NCBI GenBank assembly: GCA_964510025.1
Contig: CAZDZV010000006.1
Location: 11,143 to 75,142 of the forward strand
Source: an uncultured Methanosarcinales archaeon
GTDB lineage: Archaea > Nanobdellota > Nanobdellia > Woesearchaeales > DATDXC01
Direction of reading: 5' to 3'
Length of the DNA: 64,000 nucleotides
Made by a program: the position numbers and the translations under genes. The notes below the pieces were generated by a model, which searched no databases, was not told the DNA's origin, and saw only the letters and a list, made by a program, of their open reading frames with translations. Position 1 is the first letter of the stretch; each line of letters starts with the position of its first letter. Below, piece after piece: positions 1-64,000 of the stretch.

Positions 1-194
1 CACCCTTCTTTTTGACAGGTCTGCCACAGCAAATATCAGAAATAAAACTAGCAAAAACCCTATTATAGGAAATATTCTACCCTTCACCACTTTTTTATCT
101 AAATTGAAGTTCTAGTCTTAAATAGTTTTCGGTTATATATGCTACACAAAAGGTAGTTAAAAACCGCTTGCCTTAAAATAAAAAAGTTTAAAAA

Positions 195-212
195 CAAGTA
201 GGTAATTACCTA
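195..212 (+). promoter_or_regulatory. Putative archaeal BRE/TATA element (aaaagtttaaaaacaag) about 20-30 nt upstream of the 228 ATG
   Basis: A/T-rich TTTAAAAA box preceded by purine-rich BRE-like bases, at the spacing of an archaeal promoter for a short-leader transcript. Confidence 0.3.
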
Positions 213-227
213 TTTCTAGGTGGTAAA

Positions 228-2774
228 ATGAACAAACTAGCTTTGATAAGTTTATTCTGTGTTATAGTCCTTGTGACTGGTGTTTATGGAATTGGCTATC
301 CTGTTCGTGGTAAAGTTAATGATGCCATTGATTGCGCAGATGGGGGGGCCAGAAGAGTGATACATGTTTACGTAACAGGGGATCCAGATAACTACGACAC
401 ATGTTACACCACGTCATATTTAGACAATAATAATTACGAATGTGATACTGAAAATATACCTGGGCATACTGTCGAAATTGGAAGCAGTATCACGGTTGAG
501 GTTATAGACAAAGGGGATGGTTATTATTCTGAACCTATATCTGTATTAGTTGATACGGTAACAAATGTACCTGATCTGCAACTAATTAAAGAAGGGATAA
601 TAGAACACCCAGATTATCCAACATGCCAGGGAGACACTGATGGTGATTATATAAATCAGGTTAGCGACAACTGTCCTTCTGTTTTCAACTGGGAGCAATA
701 CAATGCAGACAACGATGGCAGCGGCGATGCCTGCGATTGCGACAGCAGCGATGATACTGTTTACCATAACGCTCCTGAAATATGCGATGGCCAGGATAAC
801 CAGTGCGATGGGGATATTGGCTTTGGTGAGGTTGATGAAGGATGCGACGATGATTCAGATGATTATTGCGACCAGGCTATGACCACAGTTGGAACTCCTG
901 CTGTCTGCCCAAACGGTGGCGATGACTGTGATGATACAAATTCAGCTGTTAATCCAGGGGCATCAGAATCATGCAATGGATTAGATGACAATTGCGATGA
1001 TGTTATTGATGAAGGAGGAGATGCTCTTTGCAATCCTGGAGAGACCTGCACTGGTGAAGATGGCTGTATTGCTTCATCTTTCACATTATCATGGGAAGTT
1101 GTATTTGAGTCTACTTTGTTAACATATACAGATAGCTTCAATGCTGGTGTCGGTACAGGAGCATCAGATGGGTATGGTTCTGAAGATATCCTTCAGCCGC
1201 CTCCAAGCCCCAGTGGGATTGAGATGAAAACCATTGTGGATCTGGTGGCTCTGACAAAAGACTACAGACTAGATGATTCTGCAACGAAAATCTGGGAGAT
1301 AAAGTTGAAAGCGCAGGACCAGACAGGGGTCGGGTTTACTGGAAAGAATACGATATCCTGGTTCTTAGCTGATATACCTGATGATGTCAGACTTCTGATG
1401 ATAGACTACGGGACTGACAGTGCAAAGACCAATGTTGTAAATACTATTGACCTAAAGGTTGATCCTGACAACAAATATAGATTTGAGGTTTCAGGGGCAG
1501 ATGGGACCTATAGGTATCTGGAACTGATAGCAAGGCAGGTATCACCATCTGACAATATCGCTTACTATCCCTTTGACTCTGATTTCCTGGATGCTTCAGG
1601 AAACTTCCATGACGGAATTTCTCATGGGGACATCCAGTTTATCCCGGGGGTGATTAATGATGCAGCACTGTTCGATGGAGATGGAGATTACCTTGATATA
1701 GGCCTTTTTGTGCCCACTGACTCATTTAGCGTATCAGCCTGGGTAAAGAAAGCTGCTACCGCAAACGAGGACCAGGCCATCTTTGGCTATGGCACAGACG
1801 ATTATTTTGGTTACATGGGATTGATGAATATAGACCACAGCGGCTATAAGATGCCTTGGGGATCCATGTATACGACTGAAAGCCTGGATGACCAGTGGAC
1901 TTTCGTCACATGGGTAAGGGAGAGCACAGATAATCATTTCAGGGTTTATGTAGACGGTGAGATTTTTGCGCATATATATGGTACATGGACAGGATTGCTT
2001 CTGCCGCCTGCAAATAATACGCAATCAATAGGGGTCTCGCTAAACCATGCAAGCCCTATGGCAGACACATATTTCAGCGGCTATCTTGATGAGCTAAGAT
2101 TCTACGACAGGGTTCTGACAGAGCAGGAGATAGTAAATATGTGCAATGCAGACCAGGCAGCATCTGGCATTATCCCGGCAGACCAATGCTATAATATGAT
2201 GCCGCTTTCATCAGGATGGAATCTTGTTTCTATGCCGATCGTACCAACTGAATTCAACAAAGACAGGGAGATTTCCCTAAAGCAGGGCTGGAATCTTTTT
2301 GGGCATGTTTCCAAGGCTCCATTCTATTGGCTTGATGCAAAGATACGAAAAGCAGGGGAGACAAAAACAATAGAAGAAGCGCATTCAGATGTGTGGGTCC
2401 AGTCTACTATATACCATTTTGACCCTGGACAACAGGTCTATACCTTTGTGCCTGGAGACACTGACTACCTGGAGCCAAGCAAAGGCTACTGGCTGTATGC
2501 GTTCGAAGATGATCTGACCCTGATACTGGAAAACGCAGGTGGAGCAGCTATGGAAAACGACTTCTTGTGGACAGACGCTGAAATAAGCGATGGAACAGAG
2601 ACAAAAACACTTGAAGAGGCAAACCAGGCCGGATGGCTGCAATCGACAGTCTATTATTATGACGCAGAAGAGCAGGTTTACAAATTCGTGCCTGGAGACG
2701 ATGACTACACTTATCCATGGAAAGGCTACTGGATCTACTGCAACATAGATGACCTGACCCTGACTATCAGCTAA
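228..2774 (+). CDS. Secreted surface protein: signal peptide, two MopE-like Cys/Asp-rich putative metal-binding repeats, LamG (concanavalin A-like) domain, C-terminal tandem ~80-aa repeats
   Basis: N-terminal MNKLALISLFCVIVLVTGVYG signal. Repeats DCD(S/D)xDxxVxxxAPExCDGxDNxCDG match the MopE 'putative metal-binding motif'. 'GYLDELRFYDRVLTEQEI' is the LamG_3 C-terminal signature. ETKT(I/L)EEA..GW(V/L)QST.Y..D...QVY.FVPGD.DY repeated twice. Confidence 0.8.
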   Translation: MNKLALISLFCVIVLVTGVYGIGYPVRGKVNDAIDCADGGARRVIHVYVTGDPDNYDTCYTTSYLDNNNYECDTENIPGHTVEIGSSITVEVIDKGDGYYSEPISVLVDTVTNVPDLQLIKEGIIEHPDYPTCQGDTDGDYINQVSDNCPSVFNWEQYNADNDGSGDACDCDSSDDTVYHNAPEICDGQDNQCDGDIGFGEVDEGCDDDSDDYCDQAMTTVGTPAVCPNGGDDCDDTNSAVNPGASESCNGLDDNCDDVIDEGGDALCNPGETCTGEDGCIASSFTLSWEVVFESTLLTYTDSFNAGVGTGASDGYGSEDILQPPPSPSGIEMKTIVDLVALTKDYRLDDSATKIWEIKLKAQDQTGVGFTGKNTISWFLADIPDDVRLLMIDYGTDSAKTNVVNTIDLKVDPDNKYRFEVSGADGTYRYLELIARQVSPSDNIAYYPFDSDFLDASGNFHDGISHGDIQFIPGVINDAALFDGDGDYLDIGLFVPTDSFSVSAWVKKAATANEDQAIFGYGTDDYFGYMGLMNIDHSGYKMPWGSMYTTESLDDQWTFVTWVRESTDNHFRVYVDGEIFAHIYGTWTGLLLPPANNTQSIGVSLNHASPMADTYFSGYLDELRFYDRVLTEQEIVNMCNADQAASGIIPADQCYNMMPLSSGWNLVSMPIVPTEFNKDREISLKQGWNLFGHVSKAPFYWLDAKIRKAGETKTIEEAHSDVWVQSTIYHFDPGQQVYTFVPGDTDYLEPSKGYWLYAFEDDLTLILENAGGAAMENDFLWTDAEISDGTETKTLEEANQAGWLQSTVYYYDAEEQVYKFVPGDDDYTYPWKGYWIYCNIDDLTLTIS
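2362..2771 (+). repeat. Tandem in-frame duplication (~240-bp period, second copy truncated by the stop) encoding the C-terminal repeat of the 228..2774 protein
   Basis: acaaaaaca(a/c)t(a/t)gaagaagcg... at 2362 and acaaaaacacttgaagaggc... at 2601. Both copies end with gatga(t/c)ctgaccctga(t/c). Confidence 0.7.
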
Positions 2775-4134
2775 ACATTATTTTTTTCTTGTTTCTTTGC
2801 GTCATTATGCATAGTAATATTAGTATGAATACCAGAACTGACAGTGCTACCAAAGCAATGTCTTTTGCGGACTTTTTTTGCGATTGGAGTATTATCTCCT
2901 GCATAATCTCTTCCTCGGTGATTCCGCTGATAGCAACATTTTCTAGATTATAGCCTTCTGCTTTAAAGTACACAAATTTTTCATCTTCATCGACCTTAAT
3001 GGTATTTAGCTTTTCCCACTGGTTTGTTTTCTGAATCCTGTTGTATAGGTATACGTCGTTTTCAGTGAGTTGATTGGTTTGCAGCCATGTTTTCTCCACC
3101 TTAAAGGTAAACACCACTTTCTCAACATCATCATCATCCATATTTCTTTTGACTATCTCAAACTGGCTATATGCTATGCCAGGTGGTTCGCTTGCAGCGA
3201 AAGCCGGTAGCACGCTTTTCACAGCCATGCCTACATTCTTGACTTTCTTTTTCGTAAAGATGGAGATGCTTTCTATAGCCATGCCATCCAGTACAACATT
3301 GACCGGCTTATCAGGGGTAATCTCCTGGTATCTGATCTTTTTCTGAATGATCTCCACAGGTGCTACCGCAACTGGCTGATCGGCGGTGGGAGCAGCGCTT
3401 CCTGCCCCGCCACCGCCGCCTCCGCCGCTGCATACCCCGCAATCCTGGGGGCAAGTCGAGCATGTTTCATCCGGACTGCAAGTCCCATCACCGCAGTCAG
3501 AGACAGCATCGACAGTAAAATAGGCATAGTTTGTCCTTACATTGTTTTCTGAATCATTTGCATAGATCTGGATTAGATATTCGCCATCCGCCAGGTCTTC
3601 GATATTTATTTCGCTGAAATTGCATTCCCTGCATAAGGTGATATTTGCTCCGCCATCAAAGCTATACCAGATTGTATCATTGTAATCCCTTATGGTTGTT
3701 GCATTCACCACAACAGAATCCTCGTCATAAGCTGTAGTTGACGGCGCATCGATTGAGACGATTGCCAGCAATTGCATTACCGGAGCTACGTTATAGGCAC
3801 CATAATCAGTAGTTAAGCTCACAGAATTAGATACATAGTTACCTTCATTATCCACCATCTTTGCATGCAAAATATCACCAGCATTCCAATCATAACTAGG
3901 TATCAAATCAGGATCGCAACAGTAAACATTGTCCCATGCATTTACAATACAGGAATCATTATTCGGTTCAGTATTCTCTGTGTAGATTACTACCTCTCTC
4001 CAAGCTGGTTCAGTTCCATCATAGGCGTTGCTGATTTCCCCACAGATTAAGGGAGCCCCAATAGCATTTATGCTCAGTAAAAAAAATACGGATATGTACA
4101 GTAGCACAAATTTATTCTTGTTGCCAGTTAACAT
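2767..4134 (-). CDS. Cell-surface (S-layer-like) glycoprotein: signal peptide, Cys-rich module, poly-Gly/Ala-Pro linker, PGF-pre-PGF-like domain, C-terminal TM helix plus KKK tail
   Basis: MLTGNKNKFVLLYISVFFLLSINAIGA signal. CGDGTCSPDETCSTCPQDCGVC and SGGGGGGGAGSAAP linker. 'VEKVVFTFKVEKTWLQ...VYLYNRIQKTNQWEKLNT...FVYFKAEGYNLENVAISG' resembles the archaeal PGF-pre-PGF domain. C-terminus ALVALSVLVFILILLCIMTQRNKKK. Many NxS/T sequons. 23-nt overlap with the upstream gene. Confidence 0.75.
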   Translation of the reverse strand: MLTGNKNKFVLLYISVFFLLSINAIGAPLICGEISNAYDGTEPAWREVVIYTENTEPNNDSCIVNAWDNVYCCDPDLIPSYDWNAGDILHAKMVDNEGNYVSNSVSLTTDYGAYNVAPVMQLLAIVSIDAPSTTAYDEDSVVVNATTIRDYNDTIWYSFDGGANITLCRECNFSEINIEDLADGEYLIQIYANDSENNVRTNYAYFTVDAVSDCGDGTCSPDETCSTCPQDCGVCSGGGGGGGAGSAAPTADQPVAVAPVEIIQKKIRYQEITPDKPVNVVLDGMAIESISIFTKKKVKNVGMAVKSVLPAFAASEPPGIAYSQFEIVKRNMDDDDVEKVVFTFKVEKTWLQTNQLTENDVYLYNRIQKTNQWEKLNTIKVDEDEKFVYFKAEGYNLENVAISGITEEEIMQEIILQSQKKSAKDIALVALSVLVFILILLCIMTQRNKKKIMFS

Positions 4135-5581
4135 CGTCTGTTATGAATACACTATATGCTTCCTCCAAAGCTATTTCAAAATTTCCAATCTTAAAGGGCC
4201 CAATGTCAATAGAGCCATCCCATTCTTGTGTTGTTGCATCCCAGCGATTTACACTATTACTGGTTGGGATGCTGTCCATCAAATCATGAGCATCAGTATA
4301 AGTTGTATTACCATACAATGATACAAAATGTCTACCATTATGTTTGTTTTTATCTTCCACATAATTCATCGATATACTTTGGTTTTCAATGAGGCTGCCC
4401 GCCCAGCTCCACTCCATTGATATAGGGCTATCTGTCTTAAGATATACATATACAGCTGATGCTGTCTTATTGATATTAAAATTGCACGGTTCTGCACTGC
4501 AAAAAGCTGGAGGGGGGCAAGAGAATTCTGTACAAACCCAGTAATCTACTGTCGGATCTTCCGGTTGATAAATATAGAATCTCACACTATCAAACTCCTG
4601 AGAAAGCTCTAGCAAATCTTCAGCATCACTTATATATGATGCATTGAGATAAAGACCTAGATAATTCTTGGCAGAATCACCACTTTTCCTCGCAAACGTA
4701 AAATTCTGCTTTCCGACTATGTCAATTGTCTTGTTCAGGCCTCTGTCATTGACAGCAAAAACCCTGTAGTACACTCTTCTGTTCTGCAGCGCTGCTGCAT
4801 CCAGGAATGATTCTTCACCAACACCTATCGTAACGCAGTTGCTCCATCCAGACTGCAGGGAGGTTGTATTGCATATCATAATGTCCTTTGTGTAGTTAGT
4901 GTCGGCAACATCCCATGTCAAGGTGACACCCTCAGCTTCATCGAGGCTTATGTTGAGCCCCATAGGACCCAAAGGATACTTGCTGTAATTAACATCAACA
5001 TAGCTTGAGTTAACTGCTGTGCCGTTATCAGTGCCGTCGAAGGCCACAGCTTCGCATGTCCAGTTTGCCCCTATTGTGACATTTCCGTCCAATATGAGGC
5101 TGATGTTGTCAAACTCAGGCTTATGGGTGCCGTTTACGAACCATTTATAATAATACGAGAGATTATCATAGTTATCGTCAGAGCCGGTTGCAGTGCAGTT
5201 CAGATCGCTCGTCTCGTTTGGATTGGCGGGAAGAACCTCTACAGTCAGCACAGCTGGTGCTGTGTTGTCGACGCTCACATTCGCAAATGTGCTCAGGCTG
5301 TAATACCCTGTCAGGCTTGGGGCACCTAGATAGGTCAAGATTCCTGTTATGCTTAATATGACTGTTATCATGCTTATCGTCAGAAGAATATTTGTTTTTT
5401 CAAGCCTTCTTTGTTCAAGCTGCCTTATCTCTGACGTTATCTGCCTGACGCGGGCCTCGTAGCCCTCTATCCTCTCAGCATAATAACGCTTCAGCTCCCC
5501 ATCGACCATTGACCTATACCTGTCGGCAAGATGGATATAGCCTACAAGCTCTGCTCTTTTCTTCCTAAGTCTGTCGATCAT
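4112..5581 (-). CDS. Type II membrane glycoprotein: cytoplasmic coiled-coil N-terminus, one TM helix, ~400-aa extracellular domain with about 20 N-glycosylation sequons
   Basis: TM ILLTISMITVILSITGILTYL. Sequons NVS,NET,NCT,NLS,NGT,NIS,NVT,NWT,NGT,NSS,NYS,NIS,NYT,NTT,NKT,NFT,NAS,NKT,NQS,NTT. ATGA overlap with the upstream HTH gene. Confidence 0.75.
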   Translation of the reverse strand: MIDRLRKKRAELVGYIHLADRYRSMVDGELKRYYAERIEGYEARVRQITSEIRQLEQRRLEKTNILLTISMITVILSITGILTYLGAPSLTGYYSLSTFANVSVDNTAPAVLTVEVLPANPNETSDLNCTATGSDDNYDNLSYYYKWFVNGTHKPEFDNISLILDGNVTIGANWTCEAVAFDGTDNGTAVNSSYVDVNYSKYPLGPMGLNISLDEAEGVTLTWDVADTNYTKDIMICNTTSLQSGWSNCVTIGVGEESFLDAAALQNRRVYYRVFAVNDRGLNKTIDIVGKQNFTFARKSGDSAKNYLGLYLNASYISDAEDLLELSQEFDSVRFYIYQPEDPTVDYWVCTEFSCPPPAFCSAEPCNFNINKTASAVYVYLKTDSPISMEWSWAGSLIENQSISMNYVEDKNKHNGRHFVSLYGNTTYTDAHDLMDSIPTSNSVNRWDATTQEWDGSIDIGPFKIGNFEIALEEAYSVFITDDVNWQQE

Positions 5582-6036
5582 TTTGTTCTGTTGTATACTG
5601 TCCAGATTGTCTTTTCATTTCTGTGCAGCAACTCCCCTATATCATGATAGCTGATTTCGAAATTATCCTTGATAAAAACAACAATTGCGCCTAGCAGGCT
5701 TGATCCTGATTTCAAAGCGTCAAAAGGGATGTCATACTTTGAATAGCTGTAGCTGTAGCTTCTTGGATACTTTCTCTTAGAGTTCCTGTAAGCAAGCCAG
5801 CAAGAAGAAACCTCTTTATCCAGCAAACCCGCTATCTCCTTAAAAGACTTGTCCATATTCTCCCGCAGAAACTTAACAACTGTCTCAAGTGGGCTTAGCT
5901 TATCATTGAAGATAGAAACAGGCAATTTGTCTTCACCTTCCAGCAAGCCAAAAACCTCTTCAGCGCTAAGGTCATACTTAGCCCTAAACCTGTCAAACCT
6001 TTCCTGCAATTGCACTAAATCAGTTTCCTGAATCAT
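5578..6036 (-). CDS. Small HTH-type putative transcription regulator; first gene of the surface-glycoprotein operon
   Basis: Two helix-turn-helix-like segments (SFKEIAGLLDKEVSSCWLAYRNSKRK; ISYHDIGELLHRNEKTIWTVYNRTK). 4-nt overlap with the downstream gene. Confidence 0.5.
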   Translation of the reverse strand: MIQETDLVQLQERFDRFRAKYDLSAEEVFGLLEGEDKLPVSIFNDKLSPLETVVKFLRENMDKSFKEIAGLLDKEVSSCWLAYRNSKRKYPRSYSYSYSKYDIPFDALKSGSSLLGAIVVFIKDNFEISYHDIGELLHRNEKTIWTVYNRTK

Positions 6037-6285
6037 ATAAATAAGTATTAAAATTATATTTGTAAGTATATAAATCTTTTTATTTTATATTTGTAAGTTT
6101 CATTAAAATTTAAGTAAGTATTATCTTTTTATTTGTAAGTAATTTTATATATTTATAAGTATTTAATTTTATAAATAAGCAATAAAACAATATTTGTAAG
6201 CTTATATATTATATAAATAAGTAATTAATAAATATTTAAAAGTATAAATTTATATTAATAAGTAATAAATATTTATTTGTAAGAA
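6037..6285. repeat. Highly AT-rich control region with 5 dispersed copies of ATTTGTAAG and several (A)ATAAGTA copies; contains a putative minus-strand TATA box (~6060-6075) for the HTH operon
   Basis: ATTTGTAAG at ~6058, 6090, 6132, 6192 and 6275 (spacings 32/42/60/83). ataagta at ~6041, 6113, 6155, 6174, 6224 and 6259. Confidence 0.6.
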
Positions 6286-7362
6286 CTATTTCTTGACAGG
6301 TTTCATATCTTTTGTCTTTTCCTTGTCAGGCTTGTCATCCTTCTTCTCTTTATCGTTCTTCTCTTCTTTTTTCTCTGATTTGACTTCAGCTGAAGCTTCA
6401 GCTGGCTTGCCTTCCAGATGCTTATTGAGGTATTCCTGAAGCTTTAGTCCCTGTGCAAACAAGGGATTGTCCTTGAGCAGATCTTCAAAGGCCTTTGACA
6501 TTATCTCTGCTTTCTCTATCTTAAATTCAAACTCGCCCCTTAGCTTGCCTTCCATCTCCTTGAACCTGTCTGCAAGCTTCCTGAAATATTCCTCAACCTC
6601 GGCAAGTACCTTCTTAACCTTCTTATCGTGTTTCTCTATCTTCTCTATCTTTGTCTCAAACTCCTTCTTCTTCAGGAATGTGCCGGAAGAGACCTCCAGC
6701 TTATCCACCTTGGCAGTAAGCTCCTTAAGCTCGCCTTTGAGGCTTTCAAGCTTGTCTGCAAATGTGTTAAACGCTTCAAAGCTTTTCTGCGCTTCTATGA
6801 AAACATTGTCCACCCTGTCAGCATGCCTCTCTACCTCGGCAGTTATCTTCTTCACGGTCATTATCTCTGTCTTGACCTCCTCATTGAGCTTTATGACCTG
6901 CTCTATGCCCCTGAAAACATTTACCTGGTCCCTTATTTTCCTCAGCTGGTCCATTATGTTCTTCATCATCTCTTCTTTAGCTTCCAGAATTCCCCGTAAC
7001 CCTTCTATCTTTCCATCCTCTTTCTGGACCTGGATCATCAGCTTGTCTGGATGCACGCTCTCTACCAGGTCAGCTGCCTTTGTGGCCTTAACCTCGATCA
7101 TTCCGACTGTCCTTTGAGTATCATTAATCTGCCCCCTTATCTCCCCTATCTGTTCGTTCATGGTGGCAAACCTTTCGCCTGTAGATTTCCTCATCTCTTT
7201 CAGGCTTTCCAGGGTGCCGTTTATCTTCGTAAGGTCTGCCTGGATCATCTCTACTTTCTGAGAAACATTCGCATCTGCAGGAATCTCTTTGTTCTCCTCT
7301 TCCTCTTCGTCATCAGATTCCTCTTCTTGCTTCTTTTTTTTCTTTTTAAAAGGCCACATCAC
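6286..7362 (-). CDS. Coiled-coil protein with a poly-Lys/poly-Glu N-terminus and a Lys/Glu/Asp-rich C-terminal tail; function unknown
   Basis: MMWPFKKKKKKQEEESDDEEEEEN... with long heptad-like helical segments, then ...KSEKKEEKNDKEKKDDKPDKEKTKDMKPVKK. No TM helix. Confidence 0.6.
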   Translation of the reverse strand: MMWPFKKKKKKQEEESDDEEEEENKEIPADANVSQKVEMIQADLTKINGTLESLKEMRKSTGERFATMNEQIGEIRGQINDTQRTVGMIEVKATKAADLVESVHPDKLMIQVQKEDGKIEGLRGILEAKEEMMKNIMDQLRKIRDQVNVFRGIEQVIKLNEEVKTEIMTVKKITAEVERHADRVDNVFIEAQKSFEAFNTFADKLESLKGELKELTAKVDKLEVSSGTFLKKKEFETKIEKIEKHDKKVKKVLAEVEEYFRKLADRFKEMEGKLRGEFEFKIEKAEIMSKAFEDLLKDNPLFAQGLKLQEYLNKHLEGKPAEASAEVKSEKKEEKNDKEKKDDKPDKEKTKDMKPVKK

Positions 7363-7395
7363 ACCAAATAATTAATAGACTACTATATTAAACTT

Positions 7396-7929
7396 TTGCA
7401 TAAAAGAAAACTTTATATATGTATTAAACGAATATTGGCCAAAAGGGGTGATAAATTGAAGAAGGTTTCTCATATTGATGACTTTAGGACTCCTAACTAC
7501 AGGGTTTTCTATGCAGGACCTTATTTCAATCTTGATCTGTGGTATGAGATCACATGGAACAAGAAACATCTTAAAAAGCTGAAAAAACATGCGCAAAACC
7601 CCCATCTCTTCCATAAGCAGTTCCACGATAAGAAGTCAGACGATGCAAAGAAGAGGCATTTCAGGGAGCATGTGATTGACAGCATCCCTTTTCATGAAAA
7701 GATACTGGATGAGCATCAAAGAAGGCTTGACACTATCTTAGAGCTGATGCCTTTGCGAAAATACAAGAAGATCGTAGGCATCTCCATCAAACACGGCGGC
7801 ACGCCAGAATTTTTTGTCTATGACAAAATCAACAAGGAGGTATTTTTTGTTGTAGAGCATCTCACAGACGAAAGGAAAAAATGGATTAAGCTTGTCAGGA
7901 AATTATGTGATGTAATAATATTAAAATGA
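7396..7929 (+). CDS. Hypothetical basic protein, possible PD-(D/E)xK-like fold; the likely true start is the in-frame TTG at 7456 preceded by AGGGGTGA
   Basis: ORF with TATA-like ctttatatatg at ~7416 and SD-like aggggtga at 7444-7451. GTPEFFVYD...VVEHLTDERKK segment. Confidence 0.45.
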   Translation: MHKRKLYICIKRILAKRGDKLKKVSHIDDFRTPNYRVFYAGPYFNLDLWYEITWNKKHLKKLKKHAQNPHLFHKQFHDKKSDDAKKRHFREHVIDSIPFHEKILDEHQRRLDTILELMPLRKYKKIVGISIKHGGTPEFFVYDKINKEVFFVVEHLTDERKKWIKLVRKLCDVIILK

Positions 7930-8004
7930 TTATATTTAATACTTTTTAGCACTATGTTTATATATTTTTTAGGAAGGGGAAAAATCAATGCAAGGGGGTA
8001 GTAC

Positions 8005-9669
8005 ATGAAAAAAGGAACTGTACTGCTACTAATCTTGATAGTAAGCTCTTTTGCTAGCTTGGCAGATGAAGTCCTCATAAATTCCAAAGACTGGAAAGAT
8101 GTATACTCGGGCATGCAGTACGGATTTCTTTCCGGCAAAACGCCAAAATTCATAACAGGAGAAAAGCATGCCACCGTAATACTTAATGAGATCCGAAAGC
8201 AGGGCAACTTCATTGAGGTATACAGCTCACGGGACAAGCCTTTTATTATCGGTTATGAGTCGCTGCTTCTGTCAGAAGGCTATGATGCAGCCGAGACTAC
8301 ATCAAGATCATTGAGTATAGAACTCGCAAAAAAGCTTACGAATGTCACACGATTCATAATCATAGACGATTCCTACGGCTATAATGCAGTCGCAGCTTCT
8401 CCTTATGCGATGGTCACAGATGCGTATGTTCTTTTTGCAGACCGTAGCAACATTGGAGAGATTGTCAATTTCCTCGAAAGCCGTACTGTATCTTATCTAA
8501 TGATCTACGGGCACGTGGATAGGGAAGTCAGGGAAAGGCTTGCGAAGTTTAATCCTGAAGTGATAAACAATGACGGCGACAGGTTTGAGAATAATATTGA
8601 CATTGTAGAAAAATACAAGGAAGTTGAATCTACCAGGCAGGTTATCCTTACAAACGGTGAGTTCCTGGAAGGGGAGATACTGTCTGGAAACTTCCCGGTG
8701 CTGTTCATAGGGCAGAACAATGTGCCTGAAAAGATAAGGGAATATATCGTCAATAGTGATATAGAGGTCGGTGTCCTGATAGGGAACGATCTTGTTGGCA
8801 CAGCGAGCGTGGTAAGGAGACAGACAGGCATCAGCACATTTGTTAAATTTGCAAGGTCAGCCAGGCAACCACAGGGTGCAATCTCCCAGGTTGAGGGCCT
8901 GGACATATTCAGGGTTCCCAGATATGAGCTAAGCCTGAGCATCGATTCAGTAAGGTATAATGCAGCCGCAAGGCAGCTTGAGGTTTCGATAAAGAATGAT
9001 GTGGACCTTTCGACGTATCTGAGGGGGACATACACTCTCACCAGCGGAGACCAGGAGCAGACTGTAGGGGATGTCGATCCTGTTTTCTTGGAAGGCCAAG
9101 ATACAAAGACAGTTGTCTATGATATTGATCCGATAGCTGGTGAAGAGGACATAACAGCAAGAGTTTTCATAATCTATGGGGAATCCAAAGGTTCTCTAGA
9201 AAGGATATTGGAAGGGACCTACCCTGTAGACAGGATAGATGTGCTTGATGACACCTCTGTCACCATACAAAAAGTAGTCTACAACAAAGGGAACGACAAG
9301 TTCCATATCTATCTCACAAATGCTGGGGATATACCAGCTTACGCAGATACCGAGATCATAGACCTCCTTATAATAGATGAAAGGCAGACTTTTGGCTCAG
9401 ATGAAGTGATAAAGATAATGCCTGGAAGAACCAGGGCTTCTACAATTAAGGTTGAGCTGGCAGATGAGGACTTGGAGAACAATGAGATAGTGAGAGCCAG
9501 AGCTTATTACGGCCAGAGGGAGGATGCTCTTGTCAAGATCGTTGAAGGTGATTTTGAGCTGGTTATAAAAGCCTTTGATATAATGACATACTTGCCAGTA
9601 GCCCTCATCCTAGTGCTACTAATCTTGATATTGCTGGCCAGAAAGAAAAAGAAGAAAAAGAAATTCTAA
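8005..9669 (+). CDS. Secreted, C-terminally anchored surface protein (signal peptide; C-terminal TM helix plus KKKKKKK tail)
   Basis: MKKGTVLLLILIVSSFASLA signal. C-terminus YLPVALILVLLILILLARKKKKKKKF. SD-like GGGGGT 7 nt upstream of the ATG. Confidence 0.7.
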   Translation: MKKGTVLLLILIVSSFASLADEVLINSKDWKDVYSGMQYGFLSGKTPKFITGEKHATVILNEIRKQGNFIEVYSSRDKPFIIGYESLLLSEGYDAAETTSRSLSIELAKKLTNVTRFIIIDDSYGYNAVAASPYAMVTDAYVLFADRSNIGEIVNFLESRTVSYLMIYGHVDREVRERLAKFNPEVINNDGDRFENNIDIVEKYKEVESTRQVILTNGEFLEGEILSGNFPVLFIGQNNVPEKIREYIVNSDIEVGVLIGNDLVGTASVVRRQTGISTFVKFARSARQPQGAISQVEGLDIFRVPRYELSLSIDSVRYNAAARQLEVSIKNDVDLSTYLRGTYTLTSGDQEQTVGDVDPVFLEGQDTKTVVYDIDPIAGEEDITARVFIIYGESKGSLERILEGTYPVDRIDVLDDTSVTIQKVVYNKGNDKFHIYLTNAGDIPAYADTEIIDLLIIDERQTFGSDEVIKIMPGRTRASTIKVELADEDLENNEIVRARAYYGQREDALVKIVEGDFELVIKAFDIMTYLPVALILVLLILILLARKKKKKKKF

Positions 9670-9710
9670 AAAGGTAAACTATTTAAACATATCAGCAACT
9701 TTAGAGGTAG

Positions 9711-9986
9711 GTGAAGACTATGGCAAAGAAAAAGAAAGAAAACGCCCCCCAGAGTGTTAGCAAAGAGGAGCAGATCGGTTTTCATAAGGGCGCTTTATCC
9801 ACATTAGCTAAAGAAAGGGAAGAGATGATGAGGATATTGCAGATTGTTGAGCAGCTTATGCAGATGCACATTAAAGGGTTGAAGGATTTGGGAATAGACT
9901 TAGAGGCAGCTGCAAAAAAAAACCAGAAACAGTCTGAAAAGAAGCCAAAGGAGCCTAAGAAACCCATAGAGGATATGCTTAGATGA
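9711..9986 (+). CDS. Small Lys-rich helical protein, hypothetical
   Basis: 91-aa ORF, 4-nt overlap with the next gene; contains an A9 tract. Confidence 0.45.
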   Translation: MKTMAKKKKENAPQSVSKEEQIGFHKGALSTLAKEREEMMRILQIVEQLMQMHIKGLKDLGIDLEAAAKKNQKQSEKKPKEPKKPIEDMLR

Positions 9987-10378
9987 TTTTTTATGCATTT
10001 GGCCATCCAAAAATTAGCGCTAAGCATAGGACCACCCTGGAGTTCACCAAAAGCCCAAGCCTGACAAAAGCAGGAGACTGTATTCTTGGGGTAAATTCTG
10101 ATTTTGACCCAGATAGCTTAATAAGATTCATCCAGAACAGAAAAATCCTAAGCATGGCTATATCTGCTGGCCAGATATCTGATGAGCTTACTTTCACCGT
10201 AAACCCAGGTTTTAGAAGCAGAGAAGAGCTGGTAATAAGGAAAAGTGATTTTATCTCAGAACGGACCTTAGGCACCAATGCCGATAAAGCCTGCACCGAT
10301 ATAAACAGGGATTTGATCAAAAAATTAAGGAATAAAGAAAAAATCAAGATACAGCTGTATGAAAAAGACGCTAAGTAA
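9983..10378 (+). CDS. Conserved archaeal protein, DUF371-like
   Basis: GHPKISAKHRTTLEFTK...GDCILGV...LVIRKSDFISERTLG..ADKA pattern recalled from the archaeal DUF371 family. Confidence 0.45.
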   Translation: MIFYAFGHPKISAKHRTTLEFTKSPSLTKAGDCILGVNSDFDPDSLIRFIQNRKILSMAISAGQISDELTFTVNPGFRSREELVIRKSDFISERTLGTNADKACTDINRDLIKKLRNKEKIKIQLYEKDAK

Positions 10379-10811
10379 AAAAGATAAAAAAGAGATAAAT
10401 GAGAGGATAAGACAGTACAATTACCAGATAGACAAGAAACAGAAAGCTGATATTCTAGATGACAGGATCCTGGTCGAAGATGAGGCTTTGCTCTTTCGCA
10501 AAGACAGCGATATTTACCCCACCTTAAGGCTGATCCTCAAACAGGATACAAAGCTGAAGAAGATTACAGTGGATATGGGCGCTATCAGGTTTATCGCAGA
10601 TGGTGCAGATATCATGCGTCCCGGAATCGTGCATATTGAACCAGGAATCCAGAAAGGGGATCCTGTCGTTATAGTGGACATCGAACATGAGAAGCCATTT
10701 GCGCTTGGGATCTCTCTTCATAGTTCAGAGGATATGCAGAAAACGCAATCCGGAAAAGCGATCAAAAATATCCATTATGTGGGAGACGATATCTGGAACA
10801 CTAGTCACTAG
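10359..10811 (+). CDS. PUA-domain RNA-binding protein (DUF1947+PUA type)
   Basis: C-terminal IADGADIMRPGIVHIE...GDPVVIVDIEHEKPFALGISL matches the PUA consensus. Confidence 0.65.
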   Translation: MKKTLSKKDKKEINERIRQYNYQIDKKQKADILDDRILVEDEALLFRKDSDIYPTLRLILKQDTKLKKITVDMGAIRFIADGADIMRPGIVHIEPGIQKGDPVVIVDIEHEKPFALGISLHSSEDMQKTQSGKAIKNIHYVGDDIWNTSH

Positions 10812-11262
10812 CTTTTATTCTTCTTGTTTTGGGGACATAGTTCAGCAGTTTATCTCCCGCAATCTTGCCGCACCCTAGGAAGTCATCCTTGTTTCTAACC
10901 AGCACGAATCCTGTCAGGCTGCCTTTATATTCCAGGTCATAGCCTTTGAGCCATTCTCGGGACTTTTTCTCATCCAGTTCAAGAATATTTTTGCATGCGC
11001 ATGGGCCTATGAGCTGGCTTCCTTCTATGCTAAGCCTTACCTGATCTTCTCTAAGTTCTGCGATATATAGTCCATAAGAATTTACTCTTAGTTTAGACAG
11101 ATCAATTTTTTTTACGTCCTCATTCACGATATATATCTTGTCCTTCTGGCTCAGCAGGAAGACATAATCAAGATCCTCCTCGAAGCCAAATTGCCTCCTG
11201 AATATCCCTAGAATGCCCTGTTTTTCCTTGTTGTTGAGTATCTTAAGCTTCATATTCCCCAT
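10801..11262 (-). CDS. Nip7-like (UPF0113) ribosome-biogenesis protein with a C-terminal PUA-like domain
   Basis: ~150-aa archaeal-sized ORF. GFVLVRNKDDFLGCGKIAGDKLLNYVP is PUA-like. 13-nt overlap with the aIF5B stop. Confidence 0.45.
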   Translation of the reverse strand: MGNMKLKILNNKEKQGILGIFRRQFGFEEDLDYVFLLSQKDKIYIVNEDVKKIDLSKLRVNSYGLYIAELREDQVRLSIEGSQLIGPCACKNILELDEKKSREWLKGYDLEYKGSLTGFVLVRNKDDFLGCGKIAGDKLLNYVPKTRRIKASD

Positions 11263-13007
11263 ACAGGATTGTTCTTTCTCTTCATCTGCGAGATTTCCTT
11301 CAGCAGCTCGATCTCTTCCTTGGACAAGTACTGCTTCAGCTCCTTCATCTTTCTGAAATCGTCTTCAGGTATGTCTGAATAGAGGATATCCCCCTCATTG
11401 ATCTGCCTTCCTACTGTAACTCCGTCCACAGATATGGCTATCTGCTGGTTCCTCTCTGCCACCCTTATGTTTTCCTGGTCTTTCTGCATGGCTTTTATCT
11501 CTCCGATGGTCCGCCCGTCCTCTTTCATTATGGGGGTGCCTATTCTAAGCTTGCCCGCTATGATATCTACCCCGCATATTGCTGGGTTGGACTGTCTGAA
11601 TACATAGCCTTTCATCAGCTGTAGCTTGGCAGGCCTTACCAGCTCATCAAGCTGTCCGGCCTCTAATCTTGTCTTTTCTTGCTGCTGCCATTTTTCTAGA
11701 TCTTCGATAAGCTTGTAGATTACGTCATTTGTGATTACCTTTACATTCTCCTTGCATATTCCTGAACTGTCTTCGACATTAAAGCCGAGCACGACAGAAT
11801 ACAGCGGATTTGACTCATAATTCGCCTCAGCATCTGCAAGCTCTTTTTTCTTAATAGTGCCGATGGTGGCCTTTTTTATCGGAACATCTTTGTCCCTTAG
11901 CAGTTTTATCAGCGCTTCCAGGGATCCCAGAGTATCTGCCTTGATGACAACCCCTTCCTTGTCTGTTTCAATGACAACCTCCTCAATTTCTTTTTGGACC
12001 TCCTCTTTTGCTTTATCTATGTTATCCGAAGCAGCTCTTATCGGCATTCCGGCTACTACAGCCTCCACACCAGGCGCAATTATCCTTACACCTGTAGCAG
12101 CGACCACCTCCTTCACAGGCTTGAACCTGCTTTTCCTGTCCCTCATCTCAGCCAGTGCTGCTGGCTCAAAAAGCCCCCTTACCTTGGTCACTATAGGTTC
12201 ACCCAGCGACCCGATAACGATAGTATCGTTCTTCTTCAGCGTTCCATCGTAGATTATGACATCCAGACAGGTGCCAAGCCCTTTCTGCTCTTTTACTTCC
12301 ATTATAGTGCCTTTTGCTTTGCCGCTGACATCGCACTTAAGGCAGCTCTCCAGAAATTTCTGTGCCAGTCCTGTGAGGACCATCAGAAGCTCAGCTATAC
12401 CTTCGCCTGTGTGCGCTGATGTAGGCACTATGGCTATCTGCTTGGTATAGTCATCAATCCTATCAAACCTTTCTGAGTTGAATCCAAGCTCAGATAATTT
12501 CCCCACAAGAGTGTAGATCTTGTTGTCCAGCTGCTGACGCACAGACTCTGCCTGGCTGCCTATGTTTTCAATCAAAAAATCCTTTTTTTTCTGCCAACCC
12601 GAAACAAGGTCAATCTTGTTCGCGGCGATGACAAAGGGGGTCTTATAGTTCTTCAATATCTCAATGGATTCCATTGTCTGGGGCTTGACGCCTTCATTGA
12701 TATCTACAACTAAGATAGCAATATCTGCCAGATTTCCCCCTCTTTTTCGAAGATTTGTAAAAGCTGCATGCCCCGGCGTATCGATAAACAGCAATCCCGG
12801 GATAGTAAGCTCCATCTTTAGCGAGGTCAGCAGTTTTCCGCAGATCTTTCTTATAACGTCCAAAGGGATTATGGAAGCGCCAATAGCCTGTGTGATTGCT
12901 CCTGCCTCTGCTTTTACAATAGCTGTCCCCCTGATCTGATCAAGGATGCTTGATTTTCCGTTGTCTACATGGCCCAATGTGGTGCATATTAAGCTTCTTG
13001 TTACCAT
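11250..13007 (-). CDS. infB: Translation initiation factor aIF5B (IF2 family GTPase)
   Basis: G1 GHVDNGKSS, G3 DTPGH, G4 NKID. 585 aa with the typical aIF5B domain order. Confidence 0.9.
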   Translation of the reverse strand: MVTRSLICTTLGHVDNGKSSILDQIRGTAIVKAEAGAITQAIGASIIPLDVIRKICGKLLTSLKMELTIPGLLFIDTPGHAAFTNLRKRGGNLADIAILVVDINEGVKPQTMESIEILKNYKTPFVIAANKIDLVSGWQKKKDFLIENIGSQAESVRQQLDNKIYTLVGKLSELGFNSERFDRIDDYTKQIAIVPTSAHTGEGIAELLMVLTGLAQKFLESCLKCDVSGKAKGTIMEVKEQKGLGTCLDVIIYDGTLKKNDTIVIGSLGEPIVTKVRGLFEPAALAEMRDRKSRFKPVKEVVAATGVRIIAPGVEAVVAGMPIRAASDNIDKAKEEVQKEIEEVVIETDKEGVVIKADTLGSLEALIKLLRDKDVPIKKATIGTIKKKELADAEANYESNPLYSVVLGFNVEDSSGICKENVKVITNDVIYKLIEDLEKWQQQEKTRLEAGQLDELVRPAKLQLMKGYVFRQSNPAICGVDIIAGKLRIGTPIMKEDGRTIGEIKAMQKDQENIRVAERNQQIAISVDGVTVGRQINEGDILYSDIPEDDFRKMKELKQYLSKEEIELLKEISQMKRKNNPVWGI

Positions 13008-13103
13008 GATTTTTGGATTTTTTGGTTGTTTTTAAATGTTGCTACTTTTTCCGAACATAAATCATTATATATTCAGATGCATTCGAAATATAGAGTGGTT
13101 TGC

Positions 13104-13454
13104 ATGCATTGGAAGCAGATAGCTCTTTTGGTTATGTTCGGGGTTGTAGGTGTTAATTTACTTGGAAGATCCTATATCCCCCCATTGGAAGCTGGCCAGG
13201 AGATGGAAATGTTTTTTACAGTGCGCAATCCGACAAAGTATGATCTTGAGGATCTAAATGTCAAGGTGCACATCTATGATCTAGGGTTGACGCTTTTTTC
13301 AAATGAATTTCACTTAAATGACGAAACGCATAAGCTTGTCAGGATCAGCTGGATAGCACCCTCAAGGCTTGGCAAAGGCAGCTACCTTGCTAGAATTTCC
13401 GTTGGAAATGACCATCTTAAGGATATAAACCATGTCTCCCTTACTGCAAATTGA
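13104..13454 (+). CDS. Small membrane-anchored or secreted hypothetical protein (start uncertain; ORF opens at 13026)
   Basis: MHWKQIALLVMFGVVGVNLL hydrophobic N-terminus followed by a beta-rich domain. Confidence 0.35.
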   Translation: MHWKQIALLVMFGVVGVNLLGRSYIPPLEAGQEMEMFFTVRNPTKYDLEDLNVKVHIYDLGLTLFSNEFHLNDETHKLVRISWIAPSRLGKGSYLARISVGNDHLKDINHVSLTAN

Positions 13455-13489
13455 AAAGTTTTTTATTGTGATTTCTTTTTCTGGTTTTT

Positions 13490-14488
13490 ATGCAGGAAGG
13501 AAAGGCAAAGATCTCCTATAAGCCTGGAAAGATAAGCAAAGCAATGGAAGTGTTCTATAACCCTGTTATGAGACTAAATAGGGACATAACCATTTTGCTG
13601 CTTAGCTGCATCAAAGAAAGCAACCTTGCTGTCGCAGACCCCTTGGCAGGAACAGGAATACGGAGTATAAGGCTCATGTTGGAGCTGAAAAGAAAGATCA
13701 AAAGCATCTTTATAAATGATAATTCAGAAAAAGCTGTAAGATGCATAAGAAAAAACCTTAAAATAAATAAAATTAAGGAGGGTGTGGTTGTGTCAAACCA
13801 GGACGCAAACCTTTTTCTGCTGAATTCACAAGGATTTGACTTTATTGATATAGACCCCTTCGGAACGCCTAACCCTTATCTTGATTCGGCAGTTAAGAGA
13901 ATATCAAGAAAAGGCATCATGGCTGTGACTGCAACTGATACCTCAGCTCTTGCAGGGACATACCCCAAGGCATGCCTTAGAAAATATTGGGCGCATCCCT
14001 TGAGAAATGAGCTTATGCATGAGGTTGGCATTAGGATACTGATAAGAAAAGTGCAGCTGGTTGGCGCCCAGTATGATAAGGCCATGATACCTATTTTCTC
14101 CTATTCCAAGGACCATTATATGAGGATATTTCTTCGGTGCAATAAAGGAAAGGGCCACGTGGATAGCCTTCTTAGTGAGCATGGACTCTTCAGAAAGGCA
14201 GGGCCATTGTGGCTTGGTAAGCTTTGGGACAGCAGGCTGGCATCAAAGATGTACAGGAACAATAGTGTTGATGAAAATAAGAGGTTCCTTGGGATAATCA
14301 AAGACGAGAGCAGAATTGACACTGTTGGATTCATTGATACCCATAGGATCGCTAAGCAGGTACCTAGGAAATCAGAGATGATCAATAAGATAAAGGGCCT
14401 TGGCTTCAAAGCTTCTGAAACACATTTTAGCGATACAGGGATAAGGACAGATATCGATTTTGACAGGATTATCCAACTGCTCTCCTGA
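13490..14488 (+). CDS. trm1: tRNA (guanine26-N2)-dimethyltransferase Trm1
   Basis: FYNPVMRLNRD, DPLAGTGIRSIR, ..TATDT.. and ATD-containing motifs characteristic of the TRM family. Confidence 0.8.
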   Translation: MQEGKAKISYKPGKISKAMEVFYNPVMRLNRDITILLLSCIKESNLAVADPLAGTGIRSIRLMLELKRKIKSIFINDNSEKAVRCIRKNLKINKIKEGVVVSNQDANLFLLNSQGFDFIDIDPFGTPNPYLDSAVKRISRKGIMAVTATDTSALAGTYPKACLRKYWAHPLRNELMHEVGIRILIRKVQLVGAQYDKAMIPIFSYSKDHYMRIFLRCNKGKGHVDSLLSEHGLFRKAGPLWLGKLWDSRLASKMYRNNSVDENKRFLGIIKDESRIDTVGFIDTHRIAKQVPRKSEMINKIKGLGFKASETHFSDTGIRTDIDFDRIIQLLS

Positions 14489-14747
14489 CATCGATAATCT
14501 CTGCAGAATTAACTCCCTCTAAATCTGAGATCTGTTCTGCAACAGGGTCGGGGCTTCCTTTCTGCTCATCCATCACAAAGAAAATCTTCAAAGCCTTAAG
14601 ACCGAAAGCAACCGGTTCTATCTCTGTTTTTGTCTCCCCTTCACCTGCAAATTCAGCAATCTTGGCCTTTGCTTTGGTCTCAACCTTAGAAAGATCGATT
14701 TCAGGTGACTGGGGCATTATCTTGACAGTTACAATCGCATTTGCCAT
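14469..14747 (-). CDS. ef1b: Elongation factor 1-beta (aEF-1beta)
   Basis: MANAIVTVKIMPQSPEIDLSKV... the archaeal EF1B N-terminus; 92 aa. Confidence 0.85.
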   Translation of the reverse strand: MANAIVTVKIMPQSPEIDLSKVETKAKAKIAEFAGEGETKTEIEPVAFGLKALKIFFVMDEQKGSPDPVAEQISDLEGVNSAEIIDVRRAVG

Positions 14748-14748
14748 C

Positions 14749-14916
14749 TTAGTTCGGACCAGTAAAGCCGCAAGAAGGGCATGTATATTTAGCAGATATG
14801 GATCTGCAGTGCTTGCACCTTATTACCTCATGCTTGCCGCATTTAGGGCAGGGAAACCTTGCTGTGCCTTCAAGATTGGTGATTCTCACCCTGCATGAAG
14901 AGCATTTTAATTCCAT
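14749..14916 (-). CDS. Zn-ribbon protein (COG2888-type, translation-associated); not in the supplied ORF track
   Basis: Hand translation gives MELKCSSCRVRITNLEGTARFPCPKCGKHEVIRCKHCRSISAKYTCPSCGFTGPN: four CxxC pairs, stop 1 nt before the ef1b start. This is the gene order conserved in archaea. Confidence 0.7.
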   Translation of the reverse strand: MELKCSSCRVRITNLEGTARFPCPKCGKHEVIRCKHCRSISAKYTCPSCGFTGPN

Positions 14917-14939
14917 GATGCTTAGGACTCTGCCTCGCT

Positions 14940-15980
14940 TTAAAAAGGTTTTGTTTCGATAATATTTTCTTTTACAGAAATCTTTCTTCCCAAAAACCTT
15001 TCACAGACATATATGTTGGTAAGGGTATGGTCTGATACCTGTGATACCTTTATCCTTTGGCCTTTTAATGCCAAAAAAGGGATTAGGTTGTCTGCAAGAT
15101 GCTGATCAACCGGAGCTTTGCTCTCAATTTCTTTCAATAGCATCTCTGCAGCTTCCTTACCCACATCTTCAGCTCTCTTTCCCTTTTCACCCAGGGAATC
15201 TGACCCTATCCTGACAGGATTTTCATAGTCTATCTCTTCAGCATCTTTTGAGAAGATAGCCCATAGTGTGATGCCAGAGCCTGTAGACTCAGTGTTGCAG
15301 TATTCCGCCCTTATCTCCACAGGACATGACAGCTTGCTGAGCAGAAGCTTCGCAGTTCTTGCCTGCCTTTCGGCGACCTGTGCTTTTTGCAGTTCAAGCG
15401 AAGCATGAGATATGCCTTTTATCTGTATTAGCCTGCCCTGCTCTACTAGATCTATCTTTTTGTCTGACTCTTTTGGTTTTATCTTGAGGTCTATCCTGCC
15501 GCCTCCTTTCGGATAATACCCGCGTCTTATGATGCGGGAATCAATCGCTGCATATTTCAGCAGATGCACCAAAAAAACATTCTTGAAATAATCAAAAGGA
15601 ATGGCCCATCTTGTATCTGTGCCCCCGGTTATCTTGAGCCTGGATGGTCTTTTGGCTAGCACCAATGGCAGCACTATCGACTGGAGCAGAAGGCTTACCG
15701 AACCTGCAGTGCCGATATCAATAGACAAGTTTTGCGGCTTTATCGCCCCCGGTATATACCTTAATTTCAGGGACCCTACTTCTCCTCCCCCTGCCTTGGC
15801 TCCGGCAAGCATTTCAAGGGCTTTTATGCAATGGCTGTGCTGGGCCTTTAGCCCCGGGTTGGCCCTGCCCTGCCTTATGTTCTTTATCTCAAATGGTTTT
15901 CCGGTCATCGTAGACAATGCCAGCGCAGTCCTTACGATCTGCCCGCCTCCTTCGCCATAGCTGCCGTCTATTTCAATCAT
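14940..15980 (-). CDS. rtcA: RNA 3'-terminal phosphate cyclase RtcA (start set at the internal MIEIDGSYGEGGGQ; ORF extends to 16019)
   Basis: MIEIDGSYGEGGGQIVRTALALS and the cyclase family pattern; key His lies in the ...QHSH region. Confidence 0.85.
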   Translation of the reverse strand: MIEIDGSYGEGGGQIVRTALALSTMTGKPFEIKNIRQGRANPGLKAQHSHCIKALEMLAGAKAGGGEVGSLKLRYIPGAIKPQNLSIDIGTAGSVSLLLQSIVLPLVLAKRPSRLKITGGTDTRWAIPFDYFKNVFLVHLLKYAAIDSRIIRRGYYPKGGGRIDLKIKPKESDKKIDLVEQGRLIQIKGISHASLELQKAQVAERQARTAKLLLSKLSCPVEIRAEYCNTESTGSGITLWAIFSKDAEEIDYENPVRIGSDSLGEKGKRAEDVGKEAAEMLLKEIESKAPVDQHLADNLIPFLALKGQRIKVSQVSDHTLTNIYVCERFLGRKISVKENIIETKPF

Positions 15981-16149
15981 GCGAATATAGAATTGATAAG
16001 GATTTAAATATCTTGCCAATAAAAAAAATAAGAAAAAATAAAAAAAATCTATGTGAGGAACTTTGGTTCTCTCACCTCAGATAGCCAAATTTAGGTGTTA
16101 ATAGCTTAAAAAGCGTAGTTTATTTATAAATACGCTTATATTTGCCAAA

Positions 16150-16218
16150 ATTTAAAGCTTTATATAGCCTCCTAAAGCTTTATAAAAGATAATTTAGCCC
16201 TTTAAAACTTTATATATG
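16150..16218 (+). promoter_or_regulatory. Three direct repeats of a BRE/TATA-like element (T)AAAGCTTTATA(T/A) upstream of 16287
   Basis: ttaaagctttatata (16152), taaagctttataaaa (16173), ttaaaactttatatat (16202). Confidence 0.45.
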
Positions 16219-16286
16219 CATTATTGACCTATATCTCTTAAGCAATATTAGAAATCTTTTTAAAGAGTAGTCAGTTAGTAGAATCC

Positions 16287-16934
16287 ATGAAGAGAATAGC
16301 TGTTTTGGCGATGCTCATATTACTCTCGCAAATGTCTTTTGGCGCTATTCTTCATGGCACAATATACGACACGAAGTTCAATAAGCTAAACGATGTTATA
16401 GTTGAGATAAATTCAACTCCCCCCCAGATCTTTGTTTCTAAAGAAGGGCAATATTCTTTTGTTCTTGACCCAGGACCATATAAGATCACCGCTAAATACC
16501 AGCTCAGTGATGCAAACTACCTTTATTCAGAGTCAAACGTGACAATCGCCAGGAATGGCTACTTTCTGGTAGACCTGTTCCTTAGGCCTGCCAGGAAGAT
16601 TGAAATGCCGACAGGAGCTGTTGTCGGAACCAACGTATTCCTAAATTATTCGATACTCGCATCGGTTAGCGTAACTCTGCTTATAATTTTGGGATTCTCA
16701 GTCTACAAGCTTCGTTCCAGCAATCCTCAAGCCCCTGAATTTGATGACTATACAAACAAGGTCCTTAATGCTGTCAGGGAAGAGGGAGGTAGGACCACCC
16801 AGAAGGACATAAGGAAAAAGATAGCATTGTCTGAAGGAAAGATAAGCCTCATAATATCTGATTTAGAGAACAAAGGGATATTGAAGAGGATCAAAAAAGG
16901 AAGGGGAAACATCATTATCTTAAGCAAGAGATAG
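16287..16934 (+). CDS. Membrane-tethered winged-helix protein: signal peptide, CarbopepD_reg-like beta-sandwich, TM helix, cytoplasmic wHTH
   Basis: GTIYDTKFNKLNDVIVEI (carboxypeptidase-regulatory-like). TM ILASVSVTLLIILGFSV. C-terminal RTTQKDIRKKIALSEGKISLIISDLENKGILKRIKKGRGN is a typical wHTH. Confidence 0.6.
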   Translation: MKRIAVLAMLILLSQMSFGAILHGTIYDTKFNKLNDVIVEINSTPPQIFVSKEGQYSFVLDPGPYKITAKYQLSDANYLYSESNVTIARNGYFLVDLFLRPARKIEMPTGAVVGTNVFLNYSILASVSVTLLIILGFSVYKLRSSNPQAPEFDDYTNKVLNAVREEGGRTTQKDIRKKIALSEGKISLIISDLENKGILKRIKKGRGNIIILSKR

Positions 16935-16990
16935 TTCTATAGAAAAGTTTATAAACAATCTAAGCTAGAGCACTTCAGAAGGGGGTTGTT

Positions 16991-17055
16991 TAATATTGTT
17001 CAACCATTTAACAATATTCAACCATTTTACAATTAAACCACAGATTTATGGTTAA
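16991..17055. promoter_or_regulatory. Compound repeat upstream of the parB-like gene: 9-bp inverted repeat AATATTGTT/AACAATATT, direct repeat TTCAACCATTT(A/T)ACAAT x2, palindrome AACCAcagatttaTGGTT
   Basis: Read directly at 16993-17053, 15-75 nt upstream of the 17070 ATG. Confidence 0.5.
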
Positions 17056-17069
17056 AAAAGTGGGTTTTT

Positions 17070-17882
17070 ATGGGCAGAATTCAGGAGAGATTAGAGCTAG
17101 CCTTGTCAGAATTCGCAGCTCAGGAAAAAAAGGAAAAAGAGAGTATACTATTTCTACCTTTGAGTGAAATAAAGCTTAATCCCAACAGGATAAGAAGAAA
17201 GATCAACAGAGAGGAGATTGCAGATATGGCTAACAACCTGAAGAAGTTTGGCATACTTCAGCCTCTTGAAATCAACGGAAAAAAAGAAGTGGTCCTGGGC
17301 AACAGGAGATTTGAGGCTGCAAAACTAGCTTCTTTGGAGAAGGTTCCTTGTGTAATACGCAACAGCTCAGACATCTTGGAGATGGAAAAACAGCTTGTTT
17401 CCGACCTTCACACAAAGCATCTAAGTGTGCTTGAGAGGGCAATAGCTTTTAGCACCCTTATGGAACTGAAGTCAATGACCAAATACGCGCTTGCAAAATA
17501 TCTAAATCTAAGCCACAACCTTGTATGCAGGACCTTGGCGCTGCTGAAAGCAAATGAGAATACCATGAGATTGATCAGGCTAGGCAGAATCAGCCAGAGA
17601 AAGGTAGCTATGGTTTTGTATAGGCTGAAAGACAAAAAAATGGAAGATTTCGTGATTCAGGAGATAATAGGCAGAAAGATGAATATAGTTCAGGCAGGAA
17701 ATTTCATAGCAGAGATAAATGATCCTGAGATATTCAAGAAGCATTTCTTGACAAGAATAAAGGCTTTCAAAACAACAGTGATGCACTTTAGGGAAAAGCT
17801 CGAAAAACTCAATCTTACCGAAGAGCAAAGAAAAGAGATTCTGGAAGAGCTAAGGTCCATTGATTTCAGTGAAATATTATGA
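17070..17882 (+). CDS. ParB/Srx-like nuclease-domain protein with HTH
   Basis: LPLSEIKLNPNRIRR...GILQPLEI....VVLGNRRFEAAKLASLEKVPCVIR matches the ParB N-terminal consensus, followed by an HTH-like region. Confidence 0.7.
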   Translation: MGRIQERLELALSEFAAQEKKEKESILFLPLSEIKLNPNRIRRKINREEIADMANNLKKFGILQPLEINGKKEVVLGNRRFEAAKLASLEKVPCVIRNSSDILEMEKQLVSDLHTKHLSVLERAIAFSTLMELKSMTKYALAKYLNLSHNLVCRTLALLKANENTMRLIRLGRISQRKVAMVLYRLKDKKMEDFVIQEIIGRKMNIVQAGNFIAEINDPEIFKKHFLTRIKAFKTTVMHFREKLEKLNLTEEQRKEILEELRSIDFSEIL

Positions 17883-18718
17883 AGGTTGATTTCGATTTCC
17901 ATACCCATACTGACGTATCTGATGGTAGCTTAAGCCCTTCTGCCCTGGTCAGAAAAGCCAAGCGTGAAGGATTGAGGCTTATTGCGATAACAGACCACGA
18001 CAATATTGACGGTATACCTGAAGCAGTTGAGACTGGCAGGAAGATAGGTATTGATGTCATTCCGGGTGTGGAGATTAGCATTGACTTCAAGGCTACGATG
18101 CATATGTGCGGCTACTTCATCGACATAACTGATACCCAGCTCAGAAAAGCCCTGAAGTTTGTGCAGGATGCTCGCAGAGACAGAAATCCTCAGATTATCG
18201 ATAAGCTGAACAAGCTGGGCATGGATGTGAGGATTGAAGATGTTAAGAAACATGCAGGCAGGGATCAGATTGGAAGGCCCCATTTCGCAAAAGCGCTTAT
18301 CGAGAAAGGCTATGTTACGACAAAAGAAGAGGCCTTTGAAAAATATCTGGCAAAAGGCAGGCCGGCGTATGTAGACAAGAAGCGGCTTGACAGGGAGAAA
18401 GCAGTGAAGACCATCCTGGATGCAGGAGGCACTGCTGTCCTTGCGCATCCCAAGCAGCTTCGCCTGGACACTGCCAAAGAATACAGGAAGCTTTTTATGG
18501 AGATGAAGGAATTGGGCGTCTCTGGCATCGAAGCATACTCAAGCTGCCATACAGAAGATGAAAATAAGATGTTCAGGGAGATCGCTGATGAGCTGGGGAT
18601 GCTTGTCACCGGAGGCAGCGACTTCCATGGTGACACAAAACAAGATGTTGAACTAGGGGAATTCGGAGAGAACATTGATATTGACGTGGATAAGTTGGTT
18701 GAAAAGATGAAAGCATGA
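17879..18718 (+). CDS. PHP-family metal-dependent phosphoesterase (COG0613/TrpH-like)
   Basis: DFHTHTDVSDGS, AITDHD, GVEIS, LAHP motifs. ATGA overlap with the parB-like gene. Confidence 0.75.
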   Translation: MKVDFDFHTHTDVSDGSLSPSALVRKAKREGLRLIAITDHDNIDGIPEAVETGRKIGIDVIPGVEISIDFKATMHMCGYFIDITDTQLRKALKFVQDARRDRNPQIIDKLNKLGMDVRIEDVKKHAGRDQIGRPHFAKALIEKGYVTTKEEAFEKYLAKGRPAYVDKKRLDREKAVKTILDAGGTAVLAHPKQLRLDTAKEYRKLFMEMKELGVSGIEAYSSCHTEDENKMFREIADELGMLVTGGSDFHGDTKQDVELGEFGENIDIDVDKLVEKMKA

Positions 18719-20118
18719 GAGAAAAGCACATTTTCTGGCTTCTGCTTGTTTTTATTGTATATATGCATTTTGAAGACCTGGTGAAGCTCTATTTCAATTA
18801 TCATCCGATAGCGCATGGGTTCAAGTATGTTTTTGCCCTGGTATTCTTCCTTATATGGATTTTTCAGATTGGGGTAGTTAATACAAGATTTACGATACCT
18901 CTGGCTGTTTATCTGTTCTTTGTATTTGTCCAGTTCATAAATCCCCTCATGTTTGGAAAACAGGGCTTTATGTTGTCGGTTATTGGGTCGCTTTACTATA
19001 TAGCATTTGTGCCCTTGTTTTTTGTTGCCCATCGGGTATTTGATATAGAAAGGCTGAAAAAGACACTATGGATTGTCTTAGGCTTGGCTTGCTTTTCAGC
19101 TCTGGCAGCGCATATACAGTTCTTCCTTGGCTGGCAGAGATACCTCCAGCTGATGCCTTACAGCCATGAGATGTTCCTGAGGACCAAAAACTTTGTTTTC
19201 CATGGGCCTTTGGCTTTCAGCGTAAAGCCCCCAAGATACTGGTATGTTGCAGGCATAATGATCAGCAGCATTTTTGTTCTTTCTGAAAAGAAAAAGCTCA
19301 TAGCTGGCTTTCTGGGCCTTAACTGCTTGCTTGCTTTGGCCCTTTCAGGAATGAGGTTTGCCATGGCAGCTTCTTTTTTTTCCCTGATGATAGTCTTTTT
19401 CTTTGGACTAAGAAAGCAGAAAATATCTAATGCGATGAGGATAGCTGCAGTTTTGATACTGCTATTGACTATGTTTTTCCCTTTCTCGATGCTTCCCAAG
19501 CAAAGGTACATTCAGTTCATCACAAATCCTGTTGGTACATATATCCAGCAAAGAGGGAGGATGTGGCCACAGTTTTTCAGGGATATCGTCAAATATCCGT
19601 TAGGCACAGGATTGAGGGCCGGAGGGCATATTGACACCGAAAGGTTTAAGGTACCTGATGTATCGATGCGTGCCGGAGAAAACTACATAGCAGTCATCGC
19701 TTCCCAGATTGGCATATTTGGGCTGATTGCAGTGCTTTGGCTATATGTTGCGATAGCCCGAAAATTCTATGAAAACTTGTCCCTGAGGAGATTCAGATAT
19801 TTTGTCAGTCTGGGCATATTTGCCCTGCTATTTTCCTTTATGTTTGAGGTGGGTTTTTTCCCGGGAGAAGGCCCGAGCTACTGGATGTTCTGGCTGTTTT
19901 CAGGTGTCTTGTTCAAAATAGATAAGATGGAGGTACAAAAGATGCGAAAAACATATTCTTTGGCTAGCGAAAGTTTTTTTCTCAGGGGAATTCCTGATGT
20001 AAGGGTATGGCTCTTACAAAGCAAATTTGTCAAGCTGGGCCATAGGATATTCTGTTGTTTCAGGAATTCAAGGTTTTTTAGGTTTATTGAGAATATAGTC
20101 AAGTATGCGGAAATTTAA
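18715..20118 (+). CDS. Polytopic membrane protein, O-antigen ligase/Wzy-like (first gene of the glycan locus)
   Basis: About 10-12 predicted TM helices. ENYIAVIASQIGIFGLIAVLWLY resembles the Wzy_C core. Confidence 0.55.
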   Translation: MREKHIFWLLLVFIVYMHFEDLVKLYFNYHPIAHGFKYVFALVFFLIWIFQIGVVNTRFTIPLAVYLFFVFVQFINPLMFGKQGFMLSVIGSLYYIAFVPLFFVAHRVFDIERLKKTLWIVLGLACFSALAAHIQFFLGWQRYLQLMPYSHEMFLRTKNFVFHGPLAFSVKPPRYWYVAGIMISSIFVLSEKKKLIAGFLGLNCLLALALSGMRFAMAASFFSLMIVFFFGLRKQKISNAMRIAAVLILLLTMFFPFSMLPKQRYIQFITNPVGTYIQQRGRMWPQFFRDIVKYPLGTGLRAGGHIDTERFKVPDVSMRAGENYIAVIASQIGIFGLIAVLWLYVAIARKFYENLSLRRFRYFVSLGIFALLFSFMFEVGFFPGEGPSYWMFWLFSGVLFKIDKMEVQKMRKTYSLASESFFLRGIPDVRVWLLQSKFVKLGHRIFCCFRNSRFFRFIENIVKYAEI

Positions 20119-20893
20119 GGTCCTGGTTGCCATACTATCGCTGATTGTCGTCGTGGAACTAGTTTTGAGGTTATTCGGTTTTGGGAACCCTGTGCTCTAC
20201 GTTGAGGACCCGGATATAGGGTATCTGCCGAAAGCCAATCAAAGCATATACAGGTTTGGCAACAAAATATACTACAATGAATATCATCAAAGGTCTGATG
20301 ACCTGATGGCAGATCCAGACTATAGGGTATTTATGTTGGGTGATTCTGTCCTGAATGGTGGGACCTTAATAGACCAGAAAGATACAATCAGTGAGATATT
20401 AGAGAGGCAGTTAAATTCATTCTGTAATTGTAAAGGCGAGGTCCTAAGCGCATCTGCCAAAGGATGGGCAATAGAAAATGAGTATGAATACCTTAGAAAA
20501 TTCGGCACTTTTAATTCAAGTCTGATTATATGGGTGATAAATGAAGGTGATTTGTACCAAAAAAAGAATTTGGGCCGAGACTATCCGTCAAAACCTTACT
20601 TATTTGCTTTGTCTAAGGTATTTTTCCACTATCTGCGCCCGAGAAAATCCGCTTCTGGATCCCAGAATCCGCCGTTGTCCTTTCTTTCACTTTTGAAGAC
20701 TGACTCTCAAGTCGTTATAGTGCAAATACCTAAAAGAAGATCTACTTCAGGAAAGCTGGATATTCAATTAGAAAGAATTGATATCAGGCTTAGTGACAAT
20801 GCGTACAGGGATGATATCCACCTTAACAGGCAAGGCAATTATATTGCCAGTGAAATTATATTTTCCACTATTAAGGACAAAATATTAGACTGA
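20105..20893 (+). CDS. Membrane-anchored SGNH/GDSL hydrolase (putative glycan O-acetyl esterase/transferase)
   Basis: N-terminal TM. FMLGDSV (GDS block I), GxND region, DDIHLNRQG (DxxH block V). Confidence 0.6.
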   Translation: MRKFKVLVAILSLIVVVELVLRLFGFGNPVLYVEDPDIGYLPKANQSIYRFGNKIYYNEYHQRSDDLMADPDYRVFMLGDSVLNGGTLIDQKDTISEILERQLNSFCNCKGEVLSASAKGWAIENEYEYLRKFGTFNSSLIIWVINEGDLYQKKNLGRDYPSKPYLFALSKVFFHYLRPRKSASGSQNPPLSFLSLLKTDSQVVIVQIPKRRSTSGKLDIQLERIDIRLSDNAYRDDIHLNRQGNYIASEIIFSTIKDKILD

Positions 20894-20937
20894 AAATCAG
20901 CCGATTATTGAAAAGTCTCTGCTAAAATAATCATAAG

Positions 20938-21762
20938 ATGGAAGGATATTTGATAATAGCAGCTTACCAACAAAAGTTCCTTGAGATGGCCTCGAATCTA
21001 GCACTATCGATAAGGTTGAAGGATGACAGGCCAATAGCAATCGCAGTTAAGGACATTAAGGTTGATCCAGGCTCTAAAAGAATATTTGATCACATAATTG
21101 AGATACCGCATGAAAAGTCCAGAAAGGCGCATCTTAATAAGTTTATTATGAATGAACTTACCCCTTTCAGCAAAACGATGTACATTGATGCAGATTGCCT
21201 AATGGTCAAGGATGATATTTCTATTATTTGGAAAAAGCTAAAGAAATACAATTTCACAGTACAGGGGACCAAGGTGGAATATGGAAACCATAGAGGGATT
21301 GACGTTTTAAATGTCAAAGACAAACTTGGCATTCCTTATTTTGTAAAGTCAAATAGCGGATTAATTTATTTTGATAAAACTAAAAAAACAAAGAAAGTTT
21401 TTGAGAAATTGAATTGGTATTTGTTGAAAGATGAAAAGATACTGCGTGTTCCATTTCGCGGTCAAATCAAAGATGAGACTTATATCGGTGCTGTAATGGG
21501 GCACCTTGAGCTTGAACCATTTCCAGTTGTATTTAGACATTATTTTCAGCTCAAGCAATGGATGCAGTGTGTATCAGCTAGGTATTGTGCAGAGATCGAT
21601 GTTTTGAAAGGAAAATCCAAGATAACCTTCCGAGATGGCCATACTGATAGCCCAACGGTCGCGCACTTTGTCGGCTTTGTAGGCAAAAGGCAGCTTTATT
21701 TAAGGGAATCGAATAGGCTAAGAAAAGAATTTGGATTTTCTAAAAATAAGATTTTATGCTGA
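20938..21762 (+). CDS. GT-A fold nucleotide-diphospho-sugar transferase-like protein (DxD)
   Basis: YIDADCLMV DxD motif; resembles the 26088 and 26912 proteins. Confidence 0.45.
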   Translation: MEGYLIIAAYQQKFLEMASNLALSIRLKDDRPIAIAVKDIKVDPGSKRIFDHIIEIPHEKSRKAHLNKFIMNELTPFSKTMYIDADCLMVKDDISIIWKKLKKYNFTVQGTKVEYGNHRGIDVLNVKDKLGIPYFVKSNSGLIYFDKTKKTKKVFEKLNWYLLKDEKILRVPFRGQIKDETYIGAVMGHLELEPFPVVFRHYFQLKQWMQCVSARYCAEIDVLKGKSKITFRDGHTDSPTVAHFVGFVGKRQLYLRESNRLRKEFGFSKNKILC

Positions 21763-22667
21763 ATAGACCAAGTTGTACATTATCATTCTTCGTGGCAAGA
21801 ACAGATGTCTCATTTATGATGCATACCATACCCCATCTGGTGCGGATGGCTAATTATCCATTTAGTAAAAAAATTATTTTTGTAGATTCAAAGGATCTGA
21901 AAAGCGACAAGAAAAACCGGGCTAATATAGGGACACTAGAAGAAGTCAGAGATAAATGCAAGGAGCTGCAAGATCAGAATATAATTGATGAGATTATTGA
22001 CTTTGATTATACACATCCTATCGTAGCAGAGACATACAGAAAATATTTTGAAAAAAATTTGAGACATACCCATAATTGGAAAGGTTACCCGGTATATGGA
22101 AATCTTTTTGCAATTGAAAACTGCGATTCAGATTATTTATTGCATTTTGATAGCGACATACTAATGTATCAAGACAACAATTTTAGCTGGGTTGATGCGA
22201 GTATGAAGATAATGGGGGGTAATTGTAACATAGTTACGACCAGGCCCCTCGCAGGCCCATCTGAAAAATCTTCGCCAGGATATCACTTAAGCCAGACATT
22301 TGGAAGTCGATGCTATTTGATACATACTAAAAGACTTAAACAGATATTACCCCTGCCCCTTTTGGTAAGCTTCAGACGCACAAGAATACTGGATTCCTTT
22401 CCCCAGCGAATCAAAAAAAAGTTATATTTGAGTTTCGAAAAGGGCGAGCTGGATTCATGGGAATTGATGGTTGGAGCAGCGCTGAGGAAAAACAGGAAAT
22501 TTCGGGCAATACTATCTTCAGATAAGGCGTGGACTTTGCACCCAAAGGATCATGGTGAGCAATTTATTAGGTTGCTTCCCGAAATTATCCAGAGGATTGA
22601 GCATAAAGATTTTCCTTTGGAACAGGAAAAGAAATACGATCTTGATTTGAATTTATGGACTCGATAA
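21756..22667 (+). CDS. Hypothetical protein, possible GT-A-like (HFDSDILMY)
   Basis: ORF in the coupled array (7-nt overlap). Confidence 0.35.
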   Translation: MLNRPSCTLSFFVARTDVSFMMHTIPHLVRMANYPFSKKIIFVDSKDLKSDKKNRANIGTLEEVRDKCKELQDQNIIDEIIDFDYTHPIVAETYRKYFEKNLRHTHNWKGYPVYGNLFAIENCDSDYLLHFDSDILMYQDNNFSWVDASMKIMGGNCNIVTTRPLAGPSEKSSPGYHLSQTFGSRCYLIHTKRLKQILPLPLLVSFRRTRILDSFPQRIKKKLYLSFEKGELDSWELMVGAALRKNRKFRAILSSDKAWTLHPKDHGEQFIRLLPEIIQRIEHKDFPLEQEKKYDLDLNLWTR

Positions 22668-23683
22668 GAAAGAAACCAAAAATATTTTTCTATTTGCCTG
22701 AGGAATATCTTCCGCAAGGCCAGATACCAGAGGATTATACAGAATTCTGGGACTACTGTGTAAAGAACTGGAATGGGTACTATGCGGGAATTCTAGTCTG
22801 GACCCTTAAGACGTACCTATTGCTTAAAGATTATGTTTCATGCAAATTAGTTACAAACATTCCTGAAAAAGGGATAATCATTGCTCATAGAAAATCCTTA
22901 CCTGCAAAACCGAAGCCGAAGCAGCTCTTTGTTTGCATCAAGGCAGATAAGTCAGTACACCCATATTCGCAGATCCATCTGGTGCAAAATTCTTGTGACT
23001 GTCTCTTCAAAAGGTCACCCGGACTGTGGCAGACATACTATGTCCCCCGTTGGCCCCAGGATAAATTGAAGCCAAGGTCAAAATCGAGAGGCACAAGACT
23101 AGAGAATGTTGGTTATTATGGGGTAAGACGGGAGCTGGCCAAAGAGTTACAGTCTAAAAAATTTGAGAGACTTATGCAATCGAACGGTTTTAAGTGGCAT
23201 ATTTTTTCCAATCCGAAGAAGTGGGTTGATTACAGCAAAACAGATGCTATTGTAGCGGTTAGGAGTTTTAAAAAACAGGGATTCAATAATAAGCTAGCGT
23301 CTAAACTATATAATGCGTGGCGAGCAGGTGTACCTGTATTATTGGGGCCAGAGACAGCTTATCAAAATGAGAAAAAAAGCCGGTTTGATTATATGGAAGT
23401 AAATTCAGCAAATGAAATAATCTCAGCACTTAAAAGCTTAAGAAAGAATCATAGGTTATACAAGCAAATGGTGAATAATGGAATTATCCGATCCAAAGAG
23501 GTCAGTCAGAATAAGATTATCGGTCTTTGGAAATCTTTTTTGGTGAATGTTGCAGTTCCTGCATATCGAAGGCACTGTAAAAATCGTATTTCCACTAACA
23601 TGTTCCTGCTGCAGAGATATTTTTATAACGTATATTATCAACTTCATTTTAAATTTAGGTCGAAAATTTTGTATGGCATATAA
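22655..23683 (+). CDS. Hypothetical protein, possible glycosyltransferase-like Rossmann C-terminal half
   Basis: ORF in the coupled array (13-nt overlap upstream, 11-nt downstream). Confidence 0.35.
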   Translation: MDSIRKKPKIFFYLPEEYLPQGQIPEDYTEFWDYCVKNWNGYYAGILVWTLKTYLLLKDYVSCKLVTNIPEKGIIIAHRKSLPAKPKPKQLFVCIKADKSVHPYSQIHLVQNSCDCLFKRSPGLWQTYYVPRWPQDKLKPRSKSRGTRLENVGYYGVRRELAKELQSKKFERLMQSNGFKWHIFSNPKKWVDYSKTDAIVAVRSFKKQGFNNKLASKLYNAWRAGVPVLLGPETAYQNEKKSRFDYMEVNSANEIISALKSLRKNHRLYKQMVNNGIIRSKEVSQNKIIGLWKSFLVNVAVPAYRRHCKNRISTNMFLLQRYFYNVYYQLHFKFRSKILYGI

Positions 23684-24194
23684 TAAAATATTTGGGATAG
23701 GTCTTTCAAAAACTGGGACTACATCTTTAGCTAGGGCCTTGGAGATTTTGGGATTTAGGACTGTTCACTCCCCTAGGAAGTCCTATTTATATGAGAAAAG
23801 AAGAGGCCTTCCATATTTCTCTACATTAGAAGAATATAGGGGTTTTACAGATTTTCCTTGTTGGGCAATATACAAAGAAGTGGATATTTTGTATCCGGGC
23901 AGCAAATTTATCCTAACTGTTCGAAATCCTCATGATTGGTACGTCAGCAGAAAGAAGCATTATAAAGCAAGACTGAAACAGGATATCAAACTTGATTGGG
24001 ATATGAGCAAAAAGTCAATGGATAAACTTCTGAAACATAACCAAGAAGTGATGGGGTATTTTAAGAGAAGAAAAAAAGATTTACTAGTGCTTGATATTGC
24101 AAAGGGAGAAGGTTGGGACAAGCTGTGCCGGTTCCTGCAGGTCCAAGAACCTTCCTTAACATTCCCCCACCTTAACAAGTCAGAATGTCTGTGA
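23673..24194 (+). CDS. Sulfotransferase 1 (PAPS-dependent type)
   Basis: 5'-PSB GLSKTGTTSL and 3'-PB TVRNPHDWYVS. Start placed at MAYNK (ATG 23673); the ORF-track start at 23547 is probably upstream read-through. Confidence 0.65.
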   Translation: MAYNKIFGIGLSKTGTTSLARALEILGFRTVHSPRKSYLYEKRRGLPYFSTLEEYRGFTDFPCWAIYKEVDILYPGSKFILTVRNPHDWYVSRKKHYKARLKQDIKLDWDMSKKSMDKLLKHNQEVMGYFKRRKKDLLVLDIAKGEGWDKLCRFLQVQEPSLTFPHLNKSECL

Positions 24195-25051
24195 AACCTA
24201 TTGTTTCCGTGATTATACCTGTCTATAATGATTTCAGGATAGTAAAATGTCTAAAAGCTCTGAAGAATCAGACATATCCAAGAGAAAGATATGAGATCAT
24301 AGTAGTTGACAACAACTCTGACAAACACTTCCTGACAAATCTTAGGAAATATAAAATAAGATTATTGTCTGCAAAAGAAGGGACTTATGCAGCCAGAAAT
24401 AAGGGGATTAAGGCAGCCAAAGGGGATATATTAGCATTTACTGATGCTGACTGCATACCTGCAAAAGAGTGGATAGAAAAAGGGGTAGATGCTATTCGCA
24501 ATCAGGCAGCTGGATTAGTAGCAGGAAAAATTGAGTTGTTTCCAAAAGGAAACAGGCCGACCATTGCAGAGATGTTTGAAATCATTACTGGATTTAGGCA
24601 AGAACTTTATGTTAAAAAATGGCATTTTGGAGCTACAGCAAATGTCTTTACAAAGAAGCAAGTGATTAATAAGGTTGGGCCTTTTAATGATTACCTAATA
24701 TCTGGTGGTGACTTAGAATTCGGAAAAAGGATTTTTGAAGCAGGCTATATGCAAATCTATGCACCTGAAGTTATTGTCTGGCATCCGGCAAGAGGCTCTG
24801 TCTTGAAGATATTGGGAAAGCATCGCAGGGTAGTGAGGGGCATAAACTGCATACAAAAGACTAAATCCATAAAGAAATTATTGGTGGATATTAAGGATGA
24901 CTGGCCGCAGCTGGCAGATTTTAGAGAAATTTTAGGGGATCGACGCCTAAAAAAATTTAGGTTAAAGGCATCTATATTTTTTATTTTACTCCTTGTTCGT
25001 TTTGCACGAACATCACAAAGAATATTTTTTATAGACCGCAAAAATAGCTAA
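24185..25051 (+). CDS. Glycosyltransferase family 2
   Basis: VSVIIPVYNDF...NQTYP...YEIIVVDNNSDK, DAD motif. Confidence 0.8.
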   Translation: MSVKPIVSVIIPVYNDFRIVKCLKALKNQTYPRERYEIIVVDNNSDKHFLTNLRKYKIRLLSAKEGTYAARNKGIKAAKGDILAFTDADCIPAKEWIEKGVDAIRNQAAGLVAGKIELFPKGNRPTIAEMFEIITGFRQELYVKKWHFGATANVFTKKQVINKVGPFNDYLISGGDLEFGKRIFEAGYMQIYAPEVIVWHPARGSVLKILGKHRRVVRGINCIQKTKSIKKLLVDIKDDWPQLADFREILGDRRLKKFRLKASIFFILLLVRFARTSQRIFFIDRKNS

Positions 25052-26091
25052 TGAGAAGGAAAGCAGCGCTTTTATTCCCAACATTCCATGGTGGAGGTGC
25101 GGAAGCAGTATGTGCCTGGATATTAGATGCTTTGAAAGGCAGATATGATATAGATTTATTCACCTGTCAAAAAATTACGGCAGAAGAACTTAACAGGTTT
25201 TATGGAACCAAATTATCCAGAAACTCGTTTAGGCTTATTTATAGCAAGCTATTCAATGCGCTTATCCGGATTAACAAAATTTTGCCTTTTGATCCTAATC
25301 TTAGAAGCAGACTGCTAAAAATTACCTTTGAAAAATTTAAGCAAGATTATGATCTTGTTATAAATGGGAAGGATGAAATAGACATCAGTGAAAAAAGTAT
25401 TCATTATATCCATTTTGCAGGCAATCTCATTAAGGGCAAACCATTGCATAAGCATCGTTACATAGCGAATTCCAGAAGTACGGCTAAGCGTGCTGGCTTT
25501 AGGGATATAGGGGTAGTCTATCCGCCCGTGTGTAAAAGGTTTAAAAAAGTTCCCTGGAAATCAAAAGAAGAAGGCTTCATAATAATAGGCAGGATTACAG
25601 AAGAAAAGGGTACACATAAGGCAATTCAAATACTGCAGAAAGTGAGGGCCAAAGGATATGAGGTTAACCTCCATATCGTAGGGACAGTTTATAATTGGCG
25701 CTATTTTGGTTTGGTGAAAAAGATGGCCAGGAAAAGGGATTGGGTGATCCTACATAAGTCAATTTCTAACTATCGGCTTAAAAAGTTGTTGGAAAAGAAT
25801 AAATATGGCATACATTGTAAAGGCGGTGAGCCCTTCGGTATCGATCCTGCGGAAGTGCTTTATTCAGGCGGCATACCGTTTGTACGTAATAAAGGGGGGC
25901 AGACTGAGATTGTCGGAGACAAAAGGCTGATATTCGGGTCCGAGGATGAGGCTGTAGAGAAGATATGCAAGGTGCTTAGCTCAAAAAAAATTCAGGCTCA
26001 TTTATTAAAAAAACTAAATAAAAGAAAAAAAATATTGGGATGCGACAGGTTTAGAGAGAATTTTTTGAAGGCTATCCACAAAATGCAATGA
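25051..26091 (+). CDS. Glycosyltransferase family 4 (GT-B)
   Basis: C-terminal GEPFGIDPAEVLYSGGIPFV motif. Confidence 0.7.
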   Translation: MRRKAALLFPTFHGGGAEAVCAWILDALKGRYDIDLFTCQKITAEELNRFYGTKLSRNSFRLIYSKLFNALIRINKILPFDPNLRSRLLKITFEKFKQDYDLVINGKDEIDISEKSIHYIHFAGNLIKGKPLHKHRYIANSRSTAKRAGFRDIGVVYPPVCKRFKKVPWKSKEEGFIIIGRITEEKGTHKAIQILQKVRAKGYEVNLHIVGTVYNWRYFGLVKKMARKRDWVILHKSISNYRLKKLLEKNKYGIHCKGGEPFGIDPAEVLYSGGIPFVRNKGGQTEIVGDKRLIFGSEDEAVEKICKVLSSKKIQAHLLKKLNKRKKILGCDRFRENFLKAIHKMQ

Positions 26092-26915
26092 AGAGAGGCA
26101 TCTATCTCTTAGCAAATGACCAGGTCTTAGATAATACGCTCGCATTAATCAATAGCATACGTTTTTTTGATCCATATGCATCAATTATCATGATACCTTA
26201 CGATTGTCATGATGTCCGCATAACAACTATTCTGAGAGAGAAATATGGCATTCCGAAGTACCGGAATGATTCGCTGCTCAATAGAATTGACCTGAAAATT
26301 AAGGAGTTTTTTGGAAAGAAATTTTTTACCAGACCTAATCAGTTTAGGAAGCAAGCCTGTTGGTTTGGACCTTTTGATGAATTTCTTTATCTAGACACCG
26401 ACATTGTGGTTTTTGAAAGAATAATTAACAATCTAGAACATCTTAAAAACAAGGATTTTGTTTTTTGTGACTATCAGCACAAGAACGGAATAAAATATTT
26501 GTTTAATCCGCCAATCAAGAATGCCTTAGAAAAAGAGGATCTGAAATTTGTTTTTAACGCTGGTTTTTGGGGATCAAGAAAAGAACTGATAACAGAGCGC
26601 AAGCTATATGGCGCACTTGAAGAATGCGCCAAAAATATGAATTTTTTTGATTTTTCAGCAAAAGTTACTGATATGCCAATTTTTAATTATTTAGTTTTAA
26701 GGAAAATAAAAAAAAGAATCAATTTGGTAAGGGATCTAGAAAGAAAAGGACCAGGAAATTGGGCAGGGATGGATCATTTTATCAGAAAAGGGAACCGGCT
26801 TTTTGATCCAAATGTAAAGCAGTACCTCAAATACCTGCATTGGGCTGGGATTAATATCCAAAAAGGTTGTCCTTACTATGATGTATGGAATTACTATCGG
26901 AGATTGAATAAGTGA
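26088..26915 (+). CDS. GT8-like/GT-A nucleotide-sugar transferase
   Basis: LYLDTDIVVFE DxD. Confidence 0.5.
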   Translation: MKRGIYLLANDQVLDNTLALINSIRFFDPYASIIMIPYDCHDVRITTILREKYGIPKYRNDSLLNRIDLKIKEFFGKKFFTRPNQFRKQACWFGPFDEFLYLDTDIVVFERIINNLEHLKNKDFVFCDYQHKNGIKYLFNPPIKNALEKEDLKFVFNAGFWGSRKELITERKLYGALEECAKNMNFFDFSAKVTDMPIFNYLVLRKIKKRINLVRDLERKGPGNWAGMDHFIRKGNRLFDPNVKQYLKYLHWAGINIQKGCPYYDVWNYYRRLNK

Positions 26916-27667
26916 ATATCTGTTTTTCAACGCTCGCATTGGGAAAAAAGTACCAAGAAATGGCCAAGACCCTTGCCGCTGATATCAAAAAATTCAATCC
27001 AAAAATGAAGATAATTATTTTATCAGACGATACTAAGGTCTTTGAAGATATGGACAATGTGATGGCGATACATCATTGCCAGCAGGGAGTGATGTTCCCT
27101 TACCATGATAAAAGATTTGTTGTAGCTGAAGCGTTGAGACGATTTGACGCTACATTATTTGTAGATGCTGACAGCAGGTTGAACTCGTATGTTGATATAT
27201 CGGGCATATCAAGAGAGGATATATACTGTAACCAGACTGAAAATCTGATAGCTCACATTAAGAAATACAACCCAGATCGTTTATACCATGTAAACAAGAT
27301 AGCCAAGAAAATGTCAATTAATCCCGATAAGGTAACTTATATGGGAGAATCTTTTTTTTTTATCGGAACAAAAAAGATTCAGGATTTTATCTATTATTGG
27401 GGCAAGATAGTAGGATATTTGGAAATTCACAGGATTGTTGCAGGAGCAGGCATTTCGATGGGACTCGCTGCACATAAGGCAGGTATCAAAATATGTGAAT
27501 CAGACAGGTTGCTTACCGCTTCAAGATCCTTTGAACATATCAATATTGCCAAAAAAAAGAGTAAGCAGTCTCTTTACGAATCATTTAAGAACAGGTTCCT
27601 TTACCACTATAGGCTTAATAAAGCTAGGATAAAAGCTATATCAGATTTTGATTTTTACTACAGATAA
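26912..27667 (+). CDS. GT-A-like nucleotide-diphospho-sugar transferase; contains a T10 homopolymer
   Basis: LFVDADSRL DxD. T10 at 27352-27361 encoding FFF. Confidence 0.5.
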   Translation: MNICFSTLALGKKYQEMAKTLAADIKKFNPKMKIIILSDDTKVFEDMDNVMAIHHCQQGVMFPYHDKRFVVAEALRRFDATLFVDADSRLNSYVDISGISREDIYCNQTENLIAHIKKYNPDRLYHVNKIAKKMSINPDKVTYMGESFFFIGTKKIQDFIYYWGKIVGYLEIHRIVAGAGISMGLAAHKAGIKICESDRLLTASRSFEHINIAKKKSKQSLYESFKNRFLYHYRLNKARIKAISDFDFYYR

Positions 27668-28598
27668 TATGAATGAACCTAAGCCTTTTCTCTCAATCGT
27701 GACACCAACATTGGGAAGATTTTCAGAATATTGGCTAGAATCATTGCTGTCAATTGAAGGGGATGTTGAGTTTATCTTGGCATATCCACCACATTCCGAT
27801 ACCCTTACGATAAACGACCTTAGACTAAAGGTCATTATTAGCGATTTTATTGGGGAGGTCATGCAAAGAGCAGCTGGATTAAGGCATGCGAAAGGAAAAT
27901 ATGTTTTAGCATTGGATGACGATGATTATGTGCACCCCAATATAGTTGAATTGGCTAAGGATTATTTTGATAAATATCCCGGAAGCTGGCTTTTTAGGTT
28001 GCAGAAACATGGTATCGATTACAAGAATATGCAGGATATTCGAGCCCCGTGGAAACCTGTCAAAAAAGTCGAGAAGATGAAGCTCTTAGAAATACCCATT
28101 GCTCCCCTAAGAAAAAGGTTTGAACCGATGGCTTTATGGCCCCAGTATAGAAGAAAAGACCATCATGGCATTCATTCAGAAAATTTCGTAGATAGGATAT
28201 GGAGAAACGATTTGGTACAGCCTGCAGTAGATGATTTTTTTGACTGTTTGAAAATTTTTGGACAGGTCAGATATATCCCCCCGAAAAATTCATATGGATT
28301 TGACAGAGTTATGTCCCTTTTTCTGCAGGCCAAATACTTTGAGCCTGGAATAAAAATAGGGCATTGGATTAAAGATTCAGAAGCACAGATAAGAAAAGTA
28401 CATATGCCAAATGAGTTAAAGCCTGCTAGATTCCACTTTCTTTCCCATTTAGTTTTAGTGAAGAAATTTCCCCGATACGGCTACCTTTGGAACTTATTTT
28501 TTGAGACATTTTGGGATATACCCCGAAAAATTGGGAAGGCATTAAAGATCAGACAGCGGCAGAATCATAAACTGGGTAAGACGATTAAAATGAGGTAG
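27648..28598 (+). CDS. GT2-like glycosyltransferase
   Basis: LSIVTPTLGRF...LALDDDDYV. Confidence 0.55.
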   Translation: MIFTTDNMNEPKPFLSIVTPTLGRFSEYWLESLLSIEGDVEFILAYPPHSDTLTINDLRLKVIISDFIGEVMQRAAGLRHAKGKYVLALDDDDYVHPNIVELAKDYFDKYPGSWLFRLQKHGIDYKNMQDIRAPWKPVKKVEKMKLLEIPIAPLRKRFEPMALWPQYRRKDHHGIHSENFVDRIWRNDLVQPAVDDFFDCLKIFGQVRYIPPKNSYGFDRVMSLFLQAKYFEPGIKIGHWIKDSEAQIRKVHMPNELKPARFHFLSHLVLVKKFPRYGYLWNLFFETFWDIPRKIGKALKIRQRQNHKLGKTIKMR

Positions 28599-28612
28599 TC
28601 TGCAAGAAGAAA

Positions 28613-29476
28613 TTGGCTAACGAAACATATATTTCCGTGATTGTCCCCGTATATAACGGAGAGAAGACCATTGAGAGATGTTTATGCTCACTTGCAAATC
28701 AGCGCTATCCTAAAAAAAGATATGAAGTGATAATAGTCGACAATAATTCCACTGATGATACAAAAAAAATAATTGAGAAATATCCAGCTAAATATTTGTG
28801 TGAAAAAAAAAGAGGTTCTTATGCTGCAAGAAATAAAGGTATTAGATATGCTAAAGGCAGAATCTTGGCATTTACTGATGCAGACTGCATGGCTCATGTG
28901 AATTGGATAGCAGATGCTGTTAGGGAATTTTCAGACAAAAAAACCGGATGCGTCGCCGGAAGGATAGGTGCAGGTCAAAGAAATAGCCATATAGAAAGGT
29001 ATATTGCTAAAAAGAAGCTGCTTATACAAAAGAAAGAACCATGCGGTCTGCCGCTCCCCTATGCAAAGACAGCAAACGCTTTTTATAGAAAAGAAGTTTT
29101 TGACAAGATAGGATTGTTTGAAGAATGGATTTCCGGAGGAGATGCTGATCTCTGCTGGAGGATGCAGAAGAAAACAGAATATGGGCTGAAGTTTTCGCGT
29201 GCGCTAGTTATACATAAACATAGGACCTCAACAGCAGGATTGTTTAAGCAGTGCTTTAAGTGGGGTATAGGCAATGCCTTCTTGAAAAAAAAATACCGAG
29301 AAATGCCGCAAATATCATTTAGGGGCCGTTTGTGGATTATTTGCCGGATCCTCTTCGGTTTGCCCATGCTTTTTTATCTGATCCTAAAAAAGGACTCATC
29401 TGACAGATTATTTGATAGGCTAGCATTTATTGGATGGCATTTAGGAATGTTTATCGGATTTATAAAAAAAAGATGA
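28613..29476 (+). CDS. Glycosyltransferase family 2
   Basis: ISVIVPVYNGEKTIERCL..NQRYP..YEVIIVDNNSTDDT, DAD. Confidence 0.8.
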   Translation: MANETYISVIVPVYNGEKTIERCLCSLANQRYPKKRYEVIIVDNNSTDDTKKIIEKYPAKYLCEKKRGSYAARNKGIRYAKGRILAFTDADCMAHVNWIADAVREFSDKKTGCVAGRIGAGQRNSHIERYIAKKKLLIQKKEPCGLPLPYAKTANAFYRKEVFDKIGLFEEWISGGDADLCWRMQKKTEYGLKFSRALVIHKHRTSTAGLFKQCFKWGIGNAFLKKKYREMPQISFRGRLWIICRILFGLPMLFYLILKKDSSDRLFDRLAFIGWHLGMFIGFIKKR

Positions 29477-30303
29477 AAGGTCCAGATTTCATTGTCTTAG
29501 GAGCGGCAAAAGCAGGAACTACCTCTCTTTATCATTACTTAAAGCAGCATCCGGCAATTTTTATTCCAAGTAAAAAGGAATTAAGATTTTTTACTAACAG
29601 GACAGCTGATATTGACGAATATCTGAGGTTTTTCGTGGAGAAATCTGATAAAGTAGCCGGGGAAGTTTCAAGTGATTACTTGTATTCCGGACCCGATACT
29701 GCTAAAAGGATAAAGAAATATTTTCCAGGTGTAAAGCTTATAGCTATACTGCGAAATCCTATTGATAGGGCATATTCAGAATATTGTATGGATCTAAGAC
29801 TTGGAAAAGTCACAGGAAGTTTTGCTGATGAGTTGGGGGGGAAATTCAAAACAAGGTATCTTAATCAGGGATTTTATCATAAGCAGATAAAAAGATATTT
29901 AAAAATATTTGATGAGAAACAATTTAGGGTTTGGCTTTATGATGACCTGTGCCAGGATCCTATGAAGCTATTACAGGAAATTTTTAAATATATCCGTGTA
30001 GATACTAACTTTATACCCAATATCAAAATAAAACATAATAAAGGGGCTGTACCAAAAAATATTTTTGTTCAGGTTTTAGTCCAAAGACCTAATATATTAA
30101 GAAAAGTATTTAGAAATTTTTCAGCACTATTTTTTCCTTTACATATTAGACAAAGAATTCGTAATAGTATAATAAATCACAATTTAAGGAAAATTCTTCC
30201 TATGGATTCAGACATAAGAAGGTCTTTATTAGAGTTTTATAGATCTGACATAATTAAGTTACAGACCCTAATGAATCGTGATTTGTCTTCATGGTTGCGC
30301 TAA
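29473..30303 (+). CDS. Sulfotransferase 2 (PAPS-dependent type)
   Basis: 5'-PSB GAAKAGTTSL and 3'-PB ILRNPIDRAYSEY. Start at MKGPDF gives an ATGA overlap; the ORF track opens at 29434. Confidence 0.7.
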   Translation: MKGPDFIVLGAAKAGTTSLYHYLKQHPAIFIPSKKELRFFTNRTADIDEYLRFFVEKSDKVAGEVSSDYLYSGPDTAKRIKKYFPGVKLIAILRNPIDRAYSEYCMDLRLGKVTGSFADELGGKFKTRYLNQGFYHKQIKRYLKIFDEKQFRVWLYDDLCQDPMKLLQEIFKYIRVDTNFIPNIKIKHNKGAVPKNIFVQVLVQRPNILRKVFRNFSALFFPLHIRQRIRNSIINHNLRKILPMDSDIRRSLLEFYRSDIIKLQTLMNRDLSSWLR

Positions 30304-30309
30304 CATAAT

Positions 30310-31218
30310 ATGCAAATCCAAATATCTGCCATAGTATGTACATATAACAGAAGCAATTATCTTAAGAGAACTTTGAAAAGCTTGATTAAACAGAGTTTAG
30401 ATAACCAGGTGTATGAAATAATTGTGGTAGATAACGCATCAACAGATAATACTAAGAAGATGGTTTCAGAATATTCAAGAATTAATTTTAAATACAGCTA
30501 TGAGAGCAAATTGGCTTTATCTATTGCTAGAAATACAGGTTTAGAAAAAGCAAAAGGTAAATATGTTGCATATATCGACGATGATGCAATAGCTGATGAA
30601 TATTGGTTACAGAATATTCTAAGTTCTTTTAAAAAAGAGAAGAATGTTGGCTGTATCGGAGGGAGGGTAAAACCAATTTGGGAAAGCAAAAAACCAGTAT
30701 GGTTGGATTACAACCTATACCCTTTTCTCAGCTTGCTGGATAAGGGAAAGAAAAGATATATCTTTTCGGAATCTGAGTGGTTCTCCGGGACCAATATGGC
30801 TTTCAGAAAGGATTTGTTAAGAAAAATAGGGGGGTTTCCCGTACATCTCGGTAGAAAAGGCAATTATCTTTTGTCCGGGGAAGAGGTTTATGTCAAGCAG
30901 AAAATCGAGAACCTAGGCTACTTAGCCCTCTATAATCCAGAAGCTCTTGTGCATCACAGTATACCTGGCAGTAGGCTTGCAAAGCAGTGGTTTATTGGAA
31001 GGTTGTTTTGGCAAGGCGTTACCAATGCCGTAATGGAGCCAAAAAAACCTTTTTTGCACCAGCTAAGATCGGGAATCGCTATGTCCCTGCCCGTTTTCTT
31101 CAACCTAGATTCACTTTCTGCCTTGTTCGACAGTTCAGATGATCCAAAGCTTTTCTATGAGAAATGCAGGGTGATTGGCAGATTTGGCTATAGCATGAAG
31201 ATGCTAAGATTGATATGA
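30310..31218 (+). CDS. Glycosyltransferase family 2
   Basis: ISAIVCTYNRSNYL...YEIIVVDNASTDNT, DDD. Confidence 0.8.
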   Translation: MQIQISAIVCTYNRSNYLKRTLKSLIKQSLDNQVYEIIVVDNASTDNTKKMVSEYSRINFKYSYESKLALSIARNTGLEKAKGKYVAYIDDDAIADEYWLQNILSSFKKEKNVGCIGGRVKPIWESKKPVWLDYNLYPFLSLLDKGKKRYIFSESEWFSGTNMAFRKDLLRKIGGFPVHLGRKGNYLLSGEEVYVKQKIENLGYLALYNPEALVHHSIPGSRLAKQWFIGRLFWQGVTNAVMEPKKPFLHQLRSGIAMSLPVFFNLDSLSALFDSSDDPKLFYEKCRVIGRFGYSMKMLRLI

Positions 31219-32231
31219 AAATCGCGTATCTATCAGACAACTGGCCATGGTTTGGTAGATATAGCTCATATTCTCGATTAATTCACTATATTAAGAAGCT
31301 TTCAGATGTTGATGTTGTAGAGACAAAATACACTTTACCCAGGAAGGTCATGGGAAAGATTTATTCTACTGTCCAGGGCGTCGGCAGAAAAGACTCAGTG
31401 TTTGCTGCATCTGAATTTCTGTTCAGGAAAAAAATAAACAGGGGACTGGCCCATGTCCTGTATTACGATACGCATTATCCGATGTGGAAAAAAGAGCTGA
31501 AAAATGTTGTTACCACCATACATCATCCGCCAGACAGGATGCTTCCGGCCCTTATGAAGATGAATCTTAGAAATGTTTCCAAAGCCATCGTACTATCTAG
31601 AAAAAATATTGAATTCTACAAAGAAGCTGTGGGTGAAAATAATGTTGTATTCATCCCTCATGGTGTAGACACTGAATTTTTCAGCCCTGCTGAAACCTGC
31701 GATGAACAAAGAATGCTTTTCGTAGGTCAAAATGGAAGGAATACTGTAATGTTTTCAAAAGTTGTAAAAAAATTGCTCAGACATAATCCTGATTTGATAT
31801 TTGATTTGCTAGTAGTAAAAGACAAGAGGACTGTCTCAGGATTGAAAGAACTTAGGCACCTTCCTAATGTTAACTGGCTTTCTACTAAGAGCAGCGAAGA
31901 GCTTAGAGATATTTACCAGAGAAGTTATCTGTTAGTGATGCCAATGGAAAGCTGCTCAGCCAACAACGCTATTGTTGAGTCTTTGGCATGCGGGCTGCCT
32001 GTAGTGACAACTGATGTTGGTGGTATCAGGGATTATGGTGGAGGAACTGTCTATAAGACAGCAGATAATGTTCAGGAGACTGTTGAACTTGTAGAAAAGT
32101 ATTTGGAAGATAGATCATTTCGGGATAAGATCGCAAAAGACTGCAGGTATTTTGCAGTTGAAATTCTGGATTGGAAGAAAATTGCAATATTGCATATGGA
32201 TTTTTACATTCAGATGGCCTATGAAAAATAG
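31215..32231 (+). CDS. Glycosyltransferase family 4
   Basis: ESLACGLPVVTTDVGGIRDY. Confidence 0.7.
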   Translation: MKIAYLSDNWPWFGRYSSYSRLIHYIKKLSDVDVVETKYTLPRKVMGKIYSTVQGVGRKDSVFAASEFLFRKKINRGLAHVLYYDTHYPMWKKELKNVVTTIHHPPDRMLPALMKMNLRNVSKAIVLSRKNIEFYKEAVGENNVVFIPHGVDTEFFSPAETCDEQRMLFVGQNGRNTVMFSKVVKKLLRHNPDLIFDLLVVKDKRTVSGLKELRHLPNVNWLSTKSSEELRDIYQRSYLLVMPMESCSANNAIVESLACGLPVVTTDVGGIRDYGGGTVYKTADNVQETVELVEKYLEDRSFRDKIAKDCRYFAVEILDWKKIAILHMDFYIQMAYEK

Positions 32232-33129
32232 TCTTGAAAAGAAAAAACCACTGGCGACAGTTATTGTACCCACATACAACCATGCCTGTTTCATCGAAGA
32301 TGCACTGGATAGCCTGCTGAATCAGAGCTATGAAGAAATTCAGATAATTGTCGTGGATGATGGCTCAACAGACCAGACAAGCAAGATTTTGACAAAATAC
32401 AAAAAAGACATTAAATATGTTTATCAAAAGAATTCAGGCCAGGCCGCTGCAATCAAAAAAGGCATAGGGTTGGCAAAAGGCACATATATCTTCATCTTAA
32501 ATGCTGATGATATGTTCATGGCAAATAAGATTGGCAAAGTTGTTTCAGTATTCGAATCCTGCCCGACGGTAACGCATGTCTCGCATCCTGTCCTGGAATG
32601 GGATGGAACATCTAGAAAAATAGAGCCTATACCCAGCCAGATATTGAATAAAGTAATCGATGGAAAAAGACTGTTAGAGTATTTTTACCTGAACAGGTTC
32701 TACGGCGGTGGATCTACCGTAGCTGGCAGAGCATCTATCTGGAAAGAAATCCATATTCCAAGGCAGGTTGATATGTTCATTGATGAATATCTGGCCATCT
32801 CATCTTTAAGAACCGGTTCAGGCTATTTTATAGGTACACCCCTCTCCATATACCGGATTCATGATTCCAACTATTCCAGAATCCCAATAGCCAGGAAGGC
32901 TCTAAGAAATATGAAGGCAAATAAGGCCATACTGGATCAGCTGGACGGTGAGATAAAAATAATGTATGAACTAAAAACAAGGATAGCATATCTGAAATAT
33001 AAGGAGATTATATGCAAAAAAGAGCTCGCGGATGTGATCTCTTTGTGGCAATTTCTATTTAGGCATAAGAGCCTGATGAGATGGAAGACAATCAAAAATT
33101 ATCGGATCCTGCATAGAACAGTCCTATGA
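32221..33129 (+). CDS. Glycosyltransferase family 2 (start at MKNSL; the ORF track opens at 32152)
   Basis: LATVIVPTYNHACFIEDALDSLLNQSYEEIQIIVVDDGSTDQT. Confidence 0.75.
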   Translation: MKNSLEKKKPLATVIVPTYNHACFIEDALDSLLNQSYEEIQIIVVDDGSTDQTSKILTKYKKDIKYVYQKNSGQAAAIKKGIGLAKGTYIFILNADDMFMANKIGKVVSVFESCPTVTHVSHPVLEWDGTSRKIEPIPSQILNKVIDGKRLLEYFYLNRFYGGGSTVAGRASIWKEIHIPRQVDMFIDEYLAISSLRTGSGYFIGTPLSIYRIHDSNYSRIPIARKALRNMKANKAILDQLDGEIKIMYELKTRIAYLKYKEIICKKELADVISLWQFLFRHKSLMRWKTIKNYRILHRTVL

Positions 33130-34034
33130 AAACCAGTGTAATCATCCCTAGCTATAGAAGACCGGCATGCCTGCAAAAATGCTTAAACGCATTGGAGAAC
33201 CAGTCAGTTGCGCCGGAAGAAATAATTGTGGTTCTCAGAAAAAATGATATAGAGACTGTCAGCATGGTAAAAAGAGAGAATTGCAGGGCTATTTATGTAA
33301 ATAGTCCTGGGCAGGTAGCTGCACTCAACACTGGATTAGATAATGCCTTAGGCGACATAATAGCGATTACAGACGATGATGCTGTACCCCACAAGGATTG
33401 GATTAAACTGATTGAAAGGCACTTTAGAAATGACAATGATTTGGCTGGACTCGGGGGGAAGGACAATCTTTACATCGATTACAGGTTGTTGAGGGGTAAA
33501 AAAAGGCTGGTTGGAAAGATCCGATGGTTTGGAAGCATAGTGGGAAATCACCATCTGGGATACGGGCGACCCAGGGAGGTGGACCATCTTAAAGGCGTCA
33601 ATATGAGTTTCCGCAAGGAAGCTATCAAAGATTTACGCTTCGATAAGCGGTTAAGGGGGCTGGGTGCCCAGGTTAGAAATGACACTGCCTTCTGCTTACA
33701 GCTCAAGAGAAAAGGCGCCAAGCTGGTATATGACCCAGAAGTTGTCGCTGACCATTTTCAGGCACCTAGATTTGAGAGGGATAAACGTGGAAATTTTGAC
33801 TATAGTGCTGTATTAGACGGTGCTTTTAACGAGACTCTTGTTCTATTAGAGTACCTCCCTTTCTTTGGAAAGATCTGCCACCTTTTTTTTGCCTTACTTA
33901 CGGGGAATATCTTCACCCCGGGCCTGATCCAGTTCATCCGAATCCTGCCAAGAGAAAAAAAAGATGCTGTTCATAGGTTTTTGGCTTCTTTGGAAGGCAG
34001 AAAGAAAGCCATTCTATTAACATGGATAAAGTAG
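33126..34034 (+). CDS. GT2-like glycosyltransferase
   Basis: SVIIPSYRRPACL...EIIVV...ITDDDAVP. Confidence 0.6.
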   Translation: MKTSVIIPSYRRPACLQKCLNALENQSVAPEEIIVVLRKNDIETVSMVKRENCRAIYVNSPGQVAALNTGLDNALGDIIAITDDDAVPHKDWIKLIERHFRNDNDLAGLGGKDNLYIDYRLLRGKKRLVGKIRWFGSIVGNHHLGYGRPREVDHLKGVNMSFRKEAIKDLRFDKRLRGLGAQVRNDTAFCLQLKRKGAKLVYDPEVVADHFQAPRFERDKRGNFDYSAVLDGAFNETLVLLEYLPFFGKICHLFFALLTGNIFTPGLIQFIRILPREKKDAVHRFLASLEGRKKAILLTWIK

Positions 34035-35155
34035 CTTTCATAGTCAGCCACCCGATCCAGTATTTCTCTCCGCTATTTAGATTACTATCGAAAAAAATGG
34101 ACCTTACGGTCATTTATCTATCAGATGAAACATTGAAGACTTTCATGGATAAAGAATTTTCAGCAGCGATTAAGTGGGATATTCCTTTGTTAAAAGGGTA
34201 TAGGTACAAATTACTAAAAAATAATTCACCTGTCCATTCTGTTTCCAGGCCACCTTTTGGTTTATTAAATCTTGGGATTCTAAATGAGATAACCAATAAA
34301 AAATATGATTGCATAATAGTCCATGGGTGGCATTATGTAAGCCATTGGTTAGTCTACATCCTATGTATCCTTAGGCAGCTGCCTTTCTATATTAGGTCTG
34401 AATCTCCCCTAAACCAGGAAAAAACAAAGCCTGATTGGAAGATTTACATCAAAAAAATTTTACTTGGATATTTATTTCGTAGGGCAGCTGGTCTTCTGGC
34501 GATTGGAACTCAAAACAGGAGATTCTATGGGTTCTATGGGGTAGAAAATAAAAAAATCTTTTATGCACCTTATTCTGTCGATAATGATAGGCTTATGCCA
34601 AAAAAACGTAAAACTAAAAAAGACAAAATAGTAATCTTGTTTGTTGGGAAGCTTATAGAGAAAAAAAGGCCTATGGATCTGTTGCAGGCCTTTGAAAGGA
34701 TAAGTTATGAAACAAAAGCCCTGTATTTTGTAGGCGAAGGAAAAATGAAGAGACAGCTGCAAAAATATACGAAAAAAAATCATCTAAAAAACGTATTTTT
34801 CCCTGGATTTGTAAATCAGACAGCCCTCCCAGACTATTATAATATGGCGGATATATTTGTGCTTCCGTCTGGAATAGGAGAAACCTGGGGGCTGGTAGTA
34901 AACGAAGCAATGTGTTTTGGCCTCCCAGTTATAGTATCGGATATTTCAGGATGCAGCACAGATTTGGTAAAACAAGGCAAAAATGGCTACATATTTAAAA
35001 CAGGAGATATAGGACAATTGTCACGATATTTGAACATGCTTATAAAAAATAAGAAACTAAGAAACCAGATGGGATCTAGGTCTCTCAAAATCATAGGTCA
35101 ATTTAGCTGCAAAGCAGCAGCCGAAGGGATTGCTAAGGCTGTCAAGAGAAAATGA
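34022..35155 (+). CDS. Glycosyltransferase family 4
   Basis: GETWGLVVNEAMCFGLPVIVSDISG. Confidence 0.75.
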   Translation: MDKVAFIVSHPIQYFSPLFRLLSKKMDLTVIYLSDETLKTFMDKEFSAAIKWDIPLLKGYRYKLLKNNSPVHSVSRPPFGLLNLGILNEITNKKYDCIIVHGWHYVSHWLVYILCILRQLPFYIRSESPLNQEKTKPDWKIYIKKILLGYLFRRAAGLLAIGTQNRRFYGFYGVENKKIFYAPYSVDNDRLMPKKRKTKKDKIVILFVGKLIEKKRPMDLLQAFERISYETKALYFVGEGKMKRQLQKYTKKNHLKNVFFPGFVNQTALPDYYNMADIFVLPSGIGETWGLVVNEAMCFGLPVIVSDISGCSTDLVKQGKNGYIFKTGDIGQLSRYLNMLIKNKKLRNQMGSRSLKIIGQFSCKAAAEGIAKAVKRK

Positions 35156-36963
35156 AGCCATTTTTAAAAATAAGGAAAATTTTAGGACTTTTCAGAAAAC
35201 TCGAAATCCGCTTAGTTTACTTTGCGATCCCTATAGTTCTTTCGTTTCTAATAGCATTTTTTGAAGGCCTAAGCATCGGACTGCTAATACCCTTGGCTAA
35301 AGGGATTGTGGAGATGGAATTCAGTTTTGTGAGAAACCTTCCTTTTTTTAAGACAATCAATGACCTTTTCCCCCAGTTGCTAGCGCATAATAGGGCGATC
35401 TTTGTGACTCTTGTACTGATCATATTCATCTCAGCAGTCTTAAAAAATGTCTTCACCTATCTATCTTCCGTCATAGTAAGATATCAAATACGGCAAGCTG
35501 CGCATAAAGCAAGAAAGCACATATTCAATAGATATCTAAGTTTTGGCAAGCTTTTTTATGACAGGAATAATGAGGGCCATCTGCAAAGCATACTGCTCAG
35601 CTATACAAACTCGATCATAGGTCAGCTAGGCTCTATCTCCCACCTCATGAACGGCTCCGCTATGCTTCTTGTGTATTTTATTATGATGTTTTCCATATCC
35701 TGGAGATTGACTGTATTCATTCTGCTGATATTTCCGGTCCTGAACCTATCACTGAAATATCTGATTGCGAAGATAAAGAAAACCTCAAAGTTCTCGGCAG
35801 ATGCTAGGAAGAGGATGAACAGGGCAGTCTTCAACGTGCTTTCGTCTATACCGATTATAAAGGCATATACGAAAGAGGAGGAGGAAAAGAAGAACTTTGA
35901 CAAAATGAGCGAAGAAATGTCAAAATGGGACTTCAGTATGGATAAAAAATACGACCTGATAGGGCCAATGCAGGAAGTTATAACCTTGATAGCAGTACTG
36001 TTGGTAATCTCAGCCATGGCCTTCTTGTTTATAAAAACTAAGACAGGTGATATCTACGGGTTTGCCGTATTTTTTTATCTGTTGAAGAAATCCATGGGCA
36101 CGTTTGGTATCTTTAACAGCTTCAAGGGATCATTGGCAAAAGCCTCCGGACAGGTGCAAGAAATAATGCATATTCTCAGTGAGAAGAATAAGCATTATGT
36201 AAAAGGAGGAAGAAAAGAATTCAATGGATTGGAATCAGAGATTAAGCTGAGTAGGCTAAGCTTCCATTATGACTCAAAAGTTCCCATAATCAAGGACATA
36301 TCCTTCTCTATCAGAAAAGGAAAGATGACGGCTATTGTAGGGCCAACTGGCTCAGGTAAGACAACAATAATCAATCTTCTTCTGAGATTTTATGAATGCC
36401 CTGAAGGTTCTATATTTGTAGATGGGCGGGATATCAAGGAGTTCACGTTAAAATCGATAAGAAAGCATATGGCCCTTGTCAGCCAGGATACTATGCTTTT
36501 CAATGATACATTGAGAAAAAATATGACCTACGGAATAGACAGACAGGTGTCTCAGCAGGAGTTGGCTAGGATAGCAAAAAAGGCCCGGATCTATGACTAC
36601 ATCAAGAAGCTTCCGCGTGGCTTTGAAACGGTTATAGGTGATAGGGGAGTGCAGCTTTCTGGAGGTGAAAAGCAGAGGATATCGATTGCAAGAGCCCTCT
36701 TGAAGAACGCCGATATATTGATACTAGATGAAGCCACAAGCTCCCTGGACTCCAGAACAGAAAAGCTCATTCAGGAAGCTATCTACGAAGCTGTGAAGGG
36801 GAGAACCTCTATAGTCATCGCACACCGGCTTTCGACTATAAAGAACGCTGACAAGATTATCATCATTGAGAAAGGCAAGATAATTGAAAAAGGAAAACCC
36901 AAGGAACTGCTTGGAAAAAAAGGCAGATTCTATCAATATTGGCAGGAGCAGAAGTTTGAATAA
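35152..36963 (+). CDS. ABC exporter, fused permease-ATPase (MsbA/type I exporter-like): putative glycan/lipid-linked oligosaccharide exporter
   Basis: 6 TM helices, then Walker A GPTGSGKTT, signature LSGGEKQRISIARAL, Walker B ILILDEATS. Confidence 0.85.
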   Translation: MKPFLKIRKILGLFRKLEIRLVYFAIPIVLSFLIAFFEGLSIGLLIPLAKGIVEMEFSFVRNLPFFKTINDLFPQLLAHNRAIFVTLVLIIFISAVLKNVFTYLSSVIVRYQIRQAAHKARKHIFNRYLSFGKLFYDRNNEGHLQSILLSYTNSIIGQLGSISHLMNGSAMLLVYFIMMFSISWRLTVFILLIFPVLNLSLKYLIAKIKKTSKFSADARKRMNRAVFNVLSSIPIIKAYTKEEEEKKNFDKMSEEMSKWDFSMDKKYDLIGPMQEVITLIAVLLVISAMAFLFIKTKTGDIYGFAVFFYLLKKSMGTFGIFNSFKGSLAKASGQVQEIMHILSEKNKHYVKGGRKEFNGLESEIKLSRLSFHYDSKVPIIKDISFSIRKGKMTAIVGPTGSGKTTIINLLLRFYECPEGSIFVDGRDIKEFTLKSIRKHMALVSQDTMLFNDTLRKNMTYGIDRQVSQQELARIAKKARIYDYIKKLPRGFETVIGDRGVQLSGGEKQRISIARALLKNADILILDEATSSLDSRTEKLIQEAIYEAVKGRTSIVIAHRLSTIKNADKIIIIEKGKIIEKGKPKELLGKKGRFYQYWQEQKFE

Positions 36964-38053
36964 TAAATTAAGAGTTCTCTTGATAGGCAATTATGCTGCC
37001 AATAATCAAAAAAGCATGCAAAGATTTGCCACTATGATGAAAAAAGGGCTGGAAAAAAGAGGGCATTATGCTATTTTAGCTATACCTACAGCGATTTTTG
37101 GAAAATTTTTTGCAGATACCAATAAGGGGCTCGGTAAATGGCTAGCATATATTGATAAGTTTATTGTTTATCCCTTCTATTTGATCAGACAAGCGAAAAA
37201 ATTCGACCTTGTGCATATTTGCGACCATGGTAATTCCATCTACTCGTTATTTACCGGAAGAACGCCGTGTGTGGTTACCTGCCACGACACAATGGCTATC
37301 AGATGCGCTTTAGGAAAGATAAAAGAAAATAAGCTTCATTTAACTGGAAGAATATTCCAGAAGCTGATAGCCTTCGGCATAAAAAAATCTGACTATGTCG
37401 TATGCATATCAAAAAAAACCAAATCGGATCTGCTAAAAATACTACGTATAGACAGGATTAGCTTGGTTTATAATGGACAGGTGTTTAAGCCGATGCCAAA
37501 AAAAGTATCAAAAAGATATCTCAGGAAGCTTAAAGTCAATATCCCTTACTTTCTGCATGTAGGCAATAACAATTGGTATAAGAACCGGATCGGCGTTTTA
37601 AAGATATTTAGCGATCTAGAACTGCCAGGTTACGGCTTGGTGATGGTGGGCGCTTCTTTTTCAAGGGGCATGAAGGATTTTGTAGCTAAACATAATTTAC
37701 CTGTAAGAGAAATCACATCAGCTGACGATAATGAGCTGGGGGCATTGTATTCTAATGCTGAAGCGCTGATATTTCCGTCTCTGGAAGAAGGTTTTGGTTG
37801 GCCTATAATTGAGGCCCAGGCATGCGGATGTCCTGTCTTCACCACTGACAGAAATCCGATGAAAGAGGTTGCAGGAGATGGCGCTATATATTTTCAGAAT
37901 CCCGAGAGCCACAGACAATGTGCGGATATTATTATCAATAATTTGGCGAAAGCAAGGAATAAAATAAAAAAAGGTTTAGAAAACGCTGCAAGTTTCAAAC
38001 CGAGTTACATGATAGATGGTTATATCAAAATCTACAAGTCATTGAAAAAATGA
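36884..38053 (+). CDS. Glycosyltransferase family 4 (start ambiguous: the ATG at 36884 overlaps the ABC gene by 80 nt; a TTG/ATG further downstream is possible)
   Basis: LRVLLIGNY N-terminal strand; C-terminal EEGFGWPIIEAQACGCPVFTTD. Confidence 0.7.
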   Translation: MKKENPRNCLEKKADSINIGRSRSLNNKLRVLLIGNYAANNQKSMQRFATMMKKGLEKRGHYAILAIPTAIFGKFFADTNKGLGKWLAYIDKFIVYPFYLIRQAKKFDLVHICDHGNSIYSLFTGRTPCVVTCHDTMAIRCALGKIKENKLHLTGRIFQKLIAFGIKKSDYVVCISKKTKSDLLKILRIDRISLVYNGQVFKPMPKKVSKRYLRKLKVNIPYFLHVGNNNWYKNRIGVLKIFSDLELPGYGLVMVGASFSRGMKDFVAKHNLPVREITSADDNELGALYSNAEALIFPSLEEGFGWPIIEAQACGCPVFTTDRNPMKEVAGDGAIYFQNPESHRQCADIIINNLAKARNKIKKGLENAASFKPSYMIDGYIKIYKSLKK

Positions 38054-38170
38054 GGATTCTTTACATTGTCTAAATGAAGGATATAATAGCTCAAGCTACA
38101 ACAAGATGAAACTAAGTACGATACAAATTAAAGAAAGGATTGTAGGTTTGTTCAGTTTAGTAGGAACAAG

Positions 38171-38935
38171 ATGTTAATCAACATGCTAAAAAAGAGTGAA
38201 TATGTGCGAAAAAAATACCATGGCATAAAAGATTTTTTTTATGGCCTTAAATACTTTTCAGGAACTAAAAAAGGTCTAAAATACTTTATAGTTGTATGTC
38301 AAGCAAGGACAGGCAGTACATTATTGATGGACTTATTAGGTTCACACCCGAATATTAAAGTAGACCATCACAGCTTTTTTAAGATAGATAATTTGAAGCA
38401 TAAAATAACCCAGCAAAAAGCAAATACGCGTAAATTCTGCAGGGGATTCAAGTTTAGGTTGTACGATGATGGAAAGGAATATGATTTTAGCAAAATGTAT
38501 CAATTCTTTTGCTCTCTGGATAATGCAGATATTAAGATGATCCACCTAATCAGAAAAAACCAGCTAAGACAGTCCCTTTCCGCAGAAGTGGTAGACTATT
38601 ACAAGAAAATTGGATTGACAAGGCTTCATTCAAAAGATAAGAATCCTGAGATACCGAAAATAAAGGTAGATATCCAAAAGACGCTAAATCGGATTAATTA
38701 TTCAAGAAAGTTGCTAAAGGCAGAGAATGATCTGCTCAAGCATTTCCGCCATCATACAGTTAATTATGAAAAAGATCTTTTGCATTCAACCGACCATCAA
38801 AAAACATCAGACAAGATATTTGCATTTTTGGGCCTCCCCTCTGCTAAGGTCAGTTCAGATTATCGAAAGACAAGTATTGACAACCCATCAGAATATATTG
38901 ATAATTTTAATCAATTGAGGTTGCACTACGAATGA
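38171..38935 (+). CDS. Sulfotransferase 3 (Stf0-like)
   Basis: 5'-PSB VVCQARTGSTLL; 3'-PB-like LIRKNQLRQSLS. Confidence 0.6.
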   Translation: MLINMLKKSEYVRKKYHGIKDFFYGLKYFSGTKKGLKYFIVVCQARTGSTLLMDLLGSHPNIKVDHHSFFKIDNLKHKITQQKANTRKFCRGFKFRLYDDGKEYDFSKMYQFFCSLDNADIKMIHLIRKNQLRQSLSAEVVDYYKKIGLTRLHSKDKNPEIPKIKVDIQKTLNRINYSRKLLKAENDLLKHFRHHTVNYEKDLLHSTDHQKTSDKIFAFLGLPSAKVSSDYRKTSIDNPSEYIDNFNQLRLHYE

Positions 38936-40059
38936 AAGTCCTGGAAGTGATATCATCACTGAATCCTAGAACAGGCGGCACTGCTGAATCCCTAAAGCAA
39001 CTGGAAAAGATACTGTCCAGCAAGCATACTATAGAAATACTCTGTCTTGATAAACCAAAATCTCCATGGCTAAGGGATTTCAAAAGCAAGATATATGCCT
39101 TGGGTCCAGCAATCACCAGATATGCATTTTCTAAAAGGCTTCTAGGTTGGCTAAGAAAGAATGCAGTCAGCTATGATTGCATTATAGTCAATGGCATATG
39201 GCAATATGTGGGTTTTGCTGTATGGCTCATCCTAAAAAATTCCGAAACACCGTATTTTATCTATGCACATGGAATGCTGGATCCTTGGTTTAAAAAAAAC
39301 TATCTTATCAAGCATTTAAAGAAGTCAATTTATTGGCCTATCCAATACAGAATACTAAAAGACGCAGAAGCGGTTGTTTTTAACTGCAAGGAAGAAGCCC
39401 GGTTAGCCTCAAAATCATTCTGGCCAAATAGATGGAATTCAAAAATAATTAGTCATGGCATCTTTAAGCCGCCTGTCAACAAATCTCATCTTGTTGCCGG
39501 CTTTTTGGACAGATACAAAATACCTAGAAACCAGAATTTAATCCTCTTTTTGGGACGCATACACGAAAAAAAAGGCATTGATAACCTGGTGAAATCATTC
39601 GCAGAACTTAGCTCCGATTACCGCTTAATCATTGCCGGTCCTGAGTCAGCCTACGGCAATAGGATGAAAAGGCTTGCAAAAAAACTCGGTATCAGCCACA
39701 AAATTACATGGACAGGGATGCTCGAAAACGACCTAAAATGGGGTGCTTTCTATGCATCAGATGCATTTATTCTTCCTTCTCATCAAGAAAACTTTGGGAT
39801 TGCAGTAGTAGAAGCTTTGGCATGTGGATTGCCTGTCTTGATTTCAGATAAGGTGAATATATGGAAGAAGATTTATGATTTCAGTGCGGGTTTTGTTGAG
39901 AATGATAGCCTTGAAGGAACTTCAAAATTGTTGAAAAGATGGCATCTAGCTAGTGAAGAGAAAAAGAAAAAGATGGCTAAGTCAGCGAAAATTTGTTTTG
40001 AGTCTAACTTTGATATAAACAAGAATATCAGCCAGTTGATTAGGCTTGTCAGTAAATGA
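38932..40059 (+). CDS. Glycosyltransferase family 4
   Basis: ENFGIAVVEALACGLPVLISD. Confidence 0.75.
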   Translation: MKVLEVISSLNPRTGGTAESLKQLEKILSSKHTIEILCLDKPKSPWLRDFKSKIYALGPAITRYAFSKRLLGWLRKNAVSYDCIIVNGIWQYVGFAVWLILKNSETPYFIYAHGMLDPWFKKNYLIKHLKKSIYWPIQYRILKDAEAVVFNCKEEARLASKSFWPNRWNSKIISHGIFKPPVNKSHLVAGFLDRYKIPRNQNLILFLGRIHEKKGIDNLVKSFAELSSDYRLIIAGPESAYGNRMKRLAKKLGISHKITWTGMLENDLKWGAFYASDAFILPSHQENFGIAVVEALACGLPVLISDKVNIWKKIYDFSAGFVENDSLEGTSKLLKRWHLASEEKKKKMAKSAKICFESNFDINKNISQLIRLVSK

Positions 40060-41021
40060 ATGTGAAAAAAGACATCTCAATAGTCATCCCGACATATAAC
40101 GGCTCAAGGTACCTGCCCGAAGTGTTAAACGCTTTGAGGAATCAGGAAGGCCTAAAGGAGATATCCTGGGAGGTTATTGTCGTAGATAATAACAGCACAG
40201 ACACTACGCCGAAGATCGTCGAAGAATTTCAGAAAAAATGGGATATGGACAATAAATTAAGGTATCTTGTTGAAAAAAGACAAGGCGCAGCGTATGCGAG
40301 GGAAACTGGTGTAAGAAATGCAAAAAGCAAGATTATTGGGTTTCTTGATGATGATAATATTCCTGAGAAGAACTGGATCCTGGAAGCTTATAGATTTGGG
40401 TCTGAACATCATGAAGCAGGAGCATGGGGGAGTAGGATCAAAGCAAGATATGAAAAAATGCCGCCTGAAAATTTCGATAGCATAAAGATGTATTTTGCGA
40501 TTATGGAAAAAGGGGAAAATGCTTATTGTTCTGAAGCTAAAAAATTTGTCTTGCCCCCTAGTGCTGGTCTTGTGGTAAGAAAAGATATATGGCCCGCATC
40601 ACCTTTATTGCTAACTGGAAGAACAAAGGAAACATGGCTAGCTGGTGAAGATATAGAGCTATTAGTTAGAATACAGAATAAAGGCTATGGAATATGGTAC
40701 AATCCAAGGATGGAAATTACACATATAATACCTGCTGCAAGGCTTGAGCCAGAATATGCCATTAACTTGATGAAAGGGATTGGATTATGCAAATACATAA
40801 CCAGGATGTTGAGACAATATGTATTGGCTAGACCTGTGGCCATAGTGGGATATTGTATTTCAGATTTTTTAAAGATGATGAAATTTATGCTCAGGTTCCG
40901 AGCCAAAATAATAAAAGATGCTCTGCTGAAGGCTGAATTTTTTTTATATCTGTACAGTTTTTATAGCCCTTTTTATTTTTTATTTAGATACCCAAAAAAG
41001 TTTTTTCTGATAGGAAAATGA
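40056..41021 (+). CDS. Glycosyltransferase family 2
   Basis: ISIVIPTYNGSRYL...WEVIVVDNNSTDTT, DDD. Confidence 0.8.
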   Translation: MNVKKDISIVIPTYNGSRYLPEVLNALRNQEGLKEISWEVIVVDNNSTDTTPKIVEEFQKKWDMDNKLRYLVEKRQGAAYARETGVRNAKSKIIGFLDDDNIPEKNWILEAYRFGSEHHEAGAWGSRIKARYEKMPPENFDSIKMYFAIMEKGENAYCSEAKKFVLPPSAGLVVRKDIWPASPLLLTGRTKETWLAGEDIELLVRIQNKGYGIWYNPRMEITHIIPAARLEPEYAINLMKGIGLCKYITRMLRQYVLARPVAIVGYCISDFLKMMKFMLRFRAKIIKDALLKAEFFLYLYSFYSPFYFLFRYPKKFFLIGK

Positions 41022-41833
41022 CAAAAATTAAAGATGCTGTTGATAAAGCATATATCATTTGTCATAGCTCATCCACTGAAGAATTATCCAAGAGTTTAAC
41101 AAAGAACAATTTAGATGTAGAAGAATTAAGACAAAAACCTAAAAAAAGTTGGAATAAATATTCAAACATATACAAATGCTTGCTTAATCACGAAAGGGCA
41201 TGGAAAAAAGCACTGAACAATGAATTTACATTGATAGTTGAAGAGGATTTTGTACCTGTTAGTAATTTTGGAGACTTTTCTTTACCATTTGATCCAAAAA
41301 AGGATTTTGGAATCTGCTGGATTTATTACTGCGGACCAAGGATTTATAGTGCTTCAGACACAGGCTATATAGAAGGTGGTGCAACTTCCCTAGTTGCATA
41401 TATAATAAACAAAAAAAGCGCAGCGCTTCTAATCGAATTTGCCAAAAAAATGAAAAAAACTATGAAGGGAAAGTATTATCCATTTGATTCAGATATAGAC
41501 GGTTATTTTATAAAGAAAGGATTGAAAAACTATATCGCTTTCAGAAACTATGGCGAGCATGGCGGGCTTCCGAATCCTGAACACAGGCAGAATAAAACAG
41601 GAAACCAAGGTATACACAGGGCTGATGTGTTGGCCGGAAAACTTGATTTTATGCCCCTTTATTCCAAGCACAATATCATTATATATATCGTTGTAAGGAT
41701 AAAGGCAAGAATCAAGGGACTAGTACGTTTATTCAGCGGAAGATATTTAAGGCCAAAGATCTTCTGCTCATCAAGCTTTCCGTTGAGGCTTTTGAAGTGT
41801 GCGATTAAAAGGCATTTGACATGGAACCTATGA
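41018..41833 (+). CDS. Hypothetical protein, possibly GT25-like
   Basis: KAYIICHSSSTEELSKSLTK N-terminus loosely GT25-like; low certainty. Confidence 0.3.
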   Translation: MTKIKDAVDKAYIICHSSSTEELSKSLTKNNLDVEELRQKPKKSWNKYSNIYKCLLNHERAWKKALNNEFTLIVEEDFVPVSNFGDFSLPFDPKKDFGICWIYYCGPRIYSASDTGYIEGGATSLVAYIINKKSAALLIEFAKKMKKTMKGKYYPFDSDIDGYFIKKGLKNYIAFRNYGEHGGLPNPEHRQNKTGNQGIHRADVLAGKLDFMPLYSKHNIIIYIVVRIKARIKGLVRLFSGRYLRPKIFCSSSFPLRLLKCAIKRHLTWNL

Positions 41834-42384
41834 AAGACTTGCTTAAAGGGACAGTTGCATCTGCCGGCCCAAGTTTTAGCTTGAGCAACAGGTTTAGAAG
41901 AGCTGTCTGGAATCTGGTATATCATGTTATGTTCAGGTTATCTCCGGTGTTTTTTCATGAGTGGCGCTCTATCCTGCTAAGGCTGTTCGGGGCAGAAATC
42001 GGCAAAGGCTGCCACATATACCCAAGAGCAGCAATATGGGCCCCGTGGAACCTTAAAACAGGTGATTTTGTAGGCATAGCCGATGATGTGAAGCTTTATA
42101 ACCAGGCAGAGATAGTCATAGGTGACCTCACAGTAATCTCACAAGGGTCCCATATATGTACCGGCACACATGATTATCAGAAAAAGGCGTTTCCGGTCAT
42201 CATCAAGCCAGTTACCATAGGAAAAAGGGCCTGGATATGCGCTGATGCATTCATACATCCGGGAGTCAGCATCGGCGAAGGGGCAGTTGTCGGAGCTAGA
42301 TCTGTTGTGACTAGAGATATTAAGAAATGGACAGTCTGCGCTGGAAATCCGTGCACTGAGATTAGGAAAAGAAATGTTATATAA
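41821..42384 (+). CDS. Hexapeptide-repeat (LbH) acetyltransferase, WcaF/WbbJ-like
   Basis: Repeated [LIV]G..xx[LIV] hexapeptides; IGKRAWICADAFIHPGVSIGEGAVVGARSVV. Confidence 0.75.
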   Translation: MEPMKDLLKGTVASAGPSFSLSNRFRRAVWNLVYHVMFRLSPVFFHEWRSILLRLFGAEIGKGCHIYPRAAIWAPWNLKTGDFVGIADDVKLYNQAEIVIGDLTVISQGSHICTGTHDYQKKAFPVIIKPVTIGKRAWICADAFIHPGVSIGEGAVVGARSVVTRDIKKWTVCAGNPCTEIRKRNVI

Positions 42385-43222
42385 TCTTACTATAGTCATT
42401 CTCACATTCAATTCAGCAAGAACAATCAACGAAGTTGTTTCTTCATGCAGGCATTTGTCTGAAAAAATACTGGTTGTGGACTCATACAGCAAGGATGACA
42501 CTGTTAAGATTGCAAGGTCTCTCGGATGCAAAGTCCTGCAGCATACGTTCAAGGATTACTCGACGCAAAGGAACTGGGCGCAGCAGAAAGTAAGAACTCA
42601 ATGGGTTCTGCATCTCGATAGTGATGAGATAATCTCCAAGAAACTGGCTGACAGCATCCAGGCAGCTTTCTCAAAAAAATCAGATAATGACGGCTATCTT
42701 ATGAAAAGGCTTACTTATTTTATGGGCAAGCCAATCAGATTTGGCCACATGAACCCAAACTGGCACCTGAGGCTTTTTAAGGTCAAGACCGGATATTGTG
42801 AGGACAGGTTGTATGACCAGCATTTTATCGCAAAAGGCAATCTCGCAAGATTGGACGGCTACATATTGGATGTTCCCAAAAAATCTGTAGAAGAATGGAT
42901 AGATAATCATAATCGATGGTCGACAGCAGAAGCAGAGGAGCTCTTGTCTGGAAATTCTTTATGCAAGAGCCTGCCTGGGAAACTTAACAAGGATCCCAGA
43001 ATAAGGAAAAGGCTGATAAAGAATAATGTGTATTACAGGCTACCGCCGCTTGTCAGGCCTTTTATCTTCTTTGGTTACAGCTACATCGTGCGGCTGGGCT
43101 TTTTAGATGGACGGGCGGGATTTATATACAGCATACTCCAGTCTTTCTGGTTCCGGTTCCTGGTGGATGTGAAAATTCTAGAAAGGAAAATCTTTATAAA
43201 ATACGCTAGATTCAGGAGATAA
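42374..43222 (+). CDS. Glycosyltransferase family 2
   Basis: LTIVILTFNSARTI...KILVVDSYSKDDT, DSDE. Confidence 0.75.
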   Translation: MLYNLTIVILTFNSARTINEVVSSCRHLSEKILVVDSYSKDDTVKIARSLGCKVLQHTFKDYSTQRNWAQQKVRTQWVLHLDSDEIISKKLADSIQAAFSKKSDNDGYLMKRLTYFMGKPIRFGHMNPNWHLRLFKVKTGYCEDRLYDQHFIAKGNLARLDGYILDVPKKSVEEWIDNHNRWSTAEAEELLSGNSLCKSLPGKLNKDPRIRKRLIKNNVYYRLPPLVRPFIFFGYSYIVRLGFLDGRAGFIYSILQSFWFRFLVDVKILERKIFIKYARFRR

Positions 43223-43223
43223 G

Positions 43224-44444
43224 ATGAAGTTAGTGGATGATAAAGGGAAAGTCTTGGGAAGGATAAACATATTTGATCTGATGATAGTCATACTGGTTTT
43301 TTTGCTTCTGTTGCAGGGGACTATCCATATAGCTAGGAACTGGACACTTTCCGAGCCTGAACAGGTTCTTGTTAAGATAAAAGGTGAGCTCTGCAATGTT
43401 GATTCCAGCCTGAAAACAAGAGATTGTGGCTCTTCATTGCCAGAATATTTTTACGACAATATCTACATCGGACAGGCTATGAGAAGCAAGGGCGAAATTA
43501 TAGCCAAGGTTGATAAGATAGAAGCCATAGGTGAAACAGAAGCCAAAAAGATTGTTCTCACGCTTGAGGTCAGGGCACAGCTTCAGGACAATGAGCTTAC
43601 CTTTCTGGGCCAAGAGCTGAAGATCAACAGAAGATTTGTATTCGCTACGCCGACGATTAATTTTGGGGTGAATGTCATATATCTTGACAGCAATATCATT
43701 GAGCAGGCAGCCGAGACCATAACCGATGCAACTGCAAACCGGCAAACCAGGATATATGATGGCTGGGATTCTGTCATAGGGGAGTTGTGCACTTTGGATG
43801 AGGCAGATCACGCAAAAGAATGTGGAATAGATATTCCGGACTGGTTTGTCAATCGTATCGAAAATCTGGGGACTATTGAAGATAAGAATGCGATTATCAA
43901 GGTTCAGGAGATAAGGCAGATGATGGTAGACCAGATGACAACTGTCATCATCCTTAACTTAACCACCTATGACAATGAAGCCAAAGAAAAGATGTTTCAG
44001 GGGGTACCTTTGAAGATAAACAATAGGCTGGTTGTAAAAAGTCCCCAAATTAATTTTGGGGTAAAGATATTGAATATCGGGACTGGGCTTCCTGAAGAAT
44101 CCAGGCTTCACGAAAAAACAATAATACTGAAAATAGAAAATCTGGAGCCGGAAATATTCAACAGTATACAGGAAGGCATGACAGAGAAAAACAACAACAA
44201 TGAAGTTATAGCTGAGATAGTTGGCAAGACAGTCCAGCCCCACATTTTGCTGTTGACTACAGAAGATGGCCAGCTGCTGACAGAAGAGCATCCGATAAAC
44301 AAGGATATCACCCTGGAGACCCTTATAAAAGCATCGAAATCCAGGGATTACTATTATAACGGGCAGCTCGTTAAGATCGGAAATCCCCTCACAGTAAAGA
44401 CCGATATTATGGATTTAAATGGAGAGATAATAGCGATATCTTGA
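43224..44444 (+). CDS. N-terminally membrane-anchored protein with internal duplication (NRRFVFATPTINFGVNVIYLD / NNRLVVKSPQINFGVKILNIG)
   Basis: TM IFDLMIVILVFLLLLQG; two related ~20-aa segments about 130 aa apart. Confidence 0.5.
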   Translation: MKLVDDKGKVLGRINIFDLMIVILVFLLLLQGTIHIARNWTLSEPEQVLVKIKGELCNVDSSLKTRDCGSSLPEYFYDNIYIGQAMRSKGEIIAKVDKIEAIGETEAKKIVLTLEVRAQLQDNELTFLGQELKINRRFVFATPTINFGVNVIYLDSNIIEQAAETITDATANRQTRIYDGWDSVIGELCTLDEADHAKECGIDIPDWFVNRIENLGTIEDKNAIIKVQEIRQMMVDQMTTVIILNLTTYDNEAKEKMFQGVPLKINNRLVVKSPQINFGVKILNIGTGLPEESRLHEKTIILKIENLEPEIFNSIQEGMTEKNNNNEVIAEIVGKTVQPHILLLTTEDGQLLTEEHPINKDITLETLIKASKSRDYYYNGQLVKIGNPLTVKTDIMDLNGEIIAIS

Positions 44445-45595
44445 TTGAAGTGAATATTCTTACAAGGGATTTCTTCCCAGACTACAGTGCGGTGGCTAAA
44501 AAGATGACCGGGCTAGCAGAGGATCTTACAGCTGCCGGCATAGACGTTCAGGTATACACAGCTAATCCGCAGTATTACTGCAGAGAAAAGCCTGAAAAGC
44601 GCAGAAATATCAGAAGGGTTTTATGCACCTCGTTCGATAAGGATAATCTCTTATTGAGGGCCATTAATGAGGTTAGCTTTGGAATATCAATATTTGCTAT
44701 CTTGCTTTTTTCGAAAAAAAAGATGAATATAATCCCCTCTCTTCCATTTTCGCTTCAGCTCTCTGCTCTCCTTTTAAGGAAAATAAGAAACCAGGATTAC
44801 ATCATAATAAACTATGAGATTATGCCCGAACTTATGTGTTCCTCCGGTCTAATGTCATATGATGGCCCCTTCTTCCGGATGCTCAACAAGATAGCCAAGA
44901 AAGTGCTTGATAACGCCAGGTGCATTATTACTTTAACTGCATCTATGAGCAAAAAGCTGGAAAGCAAGGTCAGAAAAAAGATAGTGACTATCCCGAATTG
45001 GACTGACACAGATGTCTATTACCCCATCAAAAGAAAAGAAAACGAATTCTTGAGAAGAAACAAGCTTTCAGATAGCTTCGTTGTATCATACTCAGGTAAT
45101 TTCGGCAGGTACATGGATTTTGATACTGTACTTAAGGCTGCGGAGCTTTTGCCCCAGATAAGATTTCTTTTTATAGGTAATGGGGCGCAAAAGGGCAGAA
45201 TAACCAAGGCAGACAATATTTTTTATCATGATTATCTGCCAAACTCAAGGATCAATGAATCTCTGAATTCCGGAAATATAGCATTGGTGCTTACAAACCA
45301 GAAAGATGACGATTATGTTATGCCGAGCAAGATCCTTGACCTGATGGCTGCTGGAAGGCCAATAGTTGCTGTATCAAGAAATTCGGAGATTAAAAAGATA
45401 ATTGCCAGGTCAAGGAACGGGTTTGTTGTAAATCCTGGAGAACCAGATAGCCTAAAAAGAGCTATTCTGGCCCTGAAGAACGACAAAAAATTGCAGAAAG
45501 AAATGGGCAAAAACTCAAGGGATTATGCTGCTAGACATTTTTCCAGAAAGAAGATTACCGGGCAGTATGTTGAACTGCTGAAGAAAAATTTATAA
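44441..45595 (+). CDS. Glycosyltransferase family 4 (WbuB-like)
   Basis: GT-B C-terminal domain, ...LMAAGRPIVAV... Confidence 0.65.
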   Translation: MIEVNILTRDFFPDYSAVAKKMTGLAEDLTAAGIDVQVYTANPQYYCREKPEKRRNIRRVLCTSFDKDNLLLRAINEVSFGISIFAILLFSKKKMNIIPSLPFSLQLSALLLRKIRNQDYIIINYEIMPELMCSSGLMSYDGPFFRMLNKIAKKVLDNARCIITLTASMSKKLESKVRKKIVTIPNWTDTDVYYPIKRKENEFLRRNKLSDSFVVSYSGNFGRYMDFDTVLKAAELLPQIRFLFIGNGAQKGRITKADNIFYHDYLPNSRINESLNSGNIALVLTNQKDDDYVMPSKILDLMAAGRPIVAVSRNSEIKKIIARSRNGFVVNPGEPDSLKRAILALKNDKKLQKEMGKNSRDYAARHFSRKKITGQYVELLKKNL

Positions 45596-45617
45596 ACTAC
45601 CTGCCTAGGCGAAGATT

Positions 45618-46229
45618 ATGGGCATTCTGAAAAGGGTTTTGGATTTTGGGATAGCTGCCATAGCTTTAGCTGTTTCTCTGCCGGTCTTCATCACAATTTC
45701 GGCCCTTATAGTGGCAGATTCAGGCTTCCCTGTTTTTTTTAGTCAGCGGAGGGTAGGCCATAGGCAGAAAAAATTTACCCTGTATAAATTTCGCACAATG
45801 GTTAAAGATGCCGAAAAGATCAAGCACAGGTACAAGAAGCTTGATTATACTGACGGGCCTGTTTTTAAGATTAGAAAAGATCCAAGATACACAAAAATAG
45901 GGCTTTTCCTTGCAAAGACGAGCTTGGATGAGCTACCTCAGCTTTTCAACGTCCTGAAAGGTGACATGTTCATTGTTGGGTTTAGGCCGCCTACACCTGA
46001 AGAGGTAAAAGAGTATAAAGAATGGCAGCTTGAGCGTTTTAAGGGCTATCCTGGGATTACATCTCTTTGGGCCATATCGGGGATGCACAATATAAGGTTT
46101 GATGACTGGATAAAGATGGATATAAAATACAGCAAAAAAGCCAATTTTTTTCTGGATATGAAAATAGTTGCAAAAACAGTCACAAAAATCATAGAAAACA
46201 TATATGCTTCACTTAAACACGGTCTGTAG
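45618..46229 (+). CDS. Bacterial-type polyprenyl-phosphate sugar phosphotransferase (PglC/WbaP C-terminal-domain family)
   Basis: Single N-terminal hydrophobic helix; KFRTM, DELPQLFNVLKGDMFIVGFRPP, GYPGITSLWAISG. Confidence 0.8.
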   Translation: MGILKRVLDFGIAAIALAVSLPVFITISALIVADSGFPVFFSQRRVGHRQKKFTLYKFRTMVKDAEKIKHRYKKLDYTDGPVFKIRKDPRYTKIGLFLAKTSLDELPQLFNVLKGDMFIVGFRPPTPEEVKEYKEWQLERFKGYPGITSLWAISGMHNIRFDDWIKMDIKYSKKANFFLDMKIVAKTVTKIIENIYASLKHGL

Positions 46230-46571
46230 TTTTCTCGTATATTTTATCGGATCCTTTTCCTTTAGGGTTTTTATTAGCTTGAAATAAGGGATAACCTCTG
46301 ATTCTATTTTTCTGAACAATCTCTCCCCCTTTGCAGTCAGCTTCAGCTCTTTGTTCTCATAGCTGACCAGTTTTTTTTTCTGCAGTATCTCTAGATTCTT
46401 ATATAATGCCCTCTCCTGTTTCTTCGCAATTTTAGCTTTCTTGACAATCTCAATAAAGCTGACCTTGTTAATCGAGACAACAAGGGGCCTGTCCTTTATC
46501 CTTTTATTGGCTTCCTGGAACCATTTGCCCAGTGCGTAAAGGATGTACTTTTGTACCTTGGTCATCTTCAT
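46209..46571 (-). CDS. Winged-helix DNA-binding protein (putative regulator); contains a T9 tract
   Basis: 120 aa, basic, KVQKYILYALGKW... HTH-like; convergent overlap with the sugar transferase. Confidence 0.45.
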   Translation of the reverse strand: MKMTKVQKYILYALGKWFQEANKRIKDRPLVVSINKVSFIEIVKKAKIAKKQERALYKNLEILQKKKLVSYENKELKLTAKGERLFRKIESEVIPYFKLIKTLKEKDPIKYTRKLQTVFK

Positions 46572-46608
46572 ATTTCTTCAATATTGAAACCAAGATATAA
46601 AAATATTG

Positions 46609-47019
46609 CTATTTTAGCCTTCTTATCATCTTAAGCGCAGATTCAACGCTTCTTTTTGCATAGCTTTCTATTCTCTTTATGCCGTCTGCCCGGGTCATCT
46701 TGGGTCCTGAAATTCCCAAAGACACCGGTTTGCCTGACTGTACGCTTATGTCTGCGATCTTTCTTGCTGCGTTATTGGCCACGATCTGATCATGGTCTGT
46801 ATCTCCCTCTACAACCGCGCCTAAGCAGACTACCCCGTCAATTTCTTTCCTCTTGACAAGCTTGCTTACCGCGAGGGGTATATCAAAAGCTCCTGGCACC
46901 CTTATTGTCTTGGCTGCCGTTGCTCCCAAAAATCCCGCATGCTCTTGTGCAATCTTGCTCATAAGATGGGTTATATCTGCGTTGTAGTCTGAGACCACAA
47001 ATCCTAGCTTTTCGTTCAT
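46609..47019 (-). CDS. ribH: 6,7-dimethyl-8-ribityllumazine synthase
   Basis: ...IRVPGAFDIPLA...GAVVEGDTDHD... typical RibH; 136 aa. Confidence 0.85.
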   Translation of the reverse strand: MNEKLGFVVSDYNADITHLMSKIAQEHAGFLGATAAKTIRVPGAFDIPLAVSKLVKRKEIDGVVCLGAVVEGDTDHDQIVANNAARKIADISVQSGKPVSLGISGPKMTRADGIKRIESYAKRSVESALKMIRRLK

Positions 47020-47540
47020 TTTTTTGCCTCCACCTGATCTCTGAATTTGATCAGGTACTTATCATAATCATAAACCCTTGCACCCCTGACCCCGAAGATA
47101 TATGCTAAATTCACTTTCAAGAAATCAGTGACGTCGAATCCATTTCCGTCCCATCGGGTGAAGTATCTTCCGTCACGATAATAGAAAGACGCATAGCCGG
47201 CTTGGGCCAGAGCAGCCAGATTGCCGGGTGTCAGGTCGGTATTTGGCTGGGAATATGCCCTTACTAGAGCCGTTAGCTCCGTTTGATACACTCCAATATC
47301 GGCCTTAGGTAGCATTTCTGAAATTGCCTTTCTTAAAGCTTTGCGCTTTCTTGTTCTAACCAAGTTAGTTGCCATTGTTCTTCTTTGTAAAAAGTCTGAA
47401 TCTCTAGGTACCGGCTGTCTTCCTGTTCTGTAGGCTCTTTCTTCCGAATATAGACTGTCTATGTCATATCTCGCTATCTCCCTTTCTGCTAAGAAATTCC
47501 TGTTTCGGATTCTTCCTGTCAGCAGCTGCATCCTGGTCAT
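47016..47540 (-). CDS. Hypothetical soluble protein inside the riboflavin operon; visibly more GC-rich than its neighbours
   Basis: ATGA-type overlaps with ribH and ribC. No recognisable motif (not RibB: no DExxxExEGD). Confidence 0.5.
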   Translation of the reverse strand: MTRMQLLTGRIRNRNFLAEREIARYDIDSLYSEERAYRTGRQPVPRDSDFLQRRTMATNLVRTRKRKALRKAISEMLPKADIGVYQTELTALVRAYSQPNTDLTPGNLAALAQAGYASFYYRDGRYFTRWDGNGFDVTDFLKVNLAYIFGVRGARVYDYDKYLIKFRDQVEAKK

Positions 47541-48004
47541 CTGATTCCACCTGCATCTGATTTGCCCTGCCTGACGCCCTTGCCTGCCTTCATCTTTAGC
47601 TTGTCCTTTCCTGTTGCAAGCGCTATTGTATTCAAGGCATGGTCATAGGTCCGGTTGTAGACAATATCATAAAGTTCCTTGTCGCCCTGTGCCTCATCCA
47701 GGTGCACAAAAACCTCGATTATGTGCTTGTTGGCCAGAAGCTGGACAGTGATTATGCCCTGAGAAGCCTCATGCGCGCATGTCTTGTCAACTGGCTTATC
47801 CCCTGGCATCCCCAAAGCCATACATATATCGCAGCTATGCTCTTCAAAAAGCTTCTTGCATGCGACAGGCAGATCTTTAACGCCCGGTACAGTATACCTC
47901 TCAATCTTGATTCCGCTTAGCATACTATCGTCTACAGCCTTCCTCACTATATGGTACATGTCCACCCTGGCGAACATTGTATCTGCTATGCCTATCTTAA
48001 TCAT
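47537..48004 (-). CDS. ribC: Archaeal-type riboflavin synthase
   Basis: IGIADTMFARVDM...VPGVKDLPVACKKL...CAHEASQG...NKHIIEVFVH matches the archaeal riboflavin synthase family. Confidence 0.85.
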   Translation of the reverse strand: MIKIGIADTMFARVDMYHIVRKAVDDSMLSGIKIERYTVPGVKDLPVACKKLFEEHSCDICMALGMPGDKPVDKTCAHEASQGIITVQLLANKHIIEVFVHLDEAQGDKELYDIVYNRTYDHALNTIALATGKDKLKMKAGKGVRQGKSDAGGIR

Positions 48005-48018
48005 GCTGCACCCCCAGA

Positions 48019-48657
48019 TTATTTCGTTATAATGACAGTATCACTTTCATTGATCTTTAGGTATTTTCTAAGATTAACAGGCGAGATTATCTCAATAATA
48101 TCCTCGCCATGCCTGGTTCTTTCAGGAACAACTATAGCTGCTTGTTTCCCCCCTAGCTTTATCTTGTAGCATTTCAATGAACCGAATGTCCTCTCTTTTG
48201 TTTTAAACCCTGATATTTTTATTTCTTCTAGGTCAGATAAAAACAACAAAAGCGATTCCTTGTCTATCTTGACATTTAGTGTGCCTGGATAGGCCTCAAA
48301 CCCGAGTCTGCTGTTGAACTGCCTCTGATAATTTAATTGGGATACATAATATGACCCTTCTCCTATTCCTGATTTCACAGAACCTTCTAAAGAATCTTTA
48401 GCATCAAATAATTTTCTTATCCTGCAATAGTGTTCTTTTAAGAAGCTCCTGCCTTTTTCATCAATATTTAATACAACACCACTTGTAGATGCTAGCCGTC
48501 TTATGAGCCCAGACTGCTCCATTTCCCGCAATTTTCTGCTTATGGACTGTTGGGATAAACCAAATTTTTTGGCTAACTTAATAGTGGATGTTTCAAACTT
48601 GCCAAAAAATCCGCCTTTTTTCGCGATATGGACTAGTAGCTCCAGATATTCATACAT
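48019..48657 (-). CDS. ribK: Bifunctional HTH regulator / CTP-dependent riboflavin kinase (RbkR-type)
   Basis: N-terminal HTH (LAKKFGLSQQSISRKLREMEQSGLI) plus C-terminal archaeal riboflavin kinase (GTLNVKI...ERTRHGEDIIEIISP). Confidence 0.75.
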   Translation of the reverse strand: MYEYLELLVHIAKKGGFFGKFETSTIKLAKKFGLSQQSISRKLREMEQSGLIRRLASTSGVVLNIDEKGRSFLKEHYCRIRKLFDAKDSLEGSVKSGIGEGSYYVSQLNYQRQFNSRLGFEAYPGTLNVKIDKESLLLFLSDLEEIKISGFKTKERTFGSLKCYKIKLGGKQAAIVVPERTRHGEDIIEIISPVNLRKYLKINESDTVIITK

Positions 48658-48675
48658 ATCTTATAGGAATAAGTA

Positions 48676-48703
48676 GATACTTATAAATTTTATGATACTT
48701 ATA
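48676..48703. promoter_or_regulatory. Direct repeat GATACTTATA x2 (18-bp period) in the divergent rbkR / 48763 promoter region
   Basis: Read at 48676-48685 and 48694-48703. Confidence 0.35.
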
Positions 48704-48762
48704 GATGAGTAATTAAAGATAAACAAAAAATATTATAAAACAAGCTGCAACATTGATCATAG

Positions 48763-49944
48763 ATGCAAAAAAAGCTGCTTATTGTTGGCATTGATCCTGG
48801 CACTACTCTAGCCTATGCAGCTATCGATACAGCGGGTAATCTGGTCAGAGTATTCTCAAAAAAAAATATTGATCTTAGCACCCTGATTGCTCACCTGATT
48901 GGTTTGGGCAAGCCGCTGGTTATTACCGGAGATAAAGAGCATACGCCGGAATTTGTGCAAAAGGTGGCTGTGAAGGTTGGTGCGAAGGTAGTGTCCCCAA
49001 GCTACGATCTCAAGGTAGAAGAGAAAAGGAGACTGGTAAAGGAATATGATACTAACAACCAGCATGAGATTGATGCCCTTGCATCTGCCTTCTTTGCTCT
49101 TAACAAGGTAAGCCCGTTGCTAAAAAAGATAGATATCTTCGTGAAACACTATGGCAAAGAGAAGATAAGGAACGAGCTTATAGAATTTGTGGTCGGAAAA
49201 GAGCTTAATATAAAAGATGCGGCCGATATCATCGAAGAGCCTGAAAAAGAGGAAGTGAAGATAATTAAGGATGTTGTTGATGAGAAAAAGTTGTCTGAAA
49301 AAGACTTCCTCCAGCTATACAGGAAATATAAGGATGCACTAGAAGATATTGAATTGCTGAGAAATCAGAATAACAAGCTAAGGGACAGGCTGAAACAGAT
49401 AAAGAAGGACTATACATATATGTTTCAGAAAGCCACAAGATCTCAGTTGGATGATAAGTTGCAGTCCTTATTGACCTTCAAGGAAAGAAGACTAAAGGTC
49501 TATGACAGCCAGATCAGGCAAAAGGAGAACGGAATAAAGGAAATGCAGGATGAGATAACTACCTTGATCTATTTCTTATCAAATGTAGGTTCAAATATCC
49601 TGTTGAAGAAATTAGACAATTTAGGTACCAAGGAATTTCAGAAAAAGGAGGAGATTCTGAATATATCCGAAGGTGATGTCCTGCTGGTTAAAGACCCGGA
49701 CATAATAAGCGACAGCGTGGTTGACAAAATAAGAGATAAGGTAAACTATATATTCTATAAGAAAAAGGTCAGTAGGAAAATAAAGGAAAAGCTGCCTTTT
49801 GTTTTTATTGACTCGGGGAAAATCAGGATCGAGGAAAACAGTTATTTTGCTATCACCGACAAAGACAGGTTTAATGCGCTAAAAGGCGATCAGGACCTGA
49901 TAAAGGATATTGTCAACAACTATCAGAAAAGCAGAAAAGTCTAA
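48763..49944 (+). CDS. Conserved archaeal protein with an N-terminal RNase H-like (YqgF/RuvC-like) fold, DUF460-like, plus a coiled-coil C-terminal half
   Basis: LIVGIDPGTTLAYAAID N-terminus; Lys/Glu-rich helical C-terminus. Confidence 0.5.
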   Translation: MQKKLLIVGIDPGTTLAYAAIDTAGNLVRVFSKKNIDLSTLIAHLIGLGKPLVITGDKEHTPEFVQKVAVKVGAKVVSPSYDLKVEEKRRLVKEYDTNNQHEIDALASAFFALNKVSPLLKKIDIFVKHYGKEKIRNELIEFVVGKELNIKDAADIIEEPEKEEVKIIKDVVDEKKLSEKDFLQLYRKYKDALEDIELLRNQNNKLRDRLKQIKKDYTYMFQKATRSQLDDKLQSLLTFKERRLKVYDSQIRQKENGIKEMQDEITTLIYFLSNVGSNILLKKLDNLGTKEFQKKEEILNISEGDVLLVKDPDIISDSVVDKIRDKVNYIFYKKKVSRKIKEKLPFVFIDSGKIRIEENSYFAITDKDRFNALKGDQDLIKDIVNNYQKSRKV

Positions 49945-50240
49945 TAAAAACGGAACAAGACAGTTACTCTATATACTTGCCTGCTGGTAAGCCTGTTCTT
50001 TGAATGCAGTCTTCTCGAAATCTTCAGCTCTCCTTTAAAGCTTTTCTTCAGCTTCTTGCCCAGGGAAAGCAGAAATCTGTTCGAAGATATATAATAGTCC
50101 ACCCCTGTCTTCAGCTTCTCAACCTTGGCAATCCATGCTTTCTCGTTGTTCTTAAATTGGTTTTTGATAAACCTGAATGCTTCTTCATCAGGATTTCTTA
50201 GCTGCAGTATTCCCTCAAAATATTGCGGATTTTTTTCCAT
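49941..50240 (-). CDS. Small basic hypothetical protein (possibly NMD3-like OB-fold/RNA-binding)
   Basis: 99 aa; YFEGILQLR, SRRLHSKNRLTSRQVYRV. Confidence 0.3.
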   Translation of the reverse strand: MEKNPQYFEGILQLRNPDEEAFRFIKNQFKNNEKAWIAKVEKLKTGVDYYISSNRFLLSLGKKLKKSFKGELKISRRLHSKNRLTSRQVYRVTVLFRFY

Positions 50241-50340
50241 GATATTGTTGATATATCTTTTTTTAAATAACTATCTATATTTTTAACTGAATCTCCCTAA
50301 ATAGAAAGCTTTTTATTTAGGCCGTGAACCAATCATAAGG

Positions 50341-50946
50341 ATGGGCAAAAAAAATAATTTTTTAAAAGGTGTCAAAAAAACCTGGAAGTTTATATGGGAG
50401 GATGACAGTCTCCTGAGCTGGATTCTGAACATAATCCTGGCCTTTGTACTCATCAAGTTTATTGTGTATCCCGGCCTGGGTTTTGTTCTTTCGACATCTC
50501 ATCCTATTGTTGCTGTTGTTTCAGGATCTATGGAACATGACCAGGCTTTTGACGGTTGGTGGGAATCAAATGGGGAATGGTATGTTAGTGCTGGGATCAC
50601 CAAAGAGCAGTTTGCAGGTTTCGATTTTCAAGATGGCTTTAATAAAGGCGACATAATGATACTTAGGGGCATAAAAACAAAAGATATAAAAATAGGGGAA
50701 GTGATTGTTTTTGAGAGCAAAAGACCTGACCCCATAATACATAGGGTAGTGAAGAAATGGGAGCAGGATAATGATTACCTGTTTCAGACAAAAGGGGATA
50801 ATAATATCGGCTCTATAAAATCGCCGTATCTGGATGAGACAACTATCGGAGAAGAACGGATCATCGGTAAGGCAGTATTTCGGGTTCCCCTGCTAGGCTA
50901 TATCAAGATATGGTTTGTGGAGCTTATCCAGTTGTTTACAAGGTGA
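50341..50946 (+). CDS. Signal peptidase I, archaeal/eukaryotic Sec11 type
   Basis: N-terminal TM; VVSGSMEH (catalytic Ser box), GDIMILRG, GDNN box. Confidence 0.85.
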   Translation: MGKKNNFLKGVKKTWKFIWEDDSLLSWILNIILAFVLIKFIVYPGLGFVLSTSHPIVAVVSGSMEHDQAFDGWWESNGEWYVSAGITKEQFAGFDFQDGFNKGDIMILRGIKTKDIKIGEVIVFESKRPDPIIHRVVKKWEQDNDYLFQTKGDNNIGSIKSPYLDETTIGEERIIGKAVFRVPLLGYIKIWFVELIQLFTR

Positions 50947-50950
50947 GAAT

Positions 50951-51271
50951 ATGTTTTGTCCAAAATGCGGTTCAATATTGGTGCCAAAAAAAGAAGGTAA
51001 AAAGACAGTAGTTAAGTGCTCCTGCGGCTATAAGGCAAAAAACCAGGAATCTACCATAATCCGTGAGGAGGTGGTGGATAATACTAAAGAAGTAGAGCTT
51101 ATTGATGATGATAAAAGCCTTGAGACCCTGCCTAAGATGAAGGCAGAATGCCCAAAATGCCAGAACAATGAGGCTTATTTCTGGGAAGTGCAGACCAGAG
51201 CTTCAGATGAGCCCGCAACCAAATTTCTTAAGTGCACGAAATGCAAGCATGTGTGGCGGGACTATAATTAA
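50951..51271 (+). CDS. tfs: Transcription factor S (TFS / RpoM-like)
   Basis: N-terminal CPKCG...CSCG Zn ribbon; C-terminal CPKCQNNEAYFWEVQTRASDEPATKFLKCTKCKHVWRD (TFIIS-type ribbon with the acidic tip). Start at MFCPKCG. Confidence 0.85.
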   Translation: MFCPKCGSILVPKKEGKKTVVKCSCGYKAKNQESTIIREEVVDNTKEVELIDDDKSLETLPKMKAECPKCQNNEAYFWEVQTRASDEPATKFLKCTKCKHVWRDYN

Positions 51272-51813
51272 AGTATATAAGGGTTATTTCTAGCTTGCTC
51301 GAGAACACCTACTAGCTGCACCAGGCCCTCAGCTCCTGGAAACCCATTGCCTATATAGCCTCTTGCTCTAAGAATATCGCATGCGTCCCTGAATTCGTCC
51401 CCGCCGCCTGTCACCATCACAACAGCAATACGTTGGGTAGCAGCATCTCTCCCAAGCAAAGCCAGGGTTTCAATGCCTGATTCATCATGAGAATAAGACA
51501 GGGTGTTTCCTGTTCTTGGATGTACAATCTGGATTCTCCTGCTATCAACAGGCTCTCCTTGAACTAATCTTTTTGTGCTATAATTTACAGCTAAGAAAAC
51601 CATCAGTGGATCTAGTTCCCTTACCCTATCAGCTACAGACTCAGGGGTTGTTTCGGCTGAAACAGCTTCTGCAACAGCATCATAACCAGCATCCTTCAGC
51701 GTACTTATGTAAAGATCCGCTAACTCAGTTCTAGGATGAAACACTGCAATCTTATTTGGCATACAGGATATGTATAAAGCTTTACTATATAAATGTTTGT
51801 ATTTAGTTATCAC
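51268..51813 (-). CDS. Hypothetical alpha/beta protein (NYN/LabA-like?); GC-rich relative to its neighbours
   Basis: IAVVMVTGGGDEFRDACDILRARGY resembles the NYN C-terminal block. Probable start at MPNKIAVF. Confidence 0.35.
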   Translation of the reverse strand: MITKYKHLYSKALYISCMPNKIAVFHPRTELADLYISTLKDAGYDAVAEAVSAETTPESVADRVRELDPLMVFLAVNYSTKRLVQGEPVDSRRIQIVHPRTGNTLSYSHDESGIETLALLGRDAATQRIAVVMVTGGGDEFRDACDILRARGYIGNGFPGAEGLVQLVGVLEQARNNPYIL

Positions 51814-52036
51814 TTTTAAGTGATGACTGCCCTACAAACCTAGAATTCTGCAATTTTAGGCTTTAATGCGTCTTTCATGCAAGACATGAATAACGACTCT
51901 GTGCTTCTCTTTGATCGGCCCACATCGGCTTTCTATTTTCATTGAGCCCATTTTATTTATATATAGGCAAGATAATGCTTTGATAATATATAAAAGCTGT
52001 GTTTATTTTGGGGAATTTGTGAGTCGACAAATCCCT

Positions 52037-52966
52037 CTAAATTATGATGTCTTTTAGGATTCCTTGTTTTACTAATTCGATATTTATCAAGTAATCATTA
52101 TGCAGAAAAGTTTCAAATAATGATTTCTTTGTTGTTTTCCATCCAAGACCATCGGTAATCCAAATTAAGTCGATTCCTTGTTTTCTTAAGAAGTCTGATA
52201 AGTACTGATATTCACCAGCTGTTGACTTTAATTTTGACCCACCGCCACTATAATAATTGGTTTCAATTACAAAAATCTTATTTTTTGATTTCTCAAATAC
52301 TGCAAAATCAAATATTCGATTGGTTTTATCAAGTTCAATATCAAAATTCCATTTCTCCTTGATCTTTTTTTGTGTTGCTTGCGGAATGTAGTCCAAGTTA
52401 TTTTTCTCTGAGAATTTCAGTATTATCTTCTCAACAATGCTCTCCATTGATTGACCTGTACGGTTTTTTCTTGCATTTGTATCCATTCCTACTTCGACAC
52501 CAAAGCAATAGTCAACAATATTCTTAACATTTTTATCTTTGAATATACTTTTTAATCCCGATTCCTTAAAGAAAATTAGTATGTCTTCTCTTATATCTGA
52601 AGTAAGCTCAACATCAGGATTAAATAATTCCAGTTTACTACCAGACTTTAGCTCTTCAAAATCATCAATGATGTTTACTGCCTTTAATTTGCTTTTTCTG
52701 ATAGCAATGAGAATTGGAAGAACCTTTCTTACATTTGGATATTCAGTAATAAGTTCAATGAATTCTTTTTCTATATCGCTTTTTCCAATTAACACATTAA
52801 GAAGATTTAGCTCTTTTTCAATTAAGTGAGTGTTATTCTTAACTTTCTCAAAATCAACAAAATAATCCCATGTAAATATGGAATCTGTCAAAGTTTGTAC
52901 AAGATAGTCAAATATCCCTTTCTCATCTTTTAGGTTTAATTTTTCATATGTTTGTAAGTATTTCAT
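52037..52966 (-). CDS. Type II restriction endonuclease, R.DpnII (DpnB)-like; GATC specificity inferred
   Basis: YCFGVEVGMDTNARKNRTGQSME and FDFAVFEKSKNKIFVIETNYYSGGGSKLKSTA closely resemble my recollection of R.DpnII blocks. Confidence 0.7.
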   Translation of the reverse strand: MKYLQTYEKLNLKDEKGIFDYLVQTLTDSIFTWDYFVDFEKVKNNTHLIEKELNLLNVLIGKSDIEKEFIELITEYPNVRKVLPILIAIRKSKLKAVNIIDDFEELKSGSKLELFNPDVELTSDIREDILIFFKESGLKSIFKDKNVKNIVDYCFGVEVGMDTNARKNRTGQSMESIVEKIILKFSEKNNLDYIPQATQKKIKEKWNFDIELDKTNRIFDFAVFEKSKNKIFVIETNYYSGGGSKLKSTAGEYQYLSDFLRKQGIDLIWITDGLGWKTTKKSLFETFLHNDYLINIELVKQGILKDIII

Positions 52967-52975
52967 TTCTTCACC

Positions 52976-53809
52976 TTAATAGTTTGTAACGACAACTTCA
53001 TTTATCTTTCCCCTTTTGTCCCCATTACAATTGATCATTCTTGTTGCCTGAACAAAATGGATTTCATAATTAGGATATAATTCTTTAATAAATTTTGTAT
53101 CGCTATTGCTTAACATCACAAGGCAACCATTATCATCCAGTTTTTTGAATACTTCAGCAAGCTGTTTCTGCTCTTCTTCTAAAAATGTGTCTTTTGTGTA
53201 GGTTGTAAAACTCTTTCCTTTTTTAAGTGGATAATAAGGAGGATCAAAATAAATAAAGTCTCCTTTATTTGCTAGATTAACAACCTTTTCGAAAGACATT
53301 ACTTTAATCGTAACATTTTTCAATAATTCTGAAACTAGTCTTAATCTATCTTCTTGGACAATATCTGGATTTTTGTAGGAACCCATCGGAACGTTGAATT
53401 TTCCCTTTGAGTTTACTCTATATAGTCCATTGAAGCAAGTCTTATTTAAATAAATGAATCGTGCTGCTCTTTCAAGAGAAGGTAATTCTTTTGGATTTGT
53501 TGCACGAATTGTTAAATAATATTTTTTGCCTTCAACCATATGATATTCCTTATGCTGTTTTAATTCAATTATTAATCTCTCTACATCACCCCTTATGGTT
53601 TCGTAAGCATTGATTAATTCTTCATTTATGTCTGAAATAATAATTTCAGAAGGATTAAACTTTTGAATTATATAGAAGAAAACTGCTCCGCTACCAACAA
53701 AAGGCTCTAAATAGCGATTAAACTTCTTTGGAAATAATGGCTCAAACTGTTCTAAAAGTTGACCTTTACCGCCTGCCCATTTAACAAATTTGGGGATTTG
53801 GATATTCAT
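52976..53809 (-). CDS. Dam-family N6-adenine DNA methyltransferase (alpha class, DpnM-like)
   Basis: KWAGGKGQLL, EPFVGSGAVFF (motif I), FIYFDPPY (motif IV). Confidence 0.85.
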   Translation of the reverse strand: MNIQIPKFVKWAGGKGQLLEQFEPLFPKKFNRYLEPFVGSGAVFFYIIQKFNPSEIIISDINEELINAYETIRGDVERLIIELKQHKEYHMVEGKKYYLTIRATNPKELPSLERAARFIYLNKTCFNGLYRVNSKGKFNVPMGSYKNPDIVQEDRLRLVSELLKNVTIKVMSFEKVVNLANKGDFIYFDPPYYPLKKGKSFTTYTKDTFLEEEQKQLAEVFKKLDDNGCLVMLSNSDTKFIKELYPNYEIHFVQATRMINCNGDKRGKINEVVVTNY

Positions 53810-55563
53810 TTTTTATTCTCCACCAATTCAGAAACAAATACTTTTAAATTGTCTGTTACCAAATAACTTTTTTCTAATAATTTTTCACATATCATCTTAC
53901 AAATATACTTTTTCAACCCTTCATCACAGAAATTAATCACTTCTTTATCTGAATTTTTACTTTTTATCTTTTCAGTTGCAAAATTCAAAATTTCACTATT
54001 ATTATATGCCTGATTTGTTCTTTCCTTAAATTCATCATAAGCCATAATAGTATAGTGGTTTCTTTTATCTTTTAAAAATTCATTAATTGTTTCTAAAATT
54101 AATTTTGGTTCAAAAATATCTTCAATCTCAAAATTAGCTACATTATTTTCATAATTATCAAAACGCTTAACATATTTACATTCTACACTAAAACAGTTAT
54201 ATGTTTTTGACTTTATTTGTTGAAATATACTTTTTCCAGCTGTATCAAAATCAAAAAGTGCGATAATTTTTGGCTTAAAAGATAGATTATTGCAAAACAA
54301 TTCTAGAAATTGTAGGTAACCTTTATATTTATCAACCCCTCCTGCAACAAGAATATTAGGTTTGATAATTTTTAGTTGTTCAAATAATGCAAATAAATAA
54401 TCTTTATCTTCCTGTCCTTCCACCAATAGATTGAAAGGCAAGATCTCCCAAGAATCATTCTTAGAAATTCCTAGGTGCTCTTTGACCATGTACACTTTTT
54501 CAATACCTGCAGCATTATTTATTCTTGTATTTACTTCATAGAATTTCTCGTCTTTTTTCCTGATGTATTCTTTTAATTGTATATCTGCTTCTAGCAAAAC
54601 TACTTCTTCCACTTTCTCAAGCCGTATAAAATTTGGAGAATGTGTATTAATAATGGTTTGATATTTTTTTGAAAGTTGAAACAAGATATCACTTACCCTT
54701 TTCTGAAGTGATGGTTGAAGAAATGCTTCTGGCTCGTCAAACCCCCAGATAATCTCTTTTCCAGTTTTATCAGATATATATTCGATTAAAGAGTATAAAA
54801 CAATTCTCTGAATTCCGCTCCCTTTTGTTTCAATTTTGTTTGAATTGCTATCAATCAGAGTAAAATCAATTAAATCAGATAAAACTTCTCGTAAGTTAAT
54901 GTATTTTGGGAATAGAATTTCTGCCCTCCATAATGAATTATCTATCCCATTAATTCCATTTGTATATTTTTTGATATTTTCAGTAAGTTCTTTTTTTATT
55001 TCTACTAATGCCTTTTCAGATTCTTCAATAAAAGTATTCAAATGTTCCATTGGTTTTGTTTTTCTTTTTCTCAGATTATCCAGGGGAGTTAATAATTCAT
55101 TACTAACAAACCTTGCAATCTCTTTAGAAGTGTCAATATTACTAGCTTCGACCATAATAAATTGATATTTATTTAGAACATTTTTACAATCTTTATCGCT
55201 CATTAGGGTTTCTTGTTTACCTTTTACTTTTATTTTGCCCTCTATCGTTAATGATTTGATTCCCTTTTTCTGCTCTTTATATGTTGTAGAAATAGTAATT
55301 CTATCTTGATTTTTATTAACAAATTCAGCTGTGATTTTTGTTCTGAATCCTGCTCCTCTTTTTCCATAGTAGATATGATGAGGAATATCCTCGTTAGCAT
55401 TAAATTTATTTTCGTCTAACGAGAAGAACAAATTTATAGCTCGTAATACATTTGTTTTACCAACATTATTTGAACCACAAATGATTTTATAGTTATCATT
55501 AGAGAAATCAATCTTTAACTTACTTATTGATCTGTAATTACTTATACTTATTTTCTTTAACAT
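53806..55563 (-). CDS. OLD-family nuclease (class 1): N-terminal AAA_15/ABC-type ATPase plus C-terminal Toprim
   Basis: Walker A GSNNVGKTN; Q-loop/signature region; Walker B IIWGFDEPEAFL; H-loop INTHSP; Toprim LLVEGQED and FDFDTAG. ATGA overlap with the Dam gene. Confidence 0.75.
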   Translation of the reverse strand: MLKKISISNYRSISKLKIDFSNDNYKIICGSNNVGKTNVLRAINLFFSLDENKFNANEDIPHHIYYGKRGAGFRTKITAEFVNKNQDRITISTTYKEQKKGIKSLTIEGKIKVKGKQETLMSDKDCKNVLNKYQFIMVEASNIDTSKEIARFVSNELLTPLDNLRKRKTKPMEHLNTFIEESEKALVEIKKELTENIKKYTNGINGIDNSLWRAEILFPKYINLREVLSDLIDFTLIDSNSNKIETKGSGIQRIVLYSLIEYISDKTGKEIIWGFDEPEAFLQPSLQKRVSDILFQLSKKYQTIINTHSPNFIRLEKVEEVVLLEADIQLKEYIRKKDEKFYEVNTRINNAAGIEKVYMVKEHLGISKNDSWEILPFNLLVEGQEDKDYLFALFEQLKIIKPNILVAGGVDKYKGYLQFLELFCNNLSFKPKIIALFDFDTAGKSIFQQIKSKTYNCFSVECKYVKRFDNYENNVANFEIEDIFEPKLILETINEFLKDKRNHYTIMAYDEFKERTNQAYNNSEILNFATEKIKSKNSDKEVINFCDEGLKKYICKMICEKLLEKSYLVTDNLKVFVSELVENKK

Positions 55564-55579
55564 TATTTCCCCAGTATAG

Positions 55580-56365
55580 TCAAATAAGCTTATTCTTTAT
55601 AGAGTTTATCCTTTTTATTGTGGTTTTTAAAAAATTCTCCTCTTTATCAATACCTATAAATTGTCGATTAAGCATACTTGATACAACCCCTGTAGTACCA
55701 GATCCATTAAATGGATCTAGTACAACGGCATTTTCTTTTGTTGAAGATGCGATAATTCTTCTCAATAATTCTATTGGCTTTTGAGTGGGATGCTTTCCAT
55801 GAGTCTTTTCGCTCATTGGAGTTAACGGAATATGCCAAATGCTCCTCATTTGTTTACCTTTTGGAGCAATATTATCATCCCATTCCCTCATTAAATCATA
55901 ATTAAAAACATGAGGAATCTTCCCATCTTTTCTTGCCCATAAAACAGTTTCATGTGCATGAGCAAAATACCTGCAGCTTAAATTTGGTGGTGCATTAGGT
56001 TTAAACCATGCAATTTCATTTAATAATTTGAAATTGAGCTTTTGTAACGCATATCCTACTTGGTATATATTATGCATTGTCCCAGAAATCCAAATAGTAC
56101 CATTATCTTTTAATACCTTACGACATGCATTTATCCATTCATAAGTGAATTTGAAATCTTTGTCTATTCCATTAGATTTATCCCAGTCTGCTTTATTAAC
56201 TGAGACCATTTTACCAGCCCTGCAAGAGATCCCTCCGTTAGATAGGAAATAAGGTGGATCTGCAAAAACCATATCAACAGATTTTTCAGGTAATGTGTTT
56301 AGAATACTAATACAATCATTATGGAAAAGTTGCACAGTTTCAGACTTGTAATAGGGTTTAATCAT
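55580..56365 (-). CDS. N6-adenine DNA methyltransferase, beta class (DpnA / M2.DpnII-like)
   Basis: MVFADPPYFLSNGGIS (motif IV first), NGTIWISG, NLSCRYF, GKHPTQKP, VLDPFNGSGTTGV (motif I last). Confidence 0.8.
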   Translation of the reverse strand: MIKPYYKSETVQLFHNDCISILNTLPEKSVDMVFADPPYFLSNGGISCRAGKMVSVNKADWDKSNGIDKDFKFTYEWINACRKVLKDNGTIWISGTMHNIYQVGYALQKLNFKLLNEIAWFKPNAPPNLSCRYFAHAHETVLWARKDGKIPHVFNYDLMREWDDNIAPKGKQMRSIWHIPLTPMSEKTHGKHPTQKPIELLRRIIASSTKENAVVLDPFNGSGTTGVVSSMLNRQFIGIDKEENFLKTTIKRINSIKNKLI

Positions 56366-56495
56366 TTATAAATCTAATAAAGTCCTTTATTATAAACTTT
56401 GTTATTAAACTTTCGAAATATTACTATTTTCTTTGCAATGAGCCGTCTCATCGCCCCCTCTCTTCGCAGATCCTTCTATATACAATGCAAGCCTT

Positions 56496-57113
56496 ATGTA
56501 TTACATACTCCGAACGTTGCTTATAAACGATGGGAGCCTTAAATTAGGTGGTGATAAAATGACCTTGGAATATAAGCGTGAACCTCTAGAAGAGGATGAA
56601 GTGTTGGCTTTAAGGAGAGCATCTACTTTCTTTGAAGAAGAATTAGTTATAAACTGTCTGTTAGATACTGGCATGAGAGTATCAGAGCTTGCCAACCTAA
56701 GAGAAGAAAATATCTCCTGGCAAAGAAACTGTATCAGCTTGATAGGAAAAGGTAATAAGCGTAGGGTGATCCCAATGAGTAAAAGAGTAAGGCTACTCCT
56801 ATTAGACTGTTTTTCTCACAATAATACCAAATTTCCATTAGCCATGCGAACAATCCAAAAATATGTTAAAATCGTGGCAGACAAGGCAAGGATAAGAAAA
56901 ACTGTAAGCCCTCACGTGCTAAGACACACATTTGCAGTAACCTATCTTCACAGAGGAGGCAATTTAAGGGCATTACAGGCTATTCTAGGGCATAGTTCCA
57001 TAACAACTACTGATATTTACCTCAACTACTCAGGGAAGCGAGTTATTGATGATTTTCAAAGAATATGGAATGAGCCAGATACAAATAACAAGTTATTGAC
57101 GGGGTATTTTTAA
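56496..57113 (+). CDS. Tyrosine recombinase/integrase (short XerC/D-like)
   Basis: R..(box I) ...HVLRHTFAV...LGHSSITTTDIYL (R-H-R-Y catalytic set). Confidence 0.75.
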   Translation: MYYILRTLLINDGSLKLGGDKMTLEYKREPLEEDEVLALRRASTFFEEELVINCLLDTGMRVSELANLREENISWQRNCISLIGKGNKRRVIPMSKRVRLLLLDCFSHNNTKFPLAMRTIQKYVKIVADKARIRKTVSPHVLRHTFAVTYLHRGGNLRALQAILGHSSITTTDIYLNYSGKRVIDDFQRIWNEPDTNNKLLTGYF

Positions 57114-57115
57114 AA

Positions 57116-58162
57116 ATGGCAAAAAACATCTTCTTTTTTATTATTAAGCATGGAGCTTTGCTTGGCATAGCATTTCCATTTATATTATCCATAAAAATAA
57201 GCACATCTCCTTTTGGTTTGGTACATTTAGTGTTAACCCTAATTATTTTGGAATACTATGCTTATTCCATACACCAGTTTTTATTTGATTTTCAGGATAA
57301 AAGAAGAAAGTTAAGAATAAAAAAATTTGAAGAGTCTAAACTGATTGATAAATTCCTAAATGCTAAATTAGATTACTCTAAATCTTCAGAACTATTAGAG
57401 TTAATTTCTATTATAAAGAATACAGAATTCTTGCCAAAATTAAAAGAAATGTATAATCAGAAAATCGAAGAAAAAATGATTTATGCTGAAAGACTACTTG
57501 AGAAATTACAGCACCAAGAAGAAATACAAGAACTTGAGCTGAAGAAAAGTCAACTTAATAACAACATTCAATATCTAATAAAGCAAGAAAAGGAGATGAC
57601 TCAAACAGAAGAAGAAAGGAAGGAAGATCTAAAGGGGGAGATGAATCTTGAAGAAAATAAGGTGTTTGAAGAGTCAGATCTTACTGATGAAAAAGCAAAT
57701 TTTCTTCTGGAAGAAGGATACGAACAAACCAATCAATATTCAATTATGGAAGAAGGAAATATCTCGGTTTATATCAAACCCGTACTTAATCATTCAAAAT
57801 CACATATGTTTTTGGTTTACGAATTAAAGCAGATTTTGGAACATTGGTATGAAGCTGAAAACATAGAAGAGCATCTAACAAAGGATGCAGACCTTACTTT
57901 CAAGTATAACAAGAAAATCTACGCTCTGGAAGTTGAGACAGGAACATTGCTGAAAAAGAAAGACCAAGCTAGAGATAAAGTAGAATATCTAAATAGGAAA
58001 TATCAAAACAGATGGATGTTCATAGTAACAAATAGAAACCAAGTGGCTAAATACAAGAAATTAGGAATAGTCAGTGAGAGAAAGCAGGTGACAAAAAATC
58101 TTGATAAGATGCTAAAACTCCGCACCCCCCTAGATCGGGTGTCTGAGGAATTTCCCGACTAA
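57116..58162 (+). CDS. Membrane-anchored coiled-coil protein with a C-terminal putative nuclease-like domain; hypothetical
   Basis: Two N-terminal TM helices; long E/K-rich coiled coil; C-terminal HMFLVYELK...KDADLTF...YALEVETG... Confidence 0.45.
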   Translation: MAKNIFFFIIKHGALLGIAFPFILSIKISTSPFGLVHLVLTLIILEYYAYSIHQFLFDFQDKRRKLRIKKFEESKLIDKFLNAKLDYSKSSELLELISIIKNTEFLPKLKEMYNQKIEEKMIYAERLLEKLQHQEEIQELELKKSQLNNNIQYLIKQEKEMTQTEEERKEDLKGEMNLEENKVFEESDLTDEKANFLLEEGYEQTNQYSIMEEGNISVYIKPVLNHSKSHMFLVYELKQILEHWYEAENIEEHLTKDADLTFKYNKKIYALEVETGTLLKKKDQARDKVEYLNRKYQNRWMFIVTNRNQVAKYKKLGIVSERKQVTKNLDKMLKLRTPLDRVSEEFPD

Positions 58163-58215
58163 AAAATCACTAAAATAGTCACTTATTCAATCTCCGTATA
58201 ATATCACTTCTTATA

Positions 58216-58977
58216 TTACATAAGGCTATTTTCCAGCTTCTCAATTTTTACAAGCATCTCGTACTTCTCTTTGAATTCTTCCATACTTAACTCTCCCTCC
58301 ACATACTTCATCTTGAGTGCTTCCAATGGTTCAATTGTAGATTCTTTTGTGGATTGCTTCGGCTCTCTCTTCGTACCAAAAGCCATGTTTATCTTGTTTT
58401 GTAAGTCTTTATTTGTAATGTAAGCATAGATTTGGGTAGTATGGATATCAACATGCCCAAGAGATCTCTGAACATAGTAGAGGTCGACTCCTTTTTCTAG
58501 TAGATAGGTTGCATAGGTATGTCTCAATGTATGAAAACTGTAAGCATACCTTTGCTGTCCAAGTTGTGTTTTGAAAGTCTCGATACTAAGCTTAGCTTTC
58601 AGAAGATATTTTCTAAAATGCTTGCTTAAAATGTTGTTAGCAAATGGTCTTCCAGAATAGTTTGAAATAAAATACTCTGATTCATCTGAAAGCCTGAACC
58701 ATTTCTCAATCAATGGTTTGACTTTTTCAGGTAGCATCACTACTCTGTCTTTGCTACCTTTTCCCTGTCTTACAATTACCCTTTCAGCTTCAAGATCAAC
58801 ATCTTGTTTTTTCAGATTGCAGACTTCACTTATACGCAGACCACAAAACAAGGCAATAATACAGCCCATAAATATATTTGCATCATCAATCTGCTCAAAA
58901 AGTGCCATTAATTGCTTTTTATTGAAAACATTAGGTAGTTTTCTTTTTGTATTTGGTCTCCCGAATCTCATCTTCAC
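58216..58977 (-). CDS. Tyrosine recombinase/integrase
   Basis: HTLRHTYATYLL...LGHVDIHTTQIYAYI; box I LRISE. Confidence 0.8.
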   Translation of the reverse strand: MKMRFGRPNTKRKLPNVFNKKQLMALFEQIDDANIFMGCIIALFCGLRISEVCNLKKQDVDLEAERVIVRQGKGSKDRVVMLPEKVKPLIEKWFRLSDESEYFISNYSGRPFANNILSKHFRKYLLKAKLSIETFKTQLGQQRYAYSFHTLRHTYATYLLEKGVDLYYVQRSLGHVDIHTTQIYAYITNKDLQNKINMAFGTKREPKQSTKESTIEPLEALKMKYVEGELSMEEFKEKYEMLVKIEKLENSLM

Positions 58978-59381
58978 ATCCTCGCAATAAGGTTTAATCC
59001 ATGATCCCTGATCACTTGGGTTACATCTTCAAACCTTTCCTGTCTTCGCTTTAAAGCCTCAGAAACCGCTTTTTTCTGCGATATAGTCCTCTGCTTGATC
59101 TGGAACTTGATGTCAATCGGAATCTTTTCTAAAAGCAACCATCTGTAAACCGTAAAGGGGTTATAGCTACTTTTGATAAGAAAATCATACAACTCCTTCT
59201 CTAGCCCAAGAACTAGAAACTTCTTCCTATTATAATGAAAATGAGCTAATTTACCCATAATCTGCAAGAAATCACGACTCTCTAGCTGAGGAAGACGACT
59301 ATATACCAATTTCCTCAAGCATTCTAGCTTCTGGACAAAATTTTTCTGCATATCTGCTTGTTTCACGACCGACACCCCCAT
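58974..59381 (-). CDS. Hypothetical protein co-transcribed with the integrase (4-nt overlap)
   Basis: ORF only; basic; no recognised motif. Confidence 0.35.
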   Translation of the reverse strand: MGVSVVKQADMQKNFVQKLECLRKLVYSRLPQLESRDFLQIMGKLAHFHYNRKKFLVLGLEKELYDFLIKSSYNPFTVYRWLLLEKIPIDIKFQIKQRTISQKKAVSEALKRRQERFEDVTQVIRDHGLNLIARM

Positions 59382-59507
59382 GTCAGCTCAATAAGAAAGA
59401 AAAGACCGACGTGAACTCACAAGATGCAGAATCTATAAATCTTTCTATTATTTACTATTAATTAGTAATAACATATCCTTAAAAATATTGGATTATCTAT
59501 ACAATAT

Positions 59508-59738
59508 ATGGATATCGAAGGGCCTGTATTCAGGATTATCGTAAAGCCGAGCAGTCCAAATAATAAGGTGCTTGGCTATGATAAGGCTAAAAAAGCATAT
59601 AAGGTACAGATAAAAGCAAAACCAGAAAAAGATAAGGCTAACATTGAAACAGTAAAATTTTTGTCCAGATTGCTTAAGAGAAAGGTAAAGATAATAAAAG
59701 GCTTCAGGAGTAAGCAGAAGATACTATCTTTTGAATAA
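59508..59738 (+). CDS. DUF167 (YggU-like) small protein
   Basis: VFRIIVKPSSPNNKVLGYD...YKVQIKAKPEKDKANIETVKFLSRLLKRKVKIIKGFRSKQKIL matches the DUF167 consensus. Confidence 0.65.
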   Translation: MDIEGPVFRIIVKPSSPNNKVLGYDKAKKAYKVQIKAKPEKDKANIETVKFLSRLLKRKVKIIKGFRSKQKILSFE

Positions 59739-61688
59739 TTTTCGCCTAACCAGGACCACCAAGATAATAAGGATACCGAAGATAGTCAGGAGGCCGCCTA
59801 AAATGTCAGCAAAAGTCTTTCCATAATAAAGCCTGACATGCTCTGATTCTGGATATACAAGCATAAAGCTTGGGCTAACCAGGTATACCTTATCCGCTCC
59901 TTGCACCTTCCAGTTAGGGAAGTAGGAAACCTTGATTACATGCGGTTTGCCTGTGCAGTCTGTCCTGAATATGATTTCTTCGTCGCTAATTAGCTCTTCG
60001 TTTATTTCACATGCATTATCGATCTTTTTTATGGCCATATTTTCAGCTGAATTCTCAAAGACAACATAATAGCTCAGATTAGACTGCTCAAACCATATCA
60101 TGGAATTTTTTTTCCAGTTCCTCCTCGGATATGTCAGTGGACGATATTTTGGAACTTCGATATATCCTGTCTGGCTGATTTCATATATCTCAATATTTTC
60201 TATCTTCTCCAAAAGCCGGAAACCTGGATGATTCCTAGCCTTGAATTTTACAGAATCAGAGGTAGCTAAGAAATATCTTATGTTGAATAGTCCCATATGT
60301 TTCAGGCCCCTGTCAATATCGACATCAGGGCAGCTCAGGCCCATGATAGGGCAGGAAGCATTTTCAGATAGCTCTGCCTGCATTATGAAATGGAAAGGTG
60401 CTGTGATAGATGAGTCTACAAACAGCCCGGTGATTACTGGTTTATTCGCAAAAACAGGTATAGTCTCAAATGCTCTTGGACTCCCGAATCTGTCATGAGA
60501 GTCGCTGTATTCGTAGAAAATCCTTCCATCAGGCAGATTCTTGAGATAATGTGTTAGTTCAAAGAAAGAACCTTCTTTTTTTTCCAAACCTTCATAGTTC
60601 CATTTTATCCAGCTGGGGGTGTACGCTGTTGTCAGGTTGGCGTATACTAGGACAAGAAGGACAAATAATACGATAAAAATCTCAGTATATTTGGTCTTTT
60701 CTAGAAGATTCTTTATCGGTATAGCGGCCAGAAGCAGCATGAACAGGTAAACAAAAGGTAAAAATCTCACGTTCCATATATGGCCATCTGGCAGTGCAAA
60801 AAAGACAACAAGGGACACAAAGACTATATACATAAAGAAACGTATACGCTCATCCTTGAAGTATAGGATAGCCCCTAAGATTGCGACTGCATAGAAGACA
60901 ATAAGTGTGGGCGGAACTAGAAGCATGATGTTATGCAGCTGGTTCCAGTTGTAGGAGGTTGTATAGCCTATCTTAGCCATGAATGGAACTGACCAGAAAG
61001 CAGAAAGCGAAAAAGCCAGCAGTCCAATTTTCGTAAGATAGACAGAATTATGCTTCAACCTCCTTTGTAGTAAAAAAAAGACCGAGCCTAACGCCGCTAT
61101 CACTGCAACAAAAACATGCGTTAAGGCTATGGAAGCCAGCAACACCGAGTTCAAAATGATATGCTTCCTATGCTTAATGCCATAGTAGAGAAAACCGAAA
61201 TACACCAGCAGTAGTGAAATTGCAATGCTGTGACAAAACTCGCCTGCTAAAGTGCTGGCAATATTACCCCCATACATAGAATGGCTCTCTAAAAAAAGGA
61301 AAGGCAGCACCAGGACAGAGGCTATGACTGGCTTTCTTATGCCCATAAGCTTGAACATCAGATAGGCTGAAGCTGGTAAGGAAAATATTCCTATGACTGT
61401 AATGATCCTAAATGCCAGCTCCAGCGGGATTACATAGGACAAGCCGGCAATTAGTAGAAAAGGCAGCTGGAAATAAAACTGAAACATTGGCAGCCCTGCA
61501 AACCAGGACAAAGAAAAACCTGAAATCCTGCCTTTACCCAGGCTCTCCCTCATAAATCCTGCTGCATGATAATGTGATATAGTGTCTCCTCCAGCCACAG
61601 CCTCAGACTGAAAAACCAGCTGCGGGCTGAAGTAAGCAAATAAGAAAGAGTAGATTATAACCAAAATCAGCATATCTATGTATTTCAT
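59724..61688 (-). CDS. Polytopic membrane protein with a large extracytoplasmic C-terminal domain and a terminal TM anchor (GT-C/YfhO-like architecture)
   Basis: About 13 N-terminal TM helices, ~250-aa soluble domain, final TM ILGGLLTIFGILIILVVLV + RRKLFKR. Start 1 nt after the mre11 stop. Confidence 0.5.
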   Translation of the reverse strand: MKYIDMLILVIIYSFLFAYFSPQLVFQSEAVAGGDTISHYHAAGFMRESLGKGRISGFSLSWFAGLPMFQFYFQLPFLLIAGLSYVIPLELAFRIITVIGIFSLPASAYLMFKLMGIRKPVIASVLVLPFLFLESHSMYGGNIASTLAGEFCHSIAISLLLVYFGFLYYGIKHRKHIILNSVLLASIALTHVFVAVIAALGSVFFLLQRRLKHNSVYLTKIGLLAFSLSAFWSVPFMAKIGYTTSYNWNQLHNIMLLVPPTLIVFYAVAILGAILYFKDERIRFFMYIVFVSLVVFFALPDGHIWNVRFLPFVYLFMLLLAAIPIKNLLEKTKYTEIFIVLFVLLVLVYANLTTAYTPSWIKWNYEGLEKKEGSFFELTHYLKNLPDGRIFYEYSDSHDRFGSPRAFETIPVFANKPVITGLFVDSSITAPFHFIMQAELSENASCPIMGLSCPDVDIDRGLKHMGLFNIRYFLATSDSVKFKARNHPGFRLLEKIENIEIYEISQTGYIEVPKYRPLTYPRRNWKKNSMIWFEQSNLSYYVVFENSAENMAIKKIDNACEINEELISDEEIIFRTDCTGKPHVIKVSYFPNWKVQGADKVYLVSPSFMLVYPESEHVRLYYGKTFADILGGLLTIFGILIILVVLVRRKLFKR

Positions 61689-61689
61689 C

Positions 61690-62868
61690 TCAGATATTCA
61701 AAATTCTTGAAACGTTCTCCTTGATTCTTTTTTCAAAATCTGAAACCTTCTCGCCCTCATTTCTTCCGGTAGAAAGCACCTTCATAAGTTCTTTTGTAAT
61801 CTCCAGATTGCCTGCATTTTCCCTGATAAGCTTATCCTCAATATCCTCGACACTGTCAGCATCTATCTTAATCTCATCAAACTCCTTGGTTGTTAAGGAT
61901 ACGGTATTTTTCATGACAAAATATGCTCCTTTATCATATATCATCTGGATGATGCTCTTAAAGTCGATATCAGAAGGTTTCCCTGTCTCCAGCACGCCGC
62001 CTAACCTTATGGTCACGATTGTATTGATAAACTCCTTATCCTTGATTTCGTCCTTAAGCATCGATTCCACCTGCTCCACGGTCCTGTGGTCGCATTCCAG
62101 CTTTATAGGATAGGTGTTGTAGATCTGCACAGGTTCCCAGCTAAGCTGGCCTTCTTCGTAAATATAGAAGCCGCCGTTTCCTAGTTTTTCCAGCTCCGAG
62201 AAGTTGTTTGGAAAAAGCGGCCCTGGATATGAGATCATACCATAGCCTTGCTCAGCCTTATTGTAGACAAAATGTGGATGTCCGCCAGCGTAGTAATTGA
62301 AATTCCTTGGAAGCAGGGAGATGGGTTGCGAATCTGCATTTTGCATCTCCTTTGGCTTTAGCTCTGTCAGCAATGAGTGGAACATGAAAATTTTGAAGCC
62401 ACCTTCCTTTTCCAGAGGATCCCGGTTAAGTTCTTCATAAAAACCCTTTTCAAGGCCCCCTCTTTTGCCCACCAGCCCTGTAATCTTTGCTCCTGTAATC
62501 TCATCTATGGTGAACTGCAGGTCCAGCTTCCCGTCCTTTACCTTGCCTCTAGCTACGTTTATGCATAAACCAGCATTTTCGAGCACATCCAGCATAGTCT
62601 TTCCAGAAGGTGAAAAATCGTGGCTGCCTGCAATTATATAGAAAGGGATTCCTTTGTCCTTGATCTCCTTGAGCTTTTTTGTGACCGCTTTAAGCTTGTC
62701 GATGGCTGGCAAAGAAGTATTGAAAAGGTCACCTGAAACTATGATAAAGTCGACTTTTTTGCTTGCTGCAAGGTCAATTGCCTTTTGGAATGCCTGCAGG
62801 CTTATGTTGTTTAGCTTAGGGTCTCTCCAGCTGCCAATATGGCAGTCTGCCAGATGAGCGAATTTCAT
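61690..62868 (-). CDS. mre11: Mre11/SbcD-family metallophosphoesterase
   Basis: DCHIG (motif I), SGDLFN (II), AGSHD (III), FMFHS (IV), GGHPH (V). Confidence 0.75.
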   Translation of the reverse strand: MKFAHLADCHIGSWRDPKLNNISLQAFQKAIDLAASKKVDFIIVSGDLFNTSLPAIDKLKAVTKKLKEIKDKGIPFYIIAGSHDFSPSGKTMLDVLENAGLCINVARGKVKDGKLDLQFTIDEITGAKITGLVGKRGGLEKGFYEELNRDPLEKEGGFKIFMFHSLLTELKPKEMQNADSQPISLLPRNFNYYAGGHPHFVYNKAEQGYGMISYPGPLFPNNFSELEKLGNGGFYIYEEGQLSWEPVQIYNTYPIKLECDHRTVEQVESMLKDEIKDKEFINTIVTIRLGGVLETGKPSDIDFKSIIQMIYDKGAYFVMKNTVSLTTKEFDEIKIDADSVEDIEDKLIRENAGNLEITKELMKVLSTGRNEGEKVSDFEKRIKENVSRILNI

Positions 62869-62901
62869 ATTAGCAGGTAATCGACAAATATATATAAAGA
62901 T

Positions 62902-64000
62902 TTATGATAATTTGATGCCGCTAAAATCTCTTGGGCTATCAGATTTATCTTTCCTGGAAAAATTATCGAAGAGGCTGATCTTTATAGGCGTGGCGAACCT
63001 AGCGAAGTTGCTTGAAAGGATAGCTTCGCCCACATCTAGCGAAGCGATGTTCCTGTCGTCCTCGCTAAGATCCTGGGCTGCTGAATCTATGATGGCCTGT
63101 CTTTCAGGCTTCATCTCTATGCCCAAGATTATCTTAGTATTTATATTTGCCAGTATCTGCCTCGGTATCAGAGAGGGCAGCTGCGTTATGGCTGTCAGAC
63201 CAACTTTAAATTTCCTTCCTTCCCTAGCGATCGTGGAAAATATATTTGGACCTTTTTCCAGGACTTCCTTGCCTAGCACTCTGGGTGCTTCTTCTAATAT
63301 TATTGAAATAACAGGCTTGTCCCGTAAAGTCCCTTCTGTTTTGTAATGCTTGTATTTGTTAAAGACCTCTGTGCTAATGAGGCTGCCGATCAGGATCTCT
63401 ATTTCACCAGCATATCCTGAAGTGTCTATTATTACTGTTTTGCTTGCTTCAAGCTCTTGGCCTATATCCCTTAATGTCGAAATCCCGCTCTTAAGCTGGA
63501 AGATACCGTTAAAAAATAGCTGGTTATCTGCAAAATCAATATCCAACAGCCTGAGCATCCTTCTTCTTAGGACAGCAAGTGTAGCTTCATTGAACCCATC
63601 CACTGGTTTCTCCAGGATTATGGCTTCGATCCATTTTTTTTGGTATTTGTGATAAAAGGCAGCCAGGCCTTCCCTTTGGGCCTGCGACCAGTCAACGACC
63701 CCGTTGAAATGTGCAGGTCTGATGAGCTCCAGGTTTATCCTAAGGGTTTTGCCCCCGGGAGGGGCATCTTTTGGCCGGTAATATACGATATTATTCTTAG
63801 TAGGGTGGTTCTTTATCCTACCATAGTACTCATCATGAGGATCAAGGACAAGTATGCCGCAGTAATCCTTGTCGATGCTGTCCCAGAGCATGCATGACAT
63901 AAGGTTAGATTTTCCTTTTCCTGTTGTTGCAGGAATAAGGATATGATGTGAGAAAGCCTTTACACCATCCAGGTATATGCCTACATCCAACACCTTGCTG
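62902..64000 (-). CDS. herA: HerA/FtsK-superfamily ATPase, partial (N-terminus lies beyond the window end)
   Basis: Walker [10 protein letters not shown], Walker [13 protein letters not shown] (EEAH-type), ITQLPS sensor. No stop before position 64000, and the expected HAS-barrel N-domain is missing. Confidence 0.7.

What the first reader, a model, noticed from the sequence alone, without database searches (positions are those of the whole stretch)
2767..6036. Three-gene operon: HTH regulator, hyper-N-glycosylated membrane protein, PGF-pre-PGF-like surface protein
The genes are tightly coupled (4-nt and 23-nt overlaps). The middle protein has about 20 NxS/T sequons in ~400 extracellular residues. 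The last has a signal peptide, a Cys-rich module, a poly-Gly linker, a domain resembling the archaeal PGF-pre-PGF domain, and a C-terminal TM plus KKK tail but no PGF tripeptide. These are the likely major glycoprotein substrates of the sulfated-glycan machinery encoded ~13 kb away. They may represent an S-layer-like or sheath system with its own dedicated regulator.
Basis: partly seen in the sequence, partly recalled or inferred. Interest (0 to 1): 0.55.

Follow-up and report, generated by a model that had tools for sequence, protein, structure and literature searches.

The report
Tandem-HTH regulator coupled to surface glycoproteins
This three-gene operon is one copy of a widespread, undescribed cassette in Woesearchaeota (DPANN archaea), in which a small protein with two sigma-region-4-like DNA-binding modules sits behind a phased array of DNA repeats and is translationally coupled to variable, sequon-rich surface proteins, a likely route by which these tiny symbionts control their surface.

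Summary
Three minus-strand genes overlap by 4 and 23 nt: A (152 aa), B (489 aa) and C (455 aa). B has 20 NxS/T sequons against 5.7±2.1 expected. C carries a true PGF-pre-PGF domain (TIGR04213, 64 bits) and no PGF-CTERM.

- **A's fold.** A has two tandem sigma-70-region-4/LuxR-type HTH modules (AF2 pLDDT 91). Its family has about 2,000 representative clusters.
- **Repeat array.** The 250 nt upstream of A hold 12 direct CTTAYWWATA repeats phased at 20-21 bp. The same TACTTACA arrays lie upstream of A-like genes in many other genomes, about 38-fold enriched and sense strand only.
- **Downstream partner.** In 80 of 90 cases the next gene overlaps the A-like gene. It usually encodes an N-terminally anchored, often giant protein (up to more than 3,300 aa). 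Median sequon density is 4.1 per 100 aa against 0.44 in other ORFs.
- **B's membership.** B's N-terminus matches the conserved partner module.
- **Fusions.** In 16 of the top 148 family representatives, the A-type unit is fused to the C-terminus of such a giant protein, after a hydrophobic anchor and a poly-Lys stretch.

Best reading: A is an autoregulatory, membrane-coupled DNA-binding factor for a variable surface-glycoprotein cassette. The S-layer reading and the link to the nearby sulfated-glycan cluster are not supported by conservation.

The parts
6037..6285 (-). AT-rich (14% GC) promoter/operator region. It holds 12 direct copies of CTTAYWWATA phased at 20-21 bp (one 31-bp gap), running from -247 to -9 of the A start codon. 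The CTT(A/T) cores start at 6283, 6262, 6242, 6221, 6200, 6179, 6159, 6139, 6118, 6097, 6066 and 6045.
   Evidence: Five of the six exact CTTACAAATA copies in the 64-kb window lie here, all on the minus strand (0.29 expected in the whole window). TRF reports a 41-bp period.
5578..6036 (-). Gene A, 152 aa. It has an N-terminal helical hairpin (residues 4-32) and two tandem sigma-70-region-4/LuxR-type HTH modules: residues ~39-92 (nt 5761-5922) and ~103-152 (nt 5581-5730).
   Evidence: internal duplication; invariant W80, T143, W145, T146, R150. AF2 pLDDT 91, pTM 0.74; local Foldseek matches to SigE, SigD, SigR and SigW region 4, and to GerE and TraR.
5297..5581 (-). B residues 1-95, the conserved 'partner' N-terminal module. 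It comprises a basic cytoplasmic helical hairpin, a TM helix (nt 5312-5395) and the post-TM motif APSLTGYY.
   Evidence: an HMM built from 28 other partners, window excluded, hits B residues 2-95 at 22.9 bits, E 4e-6. Also (pLDDT 80-88 for residues 1-60).
4982..5296 (-). B residues ~96-200, an Ig-like repeat domain. The same domain occurs in tandem copies in other surface proteins.
   Evidence: 28-32% identity to the repeats of P0002 and P0003; pLDDT 63-85.
4112..4981 (-). B residues 201-489 plus the stop codon, the fast-evolving C-terminal ectodomain. It is homologous only to the C-terminus of the 980-aa second gene of the syntenic locus L044.
   Evidence: 23% identity over 359 aa, E 1e-10. 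AF2 pLDDT <50, no usable model.
2767..4134 (-). Gene C, 455 aa. In order it has a signal sequence, an N-terminal ~180-aa domain shared with D, a 7-Cys module, a G7 linker, a PGF-pre-PGF domain (nt 2947-3351), a TM helix (nt 2788-2874) and the tail QRNKKKIMFS.
   Evidence: TIGR04213, 64.2 bits. C vs D 24% identity, E 1e-8; C vs the L044 third gene 35.5% identity, E 2e-34. Also.
228..2774 (+). Neighbour D, 848 aa, convergent with C. It is a secreted LamG_3 and MopE-motif protein with the same N-terminal domain as C, and it is sequon-depleted. It is a paralogous surface protein, not part of the operon.

Best explanation
The locus is one cassette of a large Woesearchaeota-specific family. Shown and inferred steps are kept apart below.

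**Inferred mechanism**
- A is a cytoplasmic, sequence-specific DNA-binding protein made of two sigma-4/LuxR-type HTH modules.
- A binds the phased TACTTACA-type direct repeats that fill its own promoter region. The repeats sit about 21 bp apart (two helical turns), so they lie on one face of the DNA and should allow cooperative coating.
- Through this binding, A autoregulates the A-B-C transcript.
- The array spans the whole region. Its last two copies lie 30 and 9 nt before the ATG, where an archaeal core promoter and start site should be. Regulation is therefore likely concentration-dependent: upstream sites help and proximal sites shut off.
- A's activity is tied to the cytoplasmic face of its membrane partner, not freely diffusing. 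The grounds are the translational coupling and the existence of fused forms.
- B and C are surface proteins: B is N-terminally anchored and probably heavily N-glycosylated; C is C-terminally anchored through a PGF-pre-PGF stalk, a TM helix and a Lys tail. They act as variable adhesin- or receptor-like proteins, not as a lattice.

**Shown here**
- A's fold.
- The array and its family-wide conservation.
- The gene coupling.
- The sequon enrichment.
- B's membership of the partner family.
- The fusions.
For: **A's fold.** The two HTH modules are evident as an internal duplication. They appear in a pLDDT-91 model. Each module superposes on ECF sigma region 4 (rmsd 0.6-0.8 Å over 43 residues) and on GerE/TraR (3.0 Å over 51 residues).

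**The array.**
- The window has 12 phased copies.
- Upstream of A homologues, TACTTAC occurs at 5.26/kb on the sense strand, 0.17/kb antisense and 0.137/kb in background. Spacing peaks at 20-22, 41-43 and 62-64 bp.
- Of 35 clusters of >=3 motifs in ~1.1 Mb of related loci, 30 lie directly upstream of an A-like gene.
- Copies recur at about -9 to -20 and -30 to -42 from the ATG.
- The recognition helix of module 2 is almost invariant, matching the invariant CTTA core.

**Coupling.**
- 80 of 90 A-like genes overlap the next gene, 38 of them by exactly 4 nt. 82 of 90 partners have an early TM helix.
- The sources' own gene calls agree.
- Partners have a median of 4.07 sequons per 100 aa, against 0.44 in 420 other ORFs (p 7e-29) and 0.71 in other ORFs with an N-terminal TM.

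**Membrane link.**
- A conserved cytoplasmic N-module is present in 28 of the 36 partners whose TM starts at residue 30 or later. B matches it.
- 16 of the top 148 family representatives are long proteins of 652-5,919 aa; the 9 with an intact N-terminus carry the N-module. All 16 have a sequon-rich region followed by C-terminal A unit(s) (two in 15 of them). A short hydrophobic anchor and a poly-Lys stretch precede the A units in every junction sequence inspected.
- One such fusion is encoded on contigs from two different samples.

**Synteny.** Locus L044 repeats A(152 aa), a 4-nt overlap, a sequon-rich protein, a 23-nt overlap, then a C-like protein.
Against: - No binding, transcript or protein data exist. 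The A-array link rests on co-occurrence.
- Window A's Pfam HTH scores are below the gathering thresholds, and its pI is 6.2.
- I found no covariation between the variable module-1 helix and motif variants.
- About a quarter to a third of A-like genes have a clear array: 25 of 80 upstream regions carry >=3 TACTTA[CT] copies, and 30 ACTTA[CT]A clusters lie upstream of A-like genes.
- The one fused gene examined lacks a sense array. It shows three antisense copies instead.
- About half of the partners have only a short signal-like N-terminus, so any control through the cytoplasmic module cannot be universal.
- The strict strand bias would also fit an RNA-level element.
Confidence: 0.55

Rival explanations
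1. Sigma/anti-sigma-like or contact-signalling system. The partner's cytoplasmic N-module (or, in fused forms, the covalent tether) sequesters the sigma-4-like protein at the membrane. A signal sensed by the glycosylated ectodomain, such as host contact, releases or activates it. It then acts at BRE/TATA-proximal TACTTACA sites as a promoter-specificity factor.
For: - The topology is the same as in ECF sigma/anti-sigma pairs: a sigma-4 fold followed by a translationally coupled, N-in single-pass protein with a conserved helical cytoplasmic domain.
- The C-terminal fusions place the HTH units next to the membrane, in the same polypeptide as the N-module.
- Castelle et al. 2021 noted sigma-70-annotated genes in Woesearchaeota with no anti-sigma partner (PMC8204110).
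- JGI names family member P0018 a 'sigma24 family protein'.
Against: - There is no sigma-2 domain, and archaeal RNAP does not use sigma.
- The N-module has no zinc-binding anti-sigma signature and matches no anti-sigma model.
- About half of the partners lack the long cytoplasmic module.
- No interaction prediction could be run.
Confidence: 0.25
2. An ordinary dedicated regulator is paired with two structural envelope (S-layer or sheath) glycoproteins. These proteins are the main substrates of the sulfated-glycan cluster 11-13 kb away.
For: - The operon, the sequon enrichment, the PGF-pre-PGF domain and the membrane anchors are all real.
- A cluster rich in sulfotransferases and glycosyltransferases is present at about 17-46 kb.
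Against: - B is almost an orphan, and its counterparts vary about 30-fold in length, counting the fused proteins.
- The cassette is multi-copy: 4 loci in one MAG and tandem copies in 9 loci.
- No glycan genes lie near the cassette in six annotated relatives.
- The cluster is of the Wzy/Bac_transf type, and no AglB motif occurs in the window.
- A better-conserved envelope candidate, F, lies next door.
Confidence: 0.12
3. The repeats are not a transcriptional operator. They could instead be one of three things:
- iteron- or centromere-like sites, with A as a Rep- or ParB-like DNA-organising protein;
- sites that tether the locus to the membrane, to couple transcription, translation and secretion of giant proteins;
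- a repeated element in the 5' UTR RNA.
For: - Direct repeats of about 21-22 bp in a 14% GC region next to a gene for a two-domain HTH protein resemble iteron replicons (the comparison rests on general knowledge).
- Membrane-tethered HTH fusions would bring DNA to the membrane.
- The strict sense-strand bias fits an RNA element.
Against: - The loci are chromosomal, multi-copy and always tied to surface-protein genes.
- There are no relatives on viral contigs, no Rfam match and no PHROG hit.
- The sigma-4 fold binds duplex DNA in all structural matches.
- The antisense copies upstream of the fused gene argue against an RNA element.
Confidence: 0.08

Closest known systems
ECF sigma factor region 4 with a co-transcribed single-pass anti-sigma factor (e.g. 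SigE/RseA, SigD/RsdA, SigR/RsrA)
   Same: - Each HTH module of A superposes on sigma region 4.
- The downstream gene is translationally coupled and encodes an N-in, single-pass membrane protein with a helical cytoplasmic N-domain and an external domain.
- Annotation pipelines call family members 'sigma-24'.
   Different: - A has no sigma-2 domain; it has two sigma-4 modules in tandem instead.
- The host is an archaeon with TBP/TFB-dependent RNAP.
- The partner has no anti-sigma domain signature, and its ectodomain is a giant, sequon-rich surface protein.
- Fused forms exist.
LuxR/GerE/FixJ-type HTH effector domains
   Same: They share A's tetra-helical HTH fold. GerE and TraR appear among the structural matches.
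   Different: - PF00196 does not match.
- A has two modules in one chain, whereas these proteins form a homodimer.
- A's candidate sites are direct repeats at a 21-bp period, whereas these proteins bind palindromes.
Membrane-bound one-component transcription factors: ToxR/CadC/TcpP in bacteria, and ArnR/ArnR1 of Sulfolobus acidocaldarius (PMC6396743)
   Same: An HTH DNA-binding domain is held at the membrane and controls genes for surface structures. The fused A-family proteins have exactly this logic.
   Different: - The HTH family is different.
- In the fused forms the HTH units sit at the extreme C-terminus, after a giant ectodomain flanked by two membrane segments.
- In the window, the HTH protein and the membrane protein are separate polypeptides.
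Archaeal autoregulators that bind regularly spaced sites in their own promoters (e.g. Ss-LrpB, with three spaced boxes; recalled from my own knowledge, not checked here)
   Same: Multiple phased sites lie in the regulator's own control region, implying cooperative, concentration-dependent autoregulation.
   Different: - The fold is different (Lrp/AsnC versus tandem sigma-4).
- Here there are up to 12-13 copies, and the motif is shared across many paralogous cassettes.
PGF-pre-PGF / PGF-CTERM / archaeosortase A substrates (e.g. haloarchaeal and Methanosarcina surface glycoproteins)
   Same: C has a bona fide PGF-pre-PGF domain placed just before its C-terminal membrane segment.
   Different: C has no PGF tripeptide and no PGF-CTERM match. 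It ends in a plain TM helix plus Lys tail, so ArtA processing is not expected.
Giant surface proteins of DPANN archaea (e.g. SPEARE of Nanohaloarchaeota; giant proteins are mentioned in PMC10266531)
   Same: They are very large, secreted or anchored, multi-domain proteins, presumed to mediate host interaction in small symbiotic archaea.
   Different: No dedicated tandem-HTH partner, operator array or HTH fusion has been described for them, as far as my literature searches show.

Membership tests
PGF-pre-PGF domain proteins (TIGR04213) | Match to the TIGR04213 model above its curated cutoff | tested here: met
   C residues 262-396 score 64.2 bits against a cutoff of 28, E 1.3e-17.
PGF-CTERM / archaeosortase A substrates | A C-terminal PGF tripeptide, then a TM helix and a basic tail (TIGR04126) | tested here: not met
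   There is no PGF in the last 45 residues of C, and no PGF-CTERM model hit at E<=0.1. The TM helix and Lys tail are present.
PGF-CTERM / archaeosortase A substrates | An archaeosortase gene in the genome | not testable with these tools
   Only 64 kb of the genome is available, and the window's own record could not be retrieved.
Sigma-70 / ECF sigma factors | Region 2 (core binding and -10 recognition, PF04542) | tested here: not met
   No region-2 hit in Pfam or NCBIfam. The model shows a helical hairpin plus two region-4-like modules.
Sigma-70 / ECF sigma factors | Region 4 HTH (PF08281) above threshold | tested here: inconclusive
   The window protein scores 17.8 bits against a cutoff of 25.7. 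Several homologues carry precomputed PF08281 and PF13384 hits. The structural superposition on SigE region 4 is 0.6 Å over 43 residues.
Anti-sigma factors (ZAS / RskA-type) | A cytoplasmic anti-sigma domain with an HxxxCxxC zinc motif, or a match to an anti-sigma model | tested here: not met
   B matches no anti-sigma model. The partner N-module has at most one conserved Cys.
Anti-sigma factors (ZAS / RskA-type) | An N-in single-pass topology, encoded immediately downstream of its HTH partner and coupled to it | tested here: met
Archaeal N-glycoproteins | N-x-S/T sequons in an extracytoplasmic region | tested here: met
   B has 20 sequons after its TM helix, against 5.7±2.1 expected. The enrichment is conserved in the partner family.
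Archaeal N-glycoproteins | AglB oligosaccharyltransferase present, and glycans demonstrated on the protein | not testable with these tools
   No WWDxG motif occurs in the 64-kb window. The rest of the genome and the protein chemistry are unavailable.
S-layer proteins | A single abundant, lineage-conserved lattice-forming protein | tested here: inconclusive
   Conservation argues against it: B has 3 database hits including itself, and the partners are multi-copy and of very variable length. Abundance and lattice formation cannot be tested.
A-family/partner cassette (defined in this work) | All four of the following:
- a tandem sigma-4 HTH protein;
- an overlapping downstream gene;
- a partner with the N-module or TM anchor and a sequon-rich ectodomain;
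- an upstream TACTTACA-type phased array. | tested here: met
   HTH protein; overlap; partner; array.

The most novel reading that the evidence does not exclude
Woesearchaeota may use a sigma-4-derived, membrane-controlled promoter-specificity system. In this reading, giant glycosylated surface proteins act as contact receptors. Their cytoplasmic N-module, or a covalent C-terminal tether, holds a tandem sigma-4 HTH factor. The factor recognises TACTTACA elements next to the TATA box. This would be an archaeal functional analogue of sigma/anti-sigma or Notch-type signalling. It would couple host contact, or the secretion status of the giant protein, to expression of alternative surface-protein cassettes.
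Probability: 0.25. Interest if true: 0.85.

Novelty: new variant of a known kind. Interest (0 to 1): 0.68.

Why it matters
DPANN archaea are ultrasmall, mostly uncultured symbionts, and it is unknown how they present and regulate the surface proteins that presumably mediate host contact. A 2021 comparative study noted puzzling 'sigma-70' genes in Woesearchaeota with no anti-sigma partner and no known mechanism (PMC8204110).

This locus and its relatives give that puzzle a concrete, testable shape:
- The 'sigma' is a tandem region-4 HTH protein.
- It has a defined candidate DNA site: phased TACTTACA arrays in its own promoter.
- It has an obligate genomic partner: a membrane-anchored, sequon-rich and often giant surface protein.
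- Natural fusions tether it to the membrane.

If confirmed, this would be the first regulatory circuit described for DPANN surface proteins. It would also be a new way in which a bacterial-type sigma-4 module has been used in archaeal transcription.

Tried and rejected
- **B structure.** The AF2 model of B, from a 3-sequence alignment, had mean pLDDT 47.9. Only the N-terminal hairpin and one Ig-like domain are usable, so no fold search was run.
- **Locus scan.** The search for related loci with the 17-sequence alignment failed because no stretch was conserved enough. A 10-sequence alignment worked.
- **Covariation.** Comparing A's recognition helices with motif base 5 showed no clear pattern.
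- **Mobile-element and defence checks.** These gave no relatives on viral contigs, no PHROG hits and only a weak AbiEi HTH hit in PADLOC. The window has no Rfam families and no tRNAs. A mobile-element or defence reading is rejected.
- **Promoter scan.** The sigma-70-type promoter scan is uninformative for an archaeon, with 8 sites found against 10.8 expected.
- **Source organism.** The cluster look-up gave no names, and A's exact sequence is not on record in the contig index. The assignment to Woesearchaeota is inferred from relatives.
- **Castelle et al. supplement.** The held text does not list fam00359, so the identity of that family with the A family is unverified.
- **PGF-pre-PGF as an operon component.** It is not universal. 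The domain appears in only a handful of related loci: a third gene in L080, inside the partner in L037, and in upstream ORFs in L049, L073 and L088.
- **C homologues.** There are few, and they are partial.


Full report
**1. The observation**

The A/B junction is ATGA, a 4-nt overlap, and the B/C overlap is 23 nt.

B has 20 N-x-S/T sequons, all after its single TM helix (residues ~63-90). Shuffles give 5.7 ± 2.1, and 0 of 2000 reach 20. Its 62-residue N-terminus is basic (pI 9.9) and its ectodomain is acidic (pI 4.15). This fits an N-in, C-out topology.

The enrichment is protein-specific. The secreted neighbours D (228..2774, +) and F (8005..9669, +) have one sequon each, against 6.0 and 3.0 expected. 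C has 6 against 4.1.

C has a signal sequence, a 7-Cys module, a G7 linker and a PGF-pre-PGF domain above the curated cutoff (TIGR04213, 64.2 bits vs 28). It ends in a C-terminal TM helix and the tail QRNKKKIMFS. There is no PGF tripeptide and no PGF-CTERM hit.

**2. What A is**

Pfam and NCBIfam give only sub-threshold hits: Sigma70_r4_2, HTH_23, and region 4 of SigX4/SigJ. A database search found 16 homologues. Two are labelled Woesearchaeota, and one is named by JGI a 'sigma24 family protein'.

The alignment shows an internal duplication into two ~50-residue modules...IP.SIF...LS.LE..VK.L.EN..LS...I..LL.R..(K/R)T(I/V)W... Invariant residues include W80, T143, W145, T146 and R150.

The AF2 model is confident (pLDDT 91, pTM 0.74). 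It shows a helical hairpin followed by two three-helix HTH units. Foldseek against the PDB finds no global match (best E 0.09). Single modules do superpose on ECF sigma region 4 (SigE, SigD, SigF at 0.6-0.8 Å over ~43 residues; SigR and SigW less tightly) and on GerE/TraR (3.0 Å over 51 residues). No PDB sequence relative exists.

A is therefore a sigma-4/sigma-4 tandem HTH protein, not a sigma factor, because it has no region 2. A profile search of 1.84 billion representatives finds 2,235 members at E<=1e-3 and 2,040 at E<=1e-10.

**3. A phased repeat array in A's promoter**

The 250-nt intergenic region upstream of A (6037..6285, 14% GC) holds 12 direct copies of CTTAYWWATA, spaced 20-21 bp apart with one 31-bp gap. 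They run from -247 to -9 of the start codon. Five of the six exact CTTACAAATA copies in the whole 64-kb window are here, all on the operon strand, against 0.29 expected. TRF reports a 41-bp period, which suggests two alternating variants.

The element is conserved across genomes.
- In the 300 nt upstream of A-like genes from other loci, TACTTAC occurs at 5.26/kb on the sense strand. It occurs at 0.17/kb antisense and at 0.137/kb in the loci overall.
- Consecutive-copy spacing peaks at 20-22, 41-43 and 62-64 bp.
- Of 35 clusters of >=3 motifs anywhere in ~1.1 Mb of loci, 30 lie directly upstream of an A-like gene.
- The consensus is T-A-C-T-T-A-C-A-T-A, followed by an AT-rich stretch with a weak G at +13.
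- L051 has 13 copies at a strict 20/21-bp spacing.
- Copies recur at about -9 to -20 and -30 to -42 from the ATG.

The array therefore overlaps the position where an archaeal BRE/TATA box and start site should lie. This positional reading is my inference.

The recognition helix of module 2 is nearly invariant across loci, matching the invariant CTTA core. Module 1 varies, and I saw no clean covariation with motif variants.

**4. The downstream partner is conserved as a type, not as a sequence**

B itself is nearly an orphan, with 3 hits including itself. Only its Ig-like domain (residues ~96-200) matches other proteins.

The source gene calls at loci carrying six A homologues show what follows the A-like gene. 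In four full-length cases the next gene overlaps it by 1-14 nt and encodes a protein of 880 to 4,738 aa. In two more the overlapping gene is cut by the contig end (≥98 and ≥901 aa). One case is an exception.

A scan of GTDB species representatives confirmed 131 relatives and returned 80 loci. All are labelled Woesearchaeota, Nanoarchaeota, unclassified archaeon or 'Methanosarcinales'; I suspect that the last label is wrong. Some genomes have several copies, with four loci in JAGLMD01.

Across these loci I counted 90 A-like genes with >=600 nt of downstream sequence. This count includes the window and three duplicate loci.
- 80 overlap the next gene, 38 of them by exactly 4 nt.
- 82 partners have a TM helix in the first 160 residues.
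- 55 partners are >=500 aa or run off the contig.

Partners carry a median of 4.07 sequons per 100 aa. Other ORFs of >=200 aa carry 0.44 (n=420, p 7e-29), and other ORFs with an N-terminal TM carry 0.71. Observed/expected is 2.54 against 0.94.

**5. B belongs to the partner family through its N-terminus**

Partners with a long N-terminus share a module made of three parts:
- cytoplasmic helices with the motifs I..C.(N/K)..(K)..L and (W)..YY..L...Y;
- a TM helix;
- the motif P-x-[ILF]-T-G-[FYLH].

28 of 36 such partners fall into one BLAST cluster. An HMM built without the window hits B residues 2-95 at 22.9 bits, E 4e-6. AF2 models this part of B as a confident helical hairpin running into the TM helix. 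The x-T-G-x motif follows the first TM helix in 43 of 81 partners, against 20 of 511 control ORFs. Its role is unexplained.

**6. Fusions**

Among the top 148 representatives of the A family:
- 82 are A-sized;
- 50 contain two A units;
- 16 are 652-5,919 aa long.

Architecture of the 16 long proteins:

| Feature | How many of the 16 |
|---|---|
| Partner-type N-module | 9 (the other 7 lack it and appear N-terminally truncated) |
| Sequon-rich region before the A units | 16 (0.9-7.4 sequons per 100 aa) |
| A unit(s) at the extreme C-terminus | 16 (two units in 15, one in P0162) |
| Short hydrophobic segment (W-T-I-R-I-... type) and a poly-Lys stretch before the A units | every junction sequence inspected |

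One fusion, P0037, is encoded identically on contigs from two different samples. Its upstream region lacks a sense array and has three antisense motif copies.

These fusions place the HTH units in the cytoplasm, tethered to the membrane by the surface protein. They argue that the separate A proteins also work with their partners.

**7. The third gene and synteny**

Locus L044 (Woesearchaeota RIFCSPHIGHO2_01_FULL_47_16) repeats the window's layout:

| Element | Relation to the window |
|---|---|
| E-like coiled-coil gene upstream | 65% identity |
| A (152 aa) | followed by a 4-nt overlap |
| 980-aa protein with 63 sequons | C-terminus homologous to B (E 1e-10); followed by a 23-nt overlap |
| 488-aa protein | N-terminal domain 35.5% identical to C |
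| 140-aa secreted protein | no counterpart in the window |

A PGF-pre-PGF domain also occurs in the third gene of L080, inside the partner of L037, and in ORFs upstream of A in L049, L073 and L088. It is a recurrent membrane-proximal module, but not a universal one. C's N-terminal domain is shared with the convergent neighbour D.

**8. Interpretation**

*Most likely (about 0.55).* A binds the phased array and autoregulates A-B-C, and its activity is linked to the membrane partner. B and C are variable surface proteins, and B is probably heavily N-glycosylated.

*Main rival and most novel reading (about 0.25).* This is a sigma/anti-sigma-like or contact-signalling system.

- The glycan cluster is real.
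- It is of the Wzy/Bac_transf type.
- No AglB motif occurs in the window.
- No such cluster accompanies the cassette in six annotated relatives.

*Iteron, partition-site or RNA-element readings are unlikely*.

**9. Comparison with the literature**

Castelle et al. 2021 reported sigma-70-annotated genes prevalent in Woesearchaeota. They found no anti-sigma factor and no known mechanism (PMC8204110). This is probably the same family, but I could not verify it.

Membrane-bound HTH regulators of surface structures are known in archaea, for example ArnR/ArnR1 (PMC6396743). My searches found no description of the tandem sigma-4 architecture, the TACTTACA arrays, the partner module or the fusions.

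**10. Verdict**

The locus is a member of a large, apparently undescribed Woesearchaeal cassette. I class it as a new variant of a known kind (a membrane-coupled HTH regulator of surface proteins), with interest 0.68.

Noticed in passing
window 8005..9669 (+): F is a 554-aa protein with a signal peptide, a C-terminal TM helix and a K8 tail. It has no Pfam hit and only 1 sequon. Homologues at 45-52% identity lie within a few kb of A-like genes in L035, L041, L074, L075 and L080. F is far better conserved than B or C, and is a better candidate for a structural envelope protein.
   Followed up: partly
window 6286..7362 (-): E is a 358-aa, Lys/Glu-rich coiled-coil protein directly upstream of the repeat array on the same strand. 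It is 65% identical to a gene about 2.8 kb upstream of the A-like gene in L044. Its function is unknown.
   Followed up: no
window 228..2774 (+): D is an 848-aa secreted protein with LamG_3 and MopE-type Cys motifs. It shares its N-terminal domain with C and has two C-terminal 'GWNL...KGYW' modules. It is sequon-depleted (1 vs 6.0 expected). It is convergent with C, and their 3' ends overlap by 8 nt.
   Followed up: partly
window ~17070..46229 (+): A long glycan-biosynthesis cluster. It holds ParB_N/HTH_ParB and PHP-domain genes, Wzy_C, two sulfotransferases (23547..24194 and 29434..30303), at least 9 GT2 and 6 GT1/GT4 genes, an ABC exporter and Bac_transf. The PHP protein could be a PAP phosphatase serving the sulfotransferases; this is inference only.
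   Followed up: partly
window ~52000..56400: A low-GC (29%) island. It contains an AAA_15/AbiEii-like ATPase at 53806..55563. It may be a defence or mobile island.
   Followed up: no
B residues 87-95 (window 5297..5323); also partner proteins in L004, L005, L008 and many others, and the fused proteins P0037, P0043, P0055 and P0060: A conserved [ILVFMY]-T-G-x motif lies right after the first TM helix of partner proteins (43 of 81 partners vs 20 of 511 controls). Similar '...F.R(I/L)(F)SS(I/L)TGRAV' segments recur inside the giant ectodomains. It may be a processing site.
   Followed up: partly
L012 5754..5924 and 5966..9907: A TACTTACA array with 6 copies sits directly in front of a partner-type gene that hits the N-module HMM, with no A gene in between. 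The array can therefore drive a partner gene on its own.
   Followed up: no
L090/L089 2940..3000: Upstream of the fused gene P0037, the motif occurs only in antisense orientation (GTAAGTA, TAAGTAT, TAAGTAA), within 50 nt of the ATG.
   Followed up: no
window 59724..61688 (-): A 654-aa membrane protein with a PTPS_related domain (PF10131, E 1e-37). Its role was not examined. No classical AglB WWDxG motif occurs anywhere in the window.
   Followed up: no
window 16287..16934 (+): A winged-helix protein (DUF7343 and HTH_24) encoded just upstream of the glycan cluster. It could be that cluster's own regulator.
   Followed up: no

Follow-up and report, generated by a model that had tools for sequence, protein, structure and literature searches.

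Two glycan sulfotransferases, Agl30 and Agl31, were characterised in 2025 in the N-glycosylation cluster of Halobacterium salinarum (PMC11980604); both are alkaline-phosphatase/sulfatase-fold proteins, and PAPS is nowhere mentioned in that paper. A 2024 review noted uncharacterised sulfotransferase-domain matches (Pfam PF03567) in Woesearchaeota and Pacearchaeota (PMC11625862). Classical PAPS-using sulfotransferases are predicted in archaea, and no archaeal test of one was found in the literature searched. In cyanobacteria, the synechan (xss) cluster encodes 2 sulfotransferases, 8 glycosyltransferases (GTs), and Wzx/Wzy (PMC8205485). By gene content it is the closest characterised analogue of the locus described here, which lies in a 64-kb window (the whole stretch of DNA analysed) and combines many GTs with three PAPS-type sulfotransferases. 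The initial annotation considered such enzymes uncharacterised in archaeal glycosylation loci; in the literature searched, this holds for the PAPS type but not for sulfotransferases of archaeal glycan clusters as such, given Agl30 and Agl31 (PMC11980604).

The cluster (18715-46229, 27.5 kb) is an unbroken plus-strand run, as first described, but of 29 rather than 28 open reading frames (ORFs), preceded by three further co-directional genes starting at 16287, 17070, and 17879. Junctions were measured from whichever start codon lies closest to the stop of the gene before. Overlaps of 4 nt (ATGA/GTGA/TTGA) at 12 or more cluster junctions and of 7 to 14 nt at about 10 predominate, much as had been claimed, and only four gaps exceed 10 nt (44, 14, 117, and 22 nt). 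Pfam domain content and gene packing agree with a single-strand glycan-assembly locus. The genes are as follows, with bit scores to PF00535 for GT2 and to PF00534 for GT4.

17879-18718, +, PHP-family (COG0613) phosphoesterase, candidate 3',5'-nucleoside bisphosphate (pAp) phosphatase (PDB 2yb1, NCBIfam NF041577)
18715-20118, +, Wzy_C polytopic membrane protein, O-antigen ligase/polymerase-like (Pfam Wzy_C, 32.3 bits; cutoff, 31.7)
20105-20893, +, SGNH-like protein with N-terminal membrane anchor (motif level, GDS and DxxH; one N-terminal TM segment)
20938-21762, +, putative GT-A, GT8-like (Glyco_transf_8, E = 0.022, sub-threshold; DxD-like DADC)
21756-22667, +, protein with a DxD-like motif (DSD), no family match in HMM searches
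22655-23683, +, conserved glycan-locus protein, possibly a divergent GT-B (weak profile match to PglH)
23673-24194, +, ST1, compact (173 aa) Sulfotransfer_4-family sulfotransferase (PF17784, 114.9 bits)
24185-25051, +, GT2 (96.6 bits)
25051-26091, +, GT4 (60.3 bits)
26088-26915, +, Npun_R2821/R2822-family protein, GT8-like (NCBIfam NF045582, 263.8 bits; cutoff, 250; GT8, E = 0.056)
26912-27667, +, protein with a DxD-like motif, no family match in HMM searches
27669-28598, +, divergent GT2 (28 bits; cutoff, 23.3)
28613-29476, +, GT2 (124.5 bits)
29473-30303, +, ST2, Sulfotransfer_1/3-family sulfotransferase (PF00685, 56.4 bits; PF13469, 55 bits)
30310-31218, +, GT2 (120.8 bits)
31215-32231, +, GT4 (53.3 bits)
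32221-33129, +, GT2 (110 bits)
33126-34034, +, GT2 (66.8 bits)
34022-35155, +, GT4 (136.8 bits)
35152-36963, +, half-size ABC exporter, MsbA/HepA-like (ABC_membrane and ABC_tran)
36956-38053, +, GT4 (68.2 bits; PF13439, 52.3 bits)
38171-38935, +, ST3, NodH/Stf0-like sulfotransferase (PF13469, 29.1 bits; cutoff, 27)
38932-40059, +, GT4 (109.6 bits)
40056-41021, +, GT2 (106.5 bits)
41018-41833, +, GT25-like at sub-threshold level (PF01755, E = 0.087)
41821-42384, +, WcaF-family polysaccharide O-acetyltransferase, hexapeptide repeat (Hexapep, 47 bits; NCBIfam NF007797, 195.4 bits; cutoff, 192)
42374-43222, +, GT2 (59.1 bits)
43224-44444, +, membrane-anchored protein with two DUF4330 stretches (PF14221, 75.1 bits; one N-terminal TM segment)
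44441-45595, +, GT4 (57.4 bits)
45618-46229, +, small monotopic phosphoglycosyl transferase, PglC/WbaP catalytic-domain type, predicted initiating enzyme (Bac_transf, 196.8 bits)

Homology searches confirmed ST1, ST2, and ST3 as PAPS-type sulfotransferases of three different subfamilies. ST1 matches a Schistosoma sulfotransferase and SgdX2 in PDB (E = 4e-14), while ST2, whose gene begins at an ATGA overlap, matches 3rnl (E = 7.6e-49) and heparan sulfate NST and 3-OST (E = 6e-13 to 6e-7). The ST3 gene follows the 117-nt gap, the sole long gap of the cluster. The family profile of ST3, for which 1,251 relatives were found, matches NodH (9vki, E = 2.6e-10) and Stf0 (1tex, E = 3e-4) and shows R46, G48, R128, and S137 to be conserved. 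The top 19 Foldseek matches of its AF2 model (pLDDT 92.5) are sulfotransferases only (TM 0.41 to 0.50), followed by guanylate kinases at TM ~0.3. Both PAPS-binding motifs are present and conserved in each protein, as originally quoted (5'-PSB, GLSKTGTTSL, AAKAGTTSL, and QARTGSTLL; 3'-PB, RNPHDWYVS, RNPIDRAYS, and RKNQLRQSLS), and profile and structure comparisons place all three within the PAPS-type sulfotransferase fold rather than among generic P-loop kinases. None of them has a TM segment and all are predicted to be soluble; the Wzy-like, SGNH-like, and DUF4330 proteins have TM segments.

By Pfam, the cluster encodes 8 GT2 (7 strong, with 27669-28598 weak) and 6 GT4 proteins, in line with the minima of 7 and 6 given earlier. 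The several GT8/GT-A DxD proteins listed there reach sub-threshold GT8 or GT25 scores only, with 26088-26915 passing the NF045582 cutoff. The acetyltransferase, the ABC exporter, the phosphoglycosyl transferase, and the Wzy-like protein were all recovered, the last as a marginal call because its score lies so close to the cutoff; it has about 10 to 11 hydrophobic segments and no match in PDB or NCBIfam. For the SGNH hydrolase, motifs and anchor stand, but HMM support does not, with no match even at E ≤ 10. The family profile of 22655-23683 gave only a weak match to the PglH C terminus (PDB 6eji, named WlaC protein; E = 0.054). This protein and ST1 are kept as a pair in a bacterial locus type (37% and 66% identity), and its 13 metagenome relatives adjoin GT2, GT4, or ABC genes without ST1. 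The top half-transporter in PDB for the ABC protein is MsbA (E = 6e-89), and its NCBIfam scores (HepA, 503.8; MsbA, 421.8; PglK, 245.8 bits) all lie below the equivalog cutoffs, so that we only infer a flippase or exporter for a lipid-linked glycan. The phosphoglycosyl transferase matches WbaP (E = 4e-32) and PglC (E = 8e-28) in PDB and has a hydrophobic helix at its N terminus. The DUF4330 protein is not mentioned in the literature searched and had no relatives in a metagenome search, and Pfam recognised no PCP/chain-length gene in the cluster.

The earlier inventory overlooked the adjoining PHP-family gene, which shares a 4-nt ATGA overlap with the first cluster gene. The best PDB match of its product is 2yb1 (Cv1693, E = 1.4e-38), nearly full length (residues 4 to 255 of 279), with the metal ligands and the equivalents of the 5'-phosphate-binding arginines (Arg99, Arg102, and Arg134) conserved. 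Its top NCBIfam model is NF041577 (240.7 bits), although below the 3',5'-nucleoside bisphosphate phosphatase equivalog cutoff of 400, and the runner-up is RNase RNM (196.6 bits); the PHP family also takes in 5'-3' exoribonucleases (RNase AM/RNM) of the same fold. pAp is an inhibitory by-product of sulfation by sulfotransferases. It is hydrolysed by Cv1693 (PMC8268124). The PHP protein plausibly clears pAp from sulfation, a link drawn from gene adjacency; no PHP gene lies beside sulfotransferase homologues at the other loci examined.

Where does this locus come from? Both flanks are archaeal (aIF5B, Trm1, CTP-dependent riboflavin kinase, DUF460, and HerA/Mre11), in accordance with the claimed archaeal setting. 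In a word-limited scan, a single marker, aIF5B, shared 55 to 61% identity with Woesearchaeota/Nanoarchaeia metagenome-assembled genomes, which suggests an uncultured archaeal host with affinities to Woesearchaeota/DPANN. Mean GC is 38.4% for the cluster genes (GC3, 39.6%) and 42.3% for the remaining non-island genes (GC3, 46.7%; Mann-Whitney p = 2e-5), so the cluster is indeed more AT-rich; the shift is modest, with no sharp break at the cluster ends. The contigs that carry the nearest homologues of ST1 (58 to 66% identity, Omnitrophota) and ST2 (48 to 55%) also encode bacterial markers (a ribosomal-protein operon of bacterial type, Lnt, SmpB, and DbpA), named ST2 homologues are mostly cyanobacterial, and the nearest named homologue of ST3 is bacterial, which makes a bacterial origin likely. 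Judged by such comparisons, both the layout of the cluster and its nearest homologues are of a bacterial rather than a typically archaeal kind, and bacteria are the most likely source of the sulfation modules and probably of the entire design.

Taken together, the cluster is probably an operon of bacterial type by which an archaeon assembles a complex surface heteroglycan on a lipid carrier. From the domain assignments we infer the order and topology of a pathway. The PglC/WbaP-type transferase would load a sugar-1-phosphate onto polyprenyl (dolichyl) phosphate at the cytoplasmic face, and at least 14 GTs, with as many as 6 additional GT-like proteins, would extend the chain. Before the glycan leaves the cytoplasm, ST1 to ST3 may each sulfate a different position or sugar from PAPS, and the WcaF-type enzyme may O-acetylate it. 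The ABC half-transporter would then carry the lipid-linked product across the membrane, where the Wzy_C protein would either polymerise it or join it to an acceptor. The SGNH-like and DUF4330 proteins, both membrane-anchored, may work outside the cell, and the translationally coupled PHP-family phosphatase would remove pAp. At least 14 GTs are many for one repeat unit, and thus the locus may make two or more products or a long glycan without repeats. The marginal Wzy_C call and the scores of the ABC and PHP proteins below equivalog cutoffs also count against the proposed pathway.

The 64-kb window contains no PAPS-synthesis (sat/cysC/cysDN), nucleotide-sugar, or AglB/STT3 genes. The absence of nucleotide-sugar genes had been recognised, but the pathway cannot be called self-contained: other parts of the genome or a host must supply PAPS and nucleotide sugars, as well as any oligosaccharyltransferase. 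One survey found sulfate-to-PAPS genes in only 2 of 19 Woesearchaeota genomes (PMC5994134), an observation that, like the lack of PAPS genes in the window, counts against an assured supply of the sulfate donor.

Could the locus instead build a lipid-linked oligosaccharide for protein glycosylation, sulfated on the lipid-linked glycan as in Halobacterium? N-linked transfer would rely on an AglB from outside the window, and in O-linked transfer the Wzy_C protein would serve as a PglL-like O-oligosaccharyltransferase; such enzymes belong to the Wzy_C family. The outline would match Campylobacter pgl (PglC-type phosphoglycosyl transferase, GT4s, ABC flippase, and transferase). In its favour are a monotopic initiating enzyme of PglC size, an ABC half-transporter in place of Wzx, and no recognised chain-length gene, and the GT number is easier to reconcile with a long glycan lacking repeats than with a repeat unit. 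However, we know of no characterised archaeal N-glycan pathway that uses a Bac_transf initiator, STT3/AglB is missing from the window, and the PglK score is far below those of HepA and MsbA. The WcaF-family acetyltransferase, HepA-like ABC protein, and Npun_R2821-family protein indicate exopolysaccharide loci instead. Protein glycosylation is common on archaeal surface proteins, and sulfated N-glycans are known (PMC11980604); we regard it as an unlikely but serious explanation for this locus.

Bacterial relatives of the sulfotransferases, PAPS genes absent from the window and rare in Woesearchaeota (PMC5994134), and the lower GC would also fit enzymes not used for glycan sulfation here, whether a recent bacterial cassette without PAPS supply in a reduced host or enzymes with non-glycan acceptors. 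This is improbable, since the 29 ORFs overlap tightly and none is broken or frameshifted, each of the three proteins retains its PAPS-binding residues, their genes are dispersed among GT genes rather than forming one insert, and a candidate pAp phosphatase gene is operon-coupled. Moreover, nearest homologues are just 35 to 66% identical, and therefore any transfer was not recent. The bacterial design and homologues, and a metagenome-derived source contig on which every protein forms a singleton cluster, might even suggest a bacterial polysaccharide locus chimerically joined into an archaeal contig. Such an artefact is highly improbable given archaeal genes on both flanks within one 81.7-kb contig, a first junction in the same 4-nt style as the internal ones, and the modest GC shift (38% versus 42%) without a sharp break at the ends.

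The preferred reading, a sulfated surface heteroglycan, combines features of several known systems. ST3 shares an R-x-G-S-T 5'-PSB variant and an R-x8-S 3'-PB motif with rhizobial NodH and mycobacterial Stf0, but its identity to them is low, and its gene belongs to a large GT operon rather than to a nod or sulfolipid locus, without linked nodPQ/cysDNC genes. The small monotopic initiating enzyme, several GT4s (cf. PglH), and an ABC half-transporter possibly flipping a lipid-linked oligosaccharide recall Campylobacter jejuni pgl, whereas PglB/STT3 and bacillosamine genes are absent from the window, PglK is a poorer match than HepA/MsbA, and sulfation and many GT2s are added. Like the H. salinarum cluster, this would be an archaeal glycosylation cluster with more than one dedicated glycan sulfotransferase, and Agl30 and Agl31 target distinct sugars of a lipid-linked glycan (PMC11980604), as proposed for ST1 to ST3. 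Yet those enzymes have the sulfatase fold, one is membrane-bound, and their cluster is anchored by aglB, whereas ST1 to ST3 are predicted soluble P-loop-type PAPS enzymes in a window without sulfatase-fold protein or aglB, and initiation would be by a bacterial-type enzyme. Compared with synechan xss of Synechocystis sp. PCC 6803, the host here is an archaeon, three sulfotransferases replace two, and at least 14 GTs replace 8; an ABC half-transporter stands in for Wzx, PCP/OPX and XssQRS regulators are lacking, and a WcaF-type acetyltransferase, a DUF4330 protein, and the adjacent PHP phosphatase are added. The likeness, one of gene content and not of XssA/XssE sequence, lies in a priming transferase, many GTs, a Wzy-type protein, and sulfotransferases of distinct subfamilies in one locus, with PAPS synthesis outside it, and extends to cyanobacterial best matches for parts of the archaeal cluster (HepA model, Npun_R2821 family, and named ST2 homologues).

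An uninterrupted series of 29 plus-strand ORFs at 18715-46229, by a mechanical ORF list, holds three PAPS-type sulfotransferase genes among genes of glycan assembly; the initial annotation had counted 28. When the start codon closest to the stop of the gene before is taken for each gene, at least 12 junctions show 4-nt overlaps (ATGA, GTGA, or TTGA), ~10 show overlaps of 7 to 14 nt, and only four gaps exceed 10 nt (44, 14, 117, and 22 nt), confirming the tight packing claimed earlier. Three starts are refined by this junction analysis, those of ST1 (23673), ST2 (29473), and a GT2 gene (32221). The AT-rich 117-nt stretch at 38054-38170, ahead of ST3, is the sole long intergenic gap in the cluster; an internal promoter could lie there, the array then comprising two transcription units. 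The three sulfotransferases and their motifs for PAPS binding are as follows.

23673-24194, plus strand: ST1, 173 aa; 5'-PSB GLSKTGTTSL, 3'-PB RNPHDWYVS
29473-30303, plus strand: ST2; 5'-PSB AAKAGTTSL, 3'-PB RNPIDRAYS
38171-38935, plus strand: ST3; 5'-PSB QARTGSTLL, 3'-PB RKNQLRQSLS

Each protein scores above a Pfam cutoff and carries both motifs (a 5'-PSB loop of the form [KR]-x-G-[ST]-[ST] and a 3'-PB of the form R ... S), which align with those of solved sulfotransferases, upholding the earlier assignment of all three as PAPS-type enzymes. ST1 matches Sulfotransfer_4 with 114.9 bits (cutoff, 22.8) and aligns with a Schistosoma sulfotransferase and SgdX2 in the PDB (E value of 4e-14). ST2 matches Sulfotransfer_1 (56.4 bits; cutoff, 22) and Sulfotransfer_3 (55 bits; cutoff, 27), with the Alicyclobacillus sulfotransferase 3rnl (E value of 7.6e-49) and heparan sulfate N- and 3-O-sulfotransferases (E values of 6e-13 to 6e-7) among its PDB matches. 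Judged by this similarity to solved enzymes, ST1 and ST2 are predicted to have the sulfotransferase fold. ST3 is marginal in Pfam (29.1 bits; cutoff, 27), where the match covers the N-terminal motif only, and a single-sequence search of the PDB with it gave no match. An exhaustive search found 1,251 relatives, and a family profile of 79 sequences matched the "LPS sulfotransferase NodH" 9vki (E value of 2.6e-10) and Stf0 1tex (E value of 3e-4). Of the PAPS-binding motif positions, G48 and R128 never vary across these 79 sequences, and R46 and S137 show conservation of at least 90%. In a Foldseek search of the PDB with the ST3 AlphaFold model (pLDDT, 92.5), the top 19 matches were all sulfotransferases (E values of 5e-6 to 1.4e-3; TM scores of 0.41 to 0.50), with guanylate kinases ranking after them (TM score of ~0.3). 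By profile and model, ST3 is thus placed in the sulfotransferase fold, and together with the family matches of ST1 and ST2 this sets aside the possibility, raised in the initial annotation, that the three are generic P-loop kinases. Hydrophobic segments are absent from all three proteins, and sulfation is accordingly expected at the site of PAPS synthesis, the cytoplasm, presumably on the nascent lipid-linked glycan.

Three co-directional genes lie directly upstream of the cluster.

16287, plus strand: HTH/DUF7343 protein
17070-17882, plus strand: ParB/Noc-like protein, its parB_part domain passing the cutoff
17879-18718, plus strand: PHP-domain protein, ATGA-coupled to the first cluster gene

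The PHP gene is a component overlooked in the initial annotation. The best PDB match of its product is the COG0613 protein 2yb1 (Cv1693; E value of 1.4e-38); the alignment shows conservation of the ligands of the trinuclear metal site and of the residues corresponding to Arg99, Arg102, and Arg134, the arginines that bind the 5'-phosphate. Its best NCBIfam match, "3',5'-nucleoside bisphosphate phosphatase," reaches 240.7 bits, under the equivalog cutoff of 400, followed by RNase RNM with 196.6 bits. Cv1693 hydrolyses pAp, a sulfotransferase inhibitor (PMC8268124), and RNase AM has an active site in common with the Cv1693-type enzyme (PMC9410882). From its adjacency and family resemblance, we tentatively consider 17879-18718 a candidate locus-linked pAp phosphatase, a minority prospect that would make functional sense at this cluster. 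This archaeal genome also has the ParB/Noc-like gene, which joins the PHP gene through an ATGA overlap, so a cotranscribed and possibly coacquired block may start at 17070 rather than at 18715.

Both flanks of the cluster are made up of archaeal gene types.

Upstream flank: aIF5B with EF-Tu domain 4, Trm1, RtcA, a DUF371 protein, and a PUA protein
Downstream flank: a CTP-dependent riboflavin kinase fused to an HTH domain, and a riboflavin-synthase-like DMRL paralogue
Downstream flank, other genes: a DUF460 protein, and Mre11 with HerA

In a word-limited scan of species-representative genomes, the relatives of aIF5B are 55 to 61% identical, with one partial match at 65%, and are labeled Woesearchaeota, Nanoarchaeia, or, in third-party assemblies, "Methanosarcinales." Thirteen of the 15 aIF5B loci found are archaeal; there only the immediate neighbors of aIF5B are in common with the window and no cluster genes occur, at 55 to 61% identity of the relatives. 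Most of the loci labeled "Methanosarcinales" belong to a clade 84 to 97% identical in aIF5B to loci labeled Nanoarchaeia or Woesearchaeota, so the public labels of this clade conflict, and "Methanosarcinales" is unreliable and was rejected as a taxonomic guide. The TPA MAGs named "uncultured Methanosarcinales archaeon" are loci L002 to L005, L007, L008, and L010. On this one marker, in a word-limited scan, the window looks like another deep branch of the DPANN radiation. The window proteins looked up were all singletons at 90% identity among ~15 billion proteins and lie on one NCBI contig of 81,699 bp. An exact-match look-up with aIF5B gave no hit, and the one contig recovered with ST3 was of 971 bp (Logan, SRR7048225). 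Scans of the window for tRNAs and Rfam families gave no match.

In the remainder of the cluster, Pfam identifies eight GT2 enzymes (seven strong; 27669-28598 weak), six GT4 enzymes, an ABC_membrane plus ABC_tran half-transporter, and a hexapeptide acetyltransferase, which passes the WcaF-family cutoff in NCBIfam (195.4 bits; cutoff, 192). The exporter scores 503.8 bits against HepA, 421.8 against MsbA, and 245.8 against PglK, all under the equivalog cutoffs, and its best half-transporter match in the PDB is MsbA (E value of 6e-89). The phosphoglycosyl transferase (PGT; 45618-46229) matches Bac_transf PF02397 with 196.8 bits, and WbaP (E value of 4e-32) and PglC (E value of 8e-28) in the PDB; with its Bac_transf domain, a hydrophobic segment at residues 14 to 32, and an "LDELPQL" motif, it fits the monotopic class, whose marks are a catalytic domain of this family, a re-entrant hydrophobic helix at the N terminus, and an Asp-Glu dyad. 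The Wzy-like protein is marginal for Wzy_C in Pfam (32.3 bits; cutoff, 31.7) and gave no match in the PDB or NCBIfam; the Wzy_C domain is common to polymerases, ligases, and O-OTases and does not discriminate among them. Among the cluster proteins there was no MOP/Polysacc_synt (Wzx flippase) match, the ABC half-transporter being present instead, and no Wzz/GNVR match for a polysaccharide co-polymerase (PCP/Wzz). Seven cluster proteins had no significant Pfam match. The SGNH hydrolase proposed earlier has zero HMM support; what speaks for it is the GDS and DxxH motifs, along with a membrane anchor at its N terminus. As for the proposed GT8/GT-A proteins, 26088-26915 passes the cutoff of the Npun_R2821/R2822 family in NCBIfam (263.8 bits; cutoff, 250), while the matches to GT8 (genes at 20938 and 26088) and GT25 (gene at 41018) are sub-threshold.

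All functional assignments in the cluster are predictions, the transfer of sulfate from PAPS to carbohydrate by ST1 to ST3 included. In the pathway that they would probably make up, the PGT would start the glycan on a lipid carrier and assembly would proceed in the cytoplasm; sulfation and acetylation would precede transport, the ABC exporter would then flip the modified glycan, and the Wzy_C protein would act last, polymerizing or ligating it. What kind of glycan would leave this pathway? The main rival to a polymer is a long oligosaccharide destined for N- or O-linked protein glycosylation, a reading favored by a PGT that resembles PglC, by the use of an ABC exporter, by the lack of a PCP, and by the very large number of glycosyltransferases. 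Set against these are best matches of the exopolysaccharide type and the absence of an OST from the window, and we regard protein glycosylation as somewhat unlikely, with appreciable weight all the same. An assembly chimera is very unlikely given the archaeal flanks on two sides of the cluster and the ATGA coupling at its 5' boundary.

Another question is the supply of the sulfate donor. Among ORFs of at least 120 aa across the whole 64 kb, ATP sulfurylase, APS kinase, CysQ, nucleotide-sugar enzymes, and STT3/AglB gave no match, and no cysNDC or sat-cysC genes occur in or near the cluster within the 64-kb window. The absence of nucleotide-sugar biosynthesis genes from the cluster agrees with the initial annotation; with genes for PAPS, nucleotide sugars, and the OST all missing from 64 kb, the locus is not the "self-contained" pathway that it had proposed. 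Sulfotransferase and PAPS-synthesis genes together are a hallmark of sulfated-polysaccharide clusters (PMC11641403). Only 2 of 19 Woesearchaeota genomes surveyed had the sulfate-to-PAPS genes (PMC5994134), making donor supply a real question for this locus, and inactive sulfation for want of PAPS is improbable in our estimation. In a bolder reading, a DPANN-type archaeon, related to Woesearchaeota and probably host-associated, builds a sulfated, O-acetylated heteroglycan coat from an operon of bacterial parts, with classical PAPS sulfotransferases and its own PHP-family pAp phosphatase; this combination is unlikely to hold. If it did, Archaea would have a first system of this kind, separate from the Agl30/Agl31 route with its sulfatase-fold enzymes, and in a genome without sat/cysC it would require PAPS from a partner cell.

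Cluster genes average 38.4% GC and 39.6% GC3, compared to 42.3% and 46.7% for other non-island genes (p = 2e-5), a modest shift in line with the AT richness noted previously. The nearest homologues of ST1 are 58 to 66% identical; one lies on an Omnitrophota chromosome, adjoining a bacterial ribosomal-protein operon and Lnt, and others adjoin TatAC, bacterial NusG, or MBOAT/GDSL genes. Those of ST2 are 48 to 55% identical and adjoin SmpB or DbpA, its named homologues being mostly cyanobacterial, and the nearest named homologue of ST3 is from Winogradskyella. Taken along with the best matches to HepA, Npun_R2821, and WcaF, these homologues suggest that the sulfation modules descend from bacteria, as the cluster design as a whole probably does. 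The nearest homologues of ST1 and ST2 (loci L017, L018, L021, L024, and L025) come from a common ENA assembly set, TANS21-1_SAMN12687858/59, which hints at a habitat gene pool in common with the window's organism.

Two cluster genes have unusual products. The protein of 22655-23683 has no match in Pfam, NCBIfam, or the PDB, its single-sequence AF2 model is unusable (pLDDT, 37.7), and a 13-sequence profile found at best PglH (PDB 6eji; E value of 0.054). Its pairing with ST1 recurs in L024 (808-2594) and L025, with 37% identity for this protein and 66% for ST1, on metagenome contigs of a type in which archaeal marker genes are absent. Thirteen other loci of the 22655 family are without ST1 and have GT2 (40056-like), GT4 (25051-like), and ABC (35152-like) genes beside it, ruling out a universal two-gene module; the family is one of recurrent glycan-locus proteins without a Pfam model. 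The other, 43224-44444, lies between GT2 and GT4 genes near the priming transferase; its product is anchored in the membrane and contains two DUF4330 stretches. No metagenome relatives were found by pattern scan and no mention of DUF4330 in the literature searched; speculatively, this protein might stand in place of the missing co-polymerase.

Other loci of the window lie outside the cluster. A low-GC island, whose genes have 27 to 43% GC (most 27 to 36%) compared to ~42% elsewhere, resembles a mobile defence element that has become integrated.

51268-59381, island genes: a DpnII-type restriction endonuclease, a Dam-like D12 methyltransferase, and an AAA_15/OLD-like ATPase
51268-59381, remaining island genes: an N4/N6 methyltransferase and two tyrosine-recombinase genes

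On the minus strand, 59724-61688 encodes a 654-aa polytopic membrane protein of PF10131 (PTPS_related), adjoining Mre11 and HerA; we take this family to resemble GT-C-type glycosyltransferases, and the protein could be relevant to glycan transfer. The protein of 228-2774 (848 aa) has Laminin_G_3 and MopE-type metal-binding repeats; it is probably secreted or at the surface and is a possible glycosylation target.

Archaea have been known to bear sulfated surface glycans since the 1970s, and among their glycan sulfotransferases activity has been demonstrated only for Agl30 and Agl31 (2025), of sulfatase-like fold. With three intact PAPS-type sulfotransferases of the classical kind, each from another subfamily and all set in an archaeal locus clearly of glycan assembly, the cluster provides directly expressible candidates with which to ask for the first time whether Archaea, too, sulfate glycans by the canonical PAPS route. 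It also suggests that sulfation may be linked to a pAp phosphatase of the PHP family, which can be tested. A bacterial-style glycan operon of ~27.5 kb in a lineage usually called genome-reduced also bears on how such cells build surfaces for host contact, and its enzymes could serve for making sulfated oligosaccharides.

Agl30 and Agl31 of Halobacterium salinarum, characterized sulfotransferases in an archaeal glycosylation cluster, were identified as alkaline-phosphatase/sulfatase-like, the donor being unstated and PAPS nowhere mentioned (PMC11980604). Unlike that Agl N-glycosylation system, the window has no AglB and no sulfatase-fold sulfotransferase, sulfatase/alkaline-phosphatase-fold proteins of the Agl30/Agl31 type giving no match among its ORFs of at least 120 aa. 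The earlier statement that PAPS-type sulfotransferases in an archaeal glycosylation locus are uncharacterized still holds in the literature searched. A 2024 review lists uncharacterized sulfotransferase-domain matches to PF03567 in Woesearchaeota and Pacearchaeota (PMC11625862), a different family from those of ST1, ST2, and ST3. Bacterial precedent includes a Vibrio cluster for a sulfated capsule, in which three genes for sulfotransferases occur along with cysNDC (PMC11641403). Among characterized systems, the xss cluster for synechan in Synechocystis is the closest; it has two sulfotransferases, which belong to distinct subfamilies, as well as eight glycosyltransferases, a priming glycosyltransferase, and Wzx/Wzy/PCP (PMC8205485). 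In contrast to xss, the present cluster has an ABC half-transporter in the place of Wzx, no PCP/OPX, three sulfotransferases, at least 14 glycosyltransferases, a linked PHP gene, and an archaeon as its host. Overall, it is a sulfotransferase-bearing polysaccharide/glycan locus that is unusual mainly for its host.

Follow-up and report, generated by a model that had tools for sequence, protein, structure and literature searches.

An OLD-family ATPase-Toprim nuclease gene lies between the two methylase genes of a DpnII-type (GATC) restriction-modification (R-M) cassette in the window, the 64,000-nucleotide stretch of archaeal DNA that we analyzed. On balance, this OLD protein is probably an autonomous nuclease that adds a second layer of defense to the R-M operon in which it is embedded, accessory rather than obligate and yet selected. 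Its clade occurs repeatedly beside GATC-cutting Type II genes and inside Type I operons, which suggests that the pairing is selected, while the many clade members that stand alone point to the autonomy of the OLD itself.

The four-gene operon and its island

The cassette consists of four co-directional genes on the minus strand, whose open reading frames (ORFs) match exactly the coordinates given in the earlier note:

55580 to 56365, minus strand: beta-class N6-adenine DNA methyltransferase (DpnA-like, second methylase; betaMT), 261 amino acids (aa), operon gene 1
53806 to 55563, minus strand: OLD-family ABC-ATPase/Toprim nuclease, 585 aa, between both methylase genes
52976 to 53809, minus strand: DpnM-type Dam methyltransferase (alpha-class, D12; GATC), 277 aa
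52037 to 52966, minus strand: R.DpnII-family restriction endonuclease (REase; GATC), 309 aa
56386 to 56396, minus strand: TATA-like element TTTATAATAAA, read from the sequence, about 27 nucleotides (nt) upstream of the methylase ATG

Profile matches and nearest structures agree with the identities that the note had assigned to all four products, and every motif quoted there was found in the translations. According to the ORF listing, the betaMT-OLD and Dam-DpnII spacers measure 16 and 9 nt, and the Dam start and OLD stop share 4 nt (ATGA), as is also seen in the sequence. The tight packing is thus real, as is the 4-nt overlap that had been taken to imply one transcript, whereas co-transcription of OLD with the R-M genes is what we infer from this spacing together with the TATA-like element, which may serve as an archaeal promoter for a leaderless transcript of all four genes.

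The 261-aa methylase matches PF01555 N6_N4_Mtase (9e-61) and the PADLOC model MTase_II (1.3e-99), and has its DPPY motif ahead of FxGxG, as in other beta-class enzymes. It is 52 to 58% identical to the middle gene product of canonical Dam-betaMT-DpnII cassettes; this cassette orthology predicts GATC specificity for an enzyme whose nearest solved relative is CcrM (6pbd, 1e-63). The 277-aa Dam matches PF02086 (7e-68) and TIGR00571 dam (1e-91), with DpnM as the closest solved structure (2dpm, 2.7e-76), and the 309-aa REase matches PF04556 DpnII (3.5e-90) and PADLOC REase_II (2.5e-92). Depletion of GATC, proposed earlier as a genome-wide check, was assessed in the window and proved mild (206 sites observed versus 258 ± 14 expected), which suggests that the R-M system may be recent or of putative activity.

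The 585-aa protein matches PF13175 AAA_15 (1.4e-24), and its top PADLOC model is Old (4.5e-29, spanning residues 2 to 446). Walker A and B, the signature, and the H-loop are all unvarying in a 43-sequence alignment, in which the invariant residues include K36/T37, K247-G-S-G-x-Q252, D276/E277, and H308 in the ATPase and E382, D386, D438xD440, and E481/D482 in the Toprim domain. As these catalytic residues are invariant, the intact ORF is not the degenerate pseudogene that had been considered as a possible objection. No Pfam model for Toprim scores above threshold (DUF3226 alone appears, below its cut-off), and the invariant motifs together with the fold match are therefore the basis of the Toprim assignment. 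The AlphaFold2 model (mean pLDDT, 84.8) has no large helical insert within the Toprim domain, and its best match among PDB folds is Thermus scotoductus (Ts) Class 1 OLD (6p74; E = 6e-19), with GajA second and the retron Eco8 OLDs next.

A GC drop, two recombinases, and archaeal flanks place the operon on an integrase-bearing, probably horizontally acquired island in an archaeal chromosome:

51900 to 59400, no strand: low-GC island with the operon and recombinases, delimited by the GC drop, borders approximate
56496 to 57113, plus strand: short XerA-like tyrosine recombinase, catalytic domain only, 205 aa, divergent from the operon
57116 to 58162, plus strand: 348-aa ORF, family unassigned by profiles
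58216 to 58977, minus strand: second short XerA-like tyrosine recombinase, 253 aa

GC content is 0.28 to 0.30 at 52 to 56 kb and 0.30 to 0.36 at 56 to 59 kb, compared with 0.38 to 0.46 in the archaeal flanks. The 205-aa recombinase matches PF00589 (7e-28) and recomb_XerA_Arch (6e-40, under its cut-off), the 253-aa recombinase matches the same two models (1.5e-32 and 1.3e-39, respectively), and the 348-aa ORF has zero Pfam, NCBIfam, or PADLOC matches. The sole candidate for border repeats is a weak 14-nt direct repeat (51901 and 58261). In agreement with the archaeal host assumed earlier, three flank markers (ribC_arch, sigpep_I_arch, and TFS_arch) score over curated cut-offs. Woesearchaeota names occur in the 90%-identity cluster of the 261-aa methylase, and the host of the island is probably a member of Woesearchaeota.

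Sister cassettes and contexts of the OLD clade

The gene order, whose conservation had been proposed as a check, was found again in one other genome (L001), with the identical betaMT-OLD-Dam-DpnII arrangement, an OLD 71% identical to that of the window, and R-M proteins 85 to 88% identical. Another cassette (L084) keeps this order but lacks OLD (betaMT, a 25-nt spacer, Dam, and DpnII), and its R-M proteins are 82 to 85% identical to those of the window; for the REase, identity is 85% to both L001 and L084. The existence of a near-identical cassette without OLD makes the gene an insertion/deletion polymorphism in the 25-nt spacer. As an obligate unit, the hybrid R-M/OLD module put forward in the earlier note is contradicted by L084, by the presence of OLD in only 1 of the 80 DpnII cassettes listed (∼98% lack it), and by the roughly half of the clade that stands alone.

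The OLD clade is small, comprising 76 representative clusters, and neighbors were sampled at ∼48 loci. Because sampling was seeded with the window protein and covered at most 80 loci per scan, the following proportions are rough and phylogenetically nonindependent: about one-third of the loci directly adjoin GATC-type Type II R-M genes, about one-sixth lie within Type I operons, and about half stand alone amid housekeeping genes. The Type II-linked copies (about 17 loci, spread over about 13 lineages) show at least eight differing gene orders; the R-M-linked OLDs are dispersed across the OLD tree, and 4-nt overlaps are frequent at their loci. The REases beside OLD are of DpnII, Sau3AI/MutH-like, and BglII-family types, plus an unnamed REase flanked by Dam and a beta-class methyltransferase (MTase). 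The arrangements include the following:

Dam-betaMT-DpnII-OLD (L023)
Dam-betaMT-Mrr-DpnII-OLD (L036)
betaMT-Mrr-betaMT-DpnII-OLD (L011, L167)
Dam-DpnII-OLD-betaMT (L038-L040)
Dam-DpnII-MTase-OLD (L133)
Dam-DpnII-DUF7004-OLD (L170)
betaMT-MutH-like-OLD (L015)
Sau3AI homologue (4pxg, 2e-83) with C5 MTase and OLD (L026)
OLD-BglII (L013)
hsdS-OLD-hsdR, Type I (L003, L020, L024, L025, L166)

These contexts bear on whether OLD is an unrelated passenger, that is, a selfish or neutral hitchhiker that reached the spacer by accident, defense genes merely being prone to cluster. The presence/absence polymorphism between the window and L001 on the one hand and L084 on the other, the rarity of OLD in DpnII cassettes, and the split or decayed copies at L027, L037, L045, and L053 fit such an origin. 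It is nevertheless improbable given the linkage to GATC-type R-M genes, which recurs across about 13 lineages with varied gene orders and start/stop overlaps, the conservation of every catalytic residue in the alignment, and the retention of OLD in L001 despite its lower identity than the rest of that cassette. The occurrence of relatives beside GATC or Type I systems in many unrelated microbes suggests instead that the pairing is selected but nonobligatory.

Possible links between OLD and R-M

The near-exclusive GATC bias among the Type II contexts is more than simple layering accounts for, a hint that some more specific mechanism connects the two. OLD could take DNA that the neighboring REase targets or has cut as its own substrate, for example, by loading on 5′-GATC ends or nicks and degrading restricted DNA 5′ to 3′, which would make the cassette a true composite system. 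All four REase types beside the clade in Type II contexts recognize GATC-containing sites, DpnII, Sau3AI, and BglII/BstYI leave identical 5′-GATC overhangs, and translational coupling between OLD and the REase gene is frequent (L010, L011, L023). Many hosts are CPR or DPANN organisms with reduced repair repertoires. The P2 and Ts OLDs are 5′-3′ exonucleases on linear double-stranded DNA (PMC10568477). Coupling is still fairly unlikely, as Type I operons, whose enzymes cut at random sites, harbor the clade too, R-M neighbors are missing from about half of its members, nearly all of the DpnII cassettes listed lack OLD (including L084), and OLD and DpnII identities are weakly correlated (r = 0.25, with two close pairs excluded). 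If true, it would make restriction irreversible in hosts without RecBCD/AddAB.

By analogy with PrrC and PARIS, OLD might instead be a guard that stays silent while R-M works and, once a phage neutralizes or evades restriction (e.g., with an anti-restriction protein), cleaves DNA or tRNA, killing or arresting the cell. Precedents exist: PrrC, nested in Type I R-M, is activated by Stp; PARIS, an OLD-type ATPase and a Toprim protein encoded separately, is triggered by Ocr; and P2 Old is triggered by RecBCD inhibitors. The hsdS-OLD-hsdR order in at least five loci mirrors the position of prrC. Stand-alone OLDs, however, imply that the protein is maintained without an R-M partner, and we know of no protein inhibitors of DpnII-type enzymes, which renders a guard role unlikely.

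A further reading takes OLD as a methylation-sensitive restriction nuclease and the adjacent methylase as its antidote, such that an MTase and OLD would together form the functional unit and the two methylases in the window would serve two nucleases. Genes overlapping or within about 10 nt of each other occur as Dam-OLD in Deinococcus (L018), OLD-Dam in Streptococcus (L057, L058, L060, L065), and MTase-betaMT-OLD on a Woesearchaeota contig (L055), and no separate REase was identified directly beside the pair in these loci; the window, L001, L016, L038-L040, and L133 likewise have OLD immediately next to a beta-class MTase. This reading is highly improbable considering that a nearby methylase is missing for about half of the clade, that the partner methylases are chemically diverse (m6A Dam, beta-class N6/N4, and C5 in L026), that Type I-embedded copies adjoin HsdS/HsdR, that REases are present nearby in L060 and L065, and that L084 has both methylases without OLD.

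Known systems and the proposed role

The earlier suggestion that this combination is undescribed stands in part. We found no literature description of an OLD within a DpnII or other Type II cassette, whereas the general concept of defense nucleases or ABC ATPases embedded in or guarding R-M is already known (PrrC, PARIS, guilt-by-embedding). Class 1 OLD genes have been described as isolated and, in a review, as not proximal to other defense genes (PMC10568477; PMC6755086), whereas the window OLD clade is often embedded in R-M. "Guilt-by-embedding" covers defense genes within R-M, BREX, DISARM, and Hma, including the ATPase-TOPRIM HEC-04 (bioRxiv 10.1101/2024.01.29.577857); the Type II (DpnII) host cassette of the window lies outside that survey. 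Other defense genes embedded in DpnII cassettes are GmrSD, Mrr, and DndB-like, which fits this published phenomenon.

Like the Class 1 OLDs (P2 Old, Thermus scotoductus OLD 6P74, Vibrio cholerae [Vc] OLD, and E. coli YbjD), the window OLD is a single polypeptide with an N-terminal ABC ATPase that contains a helical insertion and, toward the C terminus, a Toprim plus helical domain, without a helicase, reverse-transcriptase, or split-Toprim partner, although it is only about 18% identical to Ts OLD and, by sequence profile, lies just as close to the GajA ATPase domain. GajA of Gabija (GajA/GajB, Class 2 OLD) is the best PDB sequence-profile match, in the ATPase half (5e-17), and the second-best fold match, but the window has no adjacent UvrD-like GajB gene and its OLD no Toprim helical insert. 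PARIS (AriA/AriB, Class 4 OLD) shares the OLD-type ABC ATPase and Toprim chemistry and is conceptually a restriction backup triggered by anti-restriction proteins, but it is split in two genes, typically in P4/P2 hotspots, whereas the window OLD is one gene that AriA matches weakly (8ux9, 4e-4). PrrC/EcoprrI and embedded genes share an ABC-ATPase-based nuclease gene nested in a multigene R-M operon, and in Type I systems the clade is likewise found at the hsdS/hsdR junction; the effector is a fused OLD Toprim here and an anticodon-nuclease domain in PrrC. The Streptococcus pneumoniae DpnII cassette (dpnM-dpnA-dpnB) shares the DpnM-type Dam, the beta-class second methylase, and the PF04556 REase, while the window cassette differs in its order (dpnA-like, old, dpnM-like, dpnB-like), inserted OLD, archaeal host, and integrase island.

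As an accessory second-layer nuclease, the single-gene OLD would have inserted precisely in the spacer between two methylase genes, on a horizontally acquired, integrase-associated defense island in a DPANN-type archaeon. Both methylases would mark host GATC sites, and R.DpnII would cut unmethylated incoming DNA. The OLD, presumably a dimeric ABC ATPase gating a two-metal Toprim nuclease, would act on DNA, by nicking or 5′-3′ degradation as reported for the P2, Ts, and Vc OLDs, or on tRNA, whose cleavage by P2 OLD is said to have been shown recently, and it would deal with invaders slipping past GATC restriction. The embedded position would ensure joint expression and joint transfer of both layers.

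The DpnII-type cassette and its island

Profile searches upheld the identities that the earlier note had given to four co-directional minus-strand genes, at exactly the coordinates it proposed. These genes and their neighbors are as follows.

51268-51813, minus strand: 181-aa ORF with a GTG start and normal GC content, immediately 3′ of the R-M operon; no match in Pfam or NCBIfam
52037-52966, minus strand: DpnII endonuclease (REase), 309 aa; PF04556, 3.5e-90
52976-53809, minus strand: DpnM-type Dam/D12 methylase (Dam), 277 aa; PF02086, 7e-68; TIGR00571, 1e-91
53806-55563, minus strand: OLD-family protein (OLD), 585 aa; AAA_15, 1.4e-24; PADLOC 'Old', 4.5e-29
55580-56365, minus strand: beta-class methylase (betaMT), 261 aa; PF01555 N6_N4 methylase, 9e-61
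56496-57113, plus strand: XerA-like recombinase, 205 aa; catalytic domain only
57116-58162, plus strand: 348-aa island ORF; no match in Pfam, NCBIfam, or PADLOC
58216-58977, minus strand: XerA-like recombinase, 253 aa; catalytic domain only
58974-59381, minus strand: 135-aa island ORF; no match in Pfam or NCBIfam

Counted from the betaMT end, the junctions of the cassette are a 16-nt gap, a 4-nt ATGA overlap (the OLD/Dam overlap already reported from the sequence), and a 9-nt gap. A TATA-like element, TTTATAATAAA, lies ~27 nt upstream of the first ATG of the operon and, together with these tiny spacers, suggests that the four genes form a single leaderless transcript. The closest solved structure to the window Dam is DpnM itself (2dpm, 2.7e-76), and the closest solved relative of the betaMT is CcrM. 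In canonical Dam-betaMT-DpnII cassettes, the second methylase shares 52 to 58% identity with the window betaMT, for which a DpnA-like role can therefore reasonably be inferred. The window contains a PF04556 REase, a DpnM-type Dam, and a second, beta-class methylase, but the order betaMT-OLD-Dam-DpnII departs from that of the canonical DpnII cassette, which has three genes only (dpnM-dpnA-dpnB). Gene order was highly variable across 80 DpnII cassettes. The R-M part is a DpnII-type system with a noncanonical gene order and, judging from homology and a mild shortfall of GATC, probably recognizes GATC and protects it by m6A. The window has 206 GATC sites versus 258 ± 14 expected from dinucleotide shuffles, a mild avoidance only, which says little. 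Inside the island, 9 sites were counted, with ~11 expected from base composition.

The GC content of the operon is 28 to 30%, compared with 38 to 46% in the flanks, and the operon is adjoined by two short XerA-like tyrosine recombinase genes and two ORFs without a family match. Neither recombinase has the N-terminal SAM-like domain, and the pair flanks the 348-aa ORF; perhaps they are remnants, or together an unusual mobile element with two recombinases. A D...E-x-E pattern that recalls PD-(D/E)xK nucleases can be seen by eye in the C-terminal third of the 348-aa protein. A search for att-like direct repeats at the island borders yielded a single 14-nt pair, at 51901 and 58261 with 13 of 14 positions matching, that may be fortuitous, and no tRNA genes were found in the 64-kb window; the borders are therefore given as approximate. 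The chromosome around the island is archaeal: the flanking genes scoring above curated cut-offs encode an archaeal riboflavin synthase, an archaeal signal peptidase I, and transcription factor S. At 90% identity, the betaMT falls in a cluster with 'Candidatus Woesearchaeota' names.

Integrity and class of the OLD protein

The window protein is a member of the OLD family, with both the ATPase and the Toprim features. Its N-terminal part matches the ABC-type ATPase models AAA_15, AAA_21, and SMC_N. The C-terminal Toprim domain is evident from its motifs (a catalytic Glu, DxD, and extra acidic residues) and from its fold, and the only Pfam Toprim-type model to match was DUF3226, below threshold. 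Across 43 aligned homologues, the ATPase residues (Walker A K36/T37, signature K247GSGxQ252, Walker B D276/E277, and H-loop H308) and the Toprim acidic residues (E382, D386, D438xD440, and E481/D482) are invariant. The ORF is intact and retains all of these residues, which sets aside the degenerate pseudogene that the earlier note had allowed for. At four other loci, frameshifts or stops break the OLD gene into two or three ORFs (L027:7986-9725, L037:399-2172, L045:7992-9262, and L053:2539-4349; handles beginning with L denote the other loci compared, metagenomic contigs among them), and Type I R-M genes lie nearby at two of these loci. In some genomes, the gene is evidently decaying.

The top fold match of an AlphaFold2 model of OLD (pLDDT, 84.8) was the Class 1 OLD of Thermus scotoductus (Ts; 6p74; Foldseek, 503 columns, E = 6e-19), followed by GajA and then the retron-Eco8 OLDs. 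Profile E values placed Ts OLD (2.7e-14) and GajA (5e-17) at a similar closeness; in PADLOC, 'Old' was the best model, with weaker matches to GajA among the best 25 of 74 models. OLD resembles the Class 1 proteins of Schiltz and Chappie in length (585 aa, in a class of about 520 to 600 aa), in a Toprim domain that appears, in the model, to lack the Class 2 helical insert (strands within 377-464 alternate with single helices), and in having no adjoining UvrD-like helicase, retron RT/ncRNA, or separate Toprim gene. Its neighbors are two methylases, one REase, and recombinases, and the GajB UvrD-like helicase that follows the GajA-type OLD in Gabija is absent from the locus. Unlike a Class 1 OLD gene, it is not isolated but embedded in R-M genes, both here and in about half of the sampled clade (its close homologues). 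OLD could correspond to one of the unclassified clades (U1 to U11) of PMC12796447.

Association of the OLD clade with restriction operons

The clade comprised 76 representative clusters at E ≤ 1e-30 among 1.84 billion, and a word-indexed search with OLD gave 179 matches at 36 to 71% identity. Among ~48 distinct loci with readable flanks, ~17 had OLD directly beside a GATC-family Type II system, in ~13 lineages that are <50% identical to one another, which answers the concern that the ATPase might not co-occur with such cassettes. The Type II partners were essentially all of the GATC family: DpnII, Sau3AI/MutH-like, BglII-family, and one unnamed REase type. Seven or eight other loci had OLD inside Type I or Type I-like operons, and in ~22 it stood alone, with housekeeping genes around it or within a conjugative element (e.g., L002, L004, L014, L028, L041, and L168).

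Gene arrangements at R-M-linked loci of the OLD clade
betaMT-OLD-Dam-DpnII: window, L001
Dam-betaMT-DpnII-OLD, 4-nt overlaps at every junction: L023
Dam-betaMT-Mrr-DpnII-OLD: L036
betaMT-Mrr-betaMT-DpnII-OLD: L011, L167; partly L010
Dam-DpnII-OLD-betaMT: L038 to L040
Dam-DpnII-MTase-OLD: L133
Dam-DpnII-DUF7004-OLD: L170
betaMT-MutH-like REase (short)-OLD: L015:563-3784
Dam-x-MTase-OLD: L016
OLD..Dam-REase-MTase: L005
Dam-OLD: L018
Sau3AI homologue (4pxg, 2e-83), C5 methylase, and OLD: L026:5289-9725
OLD beside a BglII-family REase and its methylase: L013:7983-11599
hsdS-OLD-hsdR, typical Type I placement: L003, L020, L024, L025, L166
Further Type I or Type I-like loci: L051; L045 (disrupted copy)

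More distant OLD relatives (25 to 26% identity) show the same theme, with OLD-Dam in Streptococcus and MTase-betaMT-OLD in another Woesearchaeota contig. At four Streptococcus loci (L057, L058, L060, and L065), a 26%-identical OLD overlaps the start of a DpnM-like Dam gene whose product is 40% identical to the window Dam, followed at two of them by a C5 methylase and a 524-aa Type II REase; these loci may be a counterpart of the same theme. In Kingella denitrificans (L042:4414-9791), OLD directly follows the type I-C CRISPR-Cas genes cas8c-cas7-cas4 after a 37-nt spacer and may be embedded in the cas operon.

In a neighbor-joining tree of OLD, the R-M-linked members were scattered, and one Flavobacteriia subclade was uniformly stand-alone. 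The correlation between OLD and DpnII divergence fell from a Mantel r of 0.75 to 0.25 once two close pairs were removed; we therefore rejected deep co-inheritance as a general explanation, and the linkage looks repeatedly re-formed. A phage-borne origin was likewise unsupported, with a clade member in 2 of 2.9 million IMG/VR contigs and no R-M homologues detected near the clade members of these two.

The same four-gene order recurs in L001, a 939-kb metagenomic contig (JGI Ga0612041_0032) and the only other genome found with it, where the R-M proteins are 85 to 88% and OLD is 71% identical to those of the window and a XerA-type recombinase lies upstream. This contig has a bacterial-type AspRS (aspS_bact, 745 bits), yet its recombinase is of the XerA_Arch type, above the cut-off; transfer of the cassette between DPANN archaea and CPR-like bacteria may have taken place. 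Locus L084:2364-4949 (VAPK011015743.1) has the order betaMT-Dam-DpnII with R-M proteins 82 to 85% identical to those of the window and a spacer of 25 nt in place of the 1.76-kb OLD gene, i.e., a natural OLD-less allele. The presence of OLD in that spacer is thus polymorphic, by insertion or deletion, and an obligate R-M/OLD unit is contradicted by the same R-M order without OLD. From the R-M side, we collected 80 DpnII-anchored metagenomic loci; in 43 of them, the sequence ran on for 1.8 kb or more past the downstream end of the cassette, and 22 had that much on both sides. Only one (L133) carried an OLD gene, and thus DpnII cassettes work without it.

DpnII cassettes also host other guests. 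A GmrSD-type Type IV enzyme lies between Dam and DpnII at L121:1248-2900 and L131:935-2584, Mrr genes occur in the cassettes, including between methylase genes (L011:5311-6210, L036:1825-2664, and L167), and a DndB-like guest is present at L159:1892-4177. A DUF6996/6997 protein is also among the embedded guests, and L128:6881-8536 is another DpnII-cassette locus with an embedded defense gene. Given these guests, small Type II cassettes are embedding hubs, as Type I and BREX systems are. "Guilt-by-embedding" has been published for Hma, BREX, DISARM, and Type I systems, where the commonest embedded guests are ABC-ATPase nucleases, including the ATPase-TOPRIM fusion HEC-04, with PrrC as the classic case (bioRxiv 10.1101/2024.01.29.577857). 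DpnII cassettes are similar in that their guests occupy the same positions as OLD.

Role of OLD beside restriction

The association is asymmetric: OLD is often found with R-M, but R-M is rarely found with OLD. Together with the empty site in L084 and the stand-alone subclade, this pictures OLD as an accessory guest gene and not an obligate subunit. On balance, we lean towards an autonomous OLD nuclease that is embedded in, co-expressed with, and co-transferred with the DpnII operon and that supplies a second, methylation-independent layer of defense. OLD would act on its own behind DpnII restriction, independently of methylation, and its place in the operon would ensure joint expression and transfer. 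Judging from its relatives, its target may be DNA or tRNA: P2, Ts, and Vc OLD have 5′-3′ exonuclease and nicking activities on DNA, and P2 OLD cleaves the tRNA anticodon stem. That OLD is a pure passenger is quite improbable: its recurrent linkage, the overlaps of start and stop codons, and the conservation of its catalytic residues are hard to square with this.

What the Type II partners have in common is a GATC-containing site and not the REase fold or the methylation chemistry, and this bias is not explained by simple layering; we infer its strength from raw locus counts, uncorrected for how common GATC systems are in Type II R-M as a whole. The cuts of DpnII, Sau3AI, and BglII/BstYI share one 5′-GATC overhang. 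With partners that are essentially all of the GATC family and a shared overhang, three more specific models stay alive. Coupling of OLD to REase-made ends would account for partners of different REase types sharing GATC-family sites, some with identical 5′-GATC overhangs, but we consider it unlikely. OLD resembles PrrC in being nested within an R-M operon; a guard of the PrrC/PARIS type is rather improbable, and in its PrrC-like form the R-M enzyme would keep OLD latent until an anti-restriction factor set it free. A model in which the MTase is an antidote for OLD is highly improbable. More broadly, and only tentatively, the clade might be a new context-based class, 'R-M-embedded OLD', with an activity coupled mechanistically to restriction. 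Such proteins could be recruited or activated by the 5′-GATC ends or nicks of DpnII, Sau3AI, MutH-like, and BglII-type enzymes, and also by Type I cleavage, or they could be PARIS/PrrC-like guards that fire upon evasion of restriction.

In the literature searched, which included only a minority of subscription-journal papers, OLD genes within DpnII or other Type II cassettes were not described, in line with the claim that the combination is undescribed, nor was any archaeal defense OLD found to have been characterized (PMC12796447). Three other leads were rejected. The B component of PD-lambda-5 matches Dam, but the system is described as a compacted RM+Abi, and the passages on it mention no OLD-like partner. 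PA1939 (OLD) and PA2735 (a GATC(N)6GTC methylase) of PAO1 have been shown by others to be independent and thus set no precedent for an OLD/methylase pairing. A Tn-seq study of Xanthomonas that deals with OLD has no bearing on R-M coupling. Of the hybrid R-M/OLD defense module put forward in the earlier note, the pairing is real and recurrent; OLD is, however, accessory, and the concept was anticipated by PrrC, PARIS, and embedded-defense work.

To our knowledge, a phenotype has so far been described only for P2 Old, Vc OLD, and YbjD among Class 1-like OLD nucleases, and the clade bears on their trigger and in vivo target. Its repeated, GATC-biased wiring into restriction operons gives a concrete, testable hypothesis for trigger or substrate, and the window or L001 forms with L084 a natural plus/minus pair ready for experiments. 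The clade contradicts the textbook view of Class 1 OLD genes as separate from other defense genes, and it carries the principle of embedded defense genes, known from Type I, BREX, and DISARM systems, over to small Type II cassettes. If the 'R-M-embedded OLD' class were real, the Type II cassette would be a two-stage immune operon, spread over bacterial phyla and into DPANN archaea.
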